Assembly: GCA_031425695.1 (NCBI GenBank)
Contig: JANPJV010000076.1
Span: forward strand, 3,261 to 67,260
DNA from: Rhodanobacteraceae bacterium
Lineage (GTDB): Bacteria > Pseudomonadota > Gammaproteobacteria > Xanthomonadales > SZUA-5
Reading direction: 5' to 3'
DNA: 64,000 bases
Shown here: positions 1 to 64,000 of the stretch, one piece after another
How positions within the stretch are numbered: the stretch's first letter is position 1
Layout of the letters: each line of letters starts with the position of its first letter
Made by a program: the position numbers and the translations under genes
The notes under the pieces: model-generated
Seen by the model: only the letters and a program-made list of their open reading frames with translations
The model's database searches: none
What the model was told of the DNA's origin: nothing

Positions 1-328
1 TGTCATCTGGCGCGCTCTCGCGCCATAGCAGCAGTTCACACCGCTGCATTGGTTCCGGCCATCGGAGTGCAAACTTTTGGGCCTCGACGCGGTACAGACG
101 GTAATAACCGGCGAGGTCTAATTTGCGATCAGCAGTAAATTGCGCTGGCGGTCCTTCTGGCTCTCTTTCCAGAAGTTTTCGGTGTCCCTCCCTGCACAGC
201 TCGGCGCTCCAGCTGTCGCACTTGACGGCAATCGGCAGCTCGAATTCATCGGCTGTCGCTGCCTCGACAAGCGCAGCAACAGACAAGCCCATCTGCTTGG
301 CAGCATCGGCCAACGGCAACCATTTCAT
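1..328 (-). CDS. hypothetical island protein, partial (runs off the window start)
   Basis: Own translation of the minus strand from the ATG at 328: MKWLPLADAAKQMGLSVAALVEAATADEFELPIAV... It stays open to base 1. It is absent from the ORF track because no stop lies in the window. The N-terminus looks like a short HTH. Confidence 0.4.
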   Translation of the reverse strand, partial: MKWLPLADAAKQMGLSVAALVEAATADEFELPIAVKCDSWSAELCREGHRKLLEREPEGPPAQFTADRKLDLAGYYRLYRVEAQKFALRWPEPMQRCELLLWRESAPDD

Positions 329-414
329 TGCGCTCACTCCCAGCTTGGGGACGGATTGCCCGTCCCATTACCGCCTATTGTCAGCCCGCCAGTAATGGCT
401 GGGCCACGCGACAA

Positions 415-606
415 CTACGCCAGGCGCAACCGCGTCCCGGCATGCGTGGCCACGACGCAGCCAGCCTCCCGGAGCTTGAGCAGGGCGTTGCTGACGGTGC
501 CTATCGGCGTCGGGTGTAGAGCGGCATAGAGCGCGCGGTCTTCGATCTCGCCAGCGCGCAGGGCGGCCAGGATGCGGGCTTGCAGTGGCGTAGGCTTGGC
601 GGTCAT
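415..606 (-). CDS. small winged-helix-like DNA-binding protein (island cargo)
   Basis: 63 aa ORF (LQARILAALRAGEIEDRALYAAL...VSNALLKLREAGCV). Its start overlaps the stop of the upstream ORF (TAATG). Confidence 0.45.
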   Translation of the reverse strand: MTAKPTPLQARILAALRAGEIEDRALYAALHPTPIGTVSNALLKLREAGCVVATHAGTRLRLA

Positions 607-1100
607 TACTGATCGCCCGCCACAAGCTCGTTGTAGTGCTCGCTGTCGTAGAACTTTTTGGACCGCGCGAGGCTGGACGCGACCAGTGCGTCTATGTCCA
701 GGCGGGTTGCGGCGCCGATGAGCGCATCGACCAGCACGTCACGGAAGCCAACGGCGGCGCCCCGCCTGGGGTCGTTTGGGTTGTTCTTGGACAGCACCGC
801 AAGCACCACTTCAATGACAGAGGCGACGCTGGTGTGCGTGCCAAATGAGCCCTGGAATTTGCACCACTTCAGAAACTCATGGGCGGCATGGGTGCCGACA
901 AGGTTGCCGACGCCGTAGTTATCGCCCTGCGGCATTTCGGGGACGAACTTCAGCCCGCGTTCGCCCTGATCCATGAAGCTCAGGTACTCGATGCCGGGCG
1001 GCATCATGCGGAAGTGGTGCTCGCGGACGGCGAAAAGCTCGTCGGCCGGCTTGTCGTCATTCGTGACGGACGCAGCGGTGCTATCGTTTCGAGTTGTCAT
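606..1100 (-). CDS. hypothetical protein (island cargo)
   Basis: 164 aa ORF with no recognisable motif. It is coupled to the next ORF and sits directly downstream of the integrase. Confidence 0.5.
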   Translation of the reverse strand: MTTRNDSTAASVTNDDKPADELFAVREHHFRMMPPGIEYLSFMDQGERGLKFVPEMPQGDNYGVGNLVGTHAAHEFLKWCKFQGSFGTHTSVASVIEVVLAVLSKNNPNDPRRGAAVGFRDVLVDALIGAATRLDIDALVASSLARSKKFYDSEHYNELVAGDQ

Positions 1101-1168
1101 GATCGCCTACTCCAAGTGGGCGGTTGTGGAAGTCGTCGCCGGGTGCTGGTAACACTCGGCGGCGGCGC

Positions 1169-2449
1169 TTAACCCGCGATATGCGGGGATTTCTTTAGGT
1201 TCGTGACGTTCGCTCCAGATGCAGGCACGACAGCGAGGAAGCCGGACCACGCCTCCATCAGTTGCCGGCGCTTGGCCAGTAGGTCACCACGGCGATACGC
1301 CGCCTCAACCTTGCTCTTGATTGCGTGCGCGAGCGCCATTTCGATGACGTCGCTGGTAAAGCTTGTGCGCTCGGCCGCCCAGTCTCGGAAAGACGAACGG
1401 AACCCGTGAACGGTGAGCTCCGTGAATCCCATATCGGTCTGCAGCAACTTGCGCGCACTCTCGGGGTTCATGTGCGTGCGTCCGCGCTGGCCAGGGAATA
1501 GGAACGCGCCTTTCTTGGGCAGCTCGCCGAGCATTTTCAGTGCCGGCTTGGAGAGCACTACGCGATGCTCGCGATTGGCCTTCATGCGCTCGGGCGGAAT
1601 CGTCCACACGCCGCCGTCCAAGTCGAACTCCGACCAGCGCGCGGCGGCCGCTTCGCCCACGCGGGTCACGCAGAGAATGACCAGCTCGAGCAGGCGGGCA
1701 CTGAACCCGACGCGGGCCCGCAGTAGCGCCATGAAGGCCGGGAGATCGGTGTAGGCCATGGCGGCCTGATGGGTCACCTTGCTGACCTTGGATTTCTCCG
1801 GCAGCAGCACGTCCAGGTGGCCGCGCAGGCGTGCCGGGTTGTCGCCGAAACGGAACTCACGAGCGGTCGCCCAATCGAGCACAGCCTCTATGCGCTGGCG
1901 CACGCGGCTGGCCGTCTCGGTCTTGGTCTTCCAGATTTCCTGCAGTGCCTTGACTACGAGCGCCGTGCTGACGTCCTGGACCGGGAGCGGCAGCAGGTCG
2001 GCGGCGTAGGTGTCGAGTGTCGAGCGCCATTGCGCCCGGTGCTTCGCATTGCGCCAGGTCGATTCGTGCGCCTCGATGTACTTTTCAGCGCACTGGCCGA
2101 ACGTCATCAGCTTGGCCTTCGCGAGCTTGGCGTCGGTGCGGGCCTGTTTCTTCTCGTCACCCGGGTCGCGACCTTCTCGCAGCACCAAGCGGAGTTTGTC
2201 GGCGTCCTCGCGAGCTTTCTTCAGCGGTACGTCATCGAGTGAACCGAGCCCTATTTCACGCACGCGGCCGTCTCGGCGATCGCGGTAGCGGAACAGCCAA
2301 GACTTTGTCACATGACCCACTTCGGACGCCGAAGCGGCGACGTTGAGCACCAGATTGCCGCCGTCGGCATACCTGCCCGGAAGATTCAAATTTCGAATCA
2401 TCAACGGACTAAGGCGATCTCTGATGCGCTTCGGCACGTTCCCCCACAT
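1169..2449 (-). CDS. int: tyrosine recombinase / phage-type (P4-like) integrase
   Basis: The N-terminus reads LNLPGRYADGGNLVLNV...KSWLFRY (DUF4102-like arm-binding region). The C-terminal catalytic region contains HGFRSSFRDWAAE and LAHAIKSKVEAAYRRGD. The ORF track starts at GTG 2473; ATG 2449 (MWGNVPKRIRD) fits family N-termini better. Confidence 0.9.
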   Translation of the reverse strand: MWGNVPKRIRDRLSPLMIRNLNLPGRYADGGNLVLNVAASASEVGHVTKSWLFRYRDRRDGRVREIGLGSLDDVPLKKAREDADKLRLVLREGRDPGDEKKQARTDAKLAKAKLMTFGQCAEKYIEAHESTWRNAKHRAQWRSTLDTYAADLLPLPVQDVSTALVVKALQEIWKTKTETASRVRQRIEAVLDWATAREFRFGDNPARLRGHLDVLLPEKSKVSKVTHQAAMAYTDLPAFMALLRARVGFSARLLELVILCVTRVGEAAAARWSEFDLDGGVWTIPPERMKANREHRVVLSKPALKMLGELPKKGAFLFPGQRGRTHMNPESARKLLQTDMGFTELTVHGFRSSFRDWAAERTSFTSDVIEMALAHAIKSKVEAAYRRGDLLAKRRQLMEAWSGFLAVVPASGANVTNLKKSPHIAG

Positions 2450-2622
2450 CCTTACCTGCACTGCTTCCCACACAAATTACGCTGGTTTCAGATGGGCGTC
2501 AATGGGGCGCGTTGGCGCGAGTGCTAGCGGTAGCAAACAGAAATGTAGCCATGACAGCTAGTTACGGTGCGGGTTGTGTGGGTTTTAGTGGTCGCCAGTG
2601 GGCAAAAGATTAGGCGGACACC

Positions 2623-2675
2623 CTCTCCGCCAATAAAACAGCCGCCCGATGGGCGGCTTTTTTATTGGCGGAGAG
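2623..2675. terminator. nested hairpin, likely bidirectional rho-independent terminator
   Basis: Outer arms are ctctccgccaataaaa / ttttattggcggagag. They enclose the inner stem gccgccc-gat-gggcggc, with an A-run on one side and a T-run on the other. Confidence 0.6.
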
Positions 2676-2910
2676 CGTGATTTTCGATCGCTTTGCGCGC
2701 GCAGCGCGCAATCGAATCGAACGCACGTCGGCTACGCCCACGGGCCGGATGAGAACGTTCGGCGCACGGGTATCCAAACGAAGGAATGCCGAAGAGCGCG
2801 AGCACGGCGCAGCCGCGCGCAGCCCGCAGGGCATGGGCCATGGATGGCCATGCAATCCTACCCATCCGAAAACTCCTTCCCTACGGCTGTCCATATCGAA
2901 AGGCAGGCCG

Positions 2911-3651
2911 CTACTCGACTGGATAAACCGCCGCAATGGCGCAGCCGTAGCGGTCCGCCGGCGTTTCAAAGCGTCCGGCCCTGTCGGCGTCGGTGGCTGA
3001 GGACAACACCGCCACATCCCCGGGGTGCCCGCATACGAGGTCGAGCCCGACACCCGAACGCAGGGTCAGCGAGGACTGGTATGAGACCTGAGGGCAGGAA
3101 TTCGCAAACTCGATCCGATAGCGGCTGTTTCCGCCCGATCGCCGTTTACCGGTCTCCACGACGATGCCGGAGCCGTCCTCCGACCAGCCCCGGACTTGGC
3201 TCGGGCGCAAACAGTAGTCGTACGAGCCGCGAAAAGTTTGTTTGTCCGAGCGTTTGCCGACGGCTTCGACCGGCGCCAGCAGTTGCGCTTCAGCCAACTT
3301 GGCGTCGGCGCTCCGGGCAAGGCTTGCGTACTCACGTGTAGTCAGTGTCCGCACTGCGAAGATCGGGCAAAGCTCGGTTCGCGTTCTGACGAACTCGCGT
3401 GGCCCGCCGCAAACCCATCCGTGCGTCGCCAGGAACGCGGCGTCGGTGGCCGCATCCGGACACGCACCTCCAAATTGCACCTGATGGCGCGACGTCTCTG
3501 TAGCCACCAGCAGCCGGTCCGGCGTCAGCTGGCGAACGCTCGAAACCTCGCGTGCATCCAGGCATTCCGCATCGGGCGCAGGCATGCGCTCGGGCACCTC
3601 AGCTGCGGCGGCGTGGATCCAGGCGAGTGCGACCATCGATAACGAATTCAT
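2911..3651 (-). CDS. secreted hypothetical protein with two similar Cys-containing halves
   Basis: The start at MNSLSMVALAWIHAAAAE is signal-peptide-like and is preceded by caggag. Both halves share a C...C..C spacing pattern. Possibly a tandem DUF-type domain; unverified. Confidence 0.6.
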   Translation of the reverse strand: MNSLSMVALAWIHAAAAEVPERMPAPDAECLDAREVSSVRQLTPDRLLVATETSRHQVQFGGACPDAATDAAFLATHGWVCGGPREFVRTRTELCPIFAVRTLTTREYASLARSADAKLAEAQLLAPVEAVGKRSDKQTFRGSYDYCLRPSQVRGWSEDGSGIVVETGKRRSGGNSRYRIEFANSCPQVSYQSSLTLRSGVGLDLVCGHPGDVAVLSSATDADRAGRFETPADRYGCAIAAVYPVE

Positions 3652-3828
3652 TGGGGCTCCTGAATTTTGAATGGGCCAGTGGGACACGGGGCATCACTGT
3701 TTAGCTCGTCGGAAGGCGTTGGCATCGATCAAGACAGCAGAGCAGGGACATCGGCAGAACGTAGCTCGTTCATGTTCGGCTCGAGCCTACATACGTGAAT
3801 TGAAGGGAGAGCATCGGAATGCTTCCCT

Positions 3829-3842
3829 TTGACGCAGATCAA
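3829..3842. promoter_or_regulatory. FNR/ANR box TTGACgcagATCAA upstream of hemN
   Basis: Matches TTGAT-N4-ATCAA in 9 of 10 positions. Its centre lies 41.5 bp upstream of the hemN ATG at 3877. Confidence 0.7.
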
Positions 3843-3876
3843 GACGCGCCCAGCATCAGCGGGCCACACTGCCCGC

Positions 3877-5271
3877 ATGCCAGCCATCGCCTTCAGCCCC
3901 GAGCTCCTGCGTCGCTACGACCGCCCAGGTCCACGCTATACCTCGTATCCGACGGCACCGCAGTTTCGCGGTGACTTCGGAGAAGACGAGTTGCGGGCCG
4001 CCGCGCTCGCCAGCAATGGCGACCCGATTCCCCGGCGGCTTTCGATTTATGGGCACATGCCGTTTTGCGTGAGCCCATGTTTTTACTGTGGCTGCAATCG
4101 AGTGATCACCCGGGATGTCGCGCGCGGCGAGCAGTACATCGAGCGCCTGTGCGAGGAGATCGATCTCACCGCGCCACTGTTCGATCGCGACCGCGAGGTG
4201 GTGCAACTGCATCTCGGCGGCGGCACGCCCAATTTCTTCACGCCCGCGCAGATCGGTCGGCTGCTGTCGCGCCTGCGCGAGCGTTTCAGCTTCGCAGCGG
4301 CGGCGGATCTGGAGTGTTCGATCGAGCTTGATCCGCGCTTCATCACGGCGGACGAAGTCCACGCGCTCGCCGCTGCAGGCTTCAACCGGGCCAGCCTCGG
4401 CGTGCAGGATTTCGATCCCGCGGTGCAGGAGGCGATCAATCGGGTGCAGGGCATCAAGGAGACCCGTGCGATCGTGGATGCGTGTCGCGCCAGTGGCATG
4501 GGGTCGGTCAACATCGATCTCATCTATGGGCTGCCACGCCAGGAACGCGAGAACTTCCGGCGCACGCTGGAAACGGTCATCGAGATGCGACCTGACCGCC
4601 TCGCCATCTATGGCTACGCACACATGCCGAAGCTGTTCAAGGCGCAGAAGCAGATCGAGGCTGAGGAGTTGCCGTCCGCCGAGGAGCGTCTCGCGTTGTT
4701 GCAACTGGCGATCAGCGAACTCGGCGCGGCCGGCTATCACCATATCGGGATGGATCACTTCGCACTGCCGCACGATGATCTCGCGCAGGCGCTCGAGCGC
4801 GGTTCGCTGCAGCGCAATTTCATGGGTTATACGACCCACGCGCAGACCGACCTGATCGGGCTCGGCATCAGTGCGATCAGCCAGATCGGCGATACCTACA
4901 GCCAGAATCCGCGTGACCTCACTGGCTGGCAGGGCGCGGTCGAGAACGGCCGGCTGCCGGTATTCCGCGGCATGCGCATGAGCGGCGACGACCAGTTGCG
5001 TGCCGATGTCATCCAGCAGCTGATGTGCCAGGGCGAAGTCTTGATCGCGCCGCTCGAGCGCCGCCACGCCATCGCTTTTCGCTCCTATTTCGCGGATGCG
5101 CTCGCGCGCCTGGCCCCTTTGGTGGCGGACGGCCTGGTGAATGTCCGCCACGACCGCATCCGGGTCAGCGGGCACGGGCGCCTGCTCCTACGTAATATCG
5201 CCATGTGCTTCGACCGTTATCTCGACCAGCCCGTGGCGATCTTGCCACCCTCCTTCTCCCGTGCCATCTAG
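3877..5271 (+). CDS. hemN: oxygen-independent coproporphyrinogen III oxidase (radical SAM)
   Basis: Contains GPRYTSYPTAPQF and the radical-SAM motif CVSPCFYCGC, at HemN length. The ORF-track TTG at 3829 is actually the FNR box, so ATG 3877 is used. Confidence 0.93.
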   Translation: MPAIAFSPELLRRYDRPGPRYTSYPTAPQFRGDFGEDELRAAALASNGDPIPRRLSIYGHMPFCVSPCFYCGCNRVITRDVARGEQYIERLCEEIDLTAPLFDRDREVVQLHLGGGTPNFFTPAQIGRLLSRLRERFSFAAAADLECSIELDPRFITADEVHALAAAGFNRASLGVQDFDPAVQEAINRVQGIKETRAIVDACRASGMGSVNIDLIYGLPRQERENFRRTLETVIEMRPDRLAIYGYAHMPKLFKAQKQIEAEELPSAEERLALLQLAISELGAAGYHHIGMDHFALPHDDLAQALERGSLQRNFMGYTTHAQTDLIGLGISAISQIGDTYSQNPRDLTGWQGAVENGRLPVFRGMRMSGDDQLRADVIQQLMCQGEVLIAPLERRHAIAFRSYFADALARLAPLVADGLVNVRHDRIRVSGHGRLLLRNIAMCFDRYLDQPVAILPPSFSRAI

Positions 5272-5284
5272 TGCGAGGGTGGCT

Positions 5285-6037
5285 GTGAGCGCGCCGGCGT
5301 TCCCGCGCAGCGACGTGCGCATTCTCGCGGACGATGGCGACGCCCTGCATTTCTGCTCGACCTGTGCGTTCTCGCAAGCCTGTATCGCCGAGGGCATGCA
5401 CAAGCACGCACTGCTCGATCTGCATGTGCTGGTCGAGCACGTCGGCCCGCTGCACGCCGGGGAACACATCTTTCGCGAGGGCGACCCGTTCGTCGCGATT
5501 GCCGCGGTGCGCGCTGGCACCGTCAAGACCTATGTGATTGATCCGAACGGCGAGGAACAGGTACTCGGCTTCCATTTTCCAGGTGAGGTCATCGGCCTCA
5601 GCGCGATCGATGGCGACCGCTTTCCGTGCAGCGCGGTGGCGCTGGACACGGTCATGCTCTGCCGCTTCTCATTCCAGAAGATGGCACTGCTGGCCACCCG
5701 CGTCCCCGGCCTGCAGCGCCAGCTCTTTCGCCTGCTCAGCCGCGACATCGGCCGCGCTACGCTGCTCGCCGGCGACTGGGCCGCCGACCAGCGTATGGCG
5801 GCTTTCTTGCTGGCCATGTCGCGGCGCCTCTCCGAACGTGGTTTTTCCGCAGTGCGCTTCCAGCTGACCATGGCACGCACCGATATCGCCAATTACCTGC
5901 GCCTAGCCCCCGAAACCGTCAGCCGCGTGCTGCGGCGCTTTCAGGACGACGGGCTCCTGGTCATCGAGCGCCGCGAGGTGGAGATCGTCGACCAGCCCAG
6001 GCTGAATGCGTTGGCGGGGCCGGTGTTGCGGGATTAG
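5285..6037 (+). CDS. fnr: FNR/ANR-type oxygen-sensing Crp-family regulator
   Basis: Has the N-terminal Cys cluster CSTCAFSQAC (C-x2-C-x5-C) plus the central Cys in FPCSAVA, a cNMP-like fold, and the HTH ETVSRVLRRF. The start is uncertain (GTG 5285 or GTG 5315). Confidence 0.85.
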   Translation: MSAPAFPRSDVRILADDGDALHFCSTCAFSQACIAEGMHKHALLDLHVLVEHVGPLHAGEHIFREGDPFVAIAAVRAGTVKTYVIDPNGEEQVLGFHFPGEVIGLSAIDGDRFPCSAVALDTVMLCRFSFQKMALLATRVPGLQRQLFRLLSRDIGRATLLAGDWAADQRMAAFLLAMSRRLSERGFSAVRFQLTMARTDIANYLRLAPETVSRVLRRFQDDGLLVIERREVEIVDQPRLNALAGPVLRD

Positions 6038-6050
6038 GGGGCGGCTTTTA

Positions 6051-6192
6051 GTAGGTCACGTTGCGCCCGCCCGGTGCCCGGATCGATGGTACCGGACGTC
6101 GGGCGCTACGTGACACTCGCGCGAGGCATTGTCACGTAGCCCGATTTGATACAGCGAAAGCATGCGGATCGCGGGCGCAACGTGACCTACGC
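6051..6192. repeat. REPIN-like composite palindromic element (family A: GTAGGTCAYGTTGCSC)
   Basis: The outer inverted pair is gtaggtcacgttgcgcccgc / gcgggcgcaacgtgacctac. The inner inverted pair is gggcgctacgtgaca / tgtcacgtagccc. The same architecture recurs at about 16044-16196 and 17788-17948. Confidence 0.65.
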
Positions 6193-6271
6193 CAGCCATT
6201 CGGAGGGCATCCAAAGCGGCGCGGAGCGCCGCACTCCAAACTGGTGCGGCCGTCTGGCATTTCACCCTCGC

Positions 6272-6285
6272 TTGATCCAGATCAT
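6272..6285. promoter_or_regulatory. FNR/DNR-type box TTGATccagATCAT upstream of norZ
   Basis: Near-consensus palindrome about 60 bp upstream of the probable norZ start. Confidence 0.65.
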
Positions 6286-6338
6286 GGCCCCGCTCCCCCA
6301 TCCGCTCGAACATGCGCTCAACCACCATGGAGAGCGTG

Positions 6339-8690
6339 ATGAGCATTACCCGAAAACTTTGGCTGGGCCTGAGCGCCCTGCTCGTGGTGTCCTTTTCGAT
6401 TCTGCTGTGGGCCGGGACCGAGATTTTTCGCGTTGCGCCGCCGATGCCGGAGCGCGTGGTCAGTGTCGAGGGCGAACTGGTCTACAGCCGCGCCGATATC
6501 GAGCAGGGGCGGCAGGTCTGGCAATCGATCGGCGGCATGCAGCTGGGTTCCATTTGGGGCCATGGCAGTTACGTTGCGCCCGACTGGAGCGCCGATTGGC
6601 TGCACCGCGAAGCGGTCGACGTACTCGACCAGTGGGCCCGCAGCGAGTACGCCAGCGCCACCTATGCCCTGTTGAATGCCGAGCAGCAGGGAGCGCTGCG
6701 CGCGCGTCTGCGCGGGGTCATGCGCACCAATCGCTACGACCAGGCAACGGCGACGATCACGCTGCCGCGCGAACGTGTAATTGCGGTCTCGAACGTGGCC
6801 GCGCACTACATCAGCCTGTTCGGCAACGATCCTGCGACGGCCGCCTTGCGCGAAGCCTATGCGATGAAGAACGACACGGTCGACACGCTGGAGCACCGGC
6901 GCGCGTTGACCGCCTTCATCTGGTGGACTGCGTGGGCGGCGGGGACTGAGCGCCCGGCCGATGCAACAGCGTCCGCGCACAGCGCAGACCCACCACAGGC
7001 AACAGCGGCCACAGCAGGCACGCCGGTCGCGGCTGCCGTCACTTACACCAACAACTGGCCGAGCGAGCCGTTGATCGGCAACACGCCACCGCCGTCACTG
7101 TGGCTGTGGTCGGTGTTCAGCGTGTTGTTCCTGATTGCCGGCATCGGCGCGCTTGGCTGGTTCTACGCGGTCAGCCATGCCAACGAAGATCGTGACCACA
7201 AGCTGCCGGCGAGCGATCCATTCGCTGCGCTCAAGGTCACCCCGTCCATGCGCGCGACTGCGAAGTATTTCTGGGTAGTGCTGGCGCTGTTCCTGACGCA
7301 GATTGCGCTCGGCGCGATCACCGCGCACTACCAGGTGGAAGGCCAGGAAGCCTACGGCTTTGCGCTCGCCGAATACCTGCCGTACTCGCTCGCGCGCACC
7401 TGGCACACGCAACTCGCGGTGCTGTGGATCGCGGTCGCGTGGCTCGCCACCGGCCTCTACATCGCGCCAGCGCTGTCGGGCCACGAGCCGAAATTCCAGC
7501 GGCTCGGCGTCAACTTCCTGTTCGTCAGCCTGCTCATCATCGTCGTCGGCTCATTTGCCGGGCAGTGGCTCGCGGTGATGCAGAAGCTCGGCCTCGACAA
7601 CAATTTCTGGTTCGGTCACCAGGGCTGGGAGTACGCGGACATGGGCCGCTTCTGGCAGTGGTATCTGTTCATCGGTCTGCTGCTGTGGCTGGGCCTGGTG
7701 GGGCGCTCACTGTGGCCGGTGCTGCGCGGGCCCGCACATGAGTCCAAATCGATCATCGCGCTGATGTTCCTGTCGACCGTCGCGATTGGCCTGTTCTTCG
7801 GCGCCGCGCTGATGTGGGGCGAGCACACGCATATCTCCGAAGTCGAATACTGGCGCTGGTGGCTGGTGCACTTGTGGGTGGAAGGCTTCTTCGAGGTGTT
7901 CGCGGCAGCGGTAATGGCACTGATCTTCACCCGCCTCGGTTTGATCAAGACCTCCACCGCGACCGTGGCCGTGCTGTTCGCCACAATCATCTTCATGGCC
8001 GGCGGCGTGCTCGGGACTTTGCATCACCTCTACTTCGTCGGCACGCCGACCGCTGTGGTTGCGCTCGGCGCCAGCTTCAGCGCGCTCGAAGTGGTGCCGC
8101 TCGCCTTCATCGGCTTCGAGGCCTACCACACCTACAAGCTCGGACAGGCAACGCCGTGGATGGCACGCTACAAGTGGCCGATCCTGTTCTTCGTCGCGGT
8201 CTCGTTCTGGAACCTCGTCGGCGCCGGCCTGTTCGGTTTCTTGATCAACCCGCCGGTCTCGCTGTACTACATGCAGGGCTTGAACCTCACCGCCCTGCAT
8301 GGACACACTGCGCTGTTCGGCGTCTACGGCATGCTCGGCATCGCGCTCATGCTGTTCTGTCTGCGCGGTCTGCGCGGGCAGATGGTCTGGGACGCGCGCC
8401 CACTGAAGGTGGCGTTCTGGTCGCTCAACATCGGCCTGACGCTGATGGCCTTGCTGACCCTGCTGCCGATCGGCGTGCTGCAACTGATCGCCGCAATCAG
8501 CCACGGCTACGCCTACGCACGCTCCGCCGATTTCATGCAGCAGCCGCTGATCGAGCTGCTGGTGTGGATGCGCGTTCCGGGCGACACCATCTTCAGCTTC
8601 GGGGCGCTGGCACTGGCGTGGTTCGTATTGCGCCTTTGGGTGGCACCGAAACGGGAGGCGGTGGTGGCGGGGGAGGTGGTGCCGTCGTAG
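6339..8690 (+). CDS. norZ: quinol-dependent nitric oxide reductase (single-subunit qNOR)
   Basis: About 780 aa. It has one N-terminal TM helix, a periplasmic domain, then a 12-TM heme-copper oxidase core (HHLYFVG, WVEGFFEVF). Possible starts are 6312, 6327 and 6339; 6339 follows GGAGAG. Confidence 0.88.
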   Translation: MSITRKLWLGLSALLVVSFSILLWAGTEIFRVAPPMPERVVSVEGELVYSRADIEQGRQVWQSIGGMQLGSIWGHGSYVAPDWSADWLHREAVDVLDQWARSEYASATYALLNAEQQGALRARLRGVMRTNRYDQATATITLPRERVIAVSNVAAHYISLFGNDPATAALREAYAMKNDTVDTLEHRRALTAFIWWTAWAAGTERPADATASAHSADPPQATAATAGTPVAAAVTYTNNWPSEPLIGNTPPPSLWLWSVFSVLFLIAGIGALGWFYAVSHANEDRDHKLPASDPFAALKVTPSMRATAKYFWVVLALFLTQIALGAITAHYQVEGQEAYGFALAEYLPYSLARTWHTQLAVLWIAVAWLATGLYIAPALSGHEPKFQRLGVNFLFVSLLIIVVGSFAGQWLAVMQKLGLDNNFWFGHQGWEYADMGRFWQWYLFIGLLLWLGLVGRSLWPVLRGPAHESKSIIALMFLSTVAIGLFFGAALMWGEHTHISEVEYWRWWLVHLWVEGFFEVFAAAVMALIFTRLGLIKTSTATVAVLFATIIFMAGGVLGTLHHLYFVGTPTAVVALGASFSALEVVPLAFIGFEAYHTYKLGQATPWMARYKWPILFFVAVSFWNLVGAGLFGFLINPPVSLYYMQGLNLTALHGHTALFGVYGMLGIALMLFCLRGLRGQMVWDARPLKVAFWSLNIGLTLMALLTLLPIGVLQLIAAISHGYAYARSADFMQQPLIELLVWMRVPGDTIFSFGALALAWFVLRLWVAPKREAVVAGEVVPS

Positions 8691-8706
8691 GTCCAACTTG
8701 GCTTGC

Positions 8707-8964
8707 GTGGGTTCGGACCTTGTCCGAACGCTTTTGCTCACCAAGAGCGTCCGGACAAGGTCCGGACCCACGTACGGCAAGGAAAGCTCGCTTTTACTCA
8801 CCAAGAGCGTCCGGACAAGGTCCGGACCCACGTACGGCAAGGAAAGCTCACTTTTGCTCACCAAGAGCGTCCGGACAAGGTCCGGACCCACGTAAGGCAA
8901 CAAAAGTTCGTGCTCCCATCGTGTCGCGCCTGAGCCGAGAGCGTCCGACAAGGTCCGGCACGTG
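8707..8964. repeat. REP family B array: one inverted unit plus three exact-period 60 bp tandem units and a degenerate fourth
   Basis: The unit gagcgtccggacaaggtccggacccacgta occurs at 8745, 8805 and 8865. An inverted copy (gtgggttcggaccttgtccgaacgctt) lies at 8707. The sequence between units is also repeated. Confidence 0.85.
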
Positions 8965-9011
8965 GATACCGGCCTCACCCATCCATCGCCCTCGCGGGCG
9001 CAACGTGACCC

Positions 9012-10241
9012 ATGAACGAATCTACGATCCCTGTCGCCCCACCACTTTCGCTCCGCCTGCTCGGCGCCGCCCCGCATCGTCTGCTGTTCTTCATCGGCGC
9101 GAGCAATCTGCTGCTGGCGATGGCTTGGTGGGCGGGCTGGCTGGTGGCACGACGCGCCGGCATCGTCATGGAAAGCCCGGCGCTGGCAGCAGGCTGGCTG
9201 CATGCCTATGTCATGCAGTACCAGATGCTACCGAGCTTCATCTTCGGATTCTTGCTGACTGTTTTTCCCAGATGGATGGGATTGCCCGAGCTGCAGCGCT
9301 GGCGCTATGCGCCGGTCGGCATCGGGCTCTTTGGTGGTCAGGTCGCGACCTTGCTCGGTGCGGTCGGTTGGGAGGCGGGCATCACCGTCGGCTGGTGGAT
9401 GAGCCTGGCGGGTTGGATTTCCGGCCTGGCCGCGCTGCTGCCGCTGCTGTGGCGCGAAACCGGCAAGACCTGGCACGCGCGCTCATGCGCCCTCGCGCTC
9501 GTCCTGGGACTGTTCGGCCTGGTCTGTCTTGGCGCGTTCCTGCACGGCGCGCCGGCCCTGTGGCTGTTCTCCAGTATCAAGATCGGCAGCTTTGGATTGC
9601 TGCTGCCGATCTACCTGACCGTTGCGCATCGCATGTTTCCGTTCTTCGCGTCGAACGTGGTGACCGGCTATGTTGCGTGGCGACCGCTGTGGCTGCTTGG
9701 CGCGTTCTGGGGGCTGTGCCTGCTGCACCTGGTGCTGGAACTGGTACACGCCTACCAATGGCTGTGGGCTAGCGACCTGCCGCTGCTCGGACTGTCGCTG
9801 TTGGCCTGCTGGCGCTGGTGGCCGCGTGGTCCGCAACCAGCGCTTCTACGCGTGCTCTTCCTTGGGTTGTTGTGGCTGCCCATCAGCTTCGCGCTGTATT
9901 CATCGCAAACCTTGATCTACCTCTTCACCGGCATCTTTGCGCTCGGCCGTGCCCCCGCGCACGCGCTGTTCGTCGGCTTTTTCGGCAGCGTGCTGGTGGC
10001 GATGGTCACGCGGGTGACGCAGGGACATTCAGGCCGGCCCTTGAGCCTGCCACCGATAGCAGTCTTTGCGTTCGCGGCCATCCAGGTCGTCGCCGTGCTC
10101 CGCGTCGGTGCCGAGCTCATGAAAGACGGGCCGCTGTGGCAGGCGGTCGCGGCGGTCGGCTGGCTGATCGCCTTGGGGCCCTGGGTGGCGTGGCTGGGTG
10201 GCATTTATCTGCGCGCGCGTGTTGATGGGAAACCGGGATAA
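9012..10241 (+). CDS. nnrS: NnrS family membrane protein (NO-response heme/copper protein)
   Basis: N-terminus reads APHRLLFFIGASNLLLAMAWW. It is polytopic, about 400 aa, and sits next to the NO reductase. Confidence 0.8.
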   Translation: MNESTIPVAPPLSLRLLGAAPHRLLFFIGASNLLLAMAWWAGWLVARRAGIVMESPALAAGWLHAYVMQYQMLPSFIFGFLLTVFPRWMGLPELQRWRYAPVGIGLFGGQVATLLGAVGWEAGITVGWWMSLAGWISGLAALLPLLWRETGKTWHARSCALALVLGLFGLVCLGAFLHGAPALWLFSSIKIGSFGLLLPIYLTVAHRMFPFFASNVVTGYVAWRPLWLLGAFWGLCLLHLVLELVHAYQWLWASDLPLLGLSLLACWRWWPRGPQPALLRVLFLGLLWLPISFALYSSQTLIYLFTGIFALGRAPAHALFVGFFGSVLVAMVTRVTQGHSGRPLSLPPIAVFAFAAIQVVAVLRVGAELMKDGPLWQAVAAVGWLIALGPWVAWLGGIYLRARVDGKPG

Positions 10242-10245
10242 ACCC

Positions 10246-10281
10246 GTCAAGTAGCCCGCTTCGCGGGCAACATGACCTACG
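10246..10281. repeat. REP family A unit
   Basis: Sequence gtcaagtagcccgcttcgcgggcaacatgacctacg. Confidence 0.7.
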
Positions 10282-10294
10282 AAAGCGAGGATCC

Positions 10295-10699
10295 ATGATC
10301 GAGTTCTACCCGCAGATCAAATCGGTCCATATCGGCGCGGTGATCGCCAGCGGCGGGTTGTTCCTGTTGCGCGGGATGCTGGTGCAATTGGGACGTGACG
10401 GCTTCGCCATGGCGGCGCCCGTGCGCTACCTCAGCTACACCATCGATTGCGTGCTGCTGACGGCGGCGCTGATGTTGCTGACGATCCTGCCGAAGGAGCT
10501 GTTCGCCAATGGCTGGTTGTGGGTGAAGATCGGGCTGCTGGTGGTGTACATCGTGCTCGGCACATTCGCGCTCAAGCGCGGACGCACGCCGCGGGTCCGG
10601 CTGGTTTGTTATGTGCTGGCGCTCACGGCCTTTGGATTCATGCTGACGGTGGCGCGGGGGCACCATCCGCTGGGGGTGTTGGCGGCGTGGTTGGGGTGA
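10295..10699 (+). CDS. SirB2-like small membrane protein
   Basis: 134 aa with 4 TM helices (MIEFYPQIKSVHIGAVIASGGLFLLRG...). It resembles the SirB/YchQ family; the call is by eye. Confidence 0.55.
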   Translation: MIEFYPQIKSVHIGAVIASGGLFLLRGMLVQLGRDGFAMAAPVRYLSYTIDCVLLTAALMLLTILPKELFANGWLWVKIGLLVVYIVLGTFALKRGRTPRVRLVCYVLALTAFGFMLTVARGHHPLGVLAAWLG

Positions 10700-10708
10700 G
10701 CGTTGGAC

Positions 10709-10809
10709 GTAGGTCATGTTGCCCGCGCCAGCGGGCTACTTGACGCTTTGGCGGTCGCCCCGTTCAACAGCCGTCAAGTAGCCCGCTGCGCGGGCAACAT
10801 GATTACGAG
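10709..10809. repeat. inverted REP family A doublet
   Basis: gtaggtcatgttgcccgcgccagcgggctacttgac at 10709-10744 pairs with gtcaagtagcccgctgcgcgggcaacatgattacgag at 10773-10809. Confidence 0.75.
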
Positions 10810-10829
10810 AGCATTTCTCTAAGCGTCGA

Positions 10830-12053
10830 TCACAAAACCCACTCGAGCTGCAACCACAGCTTGGTCGTATTACGCCCGAAACCCTCGCTGCGGTAATCGG
10901 CCAGCTTGAGCATTCCGGTCAACTTCTCGCCCACCGGAAAGCTCAGTGACGCGTCCCACTCTGTGCCATACCGCGCATTGCCCTGGTCGGCGCGGTAGTC
11001 GTGCCAGGCCAGCGCCCATTTCATCTTTGACGACAGCTCGCCGGTGCCCACGGCGCCGCCGGTGCCGAGGTAACGATCCTCGAGACCTCCCGCGGGGGTG
11101 ACGAGAAACTTGTCGGCCCAGCCATTGAACGCATGCAAGGTTGCCAGCGGTGTCTGCAGGGCGTGGCGTCCATTGCCGCCGAGGTGTTCCCAGCCGGCGC
11201 GCCAGGTCAGACCTGCCTGGGTCCAGCTGGGCTCGAGCAGCCAGTAGGAATGGGTGAAATCGAGTGGATTGTCGGCGTGCTCGCGCTGGCTGGCAGCCTC
11301 GACGCGCCAGCCCAGTCCCTTGCCTTCAACGACGCGACTTCCGGTCCAGCGCGCACCGATGGTCAGCGTCGAGGCGGCAGCTACATCCTGATCGTCATGT
11401 GCGATCAGATAGCCGCCGAATTGCTGCGTTCCGTGAGCAAACCCGGCATCGAATACATGCGTGCCGAGATCGCGCTCGCGTGATTGCCGGTCGAGGGCGT
11501 CGTCGCCATTGCTGCGATGCACGCGGTCGATCCAGAAGTAGCGCGCAGTCCACGCGGCCGTCGGTTTCCATTCGGCCGCGATCGCGTCAAAGGTCTGCTC
11601 GTTCTGGCGCCAGCCGCCATTGCCGACCCAGCGCTGGTTGTCGAGCAGGACCCGCTGGCGCCCGAGCGTGCTGGCCAGTTGCGGGTTCCGCCAGCTCACC
11701 CAGGCCTGGTTGAGCTCCGCGCCTTCAGGATCGACGATGCTCGGGAACGCAGTCTCGCCATTGGCGCCACTGTTGTACTCGTCACCCAGCGCGGCGATGG
11801 CTTCGCCTTCGATCAGAGCGCTCCAGCCGGGCGCCGGGTTGGCACGAACGCCGACCCGCAGGCGCAAGGTCTGGGCGGCAGCCTCGCGCGCAAAGCTGGC
11901 GTCGTCGACCGACTCGTGGCGCAACCGCACATTCGCTTCCATGGCCCAGGGCGGCGCCGCCGCAATCGGCGGCGTCGTCTGCGCGCACGCAACGGTGGCG
12001 AGACTGGACAGCACTGCACCAGCAAGTAATCGCTGGATTGGAATCTTGCTCAT
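10830..12053 (-). CDS. outer-membrane beta-barrel, alginate-export (AlgE-like) family porin
   Basis: Has a signal peptide ending VACAQ, the motif GRQRVLLDNQRWVGNGGWRQNEQTFDA, and a C-terminal LQLEWVL. AAGGAG precedes the ATG. Confidence 0.7.
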   Translation of the reverse strand: MSKIPIQRLLAGAVLSSLATVACAQTTPPIAAAPPWAMEANVRLRHESVDDASFAREAAAQTLRLRVGVRANPAPGWSALIEGEAIAALGDEYNSGANGETAFPSIVDPEGAELNQAWVSWRNPQLASTLGRQRVLLDNQRWVGNGGWRQNEQTFDAIAAEWKPTAAWTARYFWIDRVHRSNGDDALDRQSRERDLGTHVFDAGFAHGTQQFGGYLIAHDDQDVAAASTLTIGARWTGSRVVEGKGLGWRVEAASQREHADNPLDFTHSYWLLEPSWTQAGLTWRAGWEHLGGNGRHALQTPLATLHAFNGWADKFLVTPAGGLEDRYLGTGGAVGTGELSSKMKWALAWHDYRADQGNARYGTEWDASLSFPVGEKLTGMLKLADYRSEGFGRNTTKLWLQLEWVL

Positions 12054-12110
12054 CTGCGCTTCTCCTTAAGTCCGTGAGCTCAAGAATCGGCGTAGGTGTC
12101 GTGACGCGCC

Positions 12111-12124
12111 TTGACTTGGGTCAG
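12111..12124. promoter_or_regulatory. FNR-type box TTGACttggGTCAG, oriented for the porin gene
   Basis: Half-degenerate palindrome. Its centre lies 64.5 bp upstream of the porin ATG. Confidence 0.5.
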
Positions 12125-12201
12125 GTCCGATTGACGATCGCTTGGATCACGCCACGGCGACGGCAGGTGGCGCACACACGATCGAGCGGAACCGCGGCGG
12201 G

Positions 12202-12215
12202 TTGACTTGGATCAA
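12202..12215. promoter_or_regulatory. FNR/DNR-type box TTGACttggATCAA upstream of nirK
   Basis: Near-perfect palindrome. Its centre lies 71.5 bp upstream of the nirK ATG. Confidence 0.7.
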
Positions 12216-12279
12216 GGCGGCTGGACCGGCTGACACGCAATCTTCGCTCACGGTCTTTTGGGTCACAGTCGAGGAAACC

Positions 12280-13809
12280 ATGAAACACTTCGCGCGCCAC
12301 GTGCTCCTGCTCACGGCAATCTCCGTGTCCCTGTTCGGATGCGATCAGCAGGCGAGCAACTCAGCTCCCAAAGCGGCGCCGCCGGCCGCGGCAGCGCCCG
12401 CCGATACCGGCGGCTCGGCCAAAGGCGATTTCGGCCCGCCGCAAGGTGAGCCGATCCAGGCGATCCTGACCAGTCCGCCGAATGTGCCGCCGCCGACTGG
12501 CCGCACGGCGCCGGCGAAGGTAATCGTGAATCTGGAAGTGATCGAAAAAGAACTGCCGATCGCCGAGGGCACGACCTACACTTTCTGGACCTTCGGCGGC
12601 ACCGTGCCGGGCAGTTTCATCCGCGTGCGCCAGGGCGATACGGTCGAGTTCCACCTGAATAATCACCCCGATTCGAAGATGCCGCACAACATCGATTTGC
12701 ACGGCGTCACCGGACCCGGTGGCGGCGCTGCATCGAGCTTTACGGCCCCGGGCCATTCCTCGCAGTTCACCTTCAAGGCGCTCAACCAGGGCCTGTACGT
12801 GTACCACTGCGCCACCGCGCCGGTGGGCATGCACGTCGCCAACGGCATGTACGGATTGATCCTGGTCGAACCGCCCGAAGGCATGCCGAAGGTCGACAAA
12901 GAGTTCTATGTGATGCAGGGCGATTTCTACACGGTCGGCAAGTTCCGCGAGAAGGGCCTGCAGGCCTTCGACATGCAGAAAGCCATCGACGAAAACGCGA
13001 CCTACGTGCTGTTCAACGGAGCCGAGGGCGCGCTCACCGGCGACAATGCGATCAAGGCCAGCGTCGGCGAAAGCGTGCGGCTGTACGTGGGCAACGGCGG
13101 CCCCAACTTGGTGTCGAGCTTTCACCTGATCGGCGAGATCTTCGACAAGGTCTGGTACGAAGGCGGCACCCGCTACCAGGAGAACGTGCAGACGACTTTG
13201 GTGCCGGCCGGCGGCGCGATGATTGCCGATTTCCGCCTCGAGGTTCCGGGCAGCTACGTGCTGGTCGATCACTCGATCTTCCGCGCCTTCAACAAGGGCG
13301 CGCTCGGCATCCTCAAGGTCGACGGTCCCGAGAACAAGGCCATCTATTCCGGCAAGGAAGTCGATTCTTCTTATCTCGGCGACAAGGCCGCCAGCATGGC
13401 CGCGGTGTCGGTCGCTGCGCAGTCGACGGCGGCGGGCACGCTGACCCCGGAAGAGCAGAGCAAGGCCGGTCAGGCGTTGTACGCAGGCACCTGTTCGGTG
13501 TGCCACCAGAACAACGGCGAGGGCATGGCCGGCGTGTTTCCGCCACTGGCGAAATCCGACTACGTCGCCGCGCGCAGCCACGATGAACTGATCGCGATCG
13601 TGCTCAACGGGCTGACGGGTCCGGTCAAGGTCAACGGCCAGGACTACAACTCGGTGATGCCACCGATGAGCCAGCTCACCGACGACGAGATCGCCAACAT
13701 CCTCACCTACGTCAACACCAGCTGGAGCAACGCTGGTGGCGCCGTCAGCAAAGAGGAAGTGGCCAAGGTGCGTGGCTCCACCGCACGTGCTGCAGGTGCG
13801 GCGCACTGA
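12280..13809 (+). CDS. nirK: copper-containing nitrite reductase, lipoprotein form with a C-terminal cytochrome c domain
   Basis: Has the lipobox LFGC, copper ligand motifs HNIDLHG and [20 protein letters not shown], and a C-terminal CSVCHQ...MPPM. GAGGAA precedes ATG 12280. Confidence 0.9.
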
Positions 13810-13819
13810 GCCGACGGCG

Positions 13820-14689
13820 ATGAGCGCGATGCTGGATCGCTTGCGTAGCCCGGAGTACGCGCAGCGTTCTCCGGGGATTCGGCTCGCCCGCAACCCCCGG
13901 AGAACGCTTTGCGTACTCCGGGCTACGTGCCTCTCGCTGCTTTCCTGCGGCGCGCACGCCGCTGAACCGGCTTGGCCCGTGCTCCCCGGCAATGCCGAGT
14001 TCAAGACCGTGCTGGCGTACGAGGACACCGCCAGCACGGTCAGCATCCCTTCCTTCGAGTTGCAGCCGCAGCCGGTGACCAATGCTGAGTTTCTGCGCTT
14101 CGTGACGGTGGCCCCTGAATGGCGGCGCGGCACGGCGCCGACGATCTTCGTCGACGCTGAGTACCTCGCGCACTGGAGCGGCCCGTTGAGTCTGGGCAAG
14201 AACGCGCAAGCGGACCAGCCTGTGTCGCAGGTCAGCTGGTTTGCGGCCCAGGCCTATTGCGAGGCGCAAGGCGCACGACTGCCGACCTGGTCCGAGTGGG
14301 AATACGCGGCCGCCGCCGACGCGACGCGCGTCGATGCCCGACAGGATCCGGCCTGGCGCGAGGCCATCCTCGCCTGGTACTCGAAGCCGTCGGGGCAACC
14401 CCTTGCTGAGGTCGGCCAGGCTGCAGCCAATGTCTACGGCGTCCAGGACCTGCATGGTCTGGTTTGGGAGTGGGTCGATGACTACGCGGCAATGCTCGTG
14501 TCGGCGGACAACCGCGACCAGGGCGACGCCGATATCCTTAAATTCTGCGGCGCCGGTGCGCTGTCGACCAATGACCGCGAGAACTACGCCGTGCTCATGC
14601 GCATCGCCATGCTGTCGGCGCTCGAAGCGGTCGATACGACGCGCAATGTGGGGTTTCGGTGTGCGCGGGATTTGGGGGGAAGGCGATGA
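13820..14689 (+). CDS. nirV: formylglycine-generating-enzyme (SUMF1) family protein, NirV-like
   Basis: Contains an FGE-sulfatase-like core (QVSWFAAQAYCEAQGARLPTWSEWEYAA, GLVWEWVDDY, NVGFRCARD) and lies immediately downstream of nirK. The N-terminal region carries an embedded palindrome. Confidence 0.75.
   Translation: MSAMLDRLRSPEYAQRSPGIRLARNPRRTLCVLRATCLSLLSCGAHAAEPAWPVLPGNAEFKTVLAYEDTASTVSIPSFELQPQPVTNAEFLRFVTVAPEWRRGTAPTIFVDAEYLAHWSGPLSLGKNAQADQPVSQVSWFAAQAYCEAQGARLPTWSEWEYAAAADATRVDARQDPAWREAILAWYSKPSGQPLAEVGQAAANVYGVQDLHGLVWEWVDDYAAMLVSADNRDQGDADILKFCGAGALSTNDRENYAVLMRIAMLSALEAVDTTRNVGFRCARDLGGRR
13843..13927. repeat. about 85 bp near-perfect palindrome inside the nirV 5' coding region
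   Basis: Arms are gcgtagcccggagtacgcgcagcgttctccgggg and ccccggagaacgctttgcgtactccgggctacg. Confidence 0.8.
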
Positions 14690-14844
14690 ACATATTTGAA
14701 GTGCGGCGCTCCGCTTTGGCTCATTGGATCTCCGGCAAGTTCACGTCCGGCCCTCGGCATAGCCTCGGGCGTTCGCCGGCGCAGGACGCTGCGCGTCCAC
14801 AGCGCACCGCCTCACGCAAAGCGGCGCGGAGCGCCGCACTCCAA

Positions 14845-15390
14845 ATGTTGCTCGCGCTCTGGACCTGCTCGGCGGCCGTCGCATCCCCCCTCCCCAACGA
14901 TTCCCTCTACCAGCTCGACGCCCAGTTAACCGCTCACGACGCCCGCGATTCCAAACTCGCTGACCGGCGCGGTCGGCCACAGTTGGTGGCGATGTTCTAC
15001 ACCTCGTGCAAGTTCGTCTGCCCGCTGATCATCGACAGCGTCAAGGGGGTCGAGCACGTGCTGACGCCGGCCGAACGCGCCGACATCGACTTTTTGCTGA
15101 TCTCGATCGATCCCGAGCGCGACGATGTCGCCGCGCTCGCGTCGGTTGCAGGCAAGCGCAAGCTCGGCACGCACTGGACGCTCGCGCGTACCGAGGAACG
15201 CAACGTGCGCAAGCTCGCCGCATTGCTCGGCGTGCGCTACCGAGCACTGGCCGACGGCGAGTTCAACCACACCAGCACGCTGTACCTGCTTGACGCCGAT
15301 GGCCGCAAGCTCGCCAGCAGCTCCAAGCTTGGGACGGTGCCTGACGCGGAATTTGTTGCGGCGGTGCGTGCGGCGCTGAGCGCGAAATAA
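14845..15390 (+). CDS. SCO1/SenC family copper chaperone
   Basis: Has the CxxxC motif FYTSCKFVCP and a thioredoxin-like fold. ATG 14845 gives a signal peptide (MLLALWTCSAAVA). An alternative ATG at 14686 overlaps the nirV stop but reads through a REP doublet. Confidence 0.75.
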   Translation: MLLALWTCSAAVASPLPNDSLYQLDAQLTAHDARDSKLADRRGRPQLVAMFYTSCKFVCPLIIDSVKGVEHVLTPAERADIDFLLISIDPERDDVAALASVAGKRKLGTHWTLARTEERNVRKLAALLGVRYRALADGEFNHTSTLYLLDADGRKLASSSKLGTVPDAEFVAAVRAALSAK

Positions 15391-15433
15391 CATCGGTGCT
15401 CCACCGGTCTGCTTGCCGAGAAACCTACCTCGC

Positions 15434-15447
15434 TTGATCCCGATCAA
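15434..15447. promoter_or_regulatory. FNR box TTGATcccgATCAA upstream of azurin
   Basis: Perfect half-sites. Its centre lies 68.5 bp upstream of the ATG. Confidence 0.75.
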
Positions 15448-15508
15448 GGCAGCTTCACTGCTCACGGTTCAAGCTGCCCCTATCTTCTACCCATCCAAGG
15501 AAATACCC

Positions 15509-15949
15509 ATGCGCATTCTCACCACTGCCGGCCTCCTGCTCTTCGCCGGATTCGCCCAGGCCGAAAACTGTGTCATCGATCTCAAAAGCGATGACGCCAT
15601 GAAGTTCGACCAGGCCTCCGTTACCGTGTCGGCGTCGTGCAAGAGCATCGAGATCAAGCTCGCGCATACCGGCAAGATGCCGGTTGCAGCAATGGGCCAC
15701 AATGTCGTCATCACCACCACACCCGACTTCATGCCGGTTGCCCAGGACGGGATGAAGGCAGGCCTGCCGGCGAACTATTTGAAGGCGGGCGATACGCGCG
15801 TCATCACCAACACCCAGTTCGTCGGCGGCGGCGAAAGCACCAGCGTCAAGTTCGACGGCGCCAAGCTCAAGGCCGGCGGCGACTACACCTTCTTCTGCTC
15901 GTTCCCGGGACACTGGGCGATCATGAAGGGCAAGGTGGTGGTCGAGTAA
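15509..15949 (+). CDS. azu: azurin (blue copper protein)
   Basis: The mature sequence AENCVIDLKSDDAMKFD...MGHNVVI...FFCSFPGHWAIMKG carries the azurin Cu ligands. It has a signal peptide, and AAGGAAA precedes the ATG. Confidence 0.9.
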   Translation: MRILTTAGLLLFAGFAQAENCVIDLKSDDAMKFDQASVTVSASCKSIEIKLAHTGKMPVAAMGHNVVITTTPDFMPVAQDGMKAGLPANYLKAGDTRVITNTQFVGGGESTSVKFDGAKLKAGGDYTFFCSFPGHWAIMKGKVVVE

Positions 15950-16043
15950 TCTCGGCCGAAAGTCTTCGACTTTCGCCCGGTACCTAGATTCCGCCCGCGG
16001 AGCAAAAACGTGGTTTTTGCTGCGCGATCACTCGATGCCTTGC

Positions 16044-16196
16044 GTAGTTCACGTTGCGCCCACGCGGCCTTGGTTGCGTCACGGAATTCATCGGGCGCTA
16101 CGTGACAATCGGCGATGCCGCAACGGCGCGTGTCACGTAGCGCCCGAACGTTACCATCGCTCGGCCTTGGAGTTCGCGGGCCCAACGTGACCTACG
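16044..16196. repeat. REPIN-like composite palindromic element (family A), approximate bounds
   Basis: Outer pair is ...cacgttgcgcccacgcgg / gcgggcccaacgtgacctacg. Inner pair is gggcgctacgtgaca / tgtcacgtagcgccc. Confidence 0.6.
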
Positions 16197-16220
16197 GTCA
16201 CGTGACCCAATTCACTCAAG

Positions 16221-16234
16221 TTGACCCAGATCAA
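16221..16234. promoter_or_regulatory. FNR box TTGACccagATCAA upstream of ccoN
   Basis: Near-perfect palindrome. Its centre lies 61.5 bp upstream of the ccoN ATG. Confidence 0.75.
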
Positions 16235-16288
16235 TAGGTCGCCCGCTGGCCTTCTCGATACTGCAATGAACCGCAATCGAGACCGTCC

Positions 16289-17734
16289 ATGGGCGACACC
16301 GCCGCCAGCGATACCTACAGCGACAAGGCTGTCCATCAGTTCACCATCGCGGCCATCGCCTGGGGCGTGATCGGGATGGCGGTGGGCGTGCTGATCGCCG
16401 CCCAGCTGTACTGGCCCGCGCTCAATTTCGACATTGCCTGGTTGAGCTACGGCCGCCTGCGTCCGATCCACACCAACGGCGTCATTTTCGCGTTCGGCGG
16501 GTCAGCACTGTTTGCCACCAGCTTGTATGTCGTGCAGCGCACCTGCCACGTTCGACTGATTTCCGATCGGCTTGCGAGCTTCGTGTTCTGGGGCTGGCAG
16601 GCGGTGATCGTCGCGGTCGTGATCACGCTGGCGATGGGGATCACGCAGGCGAAGGAATACGCTGAGGCCGAGTGGCCGATCGATATCCTGATCACGATCG
16701 TCTGGGTCGCCTACGGCTGGCTGTTCTTCGGCACCATCGCGAAGCGCAAGGTCAAGCACATCTACGTCGCCAACTGGTTTTTCGGCGCCTACATCATCGG
16801 CATCGCGCTGCTGCACATCATCAACAACCTGGTGGTGCCGGTAAGCCTGTGGAAGTCGTATTCGGTGTACACGGGTGCGGTCGATGCGATGGCGCAGTGG
16901 TGGTACGGGCATAACGCGGTCGGCTTCATGCTGACCACCAGCTACCTCGGGATGATGTACTACTTCGTGCCCAAGCAAGCCGGGCGGCCGATCTACTCGT
17001 ATCGGCTCTCAATCGTGCACTTCTGGGCGCTGATCTCGATCTACATGTGGGCCGGCCCGCACCACCTGCAGTACACCGCGCTGCCGGACTGGGTGCAGTC
17101 GGTCGGCATGGTGTTCTCGCTGATCCTGTTGGCGCCATCCTGGGGCGGTGCCATCAACGGCATCCTGACCCTGTCGGGCGTGTGGCACAAACTGCGCACC
17201 GACCCGATCCTCAAGTTCCTGATCGTGTCCTTGAGCTTCTACATGATCGCGACCTTCGAGGGTCCGATGATGTCGATCAAGACGGTCAACTCGCTCTCCC
17301 ACTACACCGACTGGACCATCGGCCATGTTCACGCCGGTGCGCTCGGCTGGGTGGCGATGATCACCATGGGCTCGCTGTACTCGATGTATCCGCGCCTGCT
17401 GGGCCTCTCGTCGATGTACTCGACGCGGCTCATCGACCTGCACTTCTGGGTACACACGGTGGGCGTCGTCTTCTACATCGTCTCGATGTGGATTGCCGGC
17501 ATCACCCAAGGGTTGATGTGGCGCGCCACCAATGCCGACGGCACGCTCACCTACAGTTTCGTCGAGTCATTGGTCGCCACCTATCCCTACTACCTCGGGC
17601 GGCTCCTGGGCGGCCTGCTGGTGCTGGCCGGCATGAGCGTCATGGCCTGGAACTTCTGGCGCACCTGGCAACTGGCGCGCGGCGCAGCAGAGCAGCCGGT
17701 GCTGGTGCCGCATGCGGCGGAGGCGCGGGCATGA
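16289..17734 (+). CDS. ccoN: cbb3-type cytochrome c oxidase subunit I
   Basis: 481 aa, polytopic, with heme-copper motifs ([37 protein letters not shown]). Confidence 0.95.
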
Positions 17735-17787
17735 GGAACGATTGGTCGGGGATGGCGGCTTTCGTGTGGCGCCTCCGAGGAGCCGGC

Positions 17788-17948
17788 GTAGGTCAGGTTG
17801 CGCCCACGTCGTGCTCGACCAAGGCGACACGGGGGAGCGGGCGTTACCTGACAACCGCCAGCATGGATTCCGAAAAAGAGCTGTCAGGTAACGCCCGACC
17901 CATTGCATCGCCACGCCCGAGCGTTTCGCGGGCGCAACCTGACCTACG
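17788..17948. repeat. REPIN-like composite palindromic element (family A) between ccoN and ccoO
   Basis: Outer pair is gtaggtcaggttgcgcccacg (17788) / cgcgggcgcaacctgacctacg (17927). Inner pair is gggcgttacctgaca / tgtcaggtaacgccc. Confidence 0.75.
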
Positions 17949-17984
17949 TAATCAAAAGCAATCGCCCACGCACAGGCGCACGTC

Positions 17985-18602
17985 ATGAGCCTCGGACACG
18001 AGAAAGTCGAAAAGAATGTGGTGCTGATGGGTCTCTTGATCGCCGGCGTGATCTCGCTCGGTGGCCTCGCTGAAATCGTGCCGCTGATGTACCAGGCGGA
18101 GGCAATCGAGCCGTTGCCGGGCGTGGTCCCGTTTCCGGCGCTCGAGCTCGCCGGCCGTGAGATCTACATGCGCGAGGGCTGCGGCAACTGCCATACGCAG
18201 ATGATCCGCACACTGCGCTTCGAAACCGAGCGTTACGGCCACTACTCGCTCGCCGGTGAATCGGTCTACGACCGTCCCTTCCTGTGGGGTTCCAAGCGCA
18301 CCGGTCCGGATCTGGCGCGCGTCGGTGGGCGCTATTCCGAGGATTGGCATCGCGTGCATCTGATCGACCCGCGCGCGGTCGTTCCCGAGTCGAACATGCC
18401 TGGCTTTCCATGGCTGGAATCGGCGCCGGTCAGCGCCGAAGGCGTAGTCGCCAAGATGCGCACCCTGCAATGGATGGGCGATCCCTACAGCGACGAGCAG
18501 ATCGAGAACGCGCCCAAGGAGCTTGCCGGCAAGGACGAGCTGGACGCGATGGTGGCCTACCTGCAGGGCTTGGGCAAGAACGCGCCGAAGACGGGGGGCT
18601 AA
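17985..18602 (+). CDS. ccoO: cbb3-type cytochrome c oxidase subunit II (monoheme)
   Basis: Contains the heme motif CGNCHTQMIR and the typical N-terminus MSLGHEKVEKNVVLM. Confidence 0.95.
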   Translation: MSLGHEKVEKNVVLMGLLIAGVISLGGLAEIVPLMYQAEAIEPLPGVVPFPALELAGREIYMREGCGNCHTQMIRTLRFETERYGHYSLAGESVYDRPFLWGSKRTGPDLARVGGRYSEDWHRVHLIDPRAVVPESNMPGFPWLESAPVSAEGVVAKMRTLQWMGDPYSDEQIENAPKELAGKDELDAMVAYLQGLGKNAPKTGG

Positions 18603-18606
18603 AGCC

Positions 18607-18795
18607 ATGTTATCGGGAATCATCACTGCGGTTTTGCTGGTGCTGTTCGTCGGCGGCTGGGCGTGGTTGTGGCGGCCGGCGCTGAGGGAGCCGTTGGAGG
18701 CGGCGGGGCGGTTGGCTTTGGAGAGTGAGCAAGCAAGAGCGTCCGGACAAGGTCCGGACCCACGTGAGCAGAGCGAGCAGGAGCCGCGCCGATGA
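18607..18795 (+). CDS. ccoQ: cbb3 oxidase small subunit CcoQ-like, with a REP-derived C-terminal tail
   Basis: MLSGIITAVLLVLFVGGWAWLW forms a single TM helix between ccoO and ccoP. The tail ...ASGQGPDPRE is encoded by a family B REP at 18737-18766. The ORF ends in an ATGA overlap with ccoP. Confidence 0.6.
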   Translation: MLSGIITAVLLVLFVGGWAWLWRPALREPLEAAGRLALESEQARASGQGPDPREQSEQEPRR

Positions 18796-19703
18796 GTGCC
18801 TTCTGGATCGGCTTCATCGCCCTGCTGATCCTGGCCAACATCGCGGGTGCGGTTTGGCTGCTGCTGTGGACCGCGAAGCGGCGTCCGGGTGATCCAAAGC
18901 CCGACGACACCAGTCATTACTGGGACGGCGATATCACCGAATTCAACAAGCCGATGCCACGCTGGTGGATCAATGCCTTCTATCTGACCATCGTTTTCGG
19001 CATCGGCTACTTTGCCTGGTACGGTGGCCTGGGAACTTATCGTGGCTGGGGTGGCTGGAGCTCGCAGGCCGAGCATGCGCAGGAAAAGGCGCATTGGGAC
19101 CAAGCACTTGCACAGTCGCTGCAGGTCTATGAGGGCCAGCCAATCGACCGCCTCGCGCTCGATCCACAGGCGCTGGAACTCGGTCGCTCGATCTTCAGCA
19201 ACACCTGCGCCGCCTGCCACGGTTCGTCCGGACAGGGCGCCATTGGCTATCCCAACCTCGCCGACAGTGTCTGGCATTGGGGTGGTACGCCGGAAGCCAT
19301 CACCGCCAGCGTGCTCGACGGAAGGCAGGCGGCGATGCCGGCGTTGGGGGGCGCCGTTGGCGGGCCACAGGGCGTGCGCGAGCTGGCCGTCTACGTGCAA
19401 TCACTGTCGGGCGAATACGCCGATCCGGAACTGGCGGCGGCGGGTTCAGTGCGCTTTGCCGGGATCTGTGCGGCTTGCCACGGCGCGGATGCGAAGGGCA
19501 ATGTGGCTTTCGGCGCGCCTGATCTCACCGATCGCTACACCCTCTACGGGCGCGACGCACAGAGCATCCGCGACACCATCAACAACGGACGCAGCGGGCA
19601 GATGCCGGCGCATGCCGCGCTTCTCGGCGACACCCGAGCGCGCCTTGCGGCGGCCTACGTGTGGTCGCTCTCGCATCCGCCGATGCAGGTTGCCCAACCG
19701 TGA
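18792..19703 (+). CDS. ccoP: cbb3-type cytochrome c oxidase subunit III (diheme)
   Basis: Has two heme motifs, CAACHGSSGQG and CAACHGADAKG, plus an N-terminal TM helix. Confidence 0.92.
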   Translation: MSAFWIGFIALLILANIAGAVWLLLWTAKRRPGDPKPDDTSHYWDGDITEFNKPMPRWWINAFYLTIVFGIGYFAWYGGLGTYRGWGGWSSQAEHAQEKAHWDQALAQSLQVYEGQPIDRLALDPQALELGRSIFSNTCAACHGSSGQGAIGYPNLADSVWHWGGTPEAITASVLDGRQAAMPALGGAVGGPQGVRELAVYVQSLSGEYADPELAAAGSVRFAGICAACHGADAKGNVAFGAPDLTDRYTLYGRDAQSIRDTINNGRSGQMPAHAALLGDTRARLAAAYVWSLSHPPMQVAQP

Positions 19704-20002
19704 TCGAGGATGGCGCCATCGACCACCCGCCGCGGCCGCTGGCGCAGCGGCTCGGGGCGATCCTGTGGCCGTCGTTCTTCGCCGCCGGCGTCGCCACCAT
19801 GGTGTTCTTTGCGCTGGTCGATCCGCTCGAACTGCGCGACATCACCCTGCCTGCGGTCGAGATCACCCGCAGCATGGGCTATAGCATCGGCTTCTTCCTG
19901 TTCTGGGCGGCGACCGCATCCTCGAGCTTGTTCACCTGGTTGCTGTTGCGACCGCCGAGTCGTTTCACCCATCCGCTCGCCGACGAACATCGCGGTGGGT
20001 AG
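19700..20002 (+). CDS. small two-TM membrane protein, function unknown
   Basis: GTG 19700 overlaps the ccoP stop (GTGA). The sequence reads ILWPSFFAAGVATMVFFAL...IGFFLFWAATASSSLF. It lies between ccoP and ccoG. Confidence 0.4.
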   Translation: MIEDGAIDHPPRPLAQRLGAILWPSFFAAGVATMVFFALVDPLELRDITLPAVEITRSMGYSIGFFLFWAATASSSLFTWLLLRPPSRFTHPLADEHRGG

Positions 20003-21623
20003 ACCCATTGCATCGCGGCTGCTCGAAGACGCCGGCTCCAACTATGTTTCCGAGCGCAAGATCTATCCCCGCGATGTCAGGGGTCGTTTCGACCGGCTGC
20101 GCACCTTGGCGGTGTTCTGGCTGCTCGGCATGTACTACAGCTTCGCCTGGTTGCGCTGGGATGGTCGCCAGGCCGTGCTGTTCGACTTGCCCGCACGCAA
20201 GTTCCACATATTCGCGCTCACGTTCTGGCCGCAGGACTTCGTGTTCCTCGCCCTGCTGCTGATCATCCTGGCACTGGCGCTGTTCTTCTTCACCGCGCTG
20301 GCCGGCCGTCTCTGGTGTGGTTATGCGTGTCCGCAGACAGTCTGGACCGAGGTCTTCCTCAAGATCGAACACTGGATCGAGGGCGATCGAGGCGCGCGCA
20401 TGAAGCTTGACGCCCGCCCCTGGAACCGCGACAAGCTGCTGCGCAAGTCTGCCAAGCACATCGTGTGGATGTTGCTGGCGCTGTGGACGGGATTCACTTT
20501 CGTCGGCTACTTCACGCCAATTGCCGATCTCGGCGCGCGCCTGCCGTCCCTGCAGTGGAACGGCTGGGAGACGTTCTGGGTGCTCTTCTACGGCTTTGCC
20601 ACCTGGGGCAATGCGGGTTTCCTGCGCGAGCAGGTGTGCAAGTACATGTGCCCCTATGCGCGCTTCCAGAGCGCGATGTTCGACCGCGACACGTTGATCA
20701 TTGCCTACGATCCGCTGCGCGGCGAACCGCGCGGTTCCCGCAAGCGCGGCCTGCCCAGCGTGCTCGAGCGTGCCCGCGGGCTCATCGATCGGGCACTTGC
20801 CTATGGGTTCGTGTTTCGGGCGGGGCGGCATGTAGCGGCGGCGGATGCGCAGGCGGAGGCCAATGCCAGAAGCATCGCGGCCATGGCCGCTCCCACCCAA
20901 GGCAAAGGCATCGCGGCCATGGCCGCTCCCACCCAAGGCACGAGCATCGCGGCCATGGCCGCTCCCACGGCGCTGATGAGCGACCCGCTGCCGCGTTTCC
21001 TGGGCGAGGAGCTCGGCGACTGCATCGATTGCACCTTGTGCGTCCAGGTGTGCCCGACCGGCATCGATATCCGCAACGGGCTGCAGTACGAATGCATTGC
21101 CTGCGGCCTGTGCGTGGATGCATGCGATTCGGTCATGGACAAGATGCAGTACCCGCACGGCCTGATTCGCTATTCGACGCAGAATGCGATCGACAACCAG
21201 CCGAGCCGCGTCCTGCGCCCACGCATTTTCGTCTACGGGCTGCTGTTGCTGGCGATGACCGCGGGCTGGGCGATTGGCATCAGCACCCGCGATCCTTTGA
21301 TTGCCGAAGTACTGCGCGACCGCAATGCGCTCTATCGCGAAACCAGCGCGGGCATCGCCAACGGCTATACGCTCAAGCTGGTCAACAAGCGCCGCGAGGC
21401 GCGCACGCTGGTGGTGCGCCTGGCCGACAATGCCGCGGGCATCATTCTGGCCGAGGGGCAACTGACCCTGCAGCTGGAACCCGAACAGGTAATGGCGGCG
21501 CCGGTCGAGCTGGTCAGTCGCAACGCAGCCAGTGGACGGCAACCGGTGGTCTTCCTGATCGAAGACACGGATGGGACCTTGCGGGCGCGCATCGACAGCA
21601 GCTTTTTCGGGCCAGTCCGATGA
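19995..21623 (+). CDS. ccoG: cbb3 oxidase accessory ferredoxin CcoG/FixG
   Basis: Contains RLWCGYACPQTVW, CKYMCPYARFQS, and the 2x[4Fe-4S] region CIDCTLCVQVCPTGIDIRNGLQYECIACGLCVDAC. The start is inferred at GTG 19995. A 3x36 bp insertion is present. Confidence 0.85.
   Translation: MGRPIASRLLEDAGSNYVSERKIYPRDVRGRFDRLRTLAVFWLLGMYYSFAWLRWDGRQAVLFDLPARKFHIFALTFWPQDFVFLALLLIILALALFFFTALAGRLWCGYACPQTVWTEVFLKIEHWIEGDRGARMKLDARPWNRDKLLRKSAKHIVWMLLALWTGFTFVGYFTPIADLGARLPSLQWNGWETFWVLFYGFATWGNAGFLREQVCKYMCPYARFQSAMFDRDTLIIAYDPLRGEPRGSRKRGLPSVLERARGLIDRALAYGFVFRAGRHVAAADAQAEANARSIAAMAAPTQGKGIAAMAAPTQGTSIAAMAAPTALMSDPLPRFLGEELGDCIDCTLCVQVCPTGIDIRNGLQYECIACGLCVDACDSVMDKMQYPHGLIRYSTQNAIDNQPSRVLRPRIFVYGLLLLAMTAGWAIGISTRDPLIAEVLRDRNALYRETSAGIANGYTLKLVNKRREARTLVVRLADNAAGIILAEGQLTLQLEPEQVMAAPVELVSRNAASGRQPVVFLIEDTDGTLRARIDSSFFGPVR
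20874..20968. repeat. in-frame 36 bp tandem repeat (2.6 units), each unit carrying the 14 bp perfect palindrome gcggccatggccgc
   Basis: Units start at 20874, 20910 and 20946. The array translates to IAAMAAPTQGKG IAAMAAPTQGTS IAAMAAPT inside ccoG. Confidence 0.9.
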
Positions 21624-22288
21624 GCAAGCCGGTTGCTGAGCGCGCCTGGTCGCAGCCGATTCTTTGGCTGGTGCTGGCGCTGCCGGCGGCGATGGTCGTG
21701 GCCGGCGTGTTCATGGTGCGCAGCGCGATCGGCATGGGCAGTACCGATGCCACCACCGATCGTGTTCTCAAGACTGCACAGGTGCAGACCACGGACCTGA
21801 CGGCCGACCTCAACGCACGCGACGCCGGCCTCATGGCGCAGCTGCAACTGGTGGACGGCTTCATTGAAGTGGTCCCGACCGCCGGCGTGTTTGCACGCGC
21901 GCAGCCACTCACCCTGCTGCTGCGCCATCCGATCGATACGAGGGCCGATCGCGTGTTGCAAATGCAGCCCGACGCGCGTCGTTGGCGGGTCGCGTACACC
22001 GCCGATAGCAAGCACGACTGGCTGCTCGAGCTGCGCCCCGCCGACGGTCGCTGGCGTCTGCAGGGGCGTTGGGTGCGGGGAAATTCAGGGGCGCGATTGC
22101 AGTCATCGCTACGCGTGGGCAGTGTTGCTCTCGTAGGTCATGTTGCCCGAGAACGCGGCAGGAGGGCGGTGCCTTTGGTAGGTCATGTTGCCCGCGCCAG
22201 CGGGCTACTTGACATGTCACCGACGGTGAAAGGCCGTCAAGTAGCCCGCGTTCGCGGGCAACATGACCTACGAGAGCACTCGCGATGA
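21620..22288 (+). CDS. ccoH: FixH/CcoH-like cbb3 assembly protein with a REP-encoded C-terminal extension
   Basis: ATGA overlap with ccoG. It has an N-terminal TM helix (ILWLVLALPAAMVVAGVF) and a FixH-like body ending ...WRLQGRW. The frame then stays open through the REPs to 22288, where it overlaps the ccoI ATG. Confidence 0.7.
   Translation: MSKPVAERAWSQPILWLVLALPAAMVVAGVFMVRSAIGMGSTDATTDRVLKTAQVQTTDLTADLNARDAGLMAQLQLVDGFIEVVPTAGVFARAQPLTLLLRHPIDTRADRVLQMQPDARRWRVAYTADSKHDWLLELRPADGRWRLQGRWVRGNSGARLQSSLRVGSVALVGHVARERGRRAVPLVGHVARASGLLDMSPTVKGRQVARVRGQHDLREHSR
22130..22273. repeat. cluster of three REP family A units inside the 3' end of the ccoH ORF
   Basis: The gtaggtcatgttgccc motif occurs twice in forward orientation, and gtcaagtagcccgcgttcgcgggcaacatgacctacgag occurs once inverted. 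Confidence 0.8.
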
Positions 22289-24762
22289 GCGCGCTCCAAC
22301 CCTGCCGCCACTGCGGCGAACCGCTGCCAGCAGCCGCCACCACCGAGCTCTTCTGCTGTGCCGGTTGCGCTGCCGCCGCGCAATGGATCGAAGCCGCCGA
22401 GCTCGCCGACTATTACCGTCTGCGCACGCAGGCAGCCGGAAAGGTCGACGCCAGCGACCCCGACTTCAGGGTCTGGGACCGCATTGATCTGCAGTCCGAG
22501 CACGCGCTCGAGGTCGCGGGCGGGCGCGAGATTACGGTGCTCACCGACGGCATGCGCTGCGCCGCCTGCGCATGGCTGATCGATCGCGCGCTCAGCCGCG
22601 AACCGGGCGTGGTCGAGTGCTCCGCCAATGCCGTGACCGGACGTATCCGGCTGGTCTGGGATCCAGTGCGCGGGCGCTTGTCGGATGCGCTCGCGCGCCT
22701 CGCCAGTCTCGGCTACCGGCCTTTCCTCGCTGGCGGCGCAGCGCGTGAGCAGGAGCAACGGCGCCAGCGCAACCGGGAACTGGCGCGCATCGGCGTGGCT
22801 GCACTCGGAGCCATGCAGGCGATGATGCTGGCCGAGGTCCTCTATCTCGACATCGATGCCACCATGGACCTGGCGACGCGAGATTTTTTCCGCTGGATCA
22901 CCTTGCTGGTGTCGACACCGGTGGTCTTCTATGCCGGCTGGCCCTTCATCCTCGGTGCCTGGCGCGAGCTGCGTCACGGGCTGCCGGGCATGGACACGCT
23001 GGTCGCGTTCTCCAGTCTGCTGGCCTTGTTCGCGAGCGCCTGGGAGACCGTGCAAGGCGGCCCGCAGGTCTGGTACGACGCTGCCGTCATGTTCGTCTTC
23101 CTGCTGCTTGCCGCACGCATGCTCGAAGCGCGCACACGCTTGGCCGCCAACGCCCAGGTCGATGCGCTGGCGCGGGCGCGGCCGGCGTTCGCCACGCGCA
23201 TCACTGCGGATGGCGCAGCCGAATTGGTGCCACTGGCAGCGCTGGATGTTGGTGATCTGGTGCGGGTTGCTGCGGGCGAAGTGCTGCCCGCCGATGGACT
23301 ATTGCAGGAGCCCGCAGCGAACTTCGAGGAAGCCTTGCTGACTGGCGAATCACTGCCGGTCGCGCACAGCGACGGCGACCTCGTGTATGCCGGGAGCTTG
23401 TGCCGAGACCGCCCGGTGCGGCTGCTCGTCAGCGCGGTCGGCACGCACACGCGGCTGTCGCAACTGGTGCGCCTGGTGGAGCAAGCGCAGGCGCAGCGCC
23501 CAGCGCTGGCGCGGGTCGCCGACCGCATCGCTGCGGTGGTCATCATCGTGTTGCTGCTGTCGTCCGCGCTGGTCTACTTTGCCTGGCGCGCGCATGCGCC
23601 GGAGCTCGCCTTCCAGACCACGCTGGCGATGCTGGTGATCAGCTGCCCCTGCGCGCTCTCGTTGGCGGTGCCGGCGGCCTTTGCTGCCGCGCACGGGGCG
23701 CTCGCGCGCATCGGCGTGCTGGCCGTCCGCCCGGATGCACTGACACGCCTCGCGCGCGTCACCGATATCGTGTTCGACAAGACCGGCACGCTCACGGATG
23801 CGCAGGCGCGGCTCGACCGCTGCGAGATCTTCGGCGACCTGTGGGTTCGGACCTTGTCCGAACGCTTTTCTACCAACCTTTCCGTCGATCAAGCCCTGCG
23901 CATTGCGACTGCGCTGGAACAGGGCGAAACCCATCCGCTGGCAACGGTGTTTCAGGCGCACGAACCTGAGTGCCGGGACTCGGGACTCGGGACTCGGGAC
24001 TCGCGAGCGACATCTGCGACGCAACGCGCGATCGAGCGAAAACTGGTCCCGGGCCAGGGTGTCGAAGGCATCGTCGACGGGCGACACTGGCGCCTCGGCC
24101 AGGCCGGCTATGCCGCTGGCCGCAGCGACGACGGCGCACTCTGGCTCGGCGATGGCGTGCAGGCATACGCACGCTTCTGCATCGGCGAACAGCCGCGAAC
24201 AGACGCCGCATCGGCGATCAATCGCCTGCGCACGCTGGGACTGCGAATCCATCTCGCCAGTGGCGATGCCAACGCGCGCGTCCAATCGCTCGCACGCACA
24301 CTTGGCATCGACGCCGCACGTTCGCGTCAATCGCCGCAGGACAAGCTGCGCTTCGTCCGCGGCCTGCAGGCGCAAGGCGCAATCGTCGGCATGATCGGCG
24401 ATGGTCTCAACGACGCACCGGTGCTTGCCGGCGCCGATGTCTCGATGAGCTTCGGCGCCGGCGCGGCGCTGGCACAGCGATCGAGCGACCTGGTGCTCAC
24501 CGGCAGCCTGCTCGGGCGCATTCCCGAAGCGATCATGATCGCGCGACGCACGCGCCGGATCGTTCGCCAGAACTTTGCGTGGGCGCTCGGCTACAACCTG
24601 CTGGCCTTGCCGCTGGCGGCGACTGGACAGGTCGAACCGTGGCTCGCCGCGCTCGGCATGGCGCTGTCCTCGCTGCTGGTCACTCTGAATTCGCTCCGAC
24701 TCGCGCGCGCACCGCGCGTGGCTCCACCCAGCGTGCATCCCGCGATGGCGGTGGCCACATGA
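22285..24762 (+). CDS. ccoI: copper-translocating P1B-type ATPase CcoI/FixI
   Basis: Contains N-terminal CRHCGEPLP and CAGCAAAAQ, plus CPCALSLAVP, DKTGTLT and GDGLNDAP. It carries a family B REP at 23841-23867 and a heptamer repeat at 23975-24002, both in frame. Confidence 0.9.
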   Translation: MSALQPCRHCGEPLPAAATTELFCCAGCAAAAQWIEAAELADYYRLRTQAAGKVDASDPDFRVWDRIDLQSEHALEVAGGREITVLTDGMRCAACAWLIDRALSREPGVVECSANAVTGRIRLVWDPVRGRLSDALARLASLGYRPFLAGGAAREQEQRRQRNRELARIGVAALGAMQAMMLAEVLYLDIDATMDLATRDFFRWITLLVSTPVVFYAGWPFILGAWRELRHGLPGMDTLVAFSSLLALFASAWETVQGGPQVWYDAAVMFVFLLLAARMLEARTRLAANAQVDALARARPAFATRITADGAAELVPLAALDVGDLVRVAAGEVLPADGLLQEPAANFEEALLTGESLPVAHSDGDLVYAGSLCRDRPVRLLVSAVGTHTRLSQLVRLVEQAQAQRPALARVADRIAAVVIIVLLLSSALVYFAWRAHAPELAFQTTLAMLVISCPCALSLAVPAAFAAAHGALARIGVLAVRPDALTRLARVTDIVFDKTGTLTDAQARLDRCEIFGDLWVRTLSERFSTNLSVDQALRIATALEQGETHPLATVFQAHEPECRDSGLGTRDSRATSATQRAIERKLVPGQGVEGIVDGRHWRLGQAGYAAGRSDDGALWLGDGVQAYARFCIGEQPRTDAASAINRLRTLGLRIHLASGDANARVQSLARTLGIDAARSRQSPQDKLRFVRGLQAQGAIVGMIGDGLNDAPVLAGADVSMSFGAGAALAQRSSDLVLTGSLLGRIPEAIMIARRTRRIVRQNFAWALGYNLLALPLAATGQVEPWLAALGMALSSLLVTLNSLRLARAPRVAPPSVHPAMAVAT
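23975..24002. repeat. heptanucleotide tandem repeat (gggactc) x4 inside ccoI
   Basis: The sequence reads cc gggactc gggactc gggactc gggactc gcg and translates to RDSGLGTRDS. Confidence 0.9.
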
Positions 24763-25094
24763 ATATCCTGCTGCTGCTGATTCCGGTCAGCCTGTTGCTT
24801 CTGCTCGCCGCCATGCTGGCCTTCGTCTGGGCGCTGCGTGCGGGGCAATTCGAGGACATGGATACGCCGGCGTTGGATGTGCTGGTGGAGCCTGTCTTGC
24901 TCCCCTCTCCCCTGCTTCTGGGGAGAGGGGCCGGGGGAGAGGGCGCTTTCTCCTCCCAAAGCGCCCTCTCCGGCCCGCCAGCGCAGCTGCCGGGCGTTCG
25001 AGCTCGCGCGCCGCATGCGGCGCAAGCGTGCCAGCTCTCACCCCCCGACCCCTCTCCCGCTTCGCGGGAGAGGGTAGCAAAACATGCCCCTTGA
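24759..25094 (+). CDS. ccoS: CcoS/FixS cbb3 maturation protein with a REP-encoded tail
   Basis: ATGA overlap with ccoI. MNILLLLIPVSLLLLLAAMLAFVWALRAGQFEDMDTPA is a typical CcoS. The frame then continues through two CCCTCTCCC/GGGAGAGGG REPs (24900-24945 and 25035-25076) to 25094. Confidence 0.65.
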   Translation: MNILLLLIPVSLLLLLAAMLAFVWALRAGQFEDMDTPALDVLVEPVLLPSPLLLGRGAGGEGAFSSQSALSGPPAQLPGVRARAPHAAQACQLSPPDPSPASRERVAKHAP

Positions 25095-25809
25095 CCTCCT
25101 CACCCTCACCGCCGCGCTGCTGAGCGGGTTGCTCGGCAGTGCTCACTGTGCGGCGATGTGCGGTGGCATCGCCACCAGTTTCGCCACGGTGCGCGCGCAC
25201 GGCGGCTGGTGGGTGGCGGCGCAGCCCAATCTGGGCCGCATCCTTGGCTATGGGCTGGCGGGATCGATTGCCGGCGCCTTCGGAAGTGGCATCGTCGCGG
25301 TCGCGCAAGACCCTTGGATCAGCATCGGCGCGCGCGTGCTGGTTGGGCTGGTGATGGTGGTGACGGCGTTGCGGTTGCTCGATCGCCGCGGTCGCCTGGC
25401 GCCGCTGGCCAGGCCAGGCGCACGCCTGTGGCAGTGGCTGCGACCGCTGCAGCGCGCGCTGTTGCCGGCCAACACGGCACCACGACGGCTGGCCCTCGGG
25501 ATGCTCTGGGGCTGGATGCCGTGCGGGCTCAGCACCAGCCTGCTCACCGTGGCCTGGCTGCAGGCAGACGCGGCCAACGGCGCGTTCACCATGCTCGCCT
25601 TCGGCCTCGGCGGCCTGCCGGTGATGCTGCCGCTGACCTTTGCCGGCGCGCGCGTCGGACAGTTCCTGCATCGCGGCGCGTGGATACAATCGTTCGGCGC
25701 GCTCATTCTCGCGGCCGGCCTGCTGACCATCGCCGCACCCTGGCTGATGCATTACCCTGGTCTGCATTCGGCCCTCGTGGCACTGGGATGCGCGCATGGA
25801 CCGGCGTGA
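25084..25809 (+). CDS. TauE/SafE- or DsbD_2-like membrane protein commonly linked to ccoGHIS
   Basis: The N-terminus carries GSAHCAAMCGGIA, followed by about 6 TM helices. Confidence 0.6.
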   Translation: MPLDLLTLTAALLSGLLGSAHCAAMCGGIATSFATVRAHGGWWVAAQPNLGRILGYGLAGSIAGAFGSGIVAVAQDPWISIGARVLVGLVMVVTALRLLDRRGRLAPLARPGARLWQWLRPLQRALLPANTAPRRLALGMLWGWMPCGLSTSLLTVAWLQADAANGAFTMLAFGLGGLPVMLPLTFAGARVGQFLHRGAWIQSFGALILAAGLLTIAAPWLMHYPGLHSALVALGCAHGPA

Positions 25810-27146
25810 TCCTGGGCTCGACTTGACGCGGACTCTTGCGGCCTCAGAATGCGGTCCGATGGCTCCCAAAGTCGCCCCTCTGCGTTCGACTGCGCTGCTC
25901 GAAGCCATCATCGAGTCGGCACCGGTCGCGCTCATCGTGAGCGATCGCGCAGGGATCATGACCCTGGTCAATCGCGAAGCCGAGATCATGTTCGCCTACA
26001 CGCGCGATGAGCTGATTGGCGCGTCGATCGACCTGCTGCTGCCGGCTGCGCTGCGGCATGGACACCCAGCGCTGCGTGCGAGCTTCCTGGCTCGGCCGAT
26101 CGATCGCAAGATGGGGCAAGGGCGAGCGTTATCCGGGATGCGCAGCAACGGCACGATGGTGCCGATCGAAGTCGGGCTCACTCCGATCATGCTCGATGAT
26201 CAGCTGTACGTGCTCAGCGTCATCGCGGACGTCACCGAGCGCCAGCGCCTGCTCGACGAGGTCACCACCGCCAAGGAAGCGCTGGAGGTGCGTGTCCACG
26301 AGCGCACTCTGGCGCTCGAACATGCCAACGCGGAAATGGAAGTCCTGCTCGCCAACCTGCGCCAGCAGGGTTTGGAGCTGGAACGCCTGAGCCGGCAGGA
26401 TCCGCTCACCCGCCTGTCCAATCGCCGCGATCAAGGGACCCTCTGAACAAGTATCGCGGACCGCGTTGCAGCCCAAATCGCTTGCAGCTAGGCGCAGTCC
26501 GCAGGTCGTAGCTTCGCATCTACGGTGCCAAGGACTGGAACGACGCTGCAGGCGATTTGGACCGCAACCCGGAGGGACGGTGGCTAGAACGTCCTCCAGC
26601 TTCGTCAGCCGCCTTGGCCAGAGCGCCCACTATGCCCTGCGGCGGTTTCCTCGCTGGCGAACGTTCTAGCCATCGTCGCGGCCGCGAGACTTGTCCAGAG
26701 GGTCCCTAGATGAGCGCCTCGCTGCGGAAATCGAGCGCTGCATTCGCAGTGACGGTGTGCTCTCGGTGGCCATGCTCGATCTCGACAACTTCAAGGCCGT
26801 CAACGACCGCTTCGGGCATGCACTCGGCGACGTCGTGCTTACCGAGTCCGCCAAGCTGTTTCGCGATCAATGTCGCGTCATCGACATCGTCGCCCGCTAT
26901 GGCGGTGAGGAATTCGTCCTCGTGTTTCCCGGGACCGATGGACACGCCGCAGCCGCGGTGTGCGAGCGCATCCGCACCCATCTGGCCGTGCTGGACTGGG
27001 AGAAGCTCCACGCCGGACTGGCGGTGGCCGTGAGTGCGGGGATCGCGCAATGGCATCCGGGCATGGACGCCAATACGCTCTTGTCCGAAGCGGACGAGCA
27101 GCTTTACAAGGCTAAATCGGCCGGGCGAAATCAGGTCGTGTTTTAA
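25796..27146 (+). pseudogene. PAS-coiled coil-GGDEF diguanylate cyclase gene split by a 272 bp insertion
   Basis: The 5' ORF (PAS then coiled coil) ends ...DPLTRLSNRR DQGTL-stop inside the insert. The 3' ORF resumes at LDERLAAEIERC... with the GGEEF motif. Removing 274 bp restores NRRDLDERL in frame. Confidence 0.8.
26435..26706. mobile_element. MITE-like non-autonomous element
   Basis: Terminal inverted repeats are gggaccctctgaacaagt and acttgtccagagggtccc (17 of 18 positions match). It has internal nested inverted repeats and no ORF. Flanks are AA / TA, a possible degenerate TA duplication. Confidence 0.7.
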
Positions 27147-27194
27147 CGCGGTGTTGATTGTTTGGTGTGGGTGTTTGTGTACAAAGCGGTCCGT

Positions 27195-27420
27195 GCTGCT
27201 GCCACATGATCGATGGCGCGCTGGCGTGATCGAACCATCGACCGGTACCAGGACCAGCTTGCGCACCAAGGCTTCAGGAGCGAGCGCAGCGTTCTCCGGG
27301 CTGGTGCAATCGCTGCGATGCCCGGTCAGCATCGGCATCGGCATCGGCATGCCGGCAGAGCGACCGCGTGGAGACCTTGGTCGCGATCGCGCCACCCGTG
27401 CGCGCCTCCTGGGCGACGCT
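27195..27420 (-). pseudogene. decayed fragment of a tandem-USP gene
   Basis: The minus-strand translation ...IATKV...PMPMLTGHRSDCTSPENAALAPEALVRKLVLVPVDGS...AIDHV (with frameshifts) parallels IATKVVNAVALPVTLVPTPTLTMHQAGRATPENAALAPAGKARRLTLVPVDGSDHANRAIDHV of the USP at 55855-56781. Confidence 0.6.
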
Positions 27421-27424
27421 CTAC

Positions 27425-29635
27425 CTACAACTTTTTTCGCTTGATCGGCAGGCGAATTGTAAACGTCGTCCCTTCATCGATCCCACTTCGGACATCGATG
27501 CTGCCGCCATGCTTCTTGATGATTCCGTAGGACACCGATAGCCCGAGGCCAGTGCCGATGCCGACTGGTTTGGTGGTGAAGAACGGATCGAAGATGCGTT
27601 TGAGATTCTCTGCCGGGATCCCTTTGCCCGTATCCGAGAATTGCAACCAGATATCGTCCTTTTCAGTGCCGGTGCGGATAGTGATCCTGCCGCGCAGCTC
27701 GATCGAATGTGCAGCGTTGACGAGCAGATTCAGAAACACCTGGTTGAGCTGGAATGGGAGGCATTCGATCAGCGGTAGATCCCCGTAGGCCTTGACCACT
27801 TCTGCTTTGTACTTGATCTCGTGCGCGGCAACGTTGAGGGTACTGTCGAGGCCATGGTGGATATCGACTTCCTGCCATTCAGCCTCGTCCACATGCGAGA
27901 AGTCTTTGAGATCGCGCACGATGGCATCGACCCGGGCGATGCCTTCGAGCGATTCCGAAAGGAGGCCGGGGATATCCCGTTGCAGATAGCTGAGCTCGAT
28001 GCTGTCTTTGAACGCCCGCAGGCGCTGCAATTGCGGAGTGTCGGGACCAATCAGCAGTTCGAGCGGCTCATAGACTTGCAGCAGGCGGAAAATATCGGCG
28101 AGATAGCTCTGCAGGCTGGTGAGGTTGGAGCGGATGTAGCCGATCGGGTTGTTGATTTCATGGGCTACGCCAGCGGCTAGTTGGCCCACCGATGCCATCT
28201 TCTCGGATTGCAGCAGTTGGCTCTGGGTTCCGGCCAGTTCCTCGTTCGCCGCTTCCAGGTCGGCATTACGCTGCTTCAGTGCAACCTCGATGCCCTCGCG
28301 CACGGCGATCTGCTCGTGCAGCTCGCGCGTGCGCGCGGCCACGCGCTGCTCCAGTTCGGCATTGGCGGCCTTGAGCGACTCCGCGGCGCGTTTGCGCTCC
28401 AGGCTGTTGGCGATCTGATAAGACACGAAGGTCAGCAATTCTTCGTCGCGCTTGCCGTAATGGACATCGGGTGAATAGCTCTGGACGACGACTGTGCCGA
28501 CCACGCTGTCGCTGCATACCAGTGGCACGCCCAGCCAACAATGCGCGGGGGCGCCGTGGCCATGGACTTCGCCGATCGCCGCGAGCCTGTTGATTTCGGC
28601 ATCGTCGAGCAGCGCAGGCTGGCCTCGACGAATGACGTATTCGGTGCCGCCCTTGCGCAGCGGCCGCGACTCATTCGTGGGCTGCCGTTCGTCGATCCAG
28701 TAGGGAAAGTGCAACTCCTGGCGATCATCGGAAAGCAATGCAATGTAGAAGTTGGTTGCGTTGATCAATTCGCCGACGATCCCGTGCACGGCGGCATAGA
28801 ACTCCTGCATGCTGCCGGCACTGCCGGACAATGCCGCGATGCGAAACAGCGCTCTTTGCAGGCGTTCGCCATGCTCGCGCTCGGCCACCTCTGCCGTGAG
28901 CACCGCGTTGGCAAGAGCGAGCTCGGCGGTACGCCGCATCACTTCGCGCTCGAGCTCGGTGCGCGTCTGTTTCCGGTCGACTGCGGTGAGAATATGGCTG
29001 GCGACGAAAAACAGCAGGGCCTGGTCGTCGGTGGTATAGGGCGGGCGTTCGACATAACTTTGCACCACCAAGACACCGCGCACGCCGCCGCCGCCCAACA
29101 TCGGCACGCCCAGCCAGTCATGACTTTTCGCACCGCGGGACCGGAATGGGCCCGTTACTTGCTGCTTCATCTGGTCCGCGGTCCCCATCAATGCGCGACC
29201 CATGCGAATCACATACCAGGTAGGGGCATGTTCCAGCGTGCTCATCGGCACGTCGATCGCCGCATCGGGCACGGGCACGCTGCTGTCCGCGACGTCGGCA
29301 AAATAGATGAAGCGCACCGCGTCGCGCTCGCGGTCGTAAAGTGCAATGAAGAGATTCTCGGCATACATCAACCCGCCGACGATTCGGTGCAAGCCCTGCA
29401 ACATGGTTGCCATGTCCAGCTCGGAACTGGCCATGTCGGCAATCGCAAATAGCGCCCGCTGCAATCGTTCGGCGCGCTGGTGATCTTGAACCGCCGCGCG
29501 CAGCCGCACCAATTCGAGAGCGTCGGCTTCCCGCCGCGTGTCTGCTGACCCTGACGATTCCTCGGTCAGGACCTGGACAGTCGCAGCTTTCGGCTCTGCG
29601 TCAGCCAGCGGCTTGGGCAAACCGGGCTTGTTCAT
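27425..29635 (-). CDS. cytoplasmic sensor histidine kinase with two GAF domains
   Basis: Two GAF-like repeats are followed by a coiled coil, the HisKA motif [14 protein letters not shown], and HATPase_c motifs (DTGKGIP, GTGLGLS). Confidence 0.85.
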
Positions 29636-29793
29636 CGTGCAGATCCTGTGTCAGCCAGTTCGCACACGCTAACACCGGTCCGTACGAGGTCGCGCCGGAT
29701 GCTCCCCCTACAGGCGGAACGAATTGTCTACAGATGCACGTCGACGCTGACCGACGACGGCCACTGGGGCAGCGCCAAGGCGCAGGGTCGACG

Positions 29794-32700
29794 CTAAGCG
29801 ATACGGACGCGGCTCCGGGTTGTCCACCAACGGCCCACCAGCTTGCGCAACTCGCTGTACCACAGGACGGTACTCGCCATTCCCATGCAAACCAACCACT
29901 GGCTCAAGTCCAACGGCACCGTTCCGAAGGCGCGATTAAGAAAGCCGAGGTTGACGACGGCGATTTGCAGCAGCAGCGAGAGCGCGATCGCCGCCCATAG
30001 CCAGGGGTTGGAGAACGCTCCGGCGAATGCGCTCACGGTCTCGGAGCGCGCATTGAAGGCGTTGAACAGGTGCGCGAGCACCAGCACCGTGAAGCCCGCG
30101 GTGCGCGCCGTGGCCAAATTCTCCGACCCGTCGATGAGTCCGCCGGATAGATAGAAGTCCATCGTCAGCAAGCTCACCAGCGCGACCACCAGGCCAATTT
30201 GAATGACGCCAGACCACATCGCCAAGTCAATCACCCGTTCGGTCAGCGGTCGCGGCTTGCGCGCCATGACGTCGTCGGTCGGTGGATCGACACCCATGGC
30301 CAGCGCCGGCCAGGAATCGGTCACCAGGTTGATCCACAGGATCTGGGTGGCGAGCAGCGGCAGCACGACTTCGCCGCCGCCACTGGAAAGGCCGATCACC
30401 CCGGCGCCGACAACCCCGAGAAATACCGTCAGCACCTCACCCATGTTCCCGGAGAGCAAGTAGCGCAGGAACTTGCGGATGTTGTCGACGATGCCGCGCC
30501 CTTCACGCACCGCCTCGACGATGGTGGCGAAGTTGTCGTCGACCAGGATCATCTTGGCCGCTTCCTTGGTTACCTCGGTGCCGGCAATGCCCATGGCGAT
30601 GCCGATGTCCGCGGATTTGAGCGCCGGTGCGTCGTTTACGCCGTCGCCGGTCATGGCGACGATGTTGCCATCGGCCTGCAAGGCATCGACGATGCGCAAT
30701 TTGTGTTTCGGTGCCACGCGCGCGAACACCGACGTCGCCCGCACAGCATCGGCGAACGCGGCCTCGTCCAGCGCATCCAGCTCAGGCCCGGAGAGGGCGG
30801 CCGCCCCGGCATCGACAATGCCGAGGTCGGCCGCGATGCGCGCGGCCGTGCGCGGATGATCGCCGGTGATCATGATCACGCGAATGCCCGCCCGGCGCGC
30901 TTCGCGGATGGCCGCCGCCGCTTCCTGACGTGGCGGATCGATGATCCCCACGGTGCCGACGTAGATGAGCGCGTGCTCCAGCGCCTCGCCCGGCGCGATT
31001 TCCTCGCCGGCCGTGAGCGGCCGGTAAGCCACGCCCAGGGTGCGCAGGGCCGCGTCGGAAAGGGCCGCCACCTCGCTGAGGATGCGTGCCCGCGCGGCCT
31101 CGTCGAGAGCGACCACGTCGAGCCCTGAACGCACCTGCGTGCAGCGTTCGAGCAAGACGTCCGGGGCGCCCTTGGCGATCAGCACGGTAGTGTTGCCGTG
31201 TTCGTGATCGACCTCGATGGTCGACATCATCTTGCGATCCGAGGTAAACGGGATCTGCGCCATGCGCGTGAAGCGCTGCGCGCGCCGCTCGGACACGCCG
31301 AGCTTGCGTTCCGCCACCAGGAACGCAACTTCGGTGGGATCGCCGTGGATTTCCCACTGGCCATCCTGGCCCTCGCGCAGCTCGGCATTGCCGGCCAGGC
31401 TGCCGCCACTCAGCATCACGATCTGCTCGGCGTGCAGGTCGCCGCTTTCGAGCTTGGCCCCGGCGAGCTCGACCTGCCCGGCGGGTGCGTAACCGACTCC
31501 GGTCACGGCGGTGCCACCTGAGGCAGTCAGTATCTGCACGATGGTCATCTCACCGCGGGTCAAGGTGCCGGTCTTGTCCGAGGCAATGACCGAGGCCGAC
31601 CCCAAGGTCTCCGCCGACGACAGCTTCTTGACGATCGCATGGTGTTTGGCCATCCGCTGCACGCCGAGCGCCAGCACCACGGACAGAATCGCCGGCAGGC
31701 CTTCAGGCACGGCTGCCACTGCCAATGACACGCCGAGCAGCAAGGCGTCGATGACATCGGCAATGCTGCGGCGGTCGGAGAGCAGCAGCACTGTCGCAAC
31801 CACGATGACCGCAATGATCAGCACCGCAACGCCCAGCATGCGGCCGATGTGCGCGATCTCCTTCTCGAGTGGCGTCGGCTCCTCGACCGTCGCTTCGAGC
31901 ATCTGCGCAATCGAGCCGACCTCGGTGTCCATCCCGGTCGCGGTGACCACGGCGCGGCCGGTGCCTTGCGCGACGGCAGTGCCCTTGAACAGCATGTTCA
32001 GCCGATCGCCGAGTGGCACCGACGCGGCAAGCGTCGCCGCATCCTTGAGCACGGCCTCGCTCTCGCCGGTCAGCGCCGCTTCCTGCACGCGCAAGGCGGT
32101 CGCTTCAATCAGCCGCGCATCGGCGCCGACCGCGTCGCCTTCGCCAAGGACCAGCAGGTCGCCGCGCACCAATTCCGCGCTCGGCACGCGCAGCAACTTG
32201 CCGTCGCGCATCACTGCCGAGGTGGCCTGGATCATGCGTGCCAACGCCGCTACCGCGTCGGCGGCCTTGGCCTCCTGCACAAATCCCAGAACGCCGTTGA
32301 GCAGCACGATTGCCGCGATCACCGTCGCATCCACCGGCCAGCCGTGCCGGCCTTCGATCACCCACGCCACCACGGCGATCACAATCGCGGCCAGCAGCAG
32401 ATAGATCAGCGGGTCCTGGAAGTGCGCCAGCACGCGGCGCCAGGTCGCCAGCTTCGCCGCAGCACGCAATTCATTCGGGCCATTTTCCGCCAGCCGACGT
32501 GTCGCTTCTTGCGCCGTCAGGCCGTTCTCGAGATCCGCGGCGTGCTGGGTCGCAACTGCCTGCGCATCTTTGAGGGAAGGATCGTCGGCTGCGGGTTTGG
32601 CGGCCGCCGACTGCACCCTCGGCGGCTTCTTTGGAGCGGCGGCGGTGGCAATTGCGGAGGGTGCCGCTGCAGCATTGGGTCCGGCGACGGCAGGCGTCGC

Positions 32701-33087
32701 GGCCGCTTCGACCACCGGAACGGCGGCATGCGCGTTCGGGGTGGCATTCGATGGTGCGTCTGTGGGGAGCGCTCGCGCCTTTGGCTGCGGCGCCGCTGCA
32801 GCGGCTTCCGGCCGCGGAACGACGGACGGATCGCCAGCAGCGGGCACGGCTGTCGCAGTCTTCGTATCTGGCTCGGGAGCGTCCGCGGCGGGGGCGTCCG
32901 GGATGTGCGCTGAAGACGCCTTCGCCGCTGGGTCCGCCTCACATTCCCGCTGGCGTACCGCGGATTTGATGGCGCCGACTTCCAGCCGGGTTTCGTCGTA
33001 GCGCACGGTGGTGCTCCTGGCGGCAAAGTTGACGGGGACGCTCTCGACACCCGGCACCTCACCGATGCGCCTCTCCACCCCATCCAT
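29794..33087 (-). CDS. P2-type (Ca2+/Mg2+-like) cation-transporting ATPase with an N-terminal degenerate HMA-like domain and an Ala/Pro-rich linker
   Basis: Contains DKTGTLT, TGDGVNDAPALK, MITGDHP and 10 TM helices. The N-terminus reads MDGVERRIGEVPGVESVPVNFAARSTTVRYDE without CxxC, followed by about 150 aa of A/P-rich sequence. Confidence 0.85.
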   Translation of the reverse strand: MDGVERRIGEVPGVESVPVNFAARSTTVRYDETRLEVGAIKSAVRQRECEADPAAKASSAHIPDAPAADAPEPDTKTATAVPAAGDPSVVPRPEAAAAAPQPKARALPTDAPSNATPNAHAAVPVVEAAATPAVAGPNAAAAPSAIATAAAPKKPPRVQSAAAKPAADDPSLKDAQAVATQHAADLENGLTAQEATRRLAENGPNELRAAAKLATWRRVLAHFQDPLIYLLLAAIVIAVVAWVIEGRHGWPVDATVIAAIVLLNGVLGFVQEAKAADAVAALARMIQATSAVMRDGKLLRVPSAELVRGDLLVLGEGDAVGADARLIEATALRVQEAALTGESEAVLKDAATLAASVPLGDRLNMLFKGTAVAQGTGRAVVTATGMDTEVGSIAQMLEATVEEPTPLEKEIAHIGRMLGVAVLIIAVIVVATVLLLSDRRSIADVIDALLLGVSLAVAAVPEGLPAILSVVLALGVQRMAKHHAIVKKLSSAETLGSASVIASDKTGTLTRGEMTIVQILTASGGTAVTGVGYAPAGQVELAGAKLESGDLHAEQIVMLSGGSLAGNAELREGQDGQWEIHGDPTEVAFLVAERKLGVSERRAQRFTRMAQIPFTSDRKMMSTIEVDHEHGNTTVLIAKGAPDVLLERCTQVRSGLDVVALDEAARARILSEVAALSDAALRTLGVAYRPLTAGEEIAPGEALEHALIYVGTVGIIDPPRQEAAAAIREARRAGIRVIMITGDHPRTAARIAADLGIVDAGAAALSGPELDALDEAAFADAVRATSVFARVAPKHKLRIVDALQADGNIVAMTGDGVNDAPALKSADIGIAMGIAGTEVTKEAAKMILVDDNFATIVEAVREGRGIVDNIRKFLRYLLSGNMGEVLTVFLGVVGAGVIGLSSGGGEVVLPLLATQILWINLVTDSWPALAMGVDPPTDDVMARKPRPLTERVIDLAMWSGVIQIGLVVALVSLLTMDFYLSGGLIDGSENLATARTAGFTVLVLAHLFNAFNARSETVSAFAGAFSNPWLWAAIALSLLLQIAVVNLGFLNRAFGTVPLDLSQWLVCMGMASTVLWYSELRKLVGRWWTTRSRVRIA

Positions 33088-33169
33088 GTTCTACACCGAC
33101 ACGATGGCTTGCATCACGTGCTCCGCACAGGGTGGAAAACGATCCTAGTTCGCGCGGACAGTGGGCGAT

Positions 33170-33183
33170 TTGATCTGGATCAA
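33170..33183. promoter_or_regulatory. FNR box TTGATctggATCAA (proximal to the ATPase)
   Basis: Perfect half-sites. The centre lies 89.5 bp upstream of the ATPase ATG at 33087. Confidence 0.75.
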
Positions 33184-33209
33184 GCTTGCATGGCGAATGC
33201 ACTCGGCGA

Positions 33210-33223
33210 TTGACCTGGATCAA
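33210..33223. promoter_or_regulatory. FNR box TTGACctggATCAA (distal)
   Basis: Near-perfect. Its centre is exactly 40 bp from the proximal box centre. Confidence 0.7.
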
Positions 33224-33532
33224 AGATCGAGTTCCCCGAACGGGATAAGTTGAAGCTTCAACAGCCCGTTTTCGGGAGAAGCGAATACGTCGCCAGCAAT
33301 CGCAACCAGCATTCGACCGCAAGCCATTCCCATCCGTTTGCGTCGGTCGCCGCGTATTTCCTTCTCAGCGAACACCGTGCGCACTTCCTCGGGGCACTGC
33401 CGTTCGTGCGGCTGCTCTCCTGCCCGCTAATGCAGGTCTTCATGCATCGCGGACAGCGGCCCGCCAGGGCAAAAGTTCCAGAGCGCTGATTGAGCGCGCC
33501 ATCTCGCAACAGCACCCTCCAAGGACCTGCCC

Positions 33533-34918
33533 ATGGAACGCGCCTTACGACCCACTCTGCAGTTCCTCGGCGCTGCCGGGACCGTTACCGGCTCACGCTA
33601 TCTGATCGAGGCGGCCGGCCAGCGCGTCCTGGTCGATTGCGGTCTGTTTCAAGGCTACAAACAGCTGCGCGAGCGCAATCGAGCCGAATTTCCGGTGCCA
33701 GCGGACACGATCGACACGGTCCTGCTGACGCACGCGCATCTGGATCATTCGGGCTATATCCCAGCGCTGGTGCGCGATGGTTTTCAAGGCAAGATCATTT
33801 GTACGCCAGCGACGCGTGAACTGTGTTCGTTGCTGTTGCCGGACAGCGGGCACCTGCAGGAGGAAGAAGCCAAGTTCGCCAAGAAGAAGGGCTTTTCCAG
33901 ACACGCCGAGCCGACCCCGCTGTACACCTTTGAAGATGCGCAGGCTTCGCTTGAGCAATTCGTTGTCCACGACTTCGAAAAAGAGCTTGAAGTGGGCCCC
34001 GCGCTGCGCGCGCGCTTCCTGCCTGCCGGCCACTTGCTGGGGGCGGCGCAGATCAGTCTGGACGTCGCCGGCACACGAGTGCATTTCAGCGGCGATCTCG
34101 GTCGCGTTCAAGATCCCTTGATGCGCCCGCCGAAACCCTTGGGCTCGGCGGATGTGCTGATCTGCGAGTCGACCTATGGGAACCGCAAGCACAAGCGCAT
34201 CGACTCCGAGGCGGAACTCGCGCCGATCATTCGGCGGGTTGCTGCGCGCAGCGGCGTCATCGTGATCGCGGCCTTCGCCGTGGGTCGCGCACAGGGGTTG
34301 ATGCTGCATCTCGCGCGCCTGCGCCAGCGCGGCGAGATTCCCGCAATCCCGGTTTACCTCAACAGCCCAATGGCAATCGACGCGACCGAGATCTATCACC
34401 GCTACCACCAAGAGCACCATGTCACTGTCGCCGAATGTCAGGCCATGTACGAACTGGCGACCATGGTGCGCAGCGTGGACGAGTCCAAGGCACTGAACTT
34501 GAGGGGTGGCCCGATGATCATCCTCTCCGCAAGTGGCATGCTGACCGGCGGACGCGTGCTGCACCATCTGGAGGCCTTTGGCCCCGATCCACGCAACGCA
34601 ATCCTGATGTCCGGCCACCAGGCCGGCGGTACCCGTGGCGCGCTCCTGGCAGGCGGGGCCGAGCGCCTGCGCATGTATGGACGCGAGGTGCCGATCCTGG
34701 CGGAAGTCGTGCAGCTCGAGAGCTTTTCGGGCCACGCCGATGCCGATGAAATCCTCACCTGGATGGGCGCGGCGAAAGCGCCGCCGCAGATCACCTACGT
34801 CACCCATGGAGAACCGGACGCCGCCGACGCGCTACGTGGGCGAATCAAGCACGAACTCGGCTGGGAAGCACGCGTACCCGAGCATCTGGAGCGCGTCGTT
34901 CTCGATGCGCGCAAGTGA
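33533..34918 (+). CDS. MBL-fold beta-CASP family hydrolase (RNase J/CPSF-like)
   Basis: Contains HAHLDHSGYIP, a beta-CASP-like middle region, and C-terminal SGHADADEI...VTHGEP. Confidence 0.8.
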   Translation: MERALRPTLQFLGAAGTVTGSRYLIEAAGQRVLVDCGLFQGYKQLRERNRAEFPVPADTIDTVLLTHAHLDHSGYIPALVRDGFQGKIICTPATRELCSLLLPDSGHLQEEEAKFAKKKGFSRHAEPTPLYTFEDAQASLEQFVVHDFEKELEVGPALRARFLPAGHLLGAAQISLDVAGTRVHFSGDLGRVQDPLMRPPKPLGSADVLICESTYGNRKHKRIDSEAELAPIIRRVAARSGVIVIAAFAVGRAQGLMLHLARLRQRGEIPAIPVYLNSPMAIDATEIYHRYHQEHHVTVAECQAMYELATMVRSVDESKALNLRGGPMIILSASGMLTGGRVLHHLEAFGPDPRNAILMSGHQAGGTRGALLAGGAERLRMYGREVPILAEVVQLESFSGHADADEILTWMGAAKAPPQITYVTHGEPDAADALRGRIKHELGWEARVPEHLERVVLDARK

Positions 34919-35069
34919 GCGATCGCCATCGCGGTTGGACGCGGCCGAGCGCGTTCGGTCCAACATCACATTGGCGAACGTCATGGGCTGGGTGTAGTCG
35001 ACAAGGGGTCGACCAAGGGTTATGCCTCGGGCATGCCGGTATCCGCTGCGCCACGAAGCAGCTCCATGC

Positions 35070-35378
35070 TCAGAACTTCCCCGGGCGCAGAATCTCGACG
35101 TCCGTGAGAAAAGCCACCATCGCATAGTTGGCGTAATAGTTGGCCTGGACATGAGTGAGCACGGACTCGGCCAGTGCGCGCGGGCAGATCAGCTCGATGC
35201 GGATGTTGGAACTCTCACGCCAGGCGGCGTCGCGCACGCCGCGGCTGCCGCGACCACGCGCATCGGTCACCGTGTAGGCGCGCACACCCAGGCGCTCCAG
35301 ATCGCGCAGCAAAGTGTGCTCGATCGTAGCCTCGGTGATCAGCGTGAGCAGGGTGCGTTTTTCGGTGGGCAGCGTCAC
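35070..35378 (-). CDS. P-II-like signalling protein (SbtB-like partner of the upstream permease)
   Basis: 102 aa with a ferredoxin-like pattern and a T-loop-like GRGSRGVRDAAW. It overlaps the stop of the Sbt-like permease. Confidence 0.55.
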   Translation of the reverse strand: MTLPTEKRTLLTLITEATIEHTLLRDLERLGVRAYTVTDARGRGSRGVRDAAWRESSNIRIELICPRALAESVLTHVQANYYANYAMVAFLTDVEILRPGKF

Positions 35379-36316
35379 GGAGGTGCTCCCACGAGTTGCG
35401 TTGCCAACCGATGATAAAGCGCGATTCCGACGAGGATATTGAATGGGAAGGTCACGCCGAGCACGACGCCGAGCGATAGCGCGGGATTGGCTTGCGGCAC
35501 GGCAACGCGCATCGCTGCTGGCACCGCGATGTACGAGGCGCTCGCCGCCAGAGTAGCCAGCAAGGTCAGCCCGCCGACGGACAGGCCGAGCATCATCCCG
35601 CAGCCCAGACCCAGCATGGCCGACAAGAGCGGCATGCCGACACCGAAGGCGACCAGGAACACGCCATTGCGCTTGAGCTCACCCATCTGCCGGCTGACGA
35701 TCAGCCCCATCTCCAGCAGGAATAGCGCGAGCACACCGGAGAATAGTTCGAAGTAGAAGCTTTTGATCGGGGCGAGCCCCTCCGGCCCGGCGATCCAGCC
35801 GATCGCCATGCCGCCGAGCAGCAGCGTCACGCCTTTGCCCAGAAAGGTTTCGTGCGCCAATAGCTTCCAGTCGGTCGTCCGCCCAACGCCGCGGACCAGC
35901 ACGATGCCGACCATGATGGCCGGGACCTCCATGACCGCGAGAAAGACCGCCATTTGCGATTCGAACTCGATGTTACGGGCGATCAGCCAGTTGACGCCGA
36001 CCGCGAAGGTGGCAACGCTCACCGAGCCATAATGGGCCGCCGTGGCCGCCGCGTCCGCCCGGCCCAGGCGGCCCAAGCTGCGCAGGATGGCGAACGCGAT
36101 CAGTGTTTGCACCACCCCCAGCGCGACCACCGCAGCCAGTTGCGGTAACAGCGGCGCCAGCGCCTGTTTCGCCAAACCCTCGCCGCCCTTCAGCCCAATC
36201 GCCAGCAACAGAAACACCGACAGCGAGTCATACAGCGCTGACGGCAGCTTGAGGTCTGAGCGCGCGAGGCCGGCCGCCAGGCCGAAGAGAAAAAACAGGA
36301 CGACGACGTCGATCAA
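35375..36316 (-). CDS. SbtA-like (DUF897) sodium-dependent bicarbonate transporter family permease
   Basis: N-terminus reads MIDVVVLFFLFGLAAGLARSDLKLP...LLLAIGLKGGEGL. About 10 TM helices, 313 aa. Confidence 0.7.
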   Translation of the reverse strand: MIDVVVLFFLFGLAAGLARSDLKLPSALYDSLSVFLLLAIGLKGGEGLAKQALAPLLPQLAAVVALGVVQTLIAFAILRSLGRLGRADAAATAAHYGSVSVATFAVGVNWLIARNIEFESQMAVFLAVMEVPAIMVGIVLVRGVGRTTDWKLLAHETFLGKGVTLLLGGMAIGWIAGPEGLAPIKSFYFELFSGVLALFLLEMGLIVSRQMGELKRNGVFLVAFGVGMPLLSAMLGLGCGMMLGLSVGGLTLLATLAASASYIAVPAAMRVAVPQANPALSLGVVLGVTFPFNILVGIALYHRLATQLVGAPP

Positions 36317-36360
36317 GTTGCATCGCCCCGACGACAGTTCACGAGAGCCCTTGGTCTAAC

Positions 36361-36636
36361 TCAATCAAACAGGTCCCGCAAGAAAGACTTGCGCGGCTTG
36401 TCTCGATAGTCGTCGTCTCGGTAGTGGCGCTCCTGGCGCTCGGGTCCGCGTGTTCTCTCCGGTTCGTCGCTGTGCGGTCGGCGATCTTGAGCCGCCGGGC
36501 GCTCAGCGCGCTCGAGCAGTTTGTCCAATTCGCCGCGGTCCAGCCAAATGCCGCGGCAGGAAGGACAGTAGTCGATCTCAATCCCTTGCTTGTCGGTCAT
36601 GACTAGATTCGAGTCTTTGCACACTGGGCATTTCAT
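36361..36636 (-). CDS. zf-TFIIB-type zinc-ribbon protein
   Basis: MKCPVCKDSNLVMTDKQGIEIDYCPSCRGIWLDRGELDKLLE is followed by a charged tail. AAGGGA precedes ATG 36636. An alternative ATG at 36690 overlaps the pyrC stop. Confidence 0.65.
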   Translation of the reverse strand: MKCPVCKDSNLVMTDKQGIEIDYCPSCRGIWLDRGELDKLLERAERPAAQDRRPHSDEPERTRGPERQERHYRDDDYRDKPRKSFLRDLFD

Positions 36637-36686
36637 AGGCTTTCCCTTGAGTCTGTTGGTCGAGATTGCATTTGCAGCAGTGGAGT

Positions 36687-37721
36687 TCATGGGTCGGATA
36701 GCGCCCACGCAATCGTCCCTCCTGCGCGCAGCGGCACGCCGGTTTGATTCCCGAAGCGCACCTCTTGGGGCACCGTCCAGTTCCGCTTCTCCAGGATCAG
36801 CGTGTCGCGGTTGCGCGGCAGCCGGTAGAAATCGGGGCCATGAAAGCTGGCGAACGCCTCGAGCCGGTCGAGCGCGCCTGCCGCGTCGAAGACTTCGGCG
36901 TACAGCTCGATCGCGGCATGGGCAGTGTAGATCCCGGCGCAGCCGCAAGCGGACTCCTTTGCGTGGCGCGGATGTGGCGCGCTATCGGTGCCGAGGAAAA
37001 ACTTGGGACTTCCGCCGGTGGCCGCGGCGACGAGCGCGCGGCGGTGCGTCTCGCGCTGCAACAGCGGCAGGCAGTAGTGATGCGGCCGCAAACCGCCGGC
37101 AAACAGAGCATTCCGATTGAGCAGCAGATGGTGGGCTGTCAGGGTCGCCGCAATGTTGCCAGCAGACTCGCTGACGAAGGCGACCGCAGCGTCAGTGGTG
37201 ATGTGCTCCAGCACCATGCGCAGCCCGGGAAACGTGCGCACCAGCGGCGCCAGACGCTCGATGAAGATCGCCTCACGGTCGAAGACATCGATCTCAGCGT
37301 CAGTGACCTCGCCATGCAGAAGCAATGGCAGATCGTGCTCTTCCATCGCTGCGAGCACTGGATAGACGCGCTTGAGGTCGGTCACGCCGCTTTCAGAATT
37401 GGTCGTCGCACCTGCCGGGTAGTACTTGACTGCGTGCACGAAGCCGCTGGCTTTGGCTCGCGCGATCTCCGCTGGCGGCGTTAGGTCGGTCAGATACAGC
37501 GTCATCAGCGGCTCGAATCGCGCATCAGCTGGCAAGGCCTTGGCGATCCGCTCGCGATACGTGCGCGCGTGCTCGACGGTGGTCACTGGCGGCTTCAAGT
37601 TGGGCATCACGACGGCGCGCGCAAACCGCCGCACCGTGTCCGGGAGCACGGCGGCCAGCACCTCACCATCCCGCAGGTGCAGGTGCCAATCATCAGGTCT
37701 GGTGAGGGTCAGGCGCTTCAT
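36687..37721 (-). CDS. pyrC: dihydroorotase (class II, homodimeric type)
   Basis: The N-terminus [19 protein letters not shown] is typical, and the length (344 aa) fits. Confidence 0.9.
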
Positions 37722-38680
37722 GTCCGCACGCTTTTCCGGGTGGCGATCAGGCTGGCGATCATGGAAGTGGCGAGGGTCATGGCCACGATCCCCAGGGCCA
37801 ATCCGATCGGAACTTTGTAGAAGTCGGCAATGAGCATCTTCGTGCCGACAAACACCAACACCAGCGCCAGCCCGTACTTGAGGAGATGGAAGCGATTGTT
37901 CAAATCGGCGAGCAGGAAGAACATCGCCCGCAGTCCCAGGACGGCGAAGACGTTTGAGGTAAAGACGATGAACGGATCGCTGGTGATCGCGAAGATGGCC
38001 GGGATCGAATCCACCGCGAAGATCAGGTCGGAGAACTCGATCAGCACCAGCACCAGGAACAGGGGCGTGAACCAGCGCACACCGTCTTTGATCACGGTGA
38101 AGCGCTCCCCGTGATACTCGGTCGAAATGCGCAGGTGTCCACGCATCCAGCGTAGTAGGGGGTTCTTTTCCAGGTCGGTGTTTGCGTCAGCAAAGATCAG
38201 CATCTTGATGCCGGTGATCACCAGGAACGCACCAAAGAAATAGAGAATCCAATGGAACTTCGCCACCAGGACGGCACCGGCAAAGATCGCGATGCCGCGC
38301 ATGACGATCGCGCCAAGCACGCCGTAGAGCAGCACGCGGCGCTGGTACTCGGGTGGCACGGCGAAGTAGCTGAAAATCATGATGAACACGAATACGTTGT
38401 CGACCGACAGCGACAGTTCAATCAGATAGCCAGTCAGGAACTCCAGCGCCTTGGTGTTGGCGACTTCCCGTCCGGCGCTGCCGTCCAGCCACCACCACAA
38501 CAAACCATTGAAGATCAGCGCCAGGCTGATCCAGGCAAACGTCCAGGCACCAGCCTCCCGGGCAGAAACTCGATGGGGGGTCTTGCCACCCAGGACAAAC
38601 AGGTCGAGTGCCAGCATGACCAAGACAAAGACGATGAACCCGATCCAGAAAACCGGCGGGGCAAATGTGGTCAGTTCCAT
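37718..38680 (-). CDS. TerC family integral membrane protein (copy 1)
   Basis: Contains TerC-type repeats ([31 protein letters not shown]). Confidence 0.85.
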
Positions 38681-39573
38681 TGACGTGTTCCTTCAGAGGT
38701 CAGCGTGCCGAGGGCAGCGATGCGCTCGTCGAGGGGAGGGTGACTGGAAAACAGCGCCATCCAGCCGGGTCGGCCATTGATGCCCGCAGTCGCTACGTTT
38801 TTCGGCAAATCGCCGGCTTCCATGCCACCCAAGCGGCGCAGGGCGGCGAGCATCGGTTGCGGCGAACCTAAAAGCGCGGCTGCGCCCGCGTCGGCCCGCA
38901 ATTCGCGCTGACGTGAAAAGTGCATCACGATCAGGCTGGCGAGAATGCCGAAGACGATGTCGCAGATGACCACGGTCACCATGTAGGCGACACCGGGGCC
39001 TTGTTGCTCGCCGTCCCTGCGCAGCATCGAGTCGACCAGCCAGCCGACGACCCGCGCGAGGAAGATGACGAAGGTGTTCACCACGCCCTGGATCAGGGTC
39101 AGGGTCACCATGTCGCCGTTGGCGACATGGGCCACTTCATGCGCCAGAACGGCCTCAGCCTCTTCTCGCGTCATGCTTTGCAAGAGCCCGGTCGACACGG
39201 CGACCAGGGCCTTGCTGCGGCTCGCTCCGGTGGCAAAGGCATTGGCCTCGCCCTCGTAGATCGCGACTTCAGGCATTGGCAACCGGGCCGTGTCTGCCAA
39301 GCGGCGGACCGTTTCCAACAGCCATACCTCGGTTGCGTTTTCAGGTGTAGTGATGACCCGCGCACCCGTTGACCATTTGGCGATGGTCTTGGACATCCAC
39401 AGGGAAATGAAAGCACCGCCGAATCCCATCAGCGCGGCGAACACCAACAGCCGGCCGAGATCGAGTCCACCGCTGCTGGTGAAGTACTTGTGGGCACCGG
39501 TCAGGGTGCAGACCACGCCGAGCACCACCAAGATGGCGAGATTTGTGCCAATGAGCAGCGCGATCCGTTTCAT
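38671..39573 (-). CDS. htpX: membrane zinc protease HtpX
   Basis: Starts [17 protein letters not shown] and contains the HExxH motif [13 protein letters not shown] 39573 is chosen rather than 39594. Confidence 0.9.
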
Positions 39574-40049
39574 ATCGTTGGCTCGCTCATGCACTCATCG
39601 GAGCTTTCGCGGCGCATCAGCTCCACCAGTTCCGGTCGTCCAAGAAACCCGACGCCGCCTGGGTACAAACCCCAGTGGTCGATGGTGGCCAGCAGTACGA
39701 TGTATTCGCTGCTGTGCACTTGGCCGTCAGCATTGACGACTGCAGTGCACAAGCGCAGCACCAGGCTTTGCAGCGTGGGGTCGTCGATCTCGGCAAACAG
39801 CCCGGCAATCATCCCGGCGTCGATGAGGCAGTCTGTCTCTGCGATGGCTGAGGCAAGCAAGTCAGTACAAAAATCGTGGGTGATGTCTTGCCATTCCTGG
39901 CGCGACAATCCGAGCTGTTCGTGGGCAGCGACTGCCTCGAGCGTGGCCAGTTCGGCCGGCTGCAACTGGCCGTCGGCAAGCATGGCCAAAACCACGATTC
40001 GCGCGGCGGCCTGCGGGCTGTTGCGGGGATACGAGCGCAAGCAATTCAT
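39570..40049 (-). CDS. TerB-like domain protein
   Basis: [24 protein letters not shown] and [16 protein letters not shown] resemble TerB/DjlA-N repeats. The call is by eye. Confidence 0.45.
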
Positions 40050-40417
40050 GTGCGGGGCTCCTCGTTGGCCACGAGGCCAGTTGCAGCTGCAGGCCCGTCA
40101 GTTGTGCACGAAACGCTGTGCAGATGCTTGACGACCGCGCGACCTGCCTGATCCGCAGCGCGATCGATCACTGTGTGCAAATCGTGACCGACGTCCCTGA
40201 TGAGAACGACGGGAGCACCTGTGAGGTGTACCTGGATGCGGCAAAACTTGTTGAATTCGCCGCGCGGGCCGTGCTCGTTTCCCAAGCGCAAAGTGACGCG
40301 CTGGATGCGGTCCCCATAGCGCGCCAATGCGAATTGAAGTCGGCGCCGTGCATGGTCCGACAATGCTGTTGTGCAGAAGATTCCGAGGCCGCGGATATCA
40401 ATGTTCATCAGGCTCAT
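40046..40417 (-). CDS. HPF/RaiA-family ribosome-associated factor-like protein
   Basis: The 123 aa pattern IDIRGLGIFCTTALSDHARRRL...RVTLRL...CRIQVHL...AIDRAADQAGRAV fits the S30AE/HPF fold. Confidence 0.5.
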   Translation of the reverse strand: MSLMNIDIRGLGIFCTTALSDHARRRLQFALARYGDRIQRVTLRLGNEHGPRGEFNKFCRIQVHLTGAPVVLIRDVGHDLHTVIDRAADQAGRAVVKHLHSVSCTTDGPAAATGLVANEEPRT

Positions 40418-40438
40418 CTTCGAACGCCCTGATATGAA

Positions 40439-40520
40439 GGTGGCTCACACTAAGGCTCCCAGCTAGCGGTTAAAAGTCGAATGTTCTTACTGGTTCAATC
40501 GAAAAAACCGTATGATTCAG
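40439..40520. promoter_or_regulatory. 82 bp conserved upstream element, copy A (upstream of the hpf-like operon)
   Basis: About 80 percent identical, without gaps, to 45773-45854. The core is tcgaatgttctt...tcaatcg(a/t)aaaaaccgtatgatt. Confidence 0.6.
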
Positions 40521-40570
40521 AAGCTGCTCTGACGGCGGCGAGAGTGACGGGCGTGCCCCAAAGTTCGGCT

Positions 40571-42493
40571 CTAAATCCGAACCGGCCCGCCGACTTCCAT
40601 CAGGCGATCCGCCGGGATGCGAAAGTAGCTGCTGGCCGCTGCGGCATTGCGGTGCATGAGCGCAAAGATTTGATCGCGCCACCAGGGCATGCCGCGGTCC
40701 CGGCTCGCGAGCACCGTTTCTCGTCCGGTGAGATAAGTGGCCGTGTCCGGATCGAAGTCGAGATCGACAACAGCGCGGAGCGCTGCGAGCGCGGCCGGGA
40801 TATCGGGCGCCTCCATGAAGCCGAAGCGCGCCACGACGATATGGAAAGCGTCGTTGAGTGTTTGAGCGGTCAGGCGTTCTGCGTTTGGCACATAGGGTAT
40901 GGGCAGGATCTGCACGGTCAGGATGAGATTGCGTTCGTGGATCACTTTGTTGTGGCGCAGGTTGAACGCGAGCGCGCGCGGAACGACGGCGCTCTCGGAA
41001 GTCAAAAACACCGCCACTCCTGGGACACGCTGTGGCGAATTCCGCAGCACCGCGGCTGCAAAGCTCGCCAGCGGGGTGCCTTGTTGATGCAGTTGTCCAT
41101 GCAATAAGGCGCGGCCGCGGCGCCAGGTCCGCATGCAGGTGAACGCCACCAGCCCGATCGCCAGCGTCACCCAGGCGCCGGCGCCGCTGAAGAGCTTCGC
41201 GGCGTTGGCAAACAAGAAGGCCAGATCGATCATCAGAAACAGGGCGCAGAGGGGCAACACCCAGACGCGCGCGCGTTGCCAGCTGGTGTAGGCGACGACT
41301 GCCAGTAGCAGAGTGTCCATCAGCATCGTGCCGGTGACCGATAAGCCATACGCGGATGCGAGTGCGCTCGAGCTGCCGTAACCCACAGCCAGGGCAACCG
41401 TCGCCACGAACAGCAAGCGGTTGATCGCCGGCAGGTAGACCTGCCCCATCGAAGCCTGGGACGTGTACCGAATTCGCAGGCGCGGCAAATAGCCCAGATT
41501 GATGGCCTGCGCAGCCATCGAGAATGCGCCAGTGATGACCGCCTGCGAGGCAATCGCCGCAGCTATCGTTGCCAGCGCGATCATTGGAATCTGCGCCCAG
41601 GCGGGAATGGACAGGTAGAAAGGATTGGCGATGGCGGCCGGGTCGCGCAACAACAGCGCACCTTGTCCAAAATAGTTCAACACGAGTGCGGGGAGAACGA
41701 AGCCGAACCAGCCCCAGCGGATCGGGGCTTTGCCAAAATGACCAAGGTCCGCGTACAGCGCCTCTCCCCCCGTTACGATCAGCACCACGGCACCGAGTAC
41801 CAGGAATGCGTGCCAGCCGTGGTTGGCGAAAAAGTGCACCGCCCACCATGGGTTCATGGCACTGAGGATTTCCGGTTCAGACACGATGCTCGCCAGCCCG
41901 AAGCCGCCAATGGCGAGGAACCAGACCAGCATCACCGGGCCGAAAACGCGACCAACGCGCGCCGTGCCGAAGCGTTGGAGGGCAAATAGCCCGGTCAGGA
42001 TCACCACAGTAATCGGCAAAACCCAAGGGGCCAGGACGGGCGCAACGACCTCGAGACCCTCGACCGCGCCCAGGACCGTGATCGGCGGCGTGATCATGCT
42101 GTCGCCCAGGAACAGAGCTGCCCCAAAAATCCCCAGGACGCCTGCGCAATAGCCCCAGCGCGACGTAACACTTAAGCCGCGTTGCGCCAATGCGGTCAAA
42201 GCCATGATCCCGCCCTCACCACCGTTGTCGGCACGGAGAATGACGATCACGTATTTGACGCTCACGACCAGCATCAGCGTCCAGAACCCAAGGGACATCA
42301 AGCCTTTGATCGTCGCGGGCTCCGGCGTCAACCCAAATTGCGGATTGAACATCTCCTTGACCGTGTACAGCGGGCTGGTACCGATATCCCCAAAGACCAC
42401 TCCGACCGCGCCTACGACCAGTGCGGCGAGTCCAGCGTGACTGGAACCTGCCCGATCGGTGGCGGGCTGCAAACTGTCGTTGGTCTTGTTCAT
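40571..42493 (-). CDS. kup: KUP-family potassium uptake transporter
   Basis: 640 aa, with N-terminal VVFGDIGTSPLYT and a typical C-terminal cytoplasmic domain. Confidence 0.95.
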   Translation of the reverse strand: MNKTNDSLQPATDRAGSSHAGLAALVVGAVGVVFGDIGTSPLYTVKEMFNPQFGLTPEPATIKGLMSLGFWTLMLVVSVKYVIVILRADNGGEGGIMALTALAQRGLSVTSRWGYCAGVLGIFGAALFLGDSMITPPITVLGAVEGLEVVAPVLAPWVLPITVVILTGLFALQRFGTARVGRVFGPVMLVWFLAIGGFGLASIVSEPEILSAMNPWWAVHFFANHGWHAFLVLGAVVLIVTGGEALYADLGHFGKAPIRWGWFGFVLPALVLNYFGQGALLLRDPAAIANPFYLSIPAWAQIPMIALATIAAAIASQAVITGAFSMAAQAINLGYLPRLRIRYTSQASMGQVYLPAINRLLFVATVALAVGYGSSSALASAYGLSVTGTMLMDTLLLAVVAYTSWQRARVWVLPLCALFLMIDLAFLFANAAKLFSGAGAWVTLAIGLVAFTCMRTWRRGRALLHGQLHQQGTPLASFAAAVLRNSPQRVPGVAVFLTSESAVVPRALAFNLRHNKVIHERNLILTVQILPIPYVPNAERLTAQTLNDAFHIVVARFGFMEAPDIPAALAALRAVVDLDFDPDTATYLTGRETVLASRDRGMPWWRDQIFALMHRNAAAASSYFRIPADRLMEVGGPVRI

Positions 42494-42783
42494 TGGATTT
42501 TGAAATGCCTAGAGCGCTGGCGATGAGATCGATATCTAGGCGGCGGTGCTGCAGATCGACAGCCGCGGGGATGGATGTGTGAACCGCCACGAGGGTGGCG
42601 ATGTGGGACGCTGACTCGACGCCCGAAGGCCCGAAACGTATCCGATCAACAATCCGCCCAGGAGCATCGCGCTGGCGCGCGCCGGGAACACCTCGTTGAG
42701 CGTCGCCGACAGCTGCCTCGAATCGAGGCACTCGTCATCGGTTGGCGCGCCGCGGTTGGCAGCGCATTGAGCGGCGACGCTGA

Positions 42784-43587
42784 TCAGGGGGCCGCTTCTG
42801 CCGCAAGCGGCGTTTCGCGAACCTCGATGTGCAGCCGTCCATCGCGGGTGGCGGCTTCCACCAGCAGTTGCCGATCGGCCCGGTACAGTGCCTCCAATGA
42901 CCCGTCGCGCTCGCCGATGACTTGCTCGGCGTAGCCGAGTCCCAATAGTTCCCTGCGCAACTCGCTGACCTGGAAGCCGTCGGACTCAGCCACATAGGTG
43001 TACTCCGCGACCGCACCGGCTTCACGAAAACCCACTTGGCGGACGGGCAGCGCGCTCGGCCAAAGCTGTGGATCCCGCCCAGCAACGGTGGTCACTGCCC
43101 GCGTAACCGAATCCATTTTGGCCGTCACTGCCGCGCTGGCTGCCGCCGCGGTGGCGGCCAGGCTACGTGTGGCCTCCTGCCCGGCGGCATCGACGGCGCG
43201 GTCAATGGCCAACTGCGGTTCCGCCAGAACCTCGGCGGCGCGGTCGCGGGTCTGGTCGACTGTCGCCCGGGCGTCAGCGAGGATGCGGGCGGCATCCTGC
43301 GTCGCCGCAGCGGTCGCCCGCTGCAGAGCGGTTTGCGGCTCCACCAGAACCTCCGCCGCTCGCTCACGCGACGTCGCCACCGTCGCCTTAGCGTCTTCGA
43401 TTGCACGCGTGGCTTCCTGGCGCGATTGCGAGACCGATTCAGTCACGCTGGTGAGCGCTTGCGTGCCCCACTCGGTCAGGTGCCAGACCGCCACGGCACT
43501 GACCACGACGAGCGCAAGGATGGTCACTGCAACAATCCCGACGATGCCGAACAAGATGCCGCGGCGATTGGATTTCAGATTTTTCAT
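42784..43587 (-). CDS. membrane-anchored hypothetical protein with a 2x40 aa helical repeat
   Basis: Starts at MKNLKSNRRGILFGIVGIVAV, preceded by GAAGGAGA. It has one TM helix, then the repeat (E/D)A(T/A)R(A/I)(I/L)(E/A)DA(K/R)ATV...R(E/D)RAAEVL(V/A)EPQ twice. Confidence 0.6.
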   Translation of the reverse strand: MKNLKSNRRGILFGIVGIVAVTILALVVVSAVAVWHLTEWGTQALTSVTESVSQSRQEATRAIEDAKATVATSRERAAEVLVEPQTALQRATAAATQDAARILADARATVDQTRDRAAEVLAEPQLAIDRAVDAAGQEATRSLAATAAAASAAVTAKMDSVTRAVTTVAGRDPQLWPSALPVRQVGFREAGAVAEYTYVAESDGFQVSELRRELLGLGYAEQVIGERDGSLEALYRADRQLLVEAATRDGRLHIEVRETPLAAEAAP

Positions 43588-43598
43588 GAGTGTCTCCT

Positions 43599-44603
43599 TC
43601 AAGAACCAGATGAGGTTGAATGGGTCACGGCTTTGCGGGTCCGATAGAGGCTGTAGACGATGCCGCCGCCCAGCAGCGCTCCCGTAACACCGAGCGAGAC
43701 CATTGGCGCGACCTTGCCGTACACCTGCGCCCAGAAAATCTTGGCGCCGACGAAGATCAGCACGAGCGCCAGCGCGTACTTGAGGTAGTGGAAGCGATCG
43801 ACGACTGCGGCGAGCGCGAAATACAGTGCGCGCAGGCCCAGGATGGCGAAGATGTTCGAGGTGTAGACGATGAACGGGTCCTGGGTGATGGCAAAAATCG
43901 CCGGCACCGAATCGACCGCAAAGATCAAGTCGACGAACTCGACCAGCACCAGCGCCAGGAATAGCGGCGTTGCCCACCACACCAGTTTTGCCGAGGGCGA
44001 AGCGTCTTTGGGCGCACGCACGAAGAAGCGGCTCCCGTGCAACGCGGGCGTGACCCGCATCCGCCTTTGCAGGAATCCAATGAATGGGTTGGACGCCAGA
44101 TCCGGCTTGCTATCGACCATCCAGAGCATCTTCACGCCAGTCAGCAGCAGGAAGGCGCCGAAGATCCACATGATCCAGTCGAAGCGTGTAATCAGCGCCG
44201 CCCCGAGCCCGATCATCACCGCGCGCATCACGATGACACCGAGAATTCCCCAGAACAGCACGCGGTACTGGTAAGCCGGCGGGATCGCGAAATAAGTGAA
44301 GATCATCGCGATCACGAAGACATTGTCGATCGCCAACGTCTTTTCGATCATGAAGCCGGTCAGGTACTCCATGCCCGAATTGGCGCCGAGGTACCACCAC
44401 ACCCACGCACCGTACAGCAGTGCCAGGGCGATGTATCCGATCGACAAGACGATGCTCTCGCGAATGCCGATCACGCGATCGTTCCGGTGCAGGACGCCGA
44501 GATCAAAGGCCAGCAGCACCGCGACGATGCCGACGAAACTGAGCCAAAGCCAAGCCGCCTTGCCCAGGAACTCCTGGGCGAGGAACATTTCTATCGAGTC
44601 CAT
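43599..44603 (-). CDS. TerC family integral membrane protein (copy 2)
   Basis: Contains EKTLAIDNVFVI and [19 protein letters not shown]. Confidence 0.85.
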   Translation of the reverse strand: MDSIEMFLAQEFLGKAAWLWLSFVGIVAVLLAFDLGVLHRNDRVIGIRESIVLSIGYIALALLYGAWVWWYLGANSGMEYLTGFMIEKTLAIDNVFVIAMIFTYFAIPPAYQYRVLFWGILGVIVMRAVMIGLGAALITRFDWIMWIFGAFLLLTGVKMLWMVDSKPDLASNPFIGFLQRRMRVTPALHGSRFFVRAPKDASPSAKLVWWATPLFLALVLVEFVDLIFAVDSVPAIFAITQDPFIVYTSNIFAILGLRALYFALAAVVDRFHYLKYALALVLIFVGAKIFWAQVYGKVAPMVSLGVTGALLGGGIVYSLYRTRKAVTHSTSSGS

Positions 44604-44612
44604 GGTGATTCC

Positions 44613-45755
44613 TTAGGCGAGTAAACGAAGCTTTCGGCGCGCTATCAGCGGGTCGAGCCAGGCCAGGGCGACATAGGCGAAGCGTCGGTAGACCCTGGTC
44701 AGCAACCTTGGTGTTTCGCTGCGAAATGGACGCGCGTGCTGCTGAATCTGGTCGACAATGGCGCGCGCCTGCGTAGCGACGCCGGCATCCTCGATCCTGA
44801 GCATCAGGTCGAAGTTGATGCGCAGACTGCGCGGATCGAAATTCGCCGAGCCGAGGTAGACCACGTCGTCGGCAACCACAAGCTTGGCGTGCAACATGGC
44901 TGGAAGGTACTCATAGGCGCGGATGGCGGTCTGCGCGAGCCCCTCCAGCACATGCGCGGAGGCGTGATGTGCGAGCGCCACGTCGCCCGCCGCCGGGACA
45001 ATGATGCGGACCTGTCCGCGCCTGGCGACACCCGCGAGGAGCTTGCGGAGCCGAGTCGTCGGGACGAAGTACGCGGCCAGCACGTCGATGCTGCGAGCGC
45101 GTGCAAGGTCACGGTGCAGTCGGCGGCGATAACGGCGGCCGCCACGACCTGCCCCGGCGAAGAACAGCTCCCAATCTGCCCCGTGGCCGGCTTGCGGCAT
45201 CGTGGCCGCAGTCGGCAAGTGGTCGAAGGGCGCCAGTTCCCACATGTGCGCGAAGGAACGCGCCAGCGTGGCCACGCATTCCGGCTCATGAACACAGACA
45301 CCAAGATCACGCCAGCCTTGCTCGATCCCATCGCCGTCGTACTCGTCGGCCACATTGCAGCCACCGACGAATGCTTGGCCGGCGTCGATCACCACCAGCT
45401 TTCTGTGATTGCGAAAGCTGAGTCGGGTCAAGCGCCTGGGGTTGAACCATTCAAGCTGGACACCCGCCGCCGCCATTTCGCCGAACGTCAGTTGCGCTCC
45501 CTCGCTGCCGAAGGCGTCGAGGAGCACGCGAACTTGGCAACCACGACCGGCTGCCCGTGCCATCGCGGCCCCAAGGCGGTCGGCCAACTGACCAGGCGAC
45601 CAGACGTAGAACTCGACGTCGATCGAGCACCGTGCGCGATCGATCGCCTCGAGAATGGCCGCGAACCATTCGCGGCCCGTTGCGTACCAGGCGAGGGACG
45701 GCGCTACCGAGGTCAGCATGGCAGGGGTGCGCACTGATGAATCAACCAGAAGCAT
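44613..45755 (-). CDS. phospholipase D / cardiolipin synthase-like protein (two HKD motifs)
   Basis: Contains HRKLVVIDAGQAFVGGCN and LHAKLVVADDVVYLGSANFDPRS. The start is placed at MLLVDSS (45755), because the upstream part of the ORF covers the conserved non-coding element. Confidence 0.8.
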   Translation of the reverse strand: MLLVDSSVRTPAMLTSVAPSLAWYATGREWFAAILEAIDRARCSIDVEFYVWSPGQLADRLGAAMARAAGRGCQVRVLLDAFGSEGAQLTFGEMAAAGVQLEWFNPRRLTRLSFRNHRKLVVIDAGQAFVGGCNVADEYDGDGIEQGWRDLGVCVHEPECVATLARSFAHMWELAPFDHLPTAATMPQAGHGADWELFFAGAGRGGRRYRRRLHRDLARARSIDVLAAYFVPTTRLRKLLAGVARRGQVRIIVPAAGDVALAHHASAHVLEGLAQTAIRAYEYLPAMLHAKLVVADDVVYLGSANFDPRSLRINFDLMLRIEDAGVATQARAIVDQIQQHARPFRSETPRLLTRVYRRFAYVALAWLDPLIARRKLRLLA

Positions 45756-45772
45756 CACTTGGCCTCCGCGAC

Positions 45773-45854
45773 GGTGGCTCACCTTAAGACTCCCGGTTAG
45801 CGGTGTAAATTCGAATGTTCTTGGTGTATCAATCGTAAAAACCGTATGATTTAG
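45773..45854. promoter_or_regulatory. 82 bp conserved upstream element, copy B (between the PLD operon and the divergent LysR gene)
   Basis: See copy A. It contains TATGAT 7-8 nt upstream of the regulator start codon. Confidence 0.6.
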
Positions 45855-45857
45855 GTG

Positions 45858-46790
45858 ATGAACCTCAAGCACCTTCAGTACTTCGCGCAGGTCGCCAAAG
45901 CCGGTAGCGTCGTTCGTGCGAGCGAGATCCTGCACCTGACCCCGCAGACCATCAGCGGGCAAATCCAGCTTCTCGAAGAGGCCTTGGGAAGCGCGTTGTT
46001 TGCCAAGAGCGGGCGTGGGCTGGTGCTCACCGACGCCGGGCGCCTGGCTTTGGGATACGCAAATGAGATCTTCTCGCTGGGTGCCGAGCTTGAGGAGGCC
46101 GTCCGCGGACATCAAACCCAGGGACGCGCGCTGGAGTTTCGAGTCGGCGTCGTCGACGTCGTACCCAAATCGATCGCCTACCGTCTGGTCGAGCCCGCGA
46201 TGCAGCTACCGGAACCCGTGCGGGTGGTTTGTCGGGAATGGAAACTTGACAGCCTTTTGGCGGAATTGGCATTGCACCGGCTCGATCTAGTCATCGCCGA
46301 TGCTGCAATCCCGGCCTCAGTCAGCGTGCGCGCGTTCAGTCACCGCCTCGGTACTTCGGCTGTGAGCTTCTTTGCGGCGCCGGCATTGTTCGAACGGCAC
46401 CGCGGGGTGTTTCCGAAATGCCTCGACGGTGCCCCATTGTTGATGCCAGGAGAAGACTCGGCCTTAGGCCAGCGTCTGCGCGCGTGGTTCCTCGATCACG
46501 ATCTGCACCCGCGAGTCGTTGGCGAGTTCGATGACAGTGCCCTGGCGAAGGAATTTGGACGCCGTGGCGCAGGCATCTTCGTCGGCCCATCGGTGTTGGC
46601 GCACGAGATCGAAAAGCAGTACGGCGTGCGCAAGCTGGGCGATGCGGATGGTGTCGAGGACGCGTTTTTCGCGATCTCGGTCGAGCGCCGCATTACCCAT
46701 CCGTGCGTCGTTGCGATTACCCAATCGGCCCGCAACAACTTGTTCGCGTTGTCTTCCAAAGCCAAGCCGCAACGCGCGGCGAGGCGCTGA
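45858..46790 (+). CDS. LysR-family transcriptional regulator, NhaR-like
   Basis: The N-terminal HTH LKHLQYFAQVAKAGSVVRASEILHLTPQTISGQIQLLEEALGSALF closely follows the NhaR pattern LTPQTI(T/S)GQI. Confidence 0.85.
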   Translation: MNLKHLQYFAQVAKAGSVVRASEILHLTPQTISGQIQLLEEALGSALFAKSGRGLVLTDAGRLALGYANEIFSLGAELEEAVRGHQTQGRALEFRVGVVDVVPKSIAYRLVEPAMQLPEPVRVVCREWKLDSLLAELALHRLDLVIADAAIPASVSVRAFSHRLGTSAVSFFAAPALFERHRGVFPKCLDGAPLLMPGEDSALGQRLRAWFLDHDLHPRVVGEFDDSALAKEFGRRGAGIFVGPSVLAHEIEKQYGVRKLGDADGVEDAFFAISVERRITHPCVVAITQSARNNLFALSSKAKPQRAARR

Positions 46791-46869
46791 TCCGAGCTCG
46801 CTGCGATCGGAGAAAGACGTCGCGGCTCGCGGCTGCACACTGTGATGGAAAACGACCATCTGAGCGCGA

Positions 46870-47499
46870 CTAGGCACAGTCCCCGACATCGACTGATCGC
46901 AGCCAGAACACCACCTGGCGCGCCAGCAGTCCGGCGGCCTCGCGCAGTGCTGCGGTTGCCGCAGCCGCATTCCCCGGACCGCCGGCAGCTTCGACGCTGA
47001 TCGGCTCGGAGCTCGCCAGCACGCGCGCGTCGCGTTCGCAGATCAGGCGCAGGGTGATTTGCGCCTGCACCTTGAAGGCACCATCGACATCCTGGATCTC
47101 GAAGGCCTGCAGGTCGCTGGAGAGGCGAAACGGCAGTGCGTACGACGTCGAACCGAGGGCAACGCCGGGCGCGGCGCCGGCAGTTTCGATCTGCCGCGCG
47201 ATCAAGTCTTGCAGCAACTCAGGGGCCGGTGCCGCCCAGCGCACGCCGGGCAGGGTCTGCAGCTCGCCGTCACGTTGACGGACGATGATGTCGACGCCAT
47301 CGAGCGGCGCCAGCGCGCGCGGCAGTTCCACCAGCAGCGCGCCGGGCAGCGTGCCCTTCGCCTGCATCGGTGCCGGCGCCGGAAGCGCGTAGACGGCCTT
47401 TTCCTTGGCCTTGGGCAACAAGCCACCCAGGCATGCCGGCAGCGCCGGCAACAGCGCGAGCAGCACTAGCCAGCGTGCGGAACGCGAAATCTGCATCAT
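46870..47499 (-). CDS. ABC-transport auxiliary lipoprotein (PqiC/DUF330-like)
   Basis: Has the lipobox LPALPAC, is about 200 aa, and lies downstream of the MCE protein. Confidence 0.65.
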   Translation of the reverse strand: MMQISRSARWLVLLALLPALPACLGGLLPKAKEKAVYALPAPAPMQAKGTLPGALLVELPRALAPLDGVDIIVRQRDGELQTLPGVRWAAPAPELLQDLIARQIETAGAAPGVALGSTSYALPFRLSSDLQAFEIQDVDGAFKVQAQITLRLICERDARVLASSEPISVEAAGGPGNAAAATAALREAAGLLARQVVFWLRSVDVGDCA

Positions 47500-48464
47500 T
47501 TGCGCCGGTACTCCCGTGGTCGATCCCGCTGCAACAGATAGTCTGCCGGCGCCGCGTTCAAGCGCAGGGCCACCTTGTTCAAGTTGGTCACCAGCGTGCG
47601 CAGGTCGGCCAGCGTCGCAGTCATTCCGGGCAAGCCCTTCCGTGCAAACTGGTCCAGATGCGCGCCGTTGCGATTGAGCAAGCCATCGAGGCCAGTCGCA
47701 AGCTTTTGCAGGGCCGCAATGGTGCGCTTGAGGTCTTGCGCGGCCGGACCGATGTCCTTTTCGAGCATGCGATCGGCCCGCGCCAGCGTCTTGCTGCCGT
47801 CCCCGATCAATGCGGTCAGCGCCTCGGCCGCACGGTCGATTTTTGCGAAGGCCGCGTCGGCGCTGCGCAGGGTCGTCCCCAGGAGCGCCTTGTCGGCATC
47901 GATTTGAGCCGTGATCGCTTCGATATGCGTCAGGCTCAAGGTGAAGCGTTGTGCGTTTTCCTCGCTCAGCACTTTGGTGACGCGGTCCAGCGCCTCGGTG
48001 ACGCGCACCAGCACATCGCCGCCTTCGCTCATCAGTTTCTGCAGGACGCTCGGGTGCGCCAGGATGACGCCGACTTCGGCGCCTTCGACGATTGCCAGCG
48101 GCGGTGAATCGGACTTGCCGGCGACCAGTTCGATGATGACCACGCCGGTTATCCCGGTAAAGGTCAGGCGCGCGGTGGTGTCGGCTTTGACGGGAGTCAG
48201 CGCGTCGATCCGGATGCGCGCCCAGACACGCGTGACGTCGCTTTGATCCAGGCGCAAGCGGCGCACTTCGCCGACCTGGATGCCATTGAAATTGACCAGC
48301 GCACCCTTGGTCAGTCCCGTCACCGGATCGCTGAAGAGCACATCGTACTCGGTGAATTCATCGTCGAAGCTGGCCTTGGCGACCCACGCCCCAAACACCA
48401 GCGCAGCCAGCAGCGCCAGCAGCACGAAGGCGCCGATCAGGATGTGGTGGGCTTTGGTTTCCAT
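47496..48464 (-). CDS. MlaD/MCE-domain protein
   Basis: METKAHHILIGAFVLLALLAALVFGAW is followed by an MCE domain (VTGLTKGALVNFNGIQVGEV) and a long helical tail. Confidence 0.8.
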   Translation of the reverse strand: METKAHHILIGAFVLLALLAALVFGAWVAKASFDDEFTEYDVLFSDPVTGLTKGALVNFNGIQVGEVRRLRLDQSDVTRVWARIRIDALTPVKADTTARLTFTGITGVVIIELVAGKSDSPPLAIVEGAEVGVILAHPSVLQKLMSEGGDVLVRVTEALDRVTKVLSEENAQRFTLSLTHIEAITAQIDADKALLGTTLRSADAAFAKIDRAAEALTALIGDGSKTLARADRMLEKDIGPAAQDLKRTIAALQKLATGLDGLLNRNGAHLDQFARKGLPGMTATLADLRTLVTNLNKVALRLNAAPADYLLQRDRPREYRRK

Positions 48465-48483
48465 CTGAGAGGCTATCTCGTGC

Positions 48484-49305
48484 TCAGGAATTGGCGGGCG
48501 CGGGGAGTGGTGAGGGCGGCAGCTTTGCCGCTTCGACAGTTTGTGCCTGCACATAGGCCATGCGGCCGCGCGGGCCCTGGAAGCAGTCGCGGATCCAAGG
48601 ATGGTCGAAGTCTTGAACGATCGCTGGCGTATCCACGGCGACCACATGGCCATCGGCGAGCACGGCGACGCGTTCGCAGATGCGATAGACGCTGTCGAGG
48701 TCGTGGGTGATCAGGATCACCGTCAGGTGCAGCGCCTGATGCAAGGTGGCCACCAGCTCATCGAAGGCGGCGGCGCCGATCGGGTCGAGGCCGGAGGTAG
48801 GCTCGTCGAAGAACAGGATCTCCGGGTCGAGCGCGAGGGCGCGGGCGAGGCCGGCGCGTTTGCGCATGCCGCCGGACAAGGTCTCCGGGAACTTGTCGGC
48901 AGCCTCGGGTGGCAGGCCGACCAGGGCGATCTTCATGCGCGCAATGTCGGCGATGAAATCGGGATCGAGCCCGGTGTGCTCCTTGAGCGGCACCATGACG
49001 TTTTCGAGCACGCTCAAGGACGAGAACAGCGCCCCATCCTGGAACATCACCCCGATGCGCCGTTCGAGCAGGCGGCGTGCGCGGTCGTCGAGCGTGGCCA
49101 CTTCCTGCCCGAACCACCAGACCTGGCCCTCCTGGTACTTGTGCAATCCGAGGATCGAGCGCATCAGCACGCTCTTGCCGGTGCCGGAGCCGCCAATGAT
49201 GCCGAGCACCTCGCCCTTGAGAATGTCCAGATCAAGCTTGGCGTGCACGACCTGCTCGCCGAATCGATTGCCGAGCCCGGTCACGCGCATGATCGGCTCG
49301 CTCAT
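48484..49305 (-). CDS. ABC transporter ATP-binding protein (MlaF-like)
   Basis: Has Walker A GGSGTGKS, the signature LSGGMRKR, and Walker B ILFFDEPTSGLD. Confidence 0.9.
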   Translation of the reverse strand: MSEPIMRVTGLGNRFGEQVVHAKLDLDILKGEVLGIIGGSGTGKSVLMRSILGLHKYQEGQVWWFGQEVATLDDRARRLLERRIGVMFQDGALFSSLSVLENVMVPLKEHTGLDPDFIADIARMKIALVGLPPEAADKFPETLSGGMRKRAGLARALALDPEILFFDEPTSGLDPIGAAAFDELVATLHQALHLTVILITHDLDSVYRICERVAVLADGHVVAVDTPAIVQDFDHPWIRDCFQGPRGRMAYVQAQTVEAAKLPPSPLPAPANS

Positions 49306-50417
49306 ACGTCGAGCTTCATGACGAAGATCGCCGCGATCGCGTCGACCAGGATCACCAGGAAAATCGACTGCACCACCGAGGAGGTAGTGTGTCGGCCGAC
49401 CGATTCCGCGCTGGAGCGCACTTTCAGGCCTTCCAGGCAGCCGACCAGCGCGATGATTACGGCAAACAGCGGAGCTTTGGACAATCCCACCAGCAAGTGC
49501 CGCAGCTCCGCAGTCTCCTGCATGCGGGAAAGGAAGACGCCGGGCGAAATGCCGAGCTCGGTGGCGCCGACCAGCGCGCCGCCGACGATCCCGGAGAGCA
49601 CCGCAAGGAAACTCAAGACCGGCAGCATCACGGTGAGCGCCAGCAGGCGCGGGATCACCAGCAGCTCGATCGGGTCCATGCCGAGCGAGCGAATGGCATC
49701 GATCTCTTCGCGCGCCCGCATCATGCCGATCTCGGCGGTGTAGGCGCTGCCGGAGCGCCCGGCGATCATGATCGCGGTCAGCAGCACGCCAAATTCGCGC
49801 ATGAAGGAGAAGCTGACCAGCTCGACCGTGTACACCTGTGCGCCAAAATCAGCGAGCACCGTGGCGCCGAGGAAAGCCACCACCGCGCCGACCAGGAAGC
49901 TCAGGAGGCAAACGATCGGAACCGCATCGAGGCCGGCCTGTTCCATGTGATGGACCGCGCTGGTCCAACGCAGCCGCTGGCGCCCGGTGACGATGGCAGC
50001 CATGGTGGCCAGGGTCTGCCCGCCAAAACCGAGCAACTGCAGCAGTTGGCGCCAGGCGTTTTCACTGGCGACGCCTACCCGCTCGGCCATGCGCGCGAGG
50101 CCCCAGGGCTGGCGCACGCGTGTGCGTGGCGTCGACAGATGGGTGCCGACCAGGTCCAGCAACACCTGGTCCGCGGGCTTGAGCCCGGTGATGGCCGGCC
50201 ATGGCGGCGGGCCGAGCCAGCGCTGAATCAGCAGCAGGGCCCCGGCCGTATCCAACGCGGCCATTTCCGTCGCATCCACCGTCGTTGGGCGCGGATCCTG
50301 CTCCGTGATCTGTGCCTGCGAGCTGCGCTCCGCCGCTGGCAATCCGGCCACCGTCCAATCGCCGCGCAAGCGCAGTGTCTGATCCGAGGGTTCCAGACTG
50401 TATTCGGCCGCGGCCAT
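49302..50417 (-). CDS. MlaE-family ABC permease with an N-terminal STAS-like extension
   Basis: The start is at MAAAEYSLEPSDQTLRLRGDW. The C-terminal MlaE core contains EIDAIRSLGMDP. Confidence 0.8.
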   Translation of the reverse strand: MAAAEYSLEPSDQTLRLRGDWTVAGLPAAERSSQAQITEQDPRPTTVDATEMAALDTAGALLLIQRWLGPPPWPAITGLKPADQVLLDLVGTHLSTPRTRVRQPWGLARMAERVGVASENAWRQLLQLLGFGGQTLATMAAIVTGRQRLRWTSAVHHMEQAGLDAVPIVCLLSFLVGAVVAFLGATVLADFGAQVYTVELVSFSFMREFGVLLTAIMIAGRSGSAYTAEIGMMRAREEIDAIRSLGMDPIELLVIPRLLALTVMLPVLSFLAVLSGIVGGALVGATELGISPGVFLSRMQETAELRHLLVGLSKAPLFAVIIALVGCLEGLKVRSSAESVGRHTTSSVVQSIFLVILVDAIAAIFVMKLDV

Positions 50418-50546
50418 GGAGTTCCCGATCAACCCGCGCGAACGACCAGCACTGGCAACGTGGCCTGGGACAGCACTTTCCGCGTTTCGCTGCCGGGCAG
50501 TAGCGCACTCCACCCGCGACGGTCGTGCGAAGAGATCACCGTCGGC

Positions 50547-50996
50547 TCACGCGGTACGGACTACCAGGACCGGCAGCTTGCCGTGCGCCAGTACTTTCTG
50601 CGCCTGGCTTCCGAGGAAGAGGGCGCCCAAGGTGCTGCGACCATGCGAGCCCATGCAGATGAGATCGCAGCTGCGTTCGAGCGCGGTGGCGAGAATCAAC
50701 TGGTGCGGACGCGAATCCACGGCATGCGCCAGCTCGCACTCGACCCCAGCCGCGTGGCACGCACGGGACACGTGCGCCAGTACACCCTCGGCCTCGATAT
50801 TCGCCAGGCGCAGGTATTCCTCCCGGCTCGGGTATGCATAGGACTGGAAGGCAGAGTCCAGGGGCGGGAGGAAATCCGGGACGGCGTGCACGCCGGTGAT
50901 GCGGGCGCCGAGCGTTTTCGCCAGGGCGACTGCATGCTCAATCACTGTCTGGGAGGACACCGAGCCATCGATCGCGATCAGGATATGCCGGTACAT
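50547..50996 (-). CDS. universal stress protein (single domain)
   Basis: Contains MYRHILIAIDGS and ...GSHGRSTLGALFLGSQAQKVLAHGKLPVLVV. Confidence 0.85.
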   Translation of the reverse strand: MYRHILIAIDGSVSSQTVIEHAVALAKTLGARITGVHAVPDFLPPLDSAFQSYAYPSREEYLRLANIEAEGVLAHVSRACHAAGVECELAHAVDSRPHQLILATALERSCDLICMGSHGRSTLGALFLGSQAQKVLAHGKLPVLVVRTA

Positions 50997-51051
50997 TGAA
51001 TTTCCCTGTGGCCGAAGTGCCCAACTGTACGCGTAGGCCGGCGGCACCGAA

Positions 51052-51065
51052 TTGACCCGGATCAA
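51052..51065. promoter_or_regulatory. FNR box TTGACccggATCAA upstream of the USP gene
   Basis: The centre lies 62.5 bp upstream of ATG 50996. Confidence 0.7.
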
Positions 51066-51089
51066 CTGCATCAGCATCGCCACCGCTGC

Positions 51090-51300
51090 CGCTGGGACGA
51101 GCCCCGATGACTCGACGACGCGACACTTGAAGCGATCTTTCCGCCCGGCGTGCCGCAGTTGTTCACCCACTGCCGTCCGGAGCCGTAATCTTGGCGACGA
51201 GCGGCACATCGACAGCGGCCCACAGACCACGCGCGCGCTCGGCTACATCTATCGGGCCGGCCGATGAACTAGCTGCCTTGCGTGGACCCGGCAATCCAGC
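51090..51300 (+). pseudogene. relic of the 3' end of a phosphoketolase-family paralog
   Basis: LDDATLEAIFPPGVPQLFTHCRPEP-stop, then a frameshift, then IDSGPQTTRALGYIYRAG. This parallels LDDAALEEIFPTGVPRVFITHTRPEPYLGALRRIDSGPQTTRALGYINRGG at 60580-60730. Confidence 0.7.
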
Positions 51301-51379
51301 GGTCTTGTTGCGGGCTGAATGACGCAGGTCGCGTTGAGTTAGGATCGCCCGTTCCCGGTTCCGCGAGAGGTACTTTCGG

Positions 51380-52099
51380 GTGACCGACCCGCCCCATCTG
51401 CTGGTAGTCGAGGACGAGGCTGAGATCGCCGAGATGCTGCGCCGTTATTTCAGCGGCCAGGGCTTTCGCGTGAGTCTCGCCAGCGACGGCACGCAGATGC
51501 GTGCAGTGCTGGCGCGGGAGGCGATCACGCTGGTGCTGCTCGATCTCGGCCTGCCTGGCGAGGATGGTTTCGAGCTGACGCGGCACCTCACCAGCGAATG
51601 GCGTGGGCCGGTGATCATCGTCAGCGGCCGGGGCGACGCGTTTGATCGGGTGGTGGGCCTGGAGCTTGGCGCTGACGATTACGTGACCAAGCCGTTCGAG
51701 CTGCGCGAACTGCTCGCTCGGGTGCGCAGCGTGCTGCGTCGCAGCGCGACGCTGCCGGCACCGCCGGAGCCTGAGCACAGCAGCGTCTTCGAGTTTGAGG
51801 GATTTCGCCTGCGTCTCGATGCGCGCTCATTGATTGACGCCAGCGGGCGCGAGGTGGCGCTGACCACCGGCGAGTTCGAGCTGCTCCATGCGCTGGTGTC
51901 GCAACCCAACCGGGTGCTCTCCCGTGACCAGCTGATGAACGCGCTGCACCGCCGCGACGCGGGGCCGTTCGATCGTGCCATCGATGTCCAGATCGGCCGG
52001 CTGCGGCGCAAGATCGAAGCCGATCCGGCGCAGCCGGCGATCATCAAATCGGTCCGCGGGGCCGGCTATCTGTGCGCCGCGCGCGTGCAGCGCGGCTGA
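51380..52099 (+). CDS. OmpR-family response regulator
   Basis: Receiver domain (LLVVEDE...LLDLGLPGEDG) plus a winged-helix C-terminus (IKSVRGAGY). GTG start. Confidence 0.9.
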   Translation: MTDPPHLLVVEDEAEIAEMLRRYFSGQGFRVSLASDGTQMRAVLAREAITLVLLDLGLPGEDGFELTRHLTSEWRGPVIIVSGRGDAFDRVVGLELGADDYVTKPFELRELLARVRSVLRRSATLPAPPEPEHSSVFEFEGFRLRLDARSLIDASGREVALTTGEFELLHALVSQPNRVLSRDQLMNALHRRDAGPFDRAIDVQIGRLRRKIEADPAQPAIIKSVRGAGYLCAARVQRG

Positions 52100-52112
52100 G
52101 CTGGAGTTCTAC

Positions 52113-54101
52113 ATGGAATACGGCACGGCGATCTTCCGGGCGCTGTTCGAGACCGCCCCCGATGCGATGCTGGTGGTCGATTCCACGGGCAAGATCGTCC
52201 TCGCCAACCCCCAGGCCGCGCGCCTGTTCGGCCACGAGGACGCCGGGTTGACCGGTCACCCCATCGAAGTGCTGATCCCGGATGAAGCGCGTTCGGCCCA
52301 TATCGGTCATCGCAATCGCTACATGGCTCATCCGCGTGTGCGCCCCATGGGAGCGGGCCAGGAGCTGACCGGCTTGCGGCGCGACCAGAGCCGCTTCCCG
52401 ATCGAAATCGCGCTGAGCCCGATCGAAGCCGATGGTGAACGCCTGTTCGTCGCTTCCATCCGCGACATCTCCGACACCCAACGCGCCCGCCAAGCGCTGG
52501 CGCGTGCACGCTACGACACCTATCTCGCCCAGGCAGGCCAGCTGGCGCTGGAATCCAGTATCGAGGCCACGCTCGACCGCCTGCCAGAGATGCTGGTCCT
52601 GGCATTGGAGACCGACGCGGCGCTGGTGATCTTCGGCCACGAAGGCCAGGTACCGCAGGTGCGCGCGGCGATCGGCGTGCGCGAGCATGAGCTCGATCCC
52701 CTGCTGGCGGCGCTCGGCAGCGCTTTGCCGCCAGCGGCTGCGTCCGGCGGCTCGCGGGAAATCGAATGGCCGGCGGCGGATGTGGCGATGGTGGGATTCA
52801 CCGCCGGCATCGCTGCGCGCCTGTCAGATTTCGATCGGTCCCGGGGCTCGATCAGCGTACTTTCGCGCAGCCCGCGCGAATTCGACCGCGAGGCCGCCCA
52901 CTTCCTGCAATCGGTCGCCAACCTGCTGTCGGCCGCGCTGCAGCGCGACCAGAGCCAGGAGCAGCTTGCGCACGCCCAACGCCTGGAAGCCATCGGCCAG
53001 CTCACCGGCGGTATCGCCCACGATTTCAATAACCTGCTCACCGTGGTCTCCGGCAACCTGCAACTGGTCGAAGCCGAGGTGGGCGAGCAACAGCCGCAGA
53101 CGCTCGAGCTGATCGGCAGCGCCCTGCGCGCCGTCGGCCGTGGTGCCGAGCTCACCCGCAAGCTGCTCGCATTTGCGCGGCGGCAGCGGCTCAGCCCGCG
53201 CGCGATCGATCCCGCGCAATTGCTGGGCGAGCTCGCGCAGATGTTGCGGCGTACGCTGGCCGAGCGCGTCGAGCTGGAACTGGTGTGTGCACCCGAGACT
53301 CCGCCGGTGTTCGCCGATCCGGCGCAGCTCGAGGCGGCGCTGATCAATCTCTCGCTGAATGCGCGCGATGCCATGCCGCAGGGCGGCAGGCTGCGCATCG
53401 AGGCGCGCGCGCATCGCCCCGAGGACGACGTGGCGGACGATGCGGGGATGGACGGCGAGCACGTGATGTTCGAGGTCAGCGACAGCGGTACCGGCATGAG
53501 CCCGGAGGTGCTGGCGCGCGCCTTCGAGCCGTTCTTTACGACCAAGGAGCAGGGCAAGGGCAGCGGGCTCGGCCTCAGCATGGTGTACGGCTTCGTCAAG
53601 CAATCCGGTGGCTTCCTGCGCACCCGTTCGCGTGTCGGCCAAGGTACGCGCATTGCGTTGGTCTTGCCCCGGGCACGGCAGGCGCAGACGGCGGCGGCCA
53701 CGGTGAAGGGCGCACTCCCGCGCGGGGACGAGCGCGTGCTGGTGGTCGAGGACGAACCGGATGTGCGCGGCATCGCCGTCGCCTTCCTCAAATCCCTGGG
53801 CTATCGCGTCGAGGCCGCGGCGAGCGCCGACGAGGCTGCTGAATTGCTCGGCAAGCACCGAGATATCACGCTGCTGTTCTCCGACGTGATCCTGGGCTCC
53901 GGGCGTACCGGGGCCGAGCTGGCGCGGGATCTTTGCCGGGAGCGTCCACGCCTCGCGGTCTTGCTGACCTCCGGCTACGAGCGTCCCGCGGCCGATGCCG
54001 ACGAGCAGCCTGGTCGTGAGTTCGAGCTGTTGCGCAAGCCCTACAGCCGCGAGCAACTGGCGGCCGCGCTCAGGCGCGCCTTGAGCGCGCTGCTGCCGTG
54101 A
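52113..54101 (+). CDS. hybrid sensor histidine kinase (PAS, GAF-like, HisKA, HATPase, receiver)
   Basis: PAS domain (FETAPDAMLVVDSTGKIVLAN), the HisKA motif GGIAHDFNNLL, HATPase motifs DSGTGM and GSGLGLS, and a C-terminal receiver (VLVVEDEP...). Confidence 0.88.
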   Translation: MEYGTAIFRALFETAPDAMLVVDSTGKIVLANPQAARLFGHEDAGLTGHPIEVLIPDEARSAHIGHRNRYMAHPRVRPMGAGQELTGLRRDQSRFPIEIALSPIEADGERLFVASIRDISDTQRARQALARARYDTYLAQAGQLALESSIEATLDRLPEMLVLALETDAALVIFGHEGQVPQVRAAIGVREHELDPLLAALGSALPPAAASGGSREIEWPAADVAMVGFTAGIAARLSDFDRSRGSISVLSRSPREFDREAAHFLQSVANLLSAALQRDQSQEQLAHAQRLEAIGQLTGGIAHDFNNLLTVVSGNLQLVEAEVGEQQPQTLELIGSALRAVGRGAELTRKLLAFARRQRLSPRAIDPAQLLGELAQMLRRTLAERVELELVCAPETPPVFADPAQLEAALINLSLNARDAMPQGGRLRIEARAHRPEDDVADDAGMDGEHVMFEVSDSGTGMSPEVLARAFEPFFTTKEQGKGSGLGLSMVYGFVKQSGGFLRTRSRVGQGTRIALVLPRARQAQTAAATVKGALPRGDERVLVVEDEPDVRGIAVAFLKSLGYRVEAAASADEAAELLGKHRDITLLFSDVILGSGRTGAELARDLCRERPRLAVLLTSGYERPAADADEQPGREFELLRKPYSREQLAAALRRALSALLP

Positions 54102-54812
54102 TCAATGCGCGGTCGCACCCGAGCTTGCCAGCTCCGACAGCGCCTGCGCATCCAGGATGCGAATCTCGCGGCGCGTGACATCCAGCAGGCCACGTTCGCG
54201 CAGGTGGGAGATTGCACGGGTGACGGTTTCGAGTTGCAGGTTAAGAAAGCTCCCGATCTCGGCGCGCGTCATGCGCAGGACGAAATGCGTCGCGCTGAAG
54301 CCGAGTGCGTGCAGGCGACGCCCGAGATCGAGCAGCAGCGTCGCCACGCGCTGTTCGGCGCCGAGCGTGCCGACCGACAGCAGCCACTGGCGCTCGGCGC
54401 GGACCTGGGCCGAGAGCTGCAGGGTCATCGCGGCCTGCAGCTCGGGCTGGCGCGCGGCCGCGGACATCAGGTCGCACATCGCGATTTCCCAGACTTCACT
54501 ATCCTCGAGCGCGAGCGCGTCACCCTCGTGGGTGCCTGCGCCGATCGACTCCAGCGCCAGCAGCTCGCCACGCAGGTGAAACCCGGTAACGCGTTCGCGA
54601 CCATCGCTCGAGGCGAGCACCGATTTGATGCAACCGGCATTGACGAAATAGACCGCGCGCAGCACTTGGCCGGCCCGATATAGCGCCTGGCCGGCACTGA
54701 TCCGGCGTCGCGCAAAGGCGACCGAGCGCTGCAGCAGCTCCTGGCTGATCCCGGCGGCAATCAGCGGCTGTGCCAGGGTGCGGACACTGTTGAGCGTGCG
54801 GGTAGCGAGCAT
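54102..54812 (-). CDS. Crp/Fnr-family regulator lacking the FNR Cys cluster (DNR/NNR-like)
   Basis: cNMP-binding fold plus the HTH ETVTRAISHLRERG, with no N-terminal cysteines. Confidence 0.8.
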   Translation of the reverse strand: MLATRTLNSVRTLAQPLIAAGISQELLQRSVAFARRRISAGQALYRAGQVLRAVYFVNAGCIKSVLASSDGRERVTGFHLRGELLALESIGAGTHEGDALALEDSEVWEIAMCDLMSAAARQPELQAAMTLQLSAQVRAERQWLLSVGTLGAEQRVATLLLDLGRRLHALGFSATHFVLRMTRAEIGSFLNLQLETVTRAISHLRERGLLDVTRREIRILDAQALSELASSGATAH

Positions 54813-54929
54813 TCTGGGGCATTCCGGCGAGTCAGTGAGATCAGCTTAGGCAGTGGTCGCGACGCCACGACTTCACTCGGTAACGGCTCGGTAACAGCGT
54901 GTTTCAGCGTGCTCCATGCAGCTCGGGAG

Positions 54930-54943
54930 TTGATCCGGATCAA
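54930..54943. promoter_or_regulatory. FNR box TTGATccggATCAA between the Crp/Fnr gene and the tandem USP gene
   Basis: Perfect palindrome in a divergent intergenic region. Confidence 0.75.
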
Positions 54944-54999
54944 CTCCCGTTCGACGCATCCATCGACAATGGTCGCTGACGATCAAATTCCTCCGGACC

Positions 55000-55806
55000 G
55001 TGAGCGTGCAGGACATTCTTCTTCTCTCCGGGCTGCCGCTGTCGAAACCGACGGTGCGCTATGCCGCTGAGCTCGCCGGGCTCTGGAATGGCCAGCTCAC
55101 CGGCCTGCACGTGTGCGCTCCGCTGAGCATGCAGCTCGATCCGGCGCGCCCGGCGGCGATGAGCATGCAACTGCAGTGGGAACAGGACCGGCTCGCGCGA
55201 GCCCGCGCCGCCGCCGATGACTTTGAGCGCTGCGCGGGTACGGCAAGCCACGGCCGCTGCTCCTGGAAGACCGCCACTGGCGCGCTCGCGGAAGTCGTCG
55301 CATCGATAGCGAACTGGCATGACCTGCTGCTCGTGCAGCGCGGAGCCGAGCTTCCGGGAGGGTCGATGGCATCGCTGGCGCAGTTGATCCTGACCAGTGC
55401 GGTGCCGGTCATGGTGCTGCCACCGACGGCCGAGCCGCTACGGCTGGGGCGCATCGCGGTGCTCTGGGATGGAACGCCAGAAGCCACCCGAGCGCTGCAC
55501 GCCGCGCTGGCGTCACTGCGGACCGCGACCGCGGTAGCCGTGTTTGCGAACGCCGGCGACGAAGCTAACCGTGGCAACTTCAATCTGGCCCAATACCTGC
55601 AGGCCCACGCAGTTGCGCACTCCGTTCACGCCATTGATTCAAGCACCCTGACCGCCGCGCGGGTGCTCACGGCCATCGCCGAGTTCCAACCCGACCTGTT
55701 GGTGCTCGGCGCGCGCGGCAACGGCCGTTTCGGTGAATGGAGACTCGATGGGTTTTGTGGCTCGCTGATTGAAACCGCTCACATTCCGGTGCTCACCGCG
55801 AGCTAG
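55000..55806 (+). CDS. tandem-domain universal stress protein
   Basis: Two USP-like halves, with a C-terminal GARGNGRFGEWRLDGFCGSLIETAHIPVL. GTG start. Confidence 0.75.
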   Translation: MSVQDILLLSGLPLSKPTVRYAAELAGLWNGQLTGLHVCAPLSMQLDPARPAAMSMQLQWEQDRLARARAAADDFERCAGTASHGRCSWKTATGALAEVVASIANWHDLLLVQRGAELPGGSMASLAQLILTSAVPVMVLPPTAEPLRLGRIAVLWDGTPEATRALHAALASLRTATAVAVFANAGDEANRGNFNLAQYLQAHAVAHSVHAIDSSTLTAARVLTAIAEFQPDLLVLGARGNGRFGEWRLDGFCGSLIETAHIPVLTAS

Positions 55807-55854
55807 CAACCGTCGCGTTTCCAGCCTGGTGGCGTAGAGCTCACAGCCGGTCCA

Positions 55855-56781
55855 CTACTTGACCAGCGTCACCGGGACATTCACCAGGTGCAGCACGCGC
55901 TTGGCAGTGGAGCCGAATAACAGTTGCGCGATGGCACCGGCCCCGCGGGTACCCATGACGATGCGCGTGGCGGCCAGCTCTTGCACCGTTCTCGCAATGC
56001 TCTCCGCGGGCTCGCCAATGACCACGATTGGACGAAATGACAGCCCCGCCGCACTCAGGCGCGCGGTCGCGGTGCGCAGCTGCTGCATGCCTTCCTGCTG
56101 CTGCGCGACGTCCACCGCGCCAGCCAGTTCGGCATTGCGTACGATCGCATTCGGGTAGGGGGCCTGGACGTTGAGCAGGACGAGGTCGCCGCCCGCGCCA
56201 CGACCGGCTTCGGCGATGACGTGGTCGATCGCGCGGTTCGCGTGGTCAGAGCCGTCGACTGGCACCAGGGTGAGCCTGCGCGCTTTACCGGCCGGCGCCA
56301 GCGCGGCGTTTTCCGGCGTGGCGCGCCCGGCCTGGTGCATGGTCAGCGTCGGCGTCGGTACCAGCGTGACCGGCAACGCGACCGCATTGACCACCTTGGT
56401 GGCGATCGACCCGACCAGCACCGAGCCGAGGACACTGGTGCCGCGCGTGCCCATGACGATTTCGGCATAGGCACCGGTGGCGGATTGGTCAAAGATGACG
56501 CGGCCGGGATCCCCGAAGGCTATTTCCGTCGTGTACTCGACGGCCGCCTCCTTCAACACGGCAATGACCGGCGCCAAAGCCGCGTGCCCCTGCTCTTCAG
56601 CGTATTCATTGATCATGCCGGCCGAGACCAGCTTGGCCAGGGCGACGTGGACATGCGGCCGATACTGGACATTGAGCAGATGCAGCGCGAGCGCTTCTCC
56701 GGCATGCATGCGATCGGCCACGTGCGTCGCTGCGAACTGCGAGCTGATCGAGCCGTCCACGGGGATCAGGATCCTGCGCAT
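55855..56781 (-). CDS. tandem-domain universal stress protein
   Basis: Contains MRRILIPVDGS...MGTRGTSVLGSVLVGSIATKV, then LVPVDGS...MGTRGAGAIAQLLFGSTAKRVLH. Confidence 0.88.
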   Translation of the reverse strand: MRRILIPVDGSISSQFAATHVADRMHAGEALALHLLNVQYRPHVHVALAKLVSAGMINEYAEEQGHAALAPVIAVLKEAAVEYTTEIAFGDPGRVIFDQSATGAYAEIVMGTRGTSVLGSVLVGSIATKVVNAVALPVTLVPTPTLTMHQAGRATPENAALAPAGKARRLTLVPVDGSDHANRAIDHVIAEAGRGAGGDLVLLNVQAPYPNAIVRNAELAGAVDVAQQQEGMQQLRTATARLSAAGLSFRPIVVIGEPAESIARTVQELAATRIVMGTRGAGAIAQLLFGSTAKRVLHLVNVPVTLVK

Positions 56782-56969
56782 CGTGTTCGGAACCTCGAGT
56801 CAGTCAATGCCGAGAGTGTAGCGAAAGTGCGGCCGGCCACCAGCGGCCTGCCAGTCCGTGCAGCTCGGCCGGTCGCGCCGGCAACAATCTCCATCGGCGC
56901 GATAGAATTGGCGCGATATCGCCGTCAGATCACTTCGGTGCAGACCCCGTCACGACTGAGAACCCGAGC

Positions 56970-57461
56970 ATGAGCAAGAAATCCAAAGCCACCGGTATCG
57001 ACATCGGCATCAGCGGCAGCGATCGCAAGGCGATCACCGACGGCCTGTCGCGTCTGCTGGCCGACAGCTACACGCTGTACCTGATGACCCACAACTTCCA
57101 CTGGAACGTCACCGGGCCGCAGTTCAACAGCCTGCACATGATGTTCATGACCCAGTACACCGAGCAGTGGACCGCCCTCGACCAGATCGCCGAGCGCATC
57201 CGCGCACTCGGTTATCCCGCGCCCGGGACGTACAAGGAGTTCGTCGCGCTGGCGTCGATCGAGGAAGTCGAGGGCGTGCCGAAGGCCAATGCGATGGTGC
57301 GGCACCTGATCAACGCACACGAGAGCACGGCCCGCACCGCGCGCTCCTTGTTCAACGCGGTCAACGCCGCCAATGACCAGCCGACCGCCGACCTGCTGAC
57401 CCAGCGCCTCGAGGTCCACGAAAAGACGGCATGGATGCTGCGCAGCCTGCTGGAGGAGTAA
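56970..57461 (+). CDS. dps: Dps (DNA starvation/stationary-phase protection ferritin-like protein)
   Basis: Contains LLADSYTLYLMTHNFHWNVTGPQFNSLHMMF and ...DLLTQRLEVHEKTAWMLRS. Confidence 0.92.
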   Translation: MSKKSKATGIDIGISGSDRKAITDGLSRLLADSYTLYLMTHNFHWNVTGPQFNSLHMMFMTQYTEQWTALDQIAERIRALGYPAPGTYKEFVALASIEEVEGVPKANAMVRHLINAHESTARTARSLFNAVNAANDQPTADLLTQRLEVHEKTAWMLRSLLEE

Positions 57462-57923
57462 TCAAGGCATCGACCGAGTGTGCCCACGGGCCGGCTCGAC
57501 TTGATTCGCGTCGATTTCCCCGGCGCCGCTTTGGCGCAGCGCGCCCACTTCGCCGCGCAAGCTCAGGATCTCGGTGCGCAGTTGGCCGATGGCATGCAGG
57601 AGGTCGCGCTCGATCTGGCGTTCTTCGGCCTGCACGAACATCGCGGCCACCGAGGCCGTGACCAGTGAGAGCACGGCCAATCCCAGCAGGACGACGAGCA
57701 CCGAAAACACACGCGATGCGAACGTGGTCGGGACGATGTCGCCGTAGCCCACCGTGGCGGCGGTGGTAAACGCGAGCCACAGGCCATCGCCGAAGCTTTG
57801 CGCGCTCGGCTCGATCAGCCAGAAACCCAGCCCGCCCAGCCCGAGGATCAACAGGCACAGGAGCAGCGGGTAGACCAGTCCGTTGCGGGTAATCAGGCGC
57901 TTGCGGTGCGGTGATCGTTTCAT
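57462..57923 (-). CDS. two-TM potassium channel
   Basis: Has the selectivity filter TVGYGD flanked by two TM helices, and a C-terminal coiled coil. Confidence 0.85.
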   Translation of the reverse strand: MKRSPHRKRLITRNGLVYPLLLCLLILGLGGLGFWLIEPSAQSFGDGLWLAFTTAATVGYGDIVPTTFASRVFSVLVVLLGLAVLSLVTASVAAMFVQAEERQIERDLLHAIGQLRTEILSLRGEVGALRQSGAGEIDANQVEPARGHTRSMP

Positions 57924-57957
57924 CTGCCGACGCTATGCGCCCAGGCGCATGAGCATT

Positions 57958-57971
57958 GTGATCCAGGTCAA
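57958..57971. promoter_or_regulatory. FNR-like box (minus-strand reading TTGACctggATCAC) upstream of the K+ channel
   Basis: One mismatch in the right half-site. The centre lies exactly 41.5 bp upstream of the channel ATG. Confidence 0.55.
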
Positions 57972-58141
57972 TTCGCGACCAAGCCGCGACCCCGGCGGGC
58001 CGGTGGCGCGCGTCGCGGCTTGAAGCCCTCGGAAAGTGACGTGGTAAGGGACAGGTCCTGACCATCCGGGTGCCGGAAGTTTTAAATATGCGCGTCAGGG
58101 TCTGAACGCCATGGCGGCTCAAGCGGGCGACCAGCCGTGAG

Positions 58142-58155
58142 TTGACCTCGATCAT
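58142..58155. promoter_or_regulatory. FNR box TTGACctcgATCAT upstream of the phosphoketolase-family gene
   Basis: The centre lies exactly 41.5 bp upstream of an in-frame ATG at 58190. Confidence 0.6.
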
Positions 58156-58372
58156 CTGGTCCATCCATTGGTTGCACTAAAGTGCCCGCATGTCTCGACG
58201 CCTGCGTCGGAGCAGGAAGGCTGCGATGCTTTTCCCGGCTCGCCGAAGAACCAGAACATCGCGGCCTTGGCTGCTGCCACAACTTCTCCCATCGGATTCC
58301 TCGCCGATCGCTGCGCGACATGACGCCGATAGCGGGATGTTCGAACTACTTTCCCCAGGATCGAGGAATTCC

Positions 58373-60901
58373 ATGACCGCAGCATCGGTGAGCGAGCACG
58401 TCGACACGCACGTCAGCGCGGCGACCAGTGACGATCTGCCTCCCGCCGTGCGGGTCGAGCTCGCGCACCGCGCCGCGCAACTGCGTGCGGCTGACGCGGT
58501 CTTTGCGTCCTGGGCGGCGGGCTACGGGTTGATCCAGCACGATGTGCTGACGCAAGTGCGTGTGTATTCGATGGTCCGAAGACTGGTCACCGACAACCAG
58601 GTCGTCGATGCTGCCACCGCCTATGCGCGGCTTTCCGCCGCCGATCGCGTGGCCAGTGCCGGCATGTGGCTGGTCGCGCACATGAGCTATGCCCAGCGTG
58701 TCCGGCTGGACGGGGGGCCGCTGGTGGCGGGGGACTTCAAGGCGAATCCCGAGGGTCACACCGGCGGTGCGCTCAACATGGTGCCGGCTTACGTCGCCTA
58801 TCTCGCCATGAACGCGCTCGACGGCCGCACGCGCAGCTGGATGATGGGGCAGGGCCATTGCGTGGCTGCTATCGATGCGCTCAACGTGCTGGTCGGCAAC
58901 CTGCATCCGGAACAGGCAGCCCGCTACCCGATGGACGACGCCGGACTCTCGCAACTGGCGTCGGATTTCTACGGTTACGCGATTGGCGCGGACGGCATGC
59001 CGTCTGCACCGCTCGGTAGCCACGTGAACGCGCATACCGCCGGGGGCACGCAGGAAGGCGGATATCTTGGCTTCACCGAGCTGCACTACGTGCATGCGCC
59101 ATTGCCCGGTGAGCGCCTGGTAGCCTTTCTCAGCGACGGCGCCTTCGAAGAACAGCGCGGCAGCGACTGGGCGCCTCGCTGGTGGCGGCCTGAGGACTCC
59201 GGAATGGTCGCGCCGATCATGATCTTGAACGGTCGTCGCATCGAACAACGGACGCTGATCGAGCAGCAGGGTGGCGAATCGTGGTTGCACCGACACCTGG
59301 AGCTCAACGGCTTCGAGGTTTTTGGCCTGGATGGGCGCGATCCGGCGAGCATGGCCTGGGGCATCCATGCAATGGAGGCGCGCCTGGGCGAACGCATTGC
59401 TGCAGTGCTGGCGGGGCGGCCGGATCCGACGCGTCGGCTCGGCTATGGCATTGCCGAGACCATCAAGGGTTTCGGGTTGCCCGGCGCGGGTGGTAATCGC
59501 GCCCACAACCTGCCGCTCGGTGGTAATCCGTCAAAGGATGTTGCTGCGCTGGAGGAGTTCAACGGCGCGGTCGCGCGCCTGCATGTTCCGGCGGTGGAGC
59601 TGCGCGCGGCGATCGTGGACCTGGCGACGCACGCCGAGCAGGCGCGGTCACTGGAGCGCGATCACGCGCTGGGCCGGCGTGACGTGGCAAGCCCGCATCT
59701 GCCAGCGCTCGAAGACGCGTCGAGCGCAAGCGATGGTTCGCCGATGGCCGCCCTCGATGTGCGCTTCAGCGCGATCCTGGCTGCCAACCGTCACTTGCGG
59801 GCGCGCATCGGCAACCCCGATGAGTTGCGCAGCAATCGGCTCGACCACACGCTCGACCTGCTGAAGCACCGGGTGTTCGAACCCGAGGCCGGCGTTGCCG
59901 AAGCGCGCGGCGGCGGCGTCATCACCGCCCTGAACGAAGAGGCCGTGGCATGCGCGGCACTGGGTAACAAAGGTGGCATCAACCTGGTCGTGACCTACGA
60001 GGCCTTCGCCCCGAAGATGCTCGGAGCGTTGCGCCAGGAAATCACGTTCGCGCGCCAGCAGCGGCAGGTCGGGCGCGCGCCGGGCTGGCTGTCAGTGCCG
60101 GTCGTGCTCACCTCGCACACCTGGGAAAACTCCAAAAACGAAGTCTCGCACCAGGATCCGACCCTGGCCGAGGCGCTGCTAGGCGAAATGGCCGACAGCG
60201 TCTCGGTGGTGTTTCCGCCCGATGCCAACGCCACGGTCGCGGCCCTCGATCACGCGTACAGCTCGCATGGGCGCATCGTGGCGATGGTCGTGCCCAAACG
60301 TGCCGTCGCCCATCGGCTGACTGTTGCGCAGGCGCAGGCGCTCGCGTCGCAAGGGGCGTTGACACTGATTCCGGCAACCGCAGCGGAGCAAGCACCGCGC
60401 CATCATGGCGCGGGCATCAGCGCGCCGCAGTTGCTGCTCGCGGCCAGCGGCGCCTACCAGTTGGCCGCAGCTGTGCGCGCGCATGCGCGCCTCAGCGAGC
60501 GTGGTATCCGCTGCGCGCTCATCGTGATCGGCGAGCCGGGGCGCCTGCGCACTCCGCGCGACGCGCTCGAAGCGCGCCACGTGCTCGATGATGCGGCGCT
60601 CGAGGAAATCTTCCCCACAGGCGTGCCGCGAGTGTTCATCACCCATACCCGCCCGGAGCCCTATCTCGGCGCGTTGCGGCGCATCGACAGCGGCCCGCAG
60701 ACGACGCGTGCACTTGGCTATATCAACCGCGGCGGCACGCTCACCGTCGACGGCTTGCTGTTCGCCAATCGCTGCAGCTGGGGACATGTGGTCGAGGCGG
60801 CGGGTGCGGTGCTGGGTCTTTCCAGCAGCAGCCTGCTCCGTCCCGACGAGCTGGCCGCGGTCCGCGGTGAGGGCGACCCAACGGTGTTGTGGCGAAGCTG
60901 A
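58373..60901 (+). CDS. phosphoketolase-family (TPP-dependent) enzyme, divergent
   Basis: The pattern FKANPEGHTGGALNMVPAYVAY...MMGQGHCVAAIDALNVLVGN...YPMDDAGLSQLASDF parallels the XFP N-domain (GHWGT..., GPGHGGPA...). The C-terminus reads LGYINRGGTLTVDGLLFAN. ATG 58373 follows AGGATCGAGGAA; the frame is open from 58190. Confidence 0.6.
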   Translation: MTAASVSEHVDTHVSAATSDDLPPAVRVELAHRAAQLRAADAVFASWAAGYGLIQHDVLTQVRVYSMVRRLVTDNQVVDAATAYARLSAADRVASAGMWLVAHMSYAQRVRLDGGPLVAGDFKANPEGHTGGALNMVPAYVAYLAMNALDGRTRSWMMGQGHCVAAIDALNVLVGNLHPEQAARYPMDDAGLSQLASDFYGYAIGADGMPSAPLGSHVNAHTAGGTQEGGYLGFTELHYVHAPLPGERLVAFLSDGAFEEQRGSDWAPRWWRPEDSGMVAPIMILNGRRIEQRTLIEQQGGESWLHRHLELNGFEVFGLDGRDPASMAWGIHAMEARLGERIAAVLAGRPDPTRRLGYGIAETIKGFGLPGAGGNRAHNLPLGGNPSKDVAALEEFNGAVARLHVPAVELRAAIVDLATHAEQARSLERDHALGRRDVASPHLPALEDASSASDGSPMAALDVRFSAILAANRHLRARIGNPDELRSNRLDHTLDLLKHRVFEPEAGVAEARGGGVITALNEEAVACAALGNKGGINLVVTYEAFAPKMLGALRQEITFARQQRQVGRAPGWLSVPVVLTSHTWENSKNEVSHQDPTLAEALLGEMADSVSVVFPPDANATVAALDHAYSSHGRIVAMVVPKRAVAHRLTVAQAQALASQGALTLIPATAAEQAPRHHGAGISAPQLLLAASGAYQLAAAVRAHARLSERGIRCALIVIGEPGRLRTPRDALEARHVLDDAALEEIFPTGVPRVFITHTRPEPYLGALRRIDSGPQTTRALGYINRGGTLTVDGLLFANRCSWGHVVEAAGAVLGLSSSSLLRPDELAAVRGEGDPTVLWRS

Positions 60902-61031
60902 TCGGCCAGGCGTGCCGTGCGCGTTTAGACTTGCAACTCCATGTTGATCGCGGGCCACGGCTGGCGGTCAGGCGCGCGACCAGGCTGGCGAGGTGGCAGA
61001 TGCGAGCTCATCCGGAATTTCGGCACACGCA

Positions 61032-61571
61032 ATGAGTCATCGTTTCGAAGCGAAACTGCTGCGTCCCGAGGCAATGGGGAAAGACGTGCCCTGGGCCTTT
61101 GTCGTGCTGCCGAAAACTGTGAGCGCCGAGCTTCCTCGGCGCGGCAGGACGACCATCGAGGGCACCATCAATGACTGCGGCTTCGAATGCACGCTGGAGC
61201 CCGATGGCCAGTTGAGCCATTGGCTGAGGTTGGACGACACCCTCCTGCAAGCCGCCGGCGCGCGCATTGGCGATTCCGCGACGTTCCAGATCAGGCCGGT
61301 CGAGCAGGAGCCGGAGCCGGCGCTTCCAGCAGATCTCGGCAAGGCGCTGTCGTCATCGCCGCAAGCCACCGCGATGTGGGACGACACGACCACGATCGCG
61401 CGCCTGGACTGGATCCATTGGATCACGTCCGCGAAGCAGGCCAAGACCCGTGCACAGCGCGTACAGAACGCCTGCGAGATGCTTGCGTCCGGGAAACGCA
61501 GGGTCTGCTGTTTTGATCCGTCGGGCTACTACAGCAAGGCTTTCAGCGCGCCAAAGGCAGCCGACCAGTGA
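61032..61571 (+). CDS. DUF1905 / YdeI-like domain protein
   Basis: MSHRFEAKLLRPEAMGKDVPWAFVVLPKTVS (DUF1905-like) is followed by a C-terminal ...IHWITSAKQAKTRAQRV (YdeI/OmpD-associated-like). Confidence 0.6.
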   Translation: MSHRFEAKLLRPEAMGKDVPWAFVVLPKTVSAELPRRGRTTIEGTINDCGFECTLEPDGQLSHWLRLDDTLLQAAGARIGDSATFQIRPVEQEPEPALPADLGKALSSSPQATAMWDDTTTIARLDWIHWITSAKQAKTRAQRVQNACEMLASGKRRVCCFDPSGYYSKAFSAPKAADQ

Positions 61572-61713
61572 TGCACGGAGCTGATCCGCGGGCATTGGCA
61601 GCGAGAGACGGACTATCTCACCGCGGTTGCCGGCACCGCCCGAGAGCAGTGGGTTGCGGGGCTCCGGCTGGAGGGCGGCGGCCAGCGCCGCCCTCCAGAC
61701 TATCTGCGGGAAT

Positions 61714-62187
61714 CTACCAATCGCCGCCTTCGAGACTTGCGACGCCGTTATCGATGATCACGCGCGAGCCTTCGCGGATGCCGTTCAAGCGATACTGCTC
61801 GAACGTCACGTAGCGGCCGTTGTCCATCCGCACCGAGATCTCGTAGACCTCTTCATTGTCGCGATTGCGCTCGATGTTGTTGCCGGCCACGCCGCCAATC
61901 ACGGCACCGGCGACGGTGGCGGCCCTGCGGCCATCTCCCTTGCCGAATTGATTGCCGATGGCGCCGCCGACCAATGCCCCGACCACCGCGCCGCCACCAC
62001 TCGTGCGGCGGTCGCCGTAGCTCACGCGATTGATGTCCTGGACGGTGCCGCAGGAATCACAGCGCTGCGCCTGGCCATAGCCACGCGGACCCGTGTCATA
62101 GGCGCTGCTGTAATAGCCGGAATCAGTGGCGCAGCCGCCAAGGGCGAGTGCAAAAGTGCTGATCAACAACGTGCTTTTAAAATTCAT
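61714..62187 (-). CDS. glycine-zipper outer-membrane lipoprotein (SlyB / 17 kDa antigen-like)
   Basis: Has the lipobox LALGGC and the glycine zipper GGGAVVGALVGGAIGNQFG...AGAVIGGVAGNN. Confidence 0.8.
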   Translation of the reverse strand: MNFKSTLLISTFALALGGCATDSGYYSSAYDTGPRGYGQAQRCDSCGTVQDINRVSYGDRRTSGGGAVVGALVGGAIGNQFGKGDGRRAATVAGAVIGGVAGNNIERNRDNEEVYEISVRMDNGRYVTFEQYRLNGIREGSRVIIDNGVASLEGGDW

Positions 62188-62420
62188 GGTTGTCTCCCAA
62201 TCGACGTTAGTACGGAGGGAGCTGCAAGCTTCGGGCCACTCGGTGCCCGAGTGGGTTCATACAACCTATTGAATATAAAGGTTAATCCGCAATTCAGGAT
62301 AGTCTGGCGGTGCAGCCTGCATGAGCTGCACCGCAGGCGGCTTGCACAATGCGCGAACGCTCATCCCTGGAATGAGCGGTCGCGAATCAGGACGGTTGAA
62401 CGTCGGCCGAGGGCATCGGC

Positions 62421-64000
62421 TCAGCCGGGGCCCGGTTCGGCGTCGGTGGGCGCACTCTCACCTTTGTCCCCGACCGGGAAGGCGCGATCGCGCAGCAGCG
62501 CGTCGATGGTTGCGTCGCGGCCGCGGAAGGCTCGATAGGCTTCTGCCGGATCGGTCTTGTTGCGTGCGGCGAACAACTGCTCGACCATCTTTCCGGCGAG
62601 CTCCTTGTCGTAGAAGCCACCCGGCGCTTGCGCAAAGGCTTCGGAGGCATCGGCGGTCAGCACTTCGGCCCACAGGTAGCCGTAGTAACCCGCGGCGTAG
62701 CCTTCGCTCGAGAAGACATGGCTGAAGTGCGGGGTGCGATGGCGCATGACGATCTGGCTCGGCATGCCCATCGCGGTGAGCGTATCGCGCTCGAAGGCGT
62801 CGGCATCCAGGTTCGTCGGATCGATCATGTGCAGCTTGAGATCGATCAGTGCGCTGGCGAGATACTCGGTGGTGTCGAAGCCCTGGTTGAAGCTCGCCGA
62901 GCGCTTCAGTTTGTCGATGAGCTCGGCCGGCATCGGCTCGCCGGTCTTGACGTGGCGGAAGAACTGATTGACCACGGGTTCGGTGAGCAACCAGCGCTCT
63001 AGCAGCTGCGACTGGAACTCGGTGTAGTCGCGCACGCCGAAGTTCTGGCTCGGATAGTCGGCCTTCGACGCCAGCGCATGCAGGGCATGGCCGAACTCGT
63101 GGAAGAAGGTGACGGCGTCGTCCCAGCCGACCAGCAATGGCTCGCCCGGCGCACCCTTGATGAAGTTCGAATTGTTGCTGGACAGCACGCTCGGCTCGCC
63201 GCGCACGCGCTCGTGGTTGCGGTAGCTCGACGCCCACGCGCCCGAGCGCTTGCCTTCGCGCGCAAACGGATCGAGGTACCAGAGCCCGACCAGCTTGCCG
63301 TCGGCACGCTGCTTCACCTCCCAGACCTTGACGTCGGGGTGGTAGACGGCGACGGTGCCGTCTGGGACCGGGGTGAAGTCGAAGCCGAACAGCTCGCCGG
63401 CAACGTAGAACATCGCCTGGGTGAGCTTGTCGAGATCGAGATAGTTCTTCACCGCTTCGCTGTCGTAGGCATAACGCTCGGTGCGGACCTTCTCGGCGTA
63501 GAAGCGGTAATCCCACGGCTCGATGGTGATCTTCGCGCCCTCGGCGTCGGCGATCTTCTGCATGTCGGCAACTTCTTCCTTGACCCTCGCGACCGCCGGT
63601 GTCCACACCGCCTCCAGCAACTCGAAGGCACGCGCAGGCGTCTTCGCCATGCGGTCCTGCAGGCGCCATTCGGCGTAGTTGTCGAATCCGAGCAGGCGCG
63701 AGCGCTCGTGGCGGAGCTTCAGGATTTGCGTGATCAACGCATTGTTGTCATGCGCGTCGCCGTTGTCGCCACGGCTGTAGAAGGTGCGCCAGACTTTTTC
63801 GCGCAGGTCGCGCTCGGTCGAATAGGTCAGGAACGGGTGGATCGAGGAGCGCGTATTCATCACCGCGAACTTGCCCTGCTGGCCCTTGGCTTCAGCAATC
63901 GATGCGGCCGCTTTCGTGAAGGAATCTGGGAGGCCGCCGAGCTGGCTCGGCTCGAGGTAGGTCACATAGCCTTCTTCGTCCGCGAGCACGTTGTTCGCGA
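62421..64000 (-). CDS. dcp: M3-family peptidyl-dipeptidase (Dcp-like), N-terminus outside the window
   Basis: Has the zinc motif FFHEFGHALH and M3 C-terminal conservation. The reading frame is open to the window end. Confidence 0.8.
   Translation of the reverse strand, partial: ANNVLADEEGYVTYLEPSQLGGLPDSFTKAAASIAEAKGQQGKFAVMNTRSSIHPFLTYSTERDLREKVWRTFYSRGDNGDAHDNNALITQILKLRHERSRLLGFDNYAEWRLQDRMAKTPARAFELLEAVWTPAVARVKEEVADMQKIADAEGAKITIEPWDYRFYAEKVRTERYAYDSEAVKNYLDLDKLTQAMFYVAGELFGFDFTPVPDGTVAVYHPDVKVWEVKQRADGKLVGLWYLDPFAREGKRSGAWASSYRNHERVRGEPSVLSSNNSNFIKGAPGEPLLVGWDDAVTFFHEFGHALHALASKADYPSQNFGVRDYTEFQSQLLERWLLTEPVVNQFFRHVKTGEPMPAELIDKLKRSASFNQGFDTTEYLASALIDLKLHMIDPTNLDADAFERDTLTAMGMPSQIVMRHRTPHFSHVFSSEGYAAGYYGYLWAEVLTADASEAFAQAPGGFYDKELAGKMVEQLFAARNKTDPAEAYRAFRGRDATIDALLRDRAFPVGDKGESAPTDAEPGPG

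Follow-up and report, generated by a model that had tools for sequence, protein, structure and literature searches.

The window analysed here is a 64,000-nucleotide stretch of DNA from a Rhodanobacteraceae bacterium. Its respiratory and denitrification genes are accompanied by palindromes of the form TTGAY-N4-RTCAA (TTGAYNNNNRTCAA), which we read as predicted FNR/ANR-type operators. With -10 hexamers and transcription start sites (TSS) as predicted, the features of this part are:

3829–3842, plus strand: FNR box TTGACGCAGATCAA of hemN(-fnr1); -10-like CACACT at 3865–3870
3877–5271, plus: hemN, oxygen-independent coproporphyrinogen III oxidase (TIGR00538, 562 bits against a cut-off of 325)
5285–6037, plus: FNR1, Cys-cluster FNR/ANR-type regulator (CX2CX5C plus the Cys122 equivalent, ETVSR helix)
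6272–6285, plus: FNR box TTGATCCAGATCAT of norZ (qNor, 6339–8690); -10 GAACAT at 6308–6313, TSS ~6320
12111–12124, minus: FNR box of an AlgE-like outer-membrane channel (porin, 10830–12053); -10 GATTCT at 12083–12088, TSS ~12076
12202–12215, plus: FNR box of nirK fused to cytochrome c (12280–13809); -10 CAATCT at 12238–12243
15434–15447, plus: FNR box of azurin (15509–15949); -10 CAAGCT at 15470–15475
16221–16234, plus: FNR box of ccoNO(Q)P-ccoGH-ccoI(S) (16289 to about 24762); -10 GATACT at 16257–16262

The TIGR00538 profile matches HemN from residue 5, and the public gene call likewise gives 464 aa. An FGE/NirV-like gene and then SCO1 follow the nirK–cytochrome c fusion. Because fnr1 lies downstream of hemN, starting 13 nt after it and probably in one operon with it, positive autoregulation is suggested; the hemN-fnr adjacency is also present in the related locus L090. 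FNR1 is a Cys-cluster FNR, as originally predicted, with four Cys ligands and the ETVSR helix, and among solved structures it is best matched by Aliivibrio fischeri FNR (E = 5e-48); against NCBIfam PRK11161 it scores 199.6 bits, under the cut-off of 228.

Further boxes lie before genes of stress survival:

33170–33183, minus: FNR box of a P2-type cation ATPase with an N-terminal HMA extension (29794–33087); -10 TAGGAT at 33142–33147, TSS ~33135
33210–33223, plus: FNR box; -10 TAAGTT at 33246–33251, TSS ~33258
51052–51065, minus: FNR box of USP1 (50547–50996); -10 TACAGT at 51024–51029
54930–54943, plus: FNR box of the tandem USP2 (55006–55806); -10 GACAAT at 54965–54970 (centre +28.5)
57958–57971, minus: FNR box GTGATCCAGGTCAA of a small K+ channel (57462–57923); -10 TAGCGT at 57930–57935
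58142–58155, plus: FNR box of a phosphoketolase-family gene (58373 to 60901); -10 TAAAGT at 58178–58183, TSS ~58190

Three of the targets originally assigned had to be corrected. Box 33210, given to the P-type ATPase, faces the plus strand with its -10 toward DUF2933 and the beta-CASP gene, and its transcript would run through the DUF2933 ORF (33250–33489) to the beta-CASP RNase gene (33533–34918), although the only start codon of that ORF lies inside the predicted -10, which counts against the model. Box 54930, thought to serve the Crp/Fnr regulator gene, is oriented to USP2 and not to crp2. For the phosphoketolase-like gene, the ATG at 58190, evidently the start used before, is rejected in favour of the real start at 58373, and with the TSS at ~58190 the predicted 5′ UTR is therefore about 183 nt. 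Most homologues of this gene elsewhere have no box, so its regulon membership is lineage specific. The USP1 transcript possibly continues into Mla-like ABC genes (46870–50432).

Exact matches to TTGAYNNNNRTCAA occur eight times in the window (3829, 12202, 15434, 16221, 33170, 33210, 51052 and 54930), against 0.12 ± 0.36 expected by chance from dinucleotide shuffles of the window, and 20 sites match with at most one mismatch against 2.97 ± 1.67. Thirteen boxes had been claimed; the 12 that were listed all exist, eight of them exact and four (6272, 12111, 57958 and 58142) with one mismatch, and the thirteenth is doubtful. The only further intergenic site within one mismatch is:

3719–3732, no strand assigned: doubtful thirteenth site TTGGCATCGATCAA, mismatch at core position 4

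This site has no correctly placed -10 at the position checked (box centre +29.5), and the short hemN upstream region of L090 holds no second box. All 12 listed boxes lie, as claimed, between genes, in the 14% of the window that our own gene map leaves non-coding (86% is coding). On the same map the exact sites are intergenic in 8/8 cases (P = 1.4e-7) and those with at most one mismatch in 13/20 (P = 2e-7), the latter at a density of ~1.5 per kb of intergenic DNA versus 0.13 per kb of coding DNA. The motif is therefore far rarer in coding DNA of the window, so the objection that it might be as frequent there fails within the window, and the regulon reading is not refuted.

The position of the boxes relative to the genes is also regular. 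The expected distance of 40 to 120 bp before a start codon holds for 10 of the 12. Measured from the box centre, it is 41.5 bp for hemN and the K+ channel, 60.5 to 71.5 bp for norZ, ccoN, USP1, porin, azurin, USP2 and nirK, and 89.5 bp for the P-type ATPase (box 33170). The exceptions are box 33210, at 129.5 bp from the start of the ATPase gene and 316.5 bp from that of the beta-CASP gene, and box 58142, which lies 224.5 bp before the real start of its gene. Of the 13 box/orientation pairs, 11 have a -10-like NANNNT that begins exactly 22 bp past the box (centre +29.5), which at a background rate of 3.6% gives P ~ 1e-14; at any other offset it appears in 0 to 2 pairs, and in the opposite orientation in 1/11. 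The hexamers were sought only around the expected place, for which the offset scan serves as the control. For USP2 the hexamer is 1 bp nearer, and the promoters of Lysobacter arvi are shifted by 1 bp throughout. Judged from sequence, this spacing is that of class II FNR promoters, which would place the box at -41.5. Enrichment, intergenic placing and fixed -10 spacing thus bear out the prediction that the palindromes are FNR/ANR-type operators in promoter positions. The predicted TSS coincides with the A of the ATG for hemN (3877) and for the K+ channel (57923), and leaderless mRNAs are therefore predicted for both; no Shine-Dalgarno sequence was found before either gene, and a clear one precedes norZ, porin, nirK, azurin, USP1 and the XFP-like gene.

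Box conservation was compared in related loci at 45–74% protein identity. The hemN box is centred 41.5 bp before the start in 4/4 genomes (the window, L087, L089 and L090), nirK boxes lie 65.5–75.5 bp from the start in 4/4 (including L088, L089 and L091), and the norZ box is 60.5 bp away in the window and 64.5 bp in L090. Boxes also precede USP, GNAT, XFP and phasin genes in related loci, including the XFP genes of L005 and L091. The box/USP/crp2 layout of L083 is identical to that of the 54930 region, and back-to-back double boxes at divergent promoters recur in L005, L090 and L091. L. arvi (L005) has seven exact boxes, which precede genes for a P2 ATPase, a BON-domain protein, USPs and XFP-like-acetate kinase, and L091 has eight in 20.7 kb, which is denser than the window. 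A single regulon across 55 kb, as originally proposed, is nevertheless too generous. The ~15 kb in mid-span from ~35 to 50 kb (P-II/SbtA, TerC, M48, TerB, HPF, Kup, PLD and LysR genes) contain no box and carry a different repeated upstream element of 85 nt.

A second regulator and its neighbours occupy the region beside USP1 and USP2:

51380–52099, plus: OmpR-family response regulator (orthologues 62–74% identical)
52113–54101, plus: hybrid histidine kinase with a FixL-type haem-PAS domain, convergent with crp2
54102–54812, minus: Crp2, Cys-less FNR-clade regulator (Trp at the Cys122 position, ETVTR helix)
54880–54905, minus: tandem direct repeat GAAAC-N5-GTTAC-N6-GTTAC upstream of crp2, followed by TAAGCT at 54843–54848

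Both regulators were correctly located by the original prediction (5285–6037 and 54102–54812), and the second is indeed cluster-less, but its description as DNR/NNR-like is rejected: its match to FNR has E = 1e-34 and that to DNR only 6e-8, and it falls in a separate clade whose members all carry Trp at the Cys122 position and the helix ETVTR; the Glu and Arg of this helix are unchanged in Crp2 and its 119 closest relatives. Against the FixK equivalog it scores 62 bits (cut-off 300), and it is closer to FNR. The PAS domain of the kinase matches FixL haem domains (E = 3.6e-19) with the proximal His aligned. The triad of response regulator, haem-PAS kinase and crp2 is kept in 7/7 contexts, and orthologues of the OmpR-type regulator adjoin crp2 in all. 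The GTTAC direct repeat precedes crp2 in 9/9 loci and has 0 matches in 1.55 Mb of other loci; with TAAGCT it is predicted to make up the crp2 promoter and the site to which the OmpR-type regulator binds.

We consider it about 85% probable that the 12 palindromes are class II activator sites for FNR-family regulators, in an FNR1-driven low-oxygen regulon with a likely second input. The joining of respiratory and stress genes proposed at the outset is plausible, and we infer the oxygen control itself, as we do binding and the assignment of regulators to boxes. An FNR-family dimer would be centred near -41.5, its box standing in for the -35 element at a fixed distance before a weak -10. As oxygen drops, FNR1 would assemble its [4Fe-4S] cluster, dimerize, bind the boxes and recruit RNA polymerase. 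It would thereby activate oxygen-independent haem synthesis and its own gene (through the hemN-fnr1 operon, with positive autoregulation), nitrite and NO reduction (nirK-cytochrome c, norZ), azurin and the outer-membrane channel, and the cbb3 oxidase with its assembly genes. Its targets would also include an lxa-like survival module of two USP genes, the P2-type cation ATPase, DUF2933/beta-CASP RNase, the K+ channel and the phosphoketolase-family enzyme. A second input likely runs in parallel, in which the haem-PAS hybrid kinase and OmpR-type regulator would control crp2 via the conserved GTTAC repeat, and Crp2, with the recognition-helix Glu and Arg kept, may bind the same boxes as FNR1 in a FixLJ-FixK-like cascade.

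It is possible, though unlikely, that the nirK, norZ, porin and azurin boxes have as their main reader an NO-responsive regulator of the DNR/NnrR type whose gene lies beyond the window, leaving only hemN, cco and the stress module to FNR1 or Crp2; there would then be two overlapping regulons, not one. DNR/NnrR regulators bind FNR-like boxes, and nirK and nor depend on them in many denitrifiers; nnrS, which adjoins norZ in the window, is named for NO-responsive NnrR-type control; and the window, though nearly all of its 68-kb contig, is a small part of the genome. However, no such gene is found in the window or in L083–L085 and L087–L091 (≤10 kb either side of crp2), which have the same nirK/norZ genes. 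Moreover, the box sequences of respiratory and stress genes are indistinguishable, and Crp2 is much closer to FNR than to DNR. Slightly more doubtful is a scheme with FNR1 as sole user of the boxes and Crp2 either directed to a different operator by the Ser-to-Thr change in its recognition helix or serving at the same sites as a repressor or anti-activator. In all 119 proteins of the Crp2 clade the helix reads ETVTR where FNR has ETVSR or ETISR, and the Ser lost is the one that contacts the outer T:A pair distinguishing FNR from CRP sites, but the Glu and Arg that contact the TGA core are invariant in the clade. L005 and L091, with a Crp2 homologue and no visible FNR1 gene, still have many TTGA-N6-TCAA boxes, and no other repeated palindrome was found in the intergenic regions of the window. 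That the palindromes have no regulatory role, being matches by chance or copies of a dispersed MITE/REP repeat, is effectively refuted by the enrichment far over shuffles, the offset scan and related-locus conservation: REP/MITE-like inverted repeats (GTAGGTCACGTTGCGCCCGC) do lie 25–80 bp upstream of the norZ and ccoN boxes, but REP elements are without the boxes, the box flanks are unrelated to one another, and repeats would be expected to show neither a fixed -10 spacing nor conservation across genomes.

The preferred reading, of FNR1-driven activation with a second input through Crp2, has parallels in known systems. Consensus and inferred -10 spacing are the same as at class II promoters of Escherichia coli FNR and Pseudomonas aeruginosa ANR (TTGAT-N4-ATCAA, -41.5), as are the CX2CX5C...C ligands and E-SR helix of the regulator and the classic targets hemN, ccoN, azurin, nirK/nor and USPs. 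In contrast to these, the window has leaderless mRNAs predicted for hemN and the K+ channel, an fnr1 gene placed downstream of hemN, and a second, Cys-less FNR relative; the most original leads are the leaderless transcript predicted for hemN and the second sensing cascade. The FixLJ-FixK system of rhizobia and Caulobacter likewise has a FixL-type haem-PAS kinase beside a Cys-less Crp/Fnr regulator predicted on TTGA-N6-TCAA, with cbb3, hemN, denitrification and stress genes as targets, whereas the response regulator here is OmpR-type and not FixJ (NarL/LuxR-type), and the kinase, a hybrid, carries a receiver domain and has Gln in place of BjFixL Arg220. Several Crp/Fnr regulators, one box type and a graded oxygen response are also features of organisms with several Fnr paralogues, such as Herbaspirillum seropedicae (Fnr1-3; PMC5934665), Pseudomonas putida (PMC4505428) and Dinoroseobacter shibae (FnrL/Dnr; PMC5398030). 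The cysteine cluster is reported to be kept in the paralogues of P. putida and Burkholderia (PMC4505428) and the partners in D. shibae are Dnr regulators (PMC5398030), whereas Crp2 has no Cys ligand and is apparently under two-component control.

The suggestion that membership goes beyond the textbook FNR set was overstated. The published lxa locus of Burkholderia cenocepacia, which has 17 intergenic TGA-N6-TCA motifs among its 50 genes (Sass et al. 2013, PMC3721108), already has such content. Both are clusters of ~50 kb with many of these motifs between genes, and common to the two are several USPs, a P-type ATPase for cations, a metal-dependent RNase of the beta-CASP type, an ABC transporter system of four genes and a regulator of the Crp/Anr type that adjoins the response regulator and sensor kinase of a two-component system. 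Content and motif density thus match the lxa locus and Anr/FixK regulons, making this a regulon of an already known kind. The likeness is one of gene content; BCAM0287 is reported to keep the Cys cluster (PMC4505428) that Crp2 lacks. Unlike lxa, the window is without PHA, alcohol dehydrogenase, alpha-crystallin and class II RNR genes, and its module is joined to nirK/norZ/cbb3/hemN and adds the K+ channel and the phosphoketolase-family gene.

The palindrome TTGAYNNNNRTCAA occurs eight times without mismatch in the window, where dinucleotide-preserving shuffles give 0.12 ± 0.36, and 20 times with at most one mismatch, where they give 2.97 ± 1.67. All twelve box coordinates of the original prediction are among these 20 matches, and scored against the TTGAT-N4-ATCAA palindrome of a class II FNR-dependent promoter they comprise eight exact and four one-mismatch sites. 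Thirteen boxes had been claimed with coordinates for only twelve; the sole further intergenic match with at most one mismatch, at 3719 (TTGGCATCGATCAA), carries its mismatch in the conserved core and is doubtful as a functional thirteenth. On a gene map built from codon statistics and Pfam and NCBIfam scans, in which 86% of the window is coding, all eight exact sites are intergenic (P = 1.4e-7), as are 13 of the 20 with at most one mismatch (P = 2e-7). The seven coding matches are a modest excess over the roughly three expected by chance, and the TGA/TCA core is broken in three of them. The comparison of coding with intergenic density that had been put forward as a test, run here within the window, finds the boxes concentrated in intergenic DNA, and in loci of 80 other genomes, totalling 1.54 Mb, the exact motif is fivefold rarer. 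A position weight matrix also places the twelve sites above all coding matches, a ranking that carries no weight because it is circular. In FNR/Anr/FixK regulons, boxes of this kind are a standard feature ahead of hemN, ccoN, azurin, nir/nor, and USP genes, and the genes named in the prediction (hemN, norZ, porin, nirK, azurin, ccoN, P-type ATPase, USPs, K+ channel, and phosphoketolase family) hold up. The observation was confirmed and its interpretation largely right. The proposed single 55-kb regulon is rather a pair of box-rich blocks (3.8–25 kb, and 27–34 kb plus 46.9–61 kb) split by unrelated genes, and no box was found at roughly 35–50 kb. That stretch carries a different repeated upstream element, AT-richer and 85 nt long, whose two copies are 82% identical and each adjoined by a TerC paralogue; it looks like the mark of another co-regulated set, one that lacks boxes, or of a segmental duplication.

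40436–40520, minus strand: 85-nt element upstream of HPF
45770–45854, minus strand: 85-nt element upstream of a PLD/cardiolipin-synthase gene

The strongest new evidence is the geometry of the promoters. When they are aligned on the box, 11 of the 13 pairings of box and orientation have a minimal −10 signature (the hexamer NANNNT, with A second and T sixth) that begins exactly 22 bp past the box (centre +29.5), whereas any other offset from +17.5 to +38.5 has the signature in only 0–2 pairs and the opposite orientation has it in 1 of 11; with an intergenic background of 3.6%, the probability of 11 of 13 is about 1e-14. A hexamer at −12 to −7 puts the box centre at −41.5 from the predicted transcription start site (TSS), and −41.5 is the position that defines class II promoters of E. 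coli FNR.

Boxes, genes they are assigned to, and predicted TSSs from promoter geometry
3829, hemN: TSS 3877
6272, norZ: TSS ~6320
12111, porin: TSS ~12076
12202, nirK: TSS ~12250
15434, azurin: TSS ~15482
16221, ccoN: TSS ~16269
33170, P2-type ATPase: TSS ~33135
33210, toward the beta-CASP RNase gene: TSS ~33258
51052, first USP gene (USP1): TSS ~51017
54930, tandem USP gene (USP2): TSS ~54978
57958, K+ channel: TSS 57923
58142, phosphoketolase-like gene: TSS ~58190

Together these promoters and their predicted TSSs offer a testable map of a putative low-oxygen regulon in a lineage that is uncultured or has been little studied. The fixed geometry also assigns each box a direction. Box 33170 is oriented to the ATPase gene on the minus strand; box 33210, previously given to the same gene, faces the plus strand instead (−10 TAAGTT), and the predicted transcript would reach the beta-CASP RNase gene by way of a DUF2933 ORF. 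Box 54930 points to the tandem USP gene at 55006, with its −10 (GACAAT) 1 bp nearer than in the other promoters. It is rejected as the promoter of crp2, the gene for a Cys-less FNR relative (Crp2), since no correctly placed −10 exists in that orientation and crp2 has its own conserved repeat and TAnnnT promoter. Predicted leaders measure 19–48 nt in 9 of 12 transcription units, and a Shine-Dalgarno sequence is clear ahead of norZ, porin, nirK, azurin, and USP1 and weak ahead of ccoN, the ATPase gene, and USP2; an Rfam scan of the long leaders returned no known RNA. Two genes at the double box have unusual features.

29794–33087, minus strand: P2-type (Ca/PMR1-like) ATPase, with an N-terminal extension of ~175 residues holding a heavy-metal-associated (HMA) domain
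33250–33489, plus strand: small DUF2933 ORF (Pfam E = 8e-19), with the double FNR box on one side and the beta-CASP RNase gene on the other

The HMA/P2-ATPase fusion is unusual, plasmid-borne homologues aligning only from residue ~176; a homologue on a Polaromonas plasmid is uninformative on the promoter, its upstream region having been replaced by IS elements. The only canonical start of the DUF2933 ORF, TTG 33250, falls inside the predicted −10 of the 33210 promoter, which leaves its expression or start unexplained, and the ORF may be a decayed gene.

The Cys-cluster FNR predicted at 5285–6037 (FNR1) is borne out: the protein has CX2CX5C and the Cys122 equivalent, its C24, C27, C33, and C126 align with the [4Fe-4S] ligands of Aliivibrio fischeri and E. 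coli FNR, in agreement with the PDB alignment, and PF00027, PF13545, and PF00325 all match (cNMP-binding-like and Crp-type HTH). Its recognition helix, ETVSR at residues 210–214, has the E--SR pattern, and its best solved relative is A. fischeri FNR (E = 5e-48). NCBIfam PRK11161, an enterobacterial subfamily model, scores 199.6 bits, under its cut-off of 228 and still the best match by far. The gene starts 13 nt past hemN, as it does in homologous locus L090, and is probably co-transcribed with it, in which case FNR1 would be positively autoregulated. Among the presumed targets, hemN matches TIGR00538 (562 bits), norZ encodes a NorB of the quinol type fused to a cytochrome c-like domain, the porin is an AlgE-like outer-membrane channel, nirK is fused to cytochrome c (TIGR02376, 363 bits), azurin has a PDB match at E = 2e-44, ccoN is followed by ccoOP, ccoGH, and ccoI, and Pfam finds three USP genes in the window.

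At hemN, the gene for the small K+ channel, and ATG 58190, the distance between start codon and box centre is exactly 41.5 bp, which puts the start codon at the predicted TSS. For hemN, ATG 3877 is the sole possible start: the only in-frame start codon upstream is a TTG inside the box itself, the profile alignment begins at residue 5, and the public gene call concurs. There is no Shine-Dalgarno sequence ahead of it, and both the 41.5-bp spacing and the −10 at +29.5 recur in Rudaea cellulosilytica (L087) and in loci L089 and L090, the latter two with HemN identity of only about 59%. Because the start is unique, lacks a Shine-Dalgarno sequence, and keeps its spacing in other genomes, transcription of hemN as a leaderless mRNA from the A of its ATG is a well-founded prediction, and leaderless FNR-dependent transcripts appear conserved for this gene. 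The K+ channel gene has the same layout within the window, which is not conserved in L091. For the phosphoketolase-like gene, a leaderless mRNA from ATG 58190 was rejected despite the exact spacing: homologues begin at the equivalent of residues 62–71, GC3 is 0.57 over 58190–58372 (183 nt) vs 0.80 within the gene, and a GAGGAA Shine-Dalgarno precedes ATG 58373 instead. With the start at 58373 the box centre is 224.5 bp away, not the 40–120 bp first proposed, and the predicted 5′ UTR is about 183 nt long. The protein itself (58373–60901) scores at best 142 bits against an NCBIfam cut-off of 962, below every curated phosphoketolase model, and its Pfam matches are limited to XFP and a portion of XFP_N, which marks it as a divergent relative. 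A 74-nt segment at 51188–51261, in the gap that separates USP1 from the response-regulator gene, shares 78% identity with 60663–60736 in the 3′ part of the phosphoketolase-like gene and is probably the remnant of a second copy.

The second regulator, Crp2 (54102–54812, minus strand), had been described as a cluster-less DNR/NNR-like protein. It does lack all four cysteines and has no N-terminal cluster, but it is closest to FNR (E = 1e-34, compared with 4e-20 for FixK2 and 6e-8 for DNR, 3dkw), and its best NCBIfam match is the Fnr model. Its 119 closest relatives among 5.8 billion protein clusters all lack the N-terminal cysteine cluster and share an invariant Trp at the Cys122 position and an invariant ETVTR helix. 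In seven of seven independent contexts crp2 is convergent with genes for an OmpR-type response regulator, carrying a Trans_reg_C domain, and a hybrid histidine kinase whose PAS domain matches FixL haem domains (E = 3.6e-19) with the proximal histidine aligned and Gln in place of Arg220. Little else is conserved in the crp2 upstream regions, but their alignment brings out a tandem direct repeat, G(T/A)(T/A)AC-N5-GTTAC, followed after about 31 bp by a conserved TAnnnT; it lies upstream of crp2 in nine of nine loci and is absent from 1.55 Mb of other loci.

Positions of the crp2 upstream repeat in the window and in homologous loci of other genomes
Window: 54880–54905, minus strand, with a third copy
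L005 (Lysobacter arvi): ~1204
L083: 9909
L085: 9789
L087 (R. cellulosilytica): 9894
L088: 8350
L089: 9894
L090: 9896
L091: 9887

OmpR/PhoB-type activators typically bind tandem repeats with a 10- to 11-bp period overlapping the −35 region, and the adjacent OmpR-type regulator probably uses the GTTAC repeat as its operator. We infer a parallel cascade, by analogy with FixLJ-FixK, in which the FixL-type haem-PAS hybrid kinase would signal to the response regulator, the latter would bind GTTAC-N5-GTTAC and drive crp2, and Crp2 would work through the boxes that [4Fe-4S] FNR uses, with two oxygen sensors of different chemistry thereby converging on one operator set. Such a tie between a Cys-less FNR clade and a FixL-like kinase and OmpR-type regulator would explain O2 sensing without a cluster. 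Some of the boxes could also be read by an NO-responsive DNR/NnrR encoded outside the window, a less likely alternative. We put at about 0.4 the probability that this lineage and its relatives (Rudaea, L. arvi, and several metagenome-assembled genomes) possess a distinct O2-sensing cascade of haem-PAS hybrid kinase, OmpR-type regulator, GTTAC-N5-GTTAC operator, and Cys-less Crp2 (an FNR descendant with Trp at the Cys122 position and ETVTR) acting at the boxes of [4Fe-4S] FNR, together with a conserved leaderless hemN mRNA. Like FixK-type proteins, Crp2 is a member of Crp/Fnr that lacks the cysteines and is linked to a haem-PAS kinase of FixL type; the partner there, however, is FixJ (NarL/LuxR-type) rather than an OmpR-type regulator, and Crp2 fails the FixK equivalog model (62 bits, cut-off 300). 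No published description of the Cys-less Trp-122 clade, the response regulator/kinase/crp2 triad, or a leaderless FNR-dependent hemN was found, which is weak evidence given incomplete literature coverage. The map is of a known regulon kind, in which leaderless hemN and the Crp2 cascade are the modestly original leads.

The contexts of Crp2 homologues, retrieved through exact-protein look-up, jointly reproduce the gene set of the window: hemN-fnr-norZ-nnrS-sirB-porin in L090, nirK-c-FGE-SCO1 in L088, L089, and L091, and also USPs, GNAT, XFP, the K+ channel, phasin, and a class II RNR fragment. Box positions are kept at nirK (65.5–75.5 bp) and norZ (64.5 bp), and back-to-back double boxes lie between divergent USP genes. 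L. arvi has seven exact boxes, before the P2 ATPase, a BON protein, USPs, GNAT, and XFP-like-acetate kinase, with −10 elements uniformly shifted by 1 bp. Its acetate kinase gene directly follows the phosphoketolase-like gene (L005, 12449–13588), a pairing consistent with the making of ATP from acetyl phosphate when oxygen is limiting. No box was found in the examined upstream regions of other phosphoketolase-like homologues, making regulon membership of this gene lineage-specific. In most other loci holding it, the gene stands at fixed spacing with those for a beta-CASP RNase and a P1B ATPase: among L002 and L006–L069 (e.g., L043, 6194–7567 and 10001–12442), a gap of 2.4 kb separates the RNase gene from the phosphoketolase-like gene, and the P1B ATPase gene completes the set, at identical spacing. 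This arrangement, found in many Lysobacterales and Alcaligenaceae genomes and free of FNR boxes in the cases checked, suggests a widely transferred module.

A known parallel to the right half of the window in content is Burkholderia cenocepacia's lxa (low-oxygen-activated) locus, which comprises 50 genes and has 17 TGA-N6-TCA motifs between genes; it encodes six USPs, a cation ATPase, a metal-dependent RNase, an ABC system of four genes, and a regulator related to Anr that adjoins a two-component system (PMC3721108). Comparing Pfam families with those published annotations, we find the ATPase, RNase, ABC, and Crp/Anr plus two-component set in common, along with several USPs and many intergenic TGA-N6-TCA motifs (14 of 31 matches in the window, of which 14% is intergenic). 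BCAM0287, a gene product of that locus, is reported to keep its cysteine cluster (PMC4505428), and Crp2 therefore differs from it. The putative lxa-type survival module is not confined to Burkholderia and can occur fused to genes for denitrification and cbb3 that share its operator. An exact-sequence look-up among ~15 billion proteins gave no relative of at least 90% identity for any of eight window proteins. Megablast against plasmids reached about 80% identity at most, with cco and nirK genes of Ralstonia, and the sole exact match of Crp2 was on a Logan contig of 3.5 kb. The best protein matches and the gene content suggest a relationship to Lysobacterales/Rhodanobacteraceae.

The left edge of the window and its intergenic regions hold further elements.

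1169–2473, minus strand: P4-type tyrosine integrase (Arm-DNA-bind_3, Phage_int_M, Phage_integrase)
8729–8908, norZ to nnrS gap: three tandem 60-nt repeats, each with a hairpin GTCCGGAC-aag-GTCCGGAC
18721–18780, between ccoO and ccoP: partial fourth copy of the 60-nt repeat
6044–6191, 16037–16196, 17786–17948, 8987–9014, 10704–10744, and 22128–22267: intergenic REP/MITE-like inverted repeats (GTAGGTCACGTTGCGCCCGC and its complement)

The low-oxygen cluster might belong to a mobile genomic island; a search of the window found no tRNA, and a repeat search of general scope rather than one directed at island ends gave no obvious direct repeats on the flanks. Two of the REP/MITE-like elements lie directly upstream of the norZ and ccoN FNR boxes. 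Finally, a PAS ORF (25859–26446) and a GGDEF ORF (26757–27146), ~310 bp apart, match a single PAS-GGDEF gene in L091 (52–53% identity), which appears to be split or disrupted in the window.

Follow-up and report, generated by a model that had tools for sequence, protein, structure and literature searches.

FNR-type boxes at a conserved distance from start codons point to leaderless hemN and potassium channel mRNAs in a Rhodanobacteraceae bacterium

The hemN gene and a K+ channel gene of a Rhodanobacteraceae bacterium are each likely to be expressed as leaderless mRNAs from class II FNR promoters, and an ATG found at the same position in a third promoter, that of a phosphoketolase-family (XFP) gene, is likely to be fortuitous; taken jointly, we hold these propositions to be probable. 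All sites lie in one stretch of 64,000 nt (contig JANPJV010000076.1 of assembly GCA_031425695.1), hereafter the window, which is a gene island concerned with oxygen limitation. The sequences show the geometry, its conservation, the lack of a Shine-Dalgarno (SD) sequence and, by homology, the identity of the start codons; the transcription start is deduced from the geometry of box and -10 element by the rules established for E. coli, and dependence on FNR and the mode of translation are likewise inferred. Transcription of hemN and of the channel gene would in each case depend on an activator at a class II promoter, with an FNR-type dimer site at -41.5, a weak -10 element at -12 to -7 and no -35 element. 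RNA polymerase would start on the A of the ATG (C at -1, A at +1), producing an mRNA with neither a 5' leader nor an SD sequence; ribosomes would recognize the AUG at its 5' end. In the XFP gene, whose promoter is built in the same way, transcription is predicted to start around 58190, and a leader of 183 nt would separate this start from the ATG at 58373, where translation would begin behind an SD.

In class II FNR promoters of E. coli, the activator site is centered at -41.5 from the transcription start. The first-pass annotation of the window had pointed to three FNR boxes lying 41.5 nt from an ATG, and its arithmetic is correct: the distance from box center to the A of the ATG is exactly 41.5 nt at all three sites. 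The hemN box (TTGACGCAGATCAA, positions 3829 to 3842, forward strand) is centered at 3835.5 and deviates from TTGAT-N4-ATCAA at one position. The channel box (TTGACCTGGATCAC, 57958 to 57971, reverse strand, center 57964.5) and the XFP box (TTGACCTCGATCAT, 58142 to 58155, forward strand, center 58148.5) have two mismatches each. Inspection of the sequence added an element absent from the earlier note, a TAnnnT or CAnnnT hexamer at the class II -10 position, whose first base is 29.5 nt from the box center at every site. These predicted -10 hexamers are CACACT for hemN (3865 to 3870, forward strand; -12 to -7 if the box is set at -41.5), TAGCGT for the channel gene (57930 to 57935, reverse strand; -12 to -7 relative to the A of the ATG) and TAAAGT for the XFP gene (58178 to 58183, forward strand; -12 to -7 relative to the A of ATG 58190). 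The weak points of the set are the poor hemN hexamer in the window and the double mismatches in both intergenic boxes. A scan of the hemN and channel loci for sigma-70 consensus promoters found no competing promoter, as is expected if these promoters depend on an activator.

Boxes of this type are enriched in the window. Ten sites have at most one mismatch against 0.75 expected, more than a 10-fold excess, and 30 have at most two mismatches against 10.4 expected, so that about one-third of the two-mismatch boxes could be due to chance. With 60 box orientations, an offset has 0.97 ATG on average, and three or more are seen at 9 of 100 offsets; judged on the window by itself, finding three ATGs at the same offset is statistically unremarkable. 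What lifts the arrangement above the level of chance is the identity of two of the ATGs as gene starts validated by homology, together with the recurrence of the pattern in dozens of related loci.

The hemN gene (3877 to 5271, forward strand) encodes an oxygen-independent coproporphyrinogen III oxidase of 464 aa, a product that is on record at that length. It matches the Pfam families Radical_SAM (PF04055, 4e-20) and HemN_C (PF06969, 1e-06) and contains the radical SAM CxxxCxxC motif as CVSPCFYC. Homologues measure 463 to 466 aa, and their N-termini align. Between the upstream stop codon and the conserved GPRYTSYPTA sequence, the only in-frame starts are ATG 3877 and a TTG inside the box. The locus was compared with 79 non-redundant related loci (59-100% amino acid identity over the N-terminal 120 residues). 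In each relative, the start codon was taken as the one nearest the N-terminus predicted by the alignment, a choice blind to the box. A rule based on whichever in-frame start came first downstream of the box was dropped, as it picked spurious codons in the spacer.

A box with at most two mismatches is found 40.5 to 44.5 nt from the homology-defined start in 63 of the 79 loci. The spacing is 41.5 nt in 24 loci and 42.5 nt in 31, these two values together accounting for 55 of the 79. Loci at exactly 41.5 include Xanthomonas sacchari R1, whose record annotates this ATG as the gene start, and a Thermomonas sp. metagenome-assembled genome. The value of 42.5 is the commoner one among the relatives, so that what is conserved is not a spacing of exactly 41.5; relatives with the longer spacing possibly make an mRNA with a 1-nt leader. 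When the spacers are anchored on the box, only three positions are conserved: T at +29.5 (31 loci), A at +30.5 (55/63) and T at +34.5 (56/63). The fixed distance of these A and T residues from the box places a -10 hexamer at -12 to -7, and the pattern nAnnnT occupies the -10 position in 55 of the 63 relatives. The start codon is ATG in 61 of these loci and is preceded by C in 58.

The absence of an SD sequence from hemN and the channel gene, also claimed earlier, is borne out by duplex energies. The best pairing with the anti-SD sequence has an energy of -3.4 kcal/mol for hemN and -2.4 kcal/mol for the channel gene, as compared to -5.9 kcal/mol for ATG 58373. Among the hemN relatives, the mean is -2.3 kcal/mol and an SD core is present in 11%; at the starts of XFP homologues from the same clade, which served as control, the corresponding values are -8.6 kcal/mol and 91%. 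In the minimum-energy fold, the 5' ends of the predicted hemN and channel mRNAs are unpaired, a feature that is not statistically significant. Altogether, the conserved geometry of box, -10 and ATG, the C-1/A+1 context, the ATG start and the lack of an SD strongly support leaderless expression of hemN from a class II FNR promoter. The earlier suggestion to this effect is upheld by the comparison with relatives, the start position itself being read from the arrangement.

The channel gene (57462 to 57923, reverse strand) belongs to the two-TM K+ channel family (Pfam Ion_trans_2), and its exact 153-aa product is on record. N-termini of homologues (MKRLSPRKRLITR..., MKWQQRKRLITR...) agree with a start at 57923. 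The box found in the window is present at 41.5 nt in locus L192 (85% amino acid identity), and related boxes are found at 41.5 in L183 (81%) and at 42.5 in L165 (76%). The respective -10 counterparts, TACCTT, TAGACT and TAGGGT, lie at -12 to -7 or -13 to -8 from the ATG. Three further channel loci (L173, L193 and L194) were checked for an FNR box and none was found, so that the geometry is limited to four lineages, the window's included. Its retention in three other lineages supports the reading of the channel gene as leaderless and under class II FNR control. Here again, the spacing proposed earlier is found in relatives, and the putative +1 is placed by that spacing.

Directly downstream of hemN lies fnr (5285 to 6037, forward strand), which specifies a 250-aa protein with cNMP_binding, HTH_Crp_2 and Crp domains from a GTG start with a GAGGG SD. 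Its translation has the N-terminal C-X2-C-X5-C motif of FNR (CSTCAFSQAC), and the hemN-fnr gene order is conserved in relatives. The product of this gene, a [4Fe-4S]-type FNR, is the probable activator of the boxes. Since fnr directly follows hemN and FNR is the likely activator, the two genes would form a positively autoregulated operon induced at low oxygen. A second Crp-family regulator, encoded at 54102 to 54812 and devoid of the FNR cysteine cluster, could share the boxes. The window as a whole is a denitrification island, with genes for qNor, a NirK-like protein, an azurin-type copper protein and NnrS; no tRNA was found adjoining its integrase. We thus envisaged that the boxes might be bound by this regulator as an NO-responsive protein of the Dnr/NnrR type, rather than by FNR, and that the leaderless transcripts might be part of a nitrosative or denitrification response and not of a direct response to oxygen. 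FNR- and Dnr-type proteins share the TTGAT-N4-ATCAA core, and hemN of Pseudomonas aeruginosa reportedly answers to both Anr and Dnr, in work attributed to Rompf and coworkers in 1998. While these points speak for such an assignment, the presence of a cysteine-cluster fnr next to hemN, in the window as in the relatives, favors the view that FNR is the ancestral partner. Furthermore, hemN is a classic FNR/Anr target and a core target of Anr in pseudomonads (PMC6588701). We regard control by the second regulator as possible but rather unlikely. The two regulators cannot be separated by sequence alone; a switch from one to the other would change the activator and leave the leaderless mechanism as it is.

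A more radical alternative is that the spacing is coincidental, with promoters and transcription starts lying further upstream and ribosomes initiating internally on a leadered mRNA devoid of an SD, for example in an S1-dependent manner on an unstructured leader. The count of ATGs at 41.5 in the window, being within chance, is in line with this. According to PMC3300014, xanthomonads have no clear SD consensus, so that a missing SD is by itself weak evidence, and a second, weaker FNR-like box (TTGGCATCGATCAA, 3719 to 3732) is found 110 bp upstream of the main hemN box. However, unless transcription starts at the ATG, there is no explanation for a peak only 1-2 nt wide in the majority of hemN loci, combined with a fixed -10 and the C-1/A+1 context. 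The clade does use SD sequences elsewhere, at nearly all XFP-homologue starts and at the fnr and norB genes of the window; no consensus promoter is present upstream, and the upstream hemN box was not found to be conserved among the hemN relatives. We consider coincidence very unlikely. The upstream box may serve the divergent gene at 2911 to 3651 (reverse strand).

The third site requires a different interpretation. The XFP gene (58373 to 60901, forward strand; 842 aa) is assigned to the phosphoketolase family by its XFP_N and XFP domains (PF09364 and PF03894); some of its homologues are named "xylulose 5-phosphate 3-epimerase" in source records. The gene is preceded by the SD sequence GAGGAA (58363 to 58368, forward strand) and by a predicted untranslated leader (58190 to 58372, forward strand) that begins with an in-frame ATG. 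Two readings had been offered for this segment: in one, a leaderless mRNA encodes an N-terminal extension of 61 aa that is rich in Arg; in the other, a 183-nt leader precedes ATG 58373. The data favor the latter. An orthologous box (TTGATCTCAATCAT) is found in L192, the closest syntenic relative, followed by a -10 (TACAGT) at the same distance as TAAAGT in the window. At the +1 position, L192 has ACG instead of ATG, and its leader is 22 nt long, with GAGGAA-N4-ATG in common with the window. The base composition of the 183-nt segment is not that of coding DNA, with GC1/2/3 of 0.59/0.64/0.57 as opposed to 0.73/0.51/0.80 in the gene. Homologues start around residue 10 of the 58373 reading frame; all lack an N-terminal extension, and in many of them the frame is closed by a stop codon within 50-100 nt upstream of the ATG. 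Most likely, ATG 58190 is a chance ATG opening an ordinary untranslated leader, for which no Rfam match and no significant fold (z -1.3) were found.

We give little credence to the converse, that the XFP mRNA is truly leaderless and yields a 903-aa protein, alone or beside the 842-aa form. The predicted start does coincide with an in-frame ATG followed by 61 open codons up to the SD-led start, the promoter geometry equals that of the other two sites, and PMC3300014, citing Brock et al. 2008, names the 5'-terminal AUG as the chief determinant of translation without a leader. Against it stand the ACG of L192, the low GC3 and the homologues; besides, a search of recorded proteins for the 903-aa form found the 842-aa form only, and by our own estimate a frame stays open over 61 codons about one time in five at this base composition.

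Orthology in the L192 comparison was read by eye; a global alignment of the two intergenic regions misplaced the XFP side, as the leader lengths differ by about 161 nt. This decisive relative came from the channel search. When proteins were searched with the N-terminus of XFP, only fragments came up, with at most 72% identity. The 80 genome loci examined for XFP homologues are mostly operon-internal and have no FNR box; they are informative for the protein start and uninformative for the promoter. Neither the channel gene nor hemN was found in these loci.

The predicted promoters resemble class II FNR/Anr promoters (E. coli FNR; Pseudomonas Anr at hemN and arcDABC) in having TTGAT-N4-ATCAA over the -35 region, a -10 element 29.5 nt from the box center and an FNR with the Fe-S motif encoded nearby. 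They differ from the enterobacterial, neisserial and Pseudomonas mandelii hemN genes examined, which have an SD leader or lie inside an operon, in that the start codon would itself be +1. A parallel in design is the textbook case of a leaderless mRNA in E. coli, that of the phage lambda cI gene transcribed from PRM: a CI dimer bound at OR2 near -42 contacts RNA polymerase at a promoter that lacks a good -35, yielding a transcript with the AUG of the gene at its 5' end. The activator there belongs to another family and serves a phage immunity switch, whereas hemN and the channel gene would be part of a chromosomal hypoxia regulon found across many genera. In mycobacteria, leaderless mRNAs have the -10 element 6-7 nt before the start codon and no SD. 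The same arrangement is described for Deinococcus deserti (PMC4007540). In those organisms leaderless mRNAs are a genome-wide default, while here they would be gene-specific, with the regulon members norB, fnr and XFP using SD leaders.

Xanthomonas campestris pv. vesicatoria 85-10 belongs to the same order (Lysobacterales) as the window. Differential RNA-seq of aerobic cultures of this strain classed 14% of mRNAs as leaderless (leader under 10 nt), 82% of which start with AUG (PMC3300014). The main text of that paper makes no mention of hemN or of FNR-dependent leaderless transcripts and draws no link between activator site and start codon. A literature search for leaderless mRNAs in connection with hemN, FNR or Anr found no earlier description. 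Leaderless mRNAs being already known as common in xanthomonads, the novelty here would lie in a conserved, condition-specific case. A note of caution comes from FnrS of Neisseria gonorrhoeae, an FNR-dependent transcript that starts with AUG and yet is experimentally untranslated, being an sRNA (PMC3032703). Thus, a 5' AUG alone is no proof of translation. This caution fits ATG 58190 and does not extend to hemN, where homology defines the ATG as the start codon.

Leaderless mRNAs of Gram-negative bacteria have mostly been catalogued, and why particular genes use them is little understood. In the present case, one well-understood activator, FNR, would be tied base-for-base to the start codon. 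The hemN arrangement is kept across many Lysobacterales lineages and relatives, while adjoining FNR targets retain SD leaders. The hemN-fnr pair and the K+ channel gene would thus make a tractable pair for asking whether leaderless translation helps under oxygen limitation. A speculative extension, to which we attach a low probability, is that leaderless hemN-fnr, the channel gene and perhaps nnrS form a translational sub-regulon within the FNR regulon. Initiation dependent on a 5' AUG (70S-type) might be favored, or at least spared, as oxygen and energy are exhausted, so that FNR would secure its own synthesis and the supply of heme before the SD-dependent members are served. In a weaker variant of this idea, two XFP isoforms would be made from one transcript, using the leaderless start and the SD-led start.

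For annotation within the clade, an FNR box 41.5 to 42.5 nt upstream of an ATG is a reliable marker of the start codon. It corrects an over-long call for the L192 channel gene and the longest-ORF start of norB, and it warns against taking ATG 58190 as a start. The norB gene was considered as a fourth leaderless case and rejected, the real start being ATG 6339, which is preceded by GGAGAG and lies about 19 nt from the predicted transcription start. The azurin, COX1 and ATPase genes of the window have FNR promoters with leaders longer than that of norB.

The FNR boxes that the first-pass annotation had placed 41.5 bp upstream of an ATG proved correct in position and arithmetic at all three sites. 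Counting mismatches against TTGAT-N4-ATCAA, the hemN box (TTGACGCAGATCAA, 3829-3842, + strand, 1 mismatch) is centred at 3835.5, with the A of the ATG at 3877; the K+ channel box (TTGACCTGGATCAC, 57958-57971, - strand, 2 mismatches) at 57964.5, with the A at 57923; and the box of the phosphoketolase-family (XFP) gene (TTGACCTCGATCAT, 58142-58155, + strand, 2 mismatches) at 58148.5, with the A at 58190. At each site a -10-like hexamer, absent from that annotation, lies precisely at -12 to -7 from the A: CACACT (hemN), TAGCGT (channel) and TAAAGT (XFP). FNR boxes are strongly enriched in the window (10 with up to 1 mismatch, 0.75 expected; 30 with up to 2, 10.4 expected). The sharing of one offset by three ATGs is not significant by itself, since with 60 box orientations at least three ATGs are found at 9 of 100 offsets. 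Thus, the case depends on the ATGs being true starts and on conservation of the geometry.

The window (64.5% G+C) is a low-oxygen and denitrification island starting beside a phage-type integrase gene (1169-2473, - strand; Arm-DNA-bind_3/Phage_integrase); no tRNA gene was found anywhere in it. hemN is directly followed by fnr, whose product carries a C-X2-C-X5-C Fe-S motif. The denitrification and respiration genes encode a quinol-type NorB, NnrS, a NirK-like copper/cytochrome c protein, an azurin-type copper protein (Copper-bind domain) and a COX1-family oxidase subunit. Also present are a P-type ATPase, a second, cysteine-less Crp-family regulator and the divergent channel/XFP pair. Nearest relatives of the encoded proteins are from Lysobacterales (Rhodanobacter, Pseudoxanthomonas, Lysobacter, Thermomonas; 69-71% amino acid identity).

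To judge from the sequence, ATG 3877 is the only credible hemN start: homologues are 463-466 aa long with aligned N-termini, and the only other upstream in-frame start is a TTG within the FNR box. Eighty metagenomic hemN loci and the two closest relatives were reduced to 79 non-redundant loci, in which start codons were set from the protein alignment, blind to the boxes. The leaderless-type geometry (box, -10, ATG, no Shine-Dalgarno [SD] sequence) is borne out by these relatives: in 63 of the 79, an FNR box lies at 40.5-44.5 nt from the start-codon A. The distance is 40.5 in 2, 41.5 in 24, 42.5 in 31, 43.5 in 5 and 44.5 in 1; as 42.5 is no rarer than 41.5, a leader of 0-1 nt is the honest wording. 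Named cases at precisely 41.5 are a Thermomonas MAG and Xanthomonas sacchari R1, whose record annotates this ATG as the start. With the loci aligned by their boxes, the 27-nt spacer shows no conservation (0.2-0.4 bit) except for T at +29.5 (31/63), A at +30.5 (55/63) and T at +34.5 (56/63), positions that make up the predicted -10 hexamer at -12 to -7. The start is ATG in 61 of the 63 loci and the preceding base is C in 58; the preferred dinucleotide for transcription initiation has a pyrimidine at -1 and a purine at +1. These starts lack an SD (mean anti-SD duplex -2.3 kcal/mol, SD core in 11%), while starts of same-clade XFP homologues have one (-8.6 kcal/mol, 91%). The layout was not seen outside the clade, in E. 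coli, Pseudomonas mandelii, Variovorax, Paraburkholderia or Neisseria gonorrhoeae, where hemN has an SD leader, an operon-internal position or a box much farther upstream.

The hemN promoters of the related loci (L083-L164) also have GGCG just after the box (+7.5 to +10.5 from its centre, or -34 to -31; G 44, G 48, C 47 and G 41, n = 63), the window counterpart being GACG (3843-3846 region). This could be an FNR flank preference or a contact for sigma region 4. A weaker FNR-like box (3719-3732) precedes the hemN box by exactly 110 bp; it lies 74.5 nt from where a divergent gene for a 246-aa hypothetical protein starts, and is not conserved among the hemN relatives.

Assuming E. coli spacing rules, an FNR dimer at -41.5 would act at hemN and the channel gene with a weak -10 at -12 to -7 and no -35, transcription would begin on the A of the AUG, and the 5'-terminal AUG would be translated without an SD. 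The operon would be subject to positive autoregulation, as its next gene after hemN is fnr. The mechanism has its closest precedent in the lambda PRM promoter of cI, which likewise combines an activator at about -42 with a leaderless AUG. Leaderless mRNAs as such are already known in this order, making up 14% of mRNAs in Xanthomonas campestris pv. vesicatoria (PMC3300014). Neither a leaderless hemN nor leaderless transcripts coupled to FNR turned up in the literature searched.

For the channel gene, ATG 57923 fits both the homologue N-termini and the product on record. The predicted box/-10/ATG geometry is common to four lineages: the window, L192 (85% amino acid identity to the window protein; TTGACCTGGATCAC, -10 TACCTT) and L183 (81%; ATGACCTGGGTCAA, TAGACT), all at 41.5, and the L165 group (76%; TTGACGTGGATCAA, TAGGGT) at 42.5. 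In L192 (443-916) the gene caller probably mis-called the start: it chose an ATG that falls between the FNR box and the -10 (157 aa), whereas ATG 470 (148 aa) is the better fit by both homology and promoter geometry. The L173 and L194 homologues, of the MKWQQRKR N-terminal type, lack an FNR box; proteins resembling them carry a Burkholderiaceae label. Both have a conserved TGTACAGTG (TACAGT) 6-8 nt upstream of an SD-less ATG, and the gene may be leaderless there too, from a different promoter. Since this arrangement occurs without an FNR box, the channel's leaderless layout may be older than its FNR control. The L193 homologue has neither the FNR box nor the TACAGT arrangement.

At the XFP gene, the FNR promoter is probably real: L192 is syntenic, with an orthologous promoter (TTGATCTCAATCATCTTGTCAATCCAT...TACAGT vs TTGACCTCGATCATCTGGTCCATCCAT...TAAAGT in the window). 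Of the two readings proposed for this gene, a 61-aa extension translated from a leaderless mRNA is not supported. The predicted transcription start of L192 has ACG instead of ATG; an identical GAGGAA SD and the equivalent of ATG 58373 follow, the latter just 22 nt past that start. GC content by codon position in 58190-58372 (0.59/0.64/0.57 vs 0.73/0.51/0.80 in the XFP gene) is a non-coding pattern, homologues start near residue 10 of the ORF that opens at 58373, many with an in-frame stop just upstream, and only the 842-aa form is on record. The ATG at the predicted +1 (58190) is therefore best read as fortuitous. There is precedent in a gonococcal FNR-dependent transcript that starts with AUG yet goes untranslated (PMC3032703). 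The window leader would then be 183 nt (58190-58372), about 161 nt longer than the 22 nt of L192 (285-306), and the channel/XFP intergenic region measures 449 nt vs 185 nt. Neither the leader nor the extra intergenic sequence matches an Rfam family or has a significant fold. Midway between the genes, and between both FNR boxes, the + strand has a terminator-like hairpin and T-rich tail (TCCGGGTGCCGGA AGTTTTAAAT) at 58065-58087.

The leaderless layout is gene-specific rather than general to FNR targets, since other FNR promoters of the window do have leaders and fnr has an SD. norB starts at ATG 6339, behind GGAGAG and about 19 nt from the predicted transcription start, and leaders are longer at the genes for azurin, COX1 and the ATPase. 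The longest-ORF start of norB, ATG 6312, falls within its own predicted promoter (-10 region) and was rejected on comparison with L083. Lacking an SD in 5 of 5 loci examined, nnrS may be a third family of leaderless FNR/Dnr targets. The hemN-like box/-10/ATG arrangement recurs in L085 (4687-4738; CTGACCTGGATCAA at 42.5) and L097 (~4670-4731; 3-mismatch box TTGACCCAGGTCAT at 41.5), and window nnrS (9012) has no recognisable FNR box. Two further strong boxes, 40 bp apart (33170-33183 and 33210-33223; 0 and 1 mismatch), lie where the P-type ATPase gene (29794-33087, - strand) diverges from a small ORF (33214-33489) and a beta-CASP gene (33533-34918). The pair resembles two class II promoters set back to back, with a plausible -10 for each (CTAGGA and ATAAGT).

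Follow-up and report, generated by a model that had tools for sequence, protein, structure and literature searches.

The analysed window, a 64,000-nucleotide stretch from a Rhodanobacteraceae bacterium, contains a cbb3 oxidase operon in the order ccoNOQP-orfX-GHIS-dsbD2, and its host lineage is Lysobacteraceae-like. The genes described here lie on the plus strand: ccoN (16289-17734, 481 aa, without internal repeat and equal in length to its counterpart in the related locus L083), ccoQ (18607-18795, 62 aa, FixQ match over residues 6-40), ccoP (18792-19703), orfX, a small and conserved membrane ORF (19700-20002, 100 aa), ccoG (19995-21623, GTG start, 542 aa), ccoH (21620-22288, 222 aa, FixH domain ending at residue 151), ccoI (22285-24762, 825 aa, a P-type ATPase), ccoS (24759-25094, 111 aa, FixS domain ending at residue 42) and the DsbD_2 gene (25084-25809). 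Pfam matches in operon order are FixO, FixQ, FixP_N, Fer4_18 with FixG_C, FixH, a P-type ATPase with ATPase-cat_bd, and FixS; ccoQ, ccoP, ccoG, ccoH, ccoI, ccoS and the DsbD_2 gene have Pfam matches and, like ccoN, correspond exactly to NCBI gene calls. FixQ scores 26.3 bits, below the 29-bit cutoff, and the identity of ccoQ is backed by position and homology. Gene order in L083 is identical, with orfX an annotated gene there; tblastn recovers orfX in 78 of 80 loci. Seven stop/start overlaps join the genes (18792-18795, 19700-19703, 19995-20002, 21620-21623, 22285-22288, 24759-24762 and 25084-25094), orfX sharing GTGA with ccoP and 8 nt with ccoG. A preliminary description of this DNA claimed ATGA at the ccoQ/ccoP and ccoH/ccoI junctions (18792-18795 and 22285-22288) and an 11-nt overlap of ccoS with the DsbD_2 gene (25084-25094), and all three can be read directly in the sequence.

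Palindromic repeats stand in frame in five cbb3 genes, as that description held: ccoQ, ccoG, ccoH, ccoI and ccoS. These genes are not consecutive as it stated, because repeat-free ccoP and orfX separate ccoQ from ccoG. The frames do cross the repeats with no in-frame stop, although the ORF starts quoted for them (18523, 20465 and 23970) are those of maximal ORFs and not of genes. The repeats belong to several families. REP-A is a palindrome GTAGGTCATGTTGCCCGCG..CGGGCTACTTGAC with a GTAG head, often arranged in inverted doublets (REPINs); REP-C, with the palindrome core GCGGCCATGGCCGC, and REP-D, with the palindrome GTCCGGAC..GTCCGGAC, have a GTGG head; repeat-B, made of GGGAGAGGG hairpins, is without a GTAG/GTGG head and is REP-like only. 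REPIN/REP-RAYT repeats, described by Bertels and Rainey (2011) and Nunvar (2010), are inverted REP doublets with long hairpins, a GTAG/GTGG head and many near-identical copies, typically extragenic. The elements here resemble them in being imperfect stem-loop palindromes of 20-40 nt (REP-A, REP-C and REP-D), in the GTAG/GTGG head (repeat-B excepted), in their near-identical copies, multiple and mostly extragenic for REP-A and REP-D, and in their inverted doublets (22178-22213/22236-22271, 17787-17853/17882-17948, a pair starting at 10709, and the repeat-B pair 24896-24949/25032-25084). Unlike REP-RAYT systems, the 64-kb window shows no RAYT gene—a Pfam scan of 29 of its ORFs gave no Y1_Tnp match for a RAYT transposase—and mobility is here putative.

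The CcoQ tail contains a REP-D unit (18732-18769, plus strand) that encodes QARASGQGPDPRE; its 32-nt core is identical (32/32) to tandem intergenic copies within 8729-8908, for example 8743-8774. In ccoG, three tandem 36-nt REP-C units, GTGG-headed palindromes with GTGGGAGCGGCCATGGCCGCGATG on the minus strand (20860-20968), encode (S/G)IAAMAAPTQG(K/T) three times in frame; the loop that holds them is variable and interrupts the Fer4_18 domain. REP-C is a clear family inside ccoG only, and similar heads occur in the loci of three relatives. The ccoH element (22126-22278, plus strand) is a REP-A composite, a triplet/REPIN of 153 nt or 51 codons, consisting of a truncated unit (22133-22158), a full unit (22178-22213) identical at 36/36 positions to intergenic 10709-10744, and an inverted unit (22236-22271). 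Its RNA has a minimum free energy of -117.7 kcal/mol (z -9.4). The frame in which it is translated is its sole stop-free forward frame, both unused forward frames containing stops.

In ccoI, a REP-D unit with its GTGG head on the sense strand (23841-23879, plus strand) forms a 13-codon insert at residues about 518-530, and its hairpin followed by a T-run is terminator-like on the sense strand. A second, lineage-specific insert of about 16 residues (23956-24003, plus strand, residues 558-573) includes (CGGGACT)x4 at 23974-24001; this run was considered as a REP and rejected as a heptamer microsatellite. The earlier claim of REP-derived in-frame inserts in ccoG and ccoI thus stands for REP-C and REP-D, and not for the heptamer run. 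In the ccoS tail, two GGGAGAGGG hairpin units in inverted orientation flank a third palindrome. Its first repeat-B unit, TTGCTCCCCTCTCCCC..GGGGAGAGGGG..GGGGGAGAGGGC, is in frame on the plus strand (24896-24949); the middle segment (24971-25031, plus strand) is a repeated element with the perfect palindrome GCGCCGCATGCGGCGC; the inverted repeat-B unit (25032-25084, minus strand) ends at the DsbD_2 start codon, and its GGGAGAGGG arm supplies the sole Shine-Dalgarno-like sequence (GGAG) upstream of that start. The whole CcoS tail RNA folds at -134.5 kcal/mol (z -6.6). Compared with a MITE, the element has TIR-like ends, TTGCTCCCCTCTCCC and GGGAGAGGGTAGCAA, the same ends stand elsewhere as separate repeat units, and no target-site duplication is identifiable at the ccoS tail. 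The REPs that the preliminary description had placed at 18737-18766 in ccoQ, at 22130-22273 in ccoH (three) and at 24900-24945 and 25035-25076 in ccoS were all recovered, at the positions given above, which differ from those coordinates by no more than a few bases.

REP-A, REP-D and repeat-B also occur outside the cco coding sequences. A REP-A 17-mer has 9 matches in the window against 0.12 expected and REP-D has 10 against 0.01, the two families together occupying at least 6 further window sites, all intergenic; across the window's first third, palindromic repeat families fill nearly all of the gaps between genes. A REP-A-type inverted pair lies upstream of ccoN (16035-16196, extragenic), and a REP-A-type REPIN with 67-nt arms (17787-17948) lies untranslated in the ccoN-ccoO spacer, which measures 250 nt here versus 14 nt in L083. 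Eleven contigs from microbial-mat metagenomes carry copies of these elements (REP-A, repeat-B and the middle palindrome), those of REP-A and repeat-B being extragenic or at ambiguous 5' ends. The ccoS components are found on three metagenome contigs (L085-L087): a 93% identical copy of the first repeat-B unit on L087, an inverted pair on L085, and an 80% match to the middle segment at L086 615-690. The repeat-B hairpin type is also extragenic in a Vulcaniibacterium locus (L007).

We compared the operon with 80 Lysobacteraceae loci for length distributions and with the closest loci, L081, L082 and L083, by DNA and protein alignment; the host is represented by one assembly whose proteins are all singletons at 90% identity, and the alleles compared are therefore between-species. 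The inserts are absent from 83 related loci. L081 (81-82% amino acid identity) and L083 (71%) are both REP-free, the CcoG loop insert is missing from the L081 alignment and the ccoH composite from those of L081 and L082, and a search of the L083 locus for local inverted repeats found none. Had the tails been genuine coding sequence, relatives might share them without REP similarity; instead the relatives are without the inserts, and no relative compared has tails homologous to them. Low-complexity expansion has made tail length highly variable among relatives, and a hairpin of at least 9 bp occurs in one of the 15 longest tails (L070). These alignments support reading the repeat sequences as insertions and not as ancestral coding sequence. 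The ccoQ/ccoP junction is NTGA in 73 of 74 relatives, ccoH/ccoI in just 29 of 76, and the 11-nt overlap of ccoS with the DsbD_2 gene recurs in 47 of 62. Judged from REP-free alleles in L081, L083 and the 80 Lysobacteraceae loci, the stop positions before insertion are the overlapping junctions still in use, and the junctions are ancestral. The inserts look recent, given the 36/36 and 32/32 identities to intergenic copies and the GC3 of the CcoH tail (0.51 versus 0.80 in the core).

The lengths gained differ between genes. CcoH exceeds the median of the 80 loci (222 versus 170 aa) by 51 to 53 basic-rich residues, and CcoS (111 versus 65 aa) by 44 to 48, its family-typical acidic tail being replaced by unrelated sequence. 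Both agree with an earlier estimate of about 20 to 60 added residues, which does not hold for CcoQ: its 62 aa lie inside the family range of 42-77, next to 65 in the nearest relative. The hexapeptide RASGQG of the CcoQ tail is also present in REP-free L083, which could mean that the ccoQ site is older, or that conversion took place instead of insertion. CcoG (542 versus 515 aa) shows a net gain of 27 residues, its segment from RFQS to CxDC spanning 116 aa here versus 86-94 aa in 71 relatives. In CcoI (825 versus 793 aa), REP-D accounts for 13 extra residues and the heptamer-run insert for about 16. Alignment columns of the REP-D insert are filled in only 2-3 of 40 CcoI homologues and those of the heptamer-run insert in 0-2 of 40; an AlphaFold model of CcoI predicts coil at both, with a pLDDT of about 51 for the REP-D insert (below 50 at residues 520-526) and, for the heptamer-run insert, below 50 at residues 562-573 and 575-577. 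Pfam domains finish before the repeat-bearing tails.

We consider it probable that these repeats inserted as selfish elements, were tolerated where the site was permissive, and passed a filter for an intact reading frame. In a REP-rich genome, the repeat families would have colonised the operon recently, and recent repeats lie inside coding sequence because the operon, with its seven stop/start overlaps, is almost without intergenic space. Only low-harm insertions would have survived. CcoQ, CcoH and CcoS, which are single-pass membrane proteins, have theirs in a disordered C-terminal tail, upstream of the ancestral overlapping stop by a few codons, whereas those of CcoG and CcoI are in variable loops at the protein surface. 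Every insert is a multiple of three bases and is free of stops in its reading frame, and the residues that the REPs encode would be passenger sequence. On the three tail insertions, the filter may have been the keeping of termination at the overlapping junction; translating ribosomes could keep the very stable hairpins melted and would thereby be delivered to starts that by themselves offer hardly any Shine-Dalgarno sequence, or none. The preliminary description had offered either tolerance or use of the extensions, or selection of open frames for coupling. Tolerance at length-variable tails and loops is supported, by the alignments and by the low-confidence coil predicted for CcoI. Selection for translational coupling is at most plausible: its sole statistical signal is post hoc with three events, and the ccoN-ccoO REPIN is untranslated.

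That signal deserves a closer description. Random window segments of matching length are stop-free in 40-80% of cases, and in four of the five elements most frames are open; since stop-free passage is thus expected by chance for these four, the case for selection rests on the three tail insertions in ccoQ, ccoH and ccoS, each of which has a net length that is a multiple of 3 and uses an open frame. Their naive probability under a neutral model is roughly 0.005 (post hoc, n=3). It is possible, if somewhat doubtful, that the stop/start overlaps act as a selective sieve, REPINs persisting only as translated, frame-preserving tail extensions in which ribosome transit would neutralise the hairpins. 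At about -118 to -135 kcal/mol, these would otherwise cause polarity and bury the next start, which is without a Shine-Dalgarno sequence. The ccoN-ccoO REPIN is tolerated without translation, so hairpins in this operon are not intrinsically lethal. If the sieve were real, the operon would be a natural experiment in which translational coupling limits where selfish repeats live, and would show the birth of new C-terminal protein sequence.

Pure chance and neutral drift, which we regard as unlikely, would explain the open frames by GC-rich repeats that rarely hold stops, with one third of insertions frame-preserving, the coupling unselected, and tails running to a next stop that is simply the old one. 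The mostly open element frames and the stop-free random segments fit this explanation, as does the wide variation of relatives' tail lengths, which suggests unconstrained tails. It accounts less well for three tail insertions that are all divisible by 3 and for a ccoH REPIN, alone among the elements in having stops in its unused frames, that sits in its only open forward frame; frame-shifted alternatives, moreover, would carry ribosomes over the next start codon. Very improbable is co-option, whereby REP peptides (the basic CcoH tail, the new CcoS tail) modulate cbb3 assembly or hairpins tune ccoGHIS stoichiometry: the stability of the hairpins, the GGAG of the right-hand repeat-B arm and the terminator-like REP-D of ccoI would suit such a role, but inserts identical to intergenic copies with non-coding GC3 give no sign of selection on peptides, homologous tails are found in no relative compared, and an acidic family-typical CcoS tail has been exchanged for unrelated sequence. 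Errors of assembly or sequencing in a draft or MAG contig, or wrong gene calls with earlier termination, can be practically dismissed: a single assembly of singleton proteins and repeats as classic misassembly sites might invite them, but each of seven independent inserts is flanked on both sides by one gene whose frame is unchanged, in-frame stops are absent, and the repeat families recur on independent metagenome contigs.

The translated in-frame REPs of the cco genes are a fresh example of already documented in-frame intragenic REPs, clear and not unprecedented. The earlier statement that REPs are normally strictly extragenic was overstated, since publications describe both GTAG/CGTC REPs in frame within genes and repeats that extend the C-termini of proteins (PMC3733652, PMC3184786). 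In the passages cited here, Di Nocera, De Gregorio and Rocco (2013, PMC3733652) report GTAG- and CGTC-tagged REPs in frame within genes of known proteins, either singly, as dimers or in groups that encode 20-30 aa, with two occurrences in some ORFs; N-terminal, C-terminal and inter-domain sites are argued to be neutral, inactivating insertions being purged. The cases they name come from Opitutus terrae, Thioalkalivibrio and Rickettsia conorii and concern DNA synthesis and repair genes, uvrA/uvrB among them. The repeats described here are likewise short GTAG/GTGG-headed palindromes in frame inside genes; they differ from the cases in those passages in that seven inserts of at least four families share one operon, three stand directly upstream of conserved stop/start overlaps, the host is Lysobacteraceae-like and the targets are cco genes. 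Rickettsia palindromic elements such as RPE-1 (Ogata et al. 2000, cited in PMC3733652 and PMC3184786) are also selfish palindromes in frame in functional genes, at sites compatible with function. The analogy is functional, with no sequence relationship expected: RPEs are 100-150 bp long and inhabit reduced intracellular genomes, whereas the elements here are of REP/REPIN type, mostly extragenic, in a free-living high-GC genome. C-terminal extensions can also arise when small mobile repeats whose frames are open become fused to the 3' end of an ORF (Delihas 2007; Croucher 2011; Hot 2011; PMC3184786). In the cases outlined there, the extended frame usually stops inside or after the repeat, whereas here the whole repeat is read through to the ancestral overlapping stop and the junction is unchanged.

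Palindromic repeats (REPs) lie in frame within five genes of the cbb3 oxidase operon; this core observation of the preliminary description is confirmed with minor corrections. We set gene limits in the cco cluster by Pfam and by exact matches to NCBI gene calls. The operon, in a window of 62–69% G+C, comprises ccoN (16289–17734, 481 aa), ccoO (17985–18602, 205 aa), ccoQ (18607–18795, 62 aa), ccoP (18792–19703, 303 aa), an unnamed membrane ORF (19700–20002, 100 aa), ccoG (GTG start at 19995, to 21623, 542 aa), ccoH (21620–22288, 222 aa), ccoI (22285–24762, 825 aa), ccoS (24759–25094, 111 aa) and a DsbD_2 gene (25084–25809, 241 aa). The ORF coordinates given in the preliminary description delimit maximal ORFs, and the true starts are located further downstream. 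Stop and start codons overlap at every junction from ccoQ on: in order, by ATGA, GTGA, 8 nt, ATGA, ATGA, ATGA and 11 nt. The predicted membrane ORF takes part in two of these overlaps, the GTGA with ccoP and the 8 nt with ccoG. It has no Pfam match, but tblastn matches of 94–100 aa are present in 78 of 80 Lysobacteraceae loci, and it is a called gene in the relative L083. It would seem to belong to the cco cluster as a lineage-specific gene that has no name yet.

The embedded sequences are real repeats. REP-A is an imperfect palindrome with a GTAG head (GTAGGTCATGTTGCCCGCG..CGGGCTACTTGAC) that matches the window 9 times (0.12 expected). It forms inverted doublets (REPINs) at 6044–6191, from 10709, at 16035–16196 and 17787–17948, and also within ccoH (22126–22278), where the unit at 22178–22213 is identical to the intergenic copy at 10709–10744 in 36 of 36 positions. 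REP-D, a GTGG-headed unit (GTCCGGAC..GTCCGGAC), has 10 matches where 0.01 are expected; it recurs in ccoQ, with a 32-nt core identical to a tandem array outside the operon, and in inverted orientation in ccoI (23841–23879). That array (8729–8908) consists of three 60-nt units, 92–100% identical, directly 3' of a norB-like gene, and is preceded by an inverted unit at 8697–8740. REP-C is represented by three tandem 36-nt units of GTGGGAGCGGCCATGGCCGCGATG (minus-strand reading) within ccoG. In the ccoS tail, two ~50-nt units based on CCCCTCTCCCC/GGGGAGAGGGG hairpins form an inverted pair on either side of a middle segment containing the perfect palindrome GCGCCGCATGCGGCGC. Scanning metagenomes with the REP-A 36-mer turned up 11 microbial-mat contigs, which have only repeats in common with the window; copies of the ccoS unit and of the middle segment are found on such contigs with 93% and 80% identity, and the same type of hairpin is extragenic in Vulcaniibacterium thermophilum. 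The REP origin previously ascribed to the ccoI insertions holds for the REP-D unit, but not for (CGGGACT)x4, which is a microsatellite. No gene for a RAYT, the transposase linked to REP/REPIN elements, was found among the 29 window ORFs scanned with Pfam, small ORFs included.

REP units also occupy most gaps between forward-strand genes from 5141 to 16289 (6044–6240, 8697–9014, 10245–10286, 10704 to ~10802, 13844–13927, 14817–14845 and 16035–16196). In the sense RNA, the REP-D of ccoI (23845–23872, plus strand) has a GC-rich hairpin of 8 bp with GCTTTTCT after it, and so resembles an intrinsic terminator placed within coding sequence. The same hairpin and T-run are present in the intergenic copy at 8707–8740.

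The organism is known from one assembly, its CcoH being represented in the protein collection by one NCBI contig, and no relative reaches 90% identity for any cco protein. Within the species collection, the nearest genomes belong to Lysobacteraceae (Luteimonas, Thermomonas, Pseudoxanthomonas, Lysobacter; CcoG identity 61–67%), while closer contigs are L081/L082 (81% CcoH identity) and L083 (71% CcoI identity, operon complete). Alignment to these relatives, as the preliminary description had proposed, yields REP-free alleles in L081 (DNA and protein), in L083 and, for a CcoG segment, in 71 relatives. The window proteins exceed the relatives' median lengths throughout: 222 against 170 aa for CcoH (range 164–205), 111 against 65 aa for CcoS (53–115), 542 against 515 aa for CcoG (511–524), 825 against 793 aa for CcoI and 62 against 51.5 aa for CcoQ (42–77). 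In the DNA alignment the ccoH insert falls between ...GGCAGTGT and CTCGCGATGA, and the tail of L081 ccoH leads directly into ATGA. The 40-residue REP-C stretch of CcoG corresponds to 13 residues in L081, and the segment from RFQS to CxDC spans 116 aa in the window versus 86–94 aa in the 71 relatives. Alignment columns of both CcoI inserts are empty in 37–40 of 40 homologues. The ccoN–ccoO gap measures 250 nt in the window and 14 nt in L083, which shows no local inverted repeats in 11 kb. REP-D is absent from all 83 loci by exact match, and from L083 with up to 3 mismatches allowed. The 59-aa REPIN-encoded CcoH tail has no match in a set of 5.8 billion proteins, but the search also missed the parent protein itself and is uninformative on in-frame REP-A copies elsewhere. 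The comparisons with relatives show that the embedded repeats are insertions.

Long tails do occur in some relatives (CcoS 110–115, CcoH 190–205, CcoQ 77 aa), and these too might have been REP insertions. This reading was rejected, as they are low-complexity expansions without hairpins; a hairpin of at least 9 bp is present in 1 of the 15 longest. The expanded tails of loci L020, L065, L012, L042 and L079, with CcoS up to 115 aa, CcoH of 205 aa and CcoQ of 77 aa including an (ND)n run, are low-complexity or short tandem repeats, not palindromes. Since relatives' tails are expanded by non-palindromic sequence, there is in general little constraint on tail length. The possibility that the middle of the CcoS tail is an ancestral stretch left between two inserts was rejected, since it matches a repeat on metagenome contig L086 and aligns poorly to L083. 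A likeness in CcoQ is ambiguous: the REP-free L083 protein ends ...PRASGQGGHP and has RASGQG in common with the REP-D-encoded sequence in different codons, the differences (window 18741–18759 versus L083 4057–4087) falling mostly on the third base of codons. The likeness may be due to chance, to a shared insertion that has decayed, or to conversion at a similar site.

Comparison with relatives also shows that the junctions of the operon are ancestral. When ancestral stop positions are sought through relatives, as the preliminary description advised, they coincide with the same overlapping junctions: 73 of 74 relatives have the ccoQ stop within an NTGA overlap, the 11-nt ccoS/DsbD_2 overlap (ATG-N5-TGA) is found in 47 of 62, and the ccoH NTGA overlap in 29 of 76, among them all three nearest. 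Because the overlaps are conserved, the extended ORFs stop exactly where their unextended ancestors stopped. A GTGA at 18764 was rejected as an alternative junction, being out of frame for both genes.

The inserts are recent: their cores are identical to intergenic copies, and their GC content at third codon positions resembles that of non-coding DNA (CcoH tail 0.51, core 0.80; CcoS 0.70 versus 0.82). The sites are permissive: tail inserts lie past the domain ends (FixQ residue 40, FixH 151, FixS 42), and the CcoG insert lies in a loop dividing Fer4_18. The CcoI sites are predicted to be so by a structure model (41-sequence alignment, mean pLDDT 77.2), which places the inserts in two coil segments, with residues 520–526 and 562–577 at pLDDT <50 and flanking elements confident.

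The open frames of the inserts are less surprising than they look. Most frames of REP-C, REP-D, the ccoS-tail units (repeat-B) and the heptamer run lack stops, and 40–80% of random window segments of the same length are stop-free. The ccoH REPIN alone is constrained: the two forward frames not in use contain 2 and 4 stops, and its length is exactly 51 codons. Inserts inside ccoG and ccoI had to keep the frame simply for the gene to remain functional. More informative is that the net lengths of all three tail insertions (ccoQ, ccoH, ccoS) are divisible by three; together with frame choice this has a probability of ~0.005 under a naive neutral model, a post hoc figure from n = 3 events.

The ccoH and ccoS tails fold more stably than shuffled sequences (MFE −117.7 versus a mean of −78 kcal/mol, z = −9.4; −134.5 versus −100 kcal/mol, z = −6.6). 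The ccoH repeats end 7 nt ahead of the ccoI start codon and those of ccoS at the start of the DsbD_2 gene, and neither start has a good Shine–Dalgarno sequence of its own (relatives inspected by eye). Selfish REP/REPIN elements probably entered an operon having no intergenic space, the surviving insertions being ones that spared protein cores and gene junctions. For the three tail insertions we infer that the junction itself could act as the filter: a stop within the repeat would leave the hairpin unmelted, and a frameshift would carry ribosomes past the next start. The REPIN between ccoN and ccoO is untranslated, yet tolerated, which counts against a strong version of this filter. As a whole, the interpretation offered in the preliminary description is partly supported.

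Rickettsia RPEs are the classic case of in-frame intragenic palindromic repeats. REPs were earlier presented as normally strictly extragenic, a view that is overstated: Di Nocera et al. (2013, PMC3733652) document in-frame GTAG and CGTC REPs inside genes for known proteins, often as dimers or groups that encode 20–30 aa, and hold that insertion at protein ends or between domains is neutral. Repeats lengthening the 3' ends of genes are reviewed by Delihas (PMC3184786). The cco case is of the same kind as all three; particular to it are that so many repeats share one operon and that reading returns to the overlapping stop of the ancestor. As an instance of repeat DNA turned into protein it is unusually dense and clean, with seven inserts, at least four families, REP-free alleles and conserved junctions, and documents de novo C-terminal sequence from REPs. 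For annotation in this lineage, functional domains should not be read into the CcoH, CcoS, CcoG and CcoI tails and loops, and the operon lends itself to testing whether insertions of selfish elements are filtered by translational coupling. The significance is modest, and knowledge of cbb3 oxidase or of REPs in general is unchanged.

Several other features are apparent in the window. A microaerobic/denitrification set (3829–15949) lies 5' of the cco genes, encoding a HemN-like radical SAM protein, a Crp/Fnr regulator, a NorB-type NO reductase with a cytochrome c domain, NnrS, SirB, a multicopper oxidase with a cytochrome c domain (NirK-like), an FGE-sulfatase-like protein, SCO1/SenC and an azurin-like protein. 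A phage-type tyrosine integrase (1169–2473, minus strand; Arm-DNA-bind_3, Phage_int_M and Phage_integrase domains), beside a nearly perfect 29-nt hairpin with a T/A run (2619–2679), may mark where an integrated element ends. Direct repeats occur as two pairs with members ~5.3–5.9 kb apart (37836–38080/43738–43982, 245 nt, 78% identity; 40436–40520/45770–45854, 85 nt, 82%, AT-rich), which suggests that a block of genes was duplicated, with a conserved non-coding element upstream of it. A 92-nt inverted match (74%) between ccoI (24334–24425) and 30620–30711, within a second P-type ATPase (29794–33087, minus strand, 1097 aa; Cation_ATPase_N/C and HMA domains), most likely reflects a motif region conserved between paralogues.
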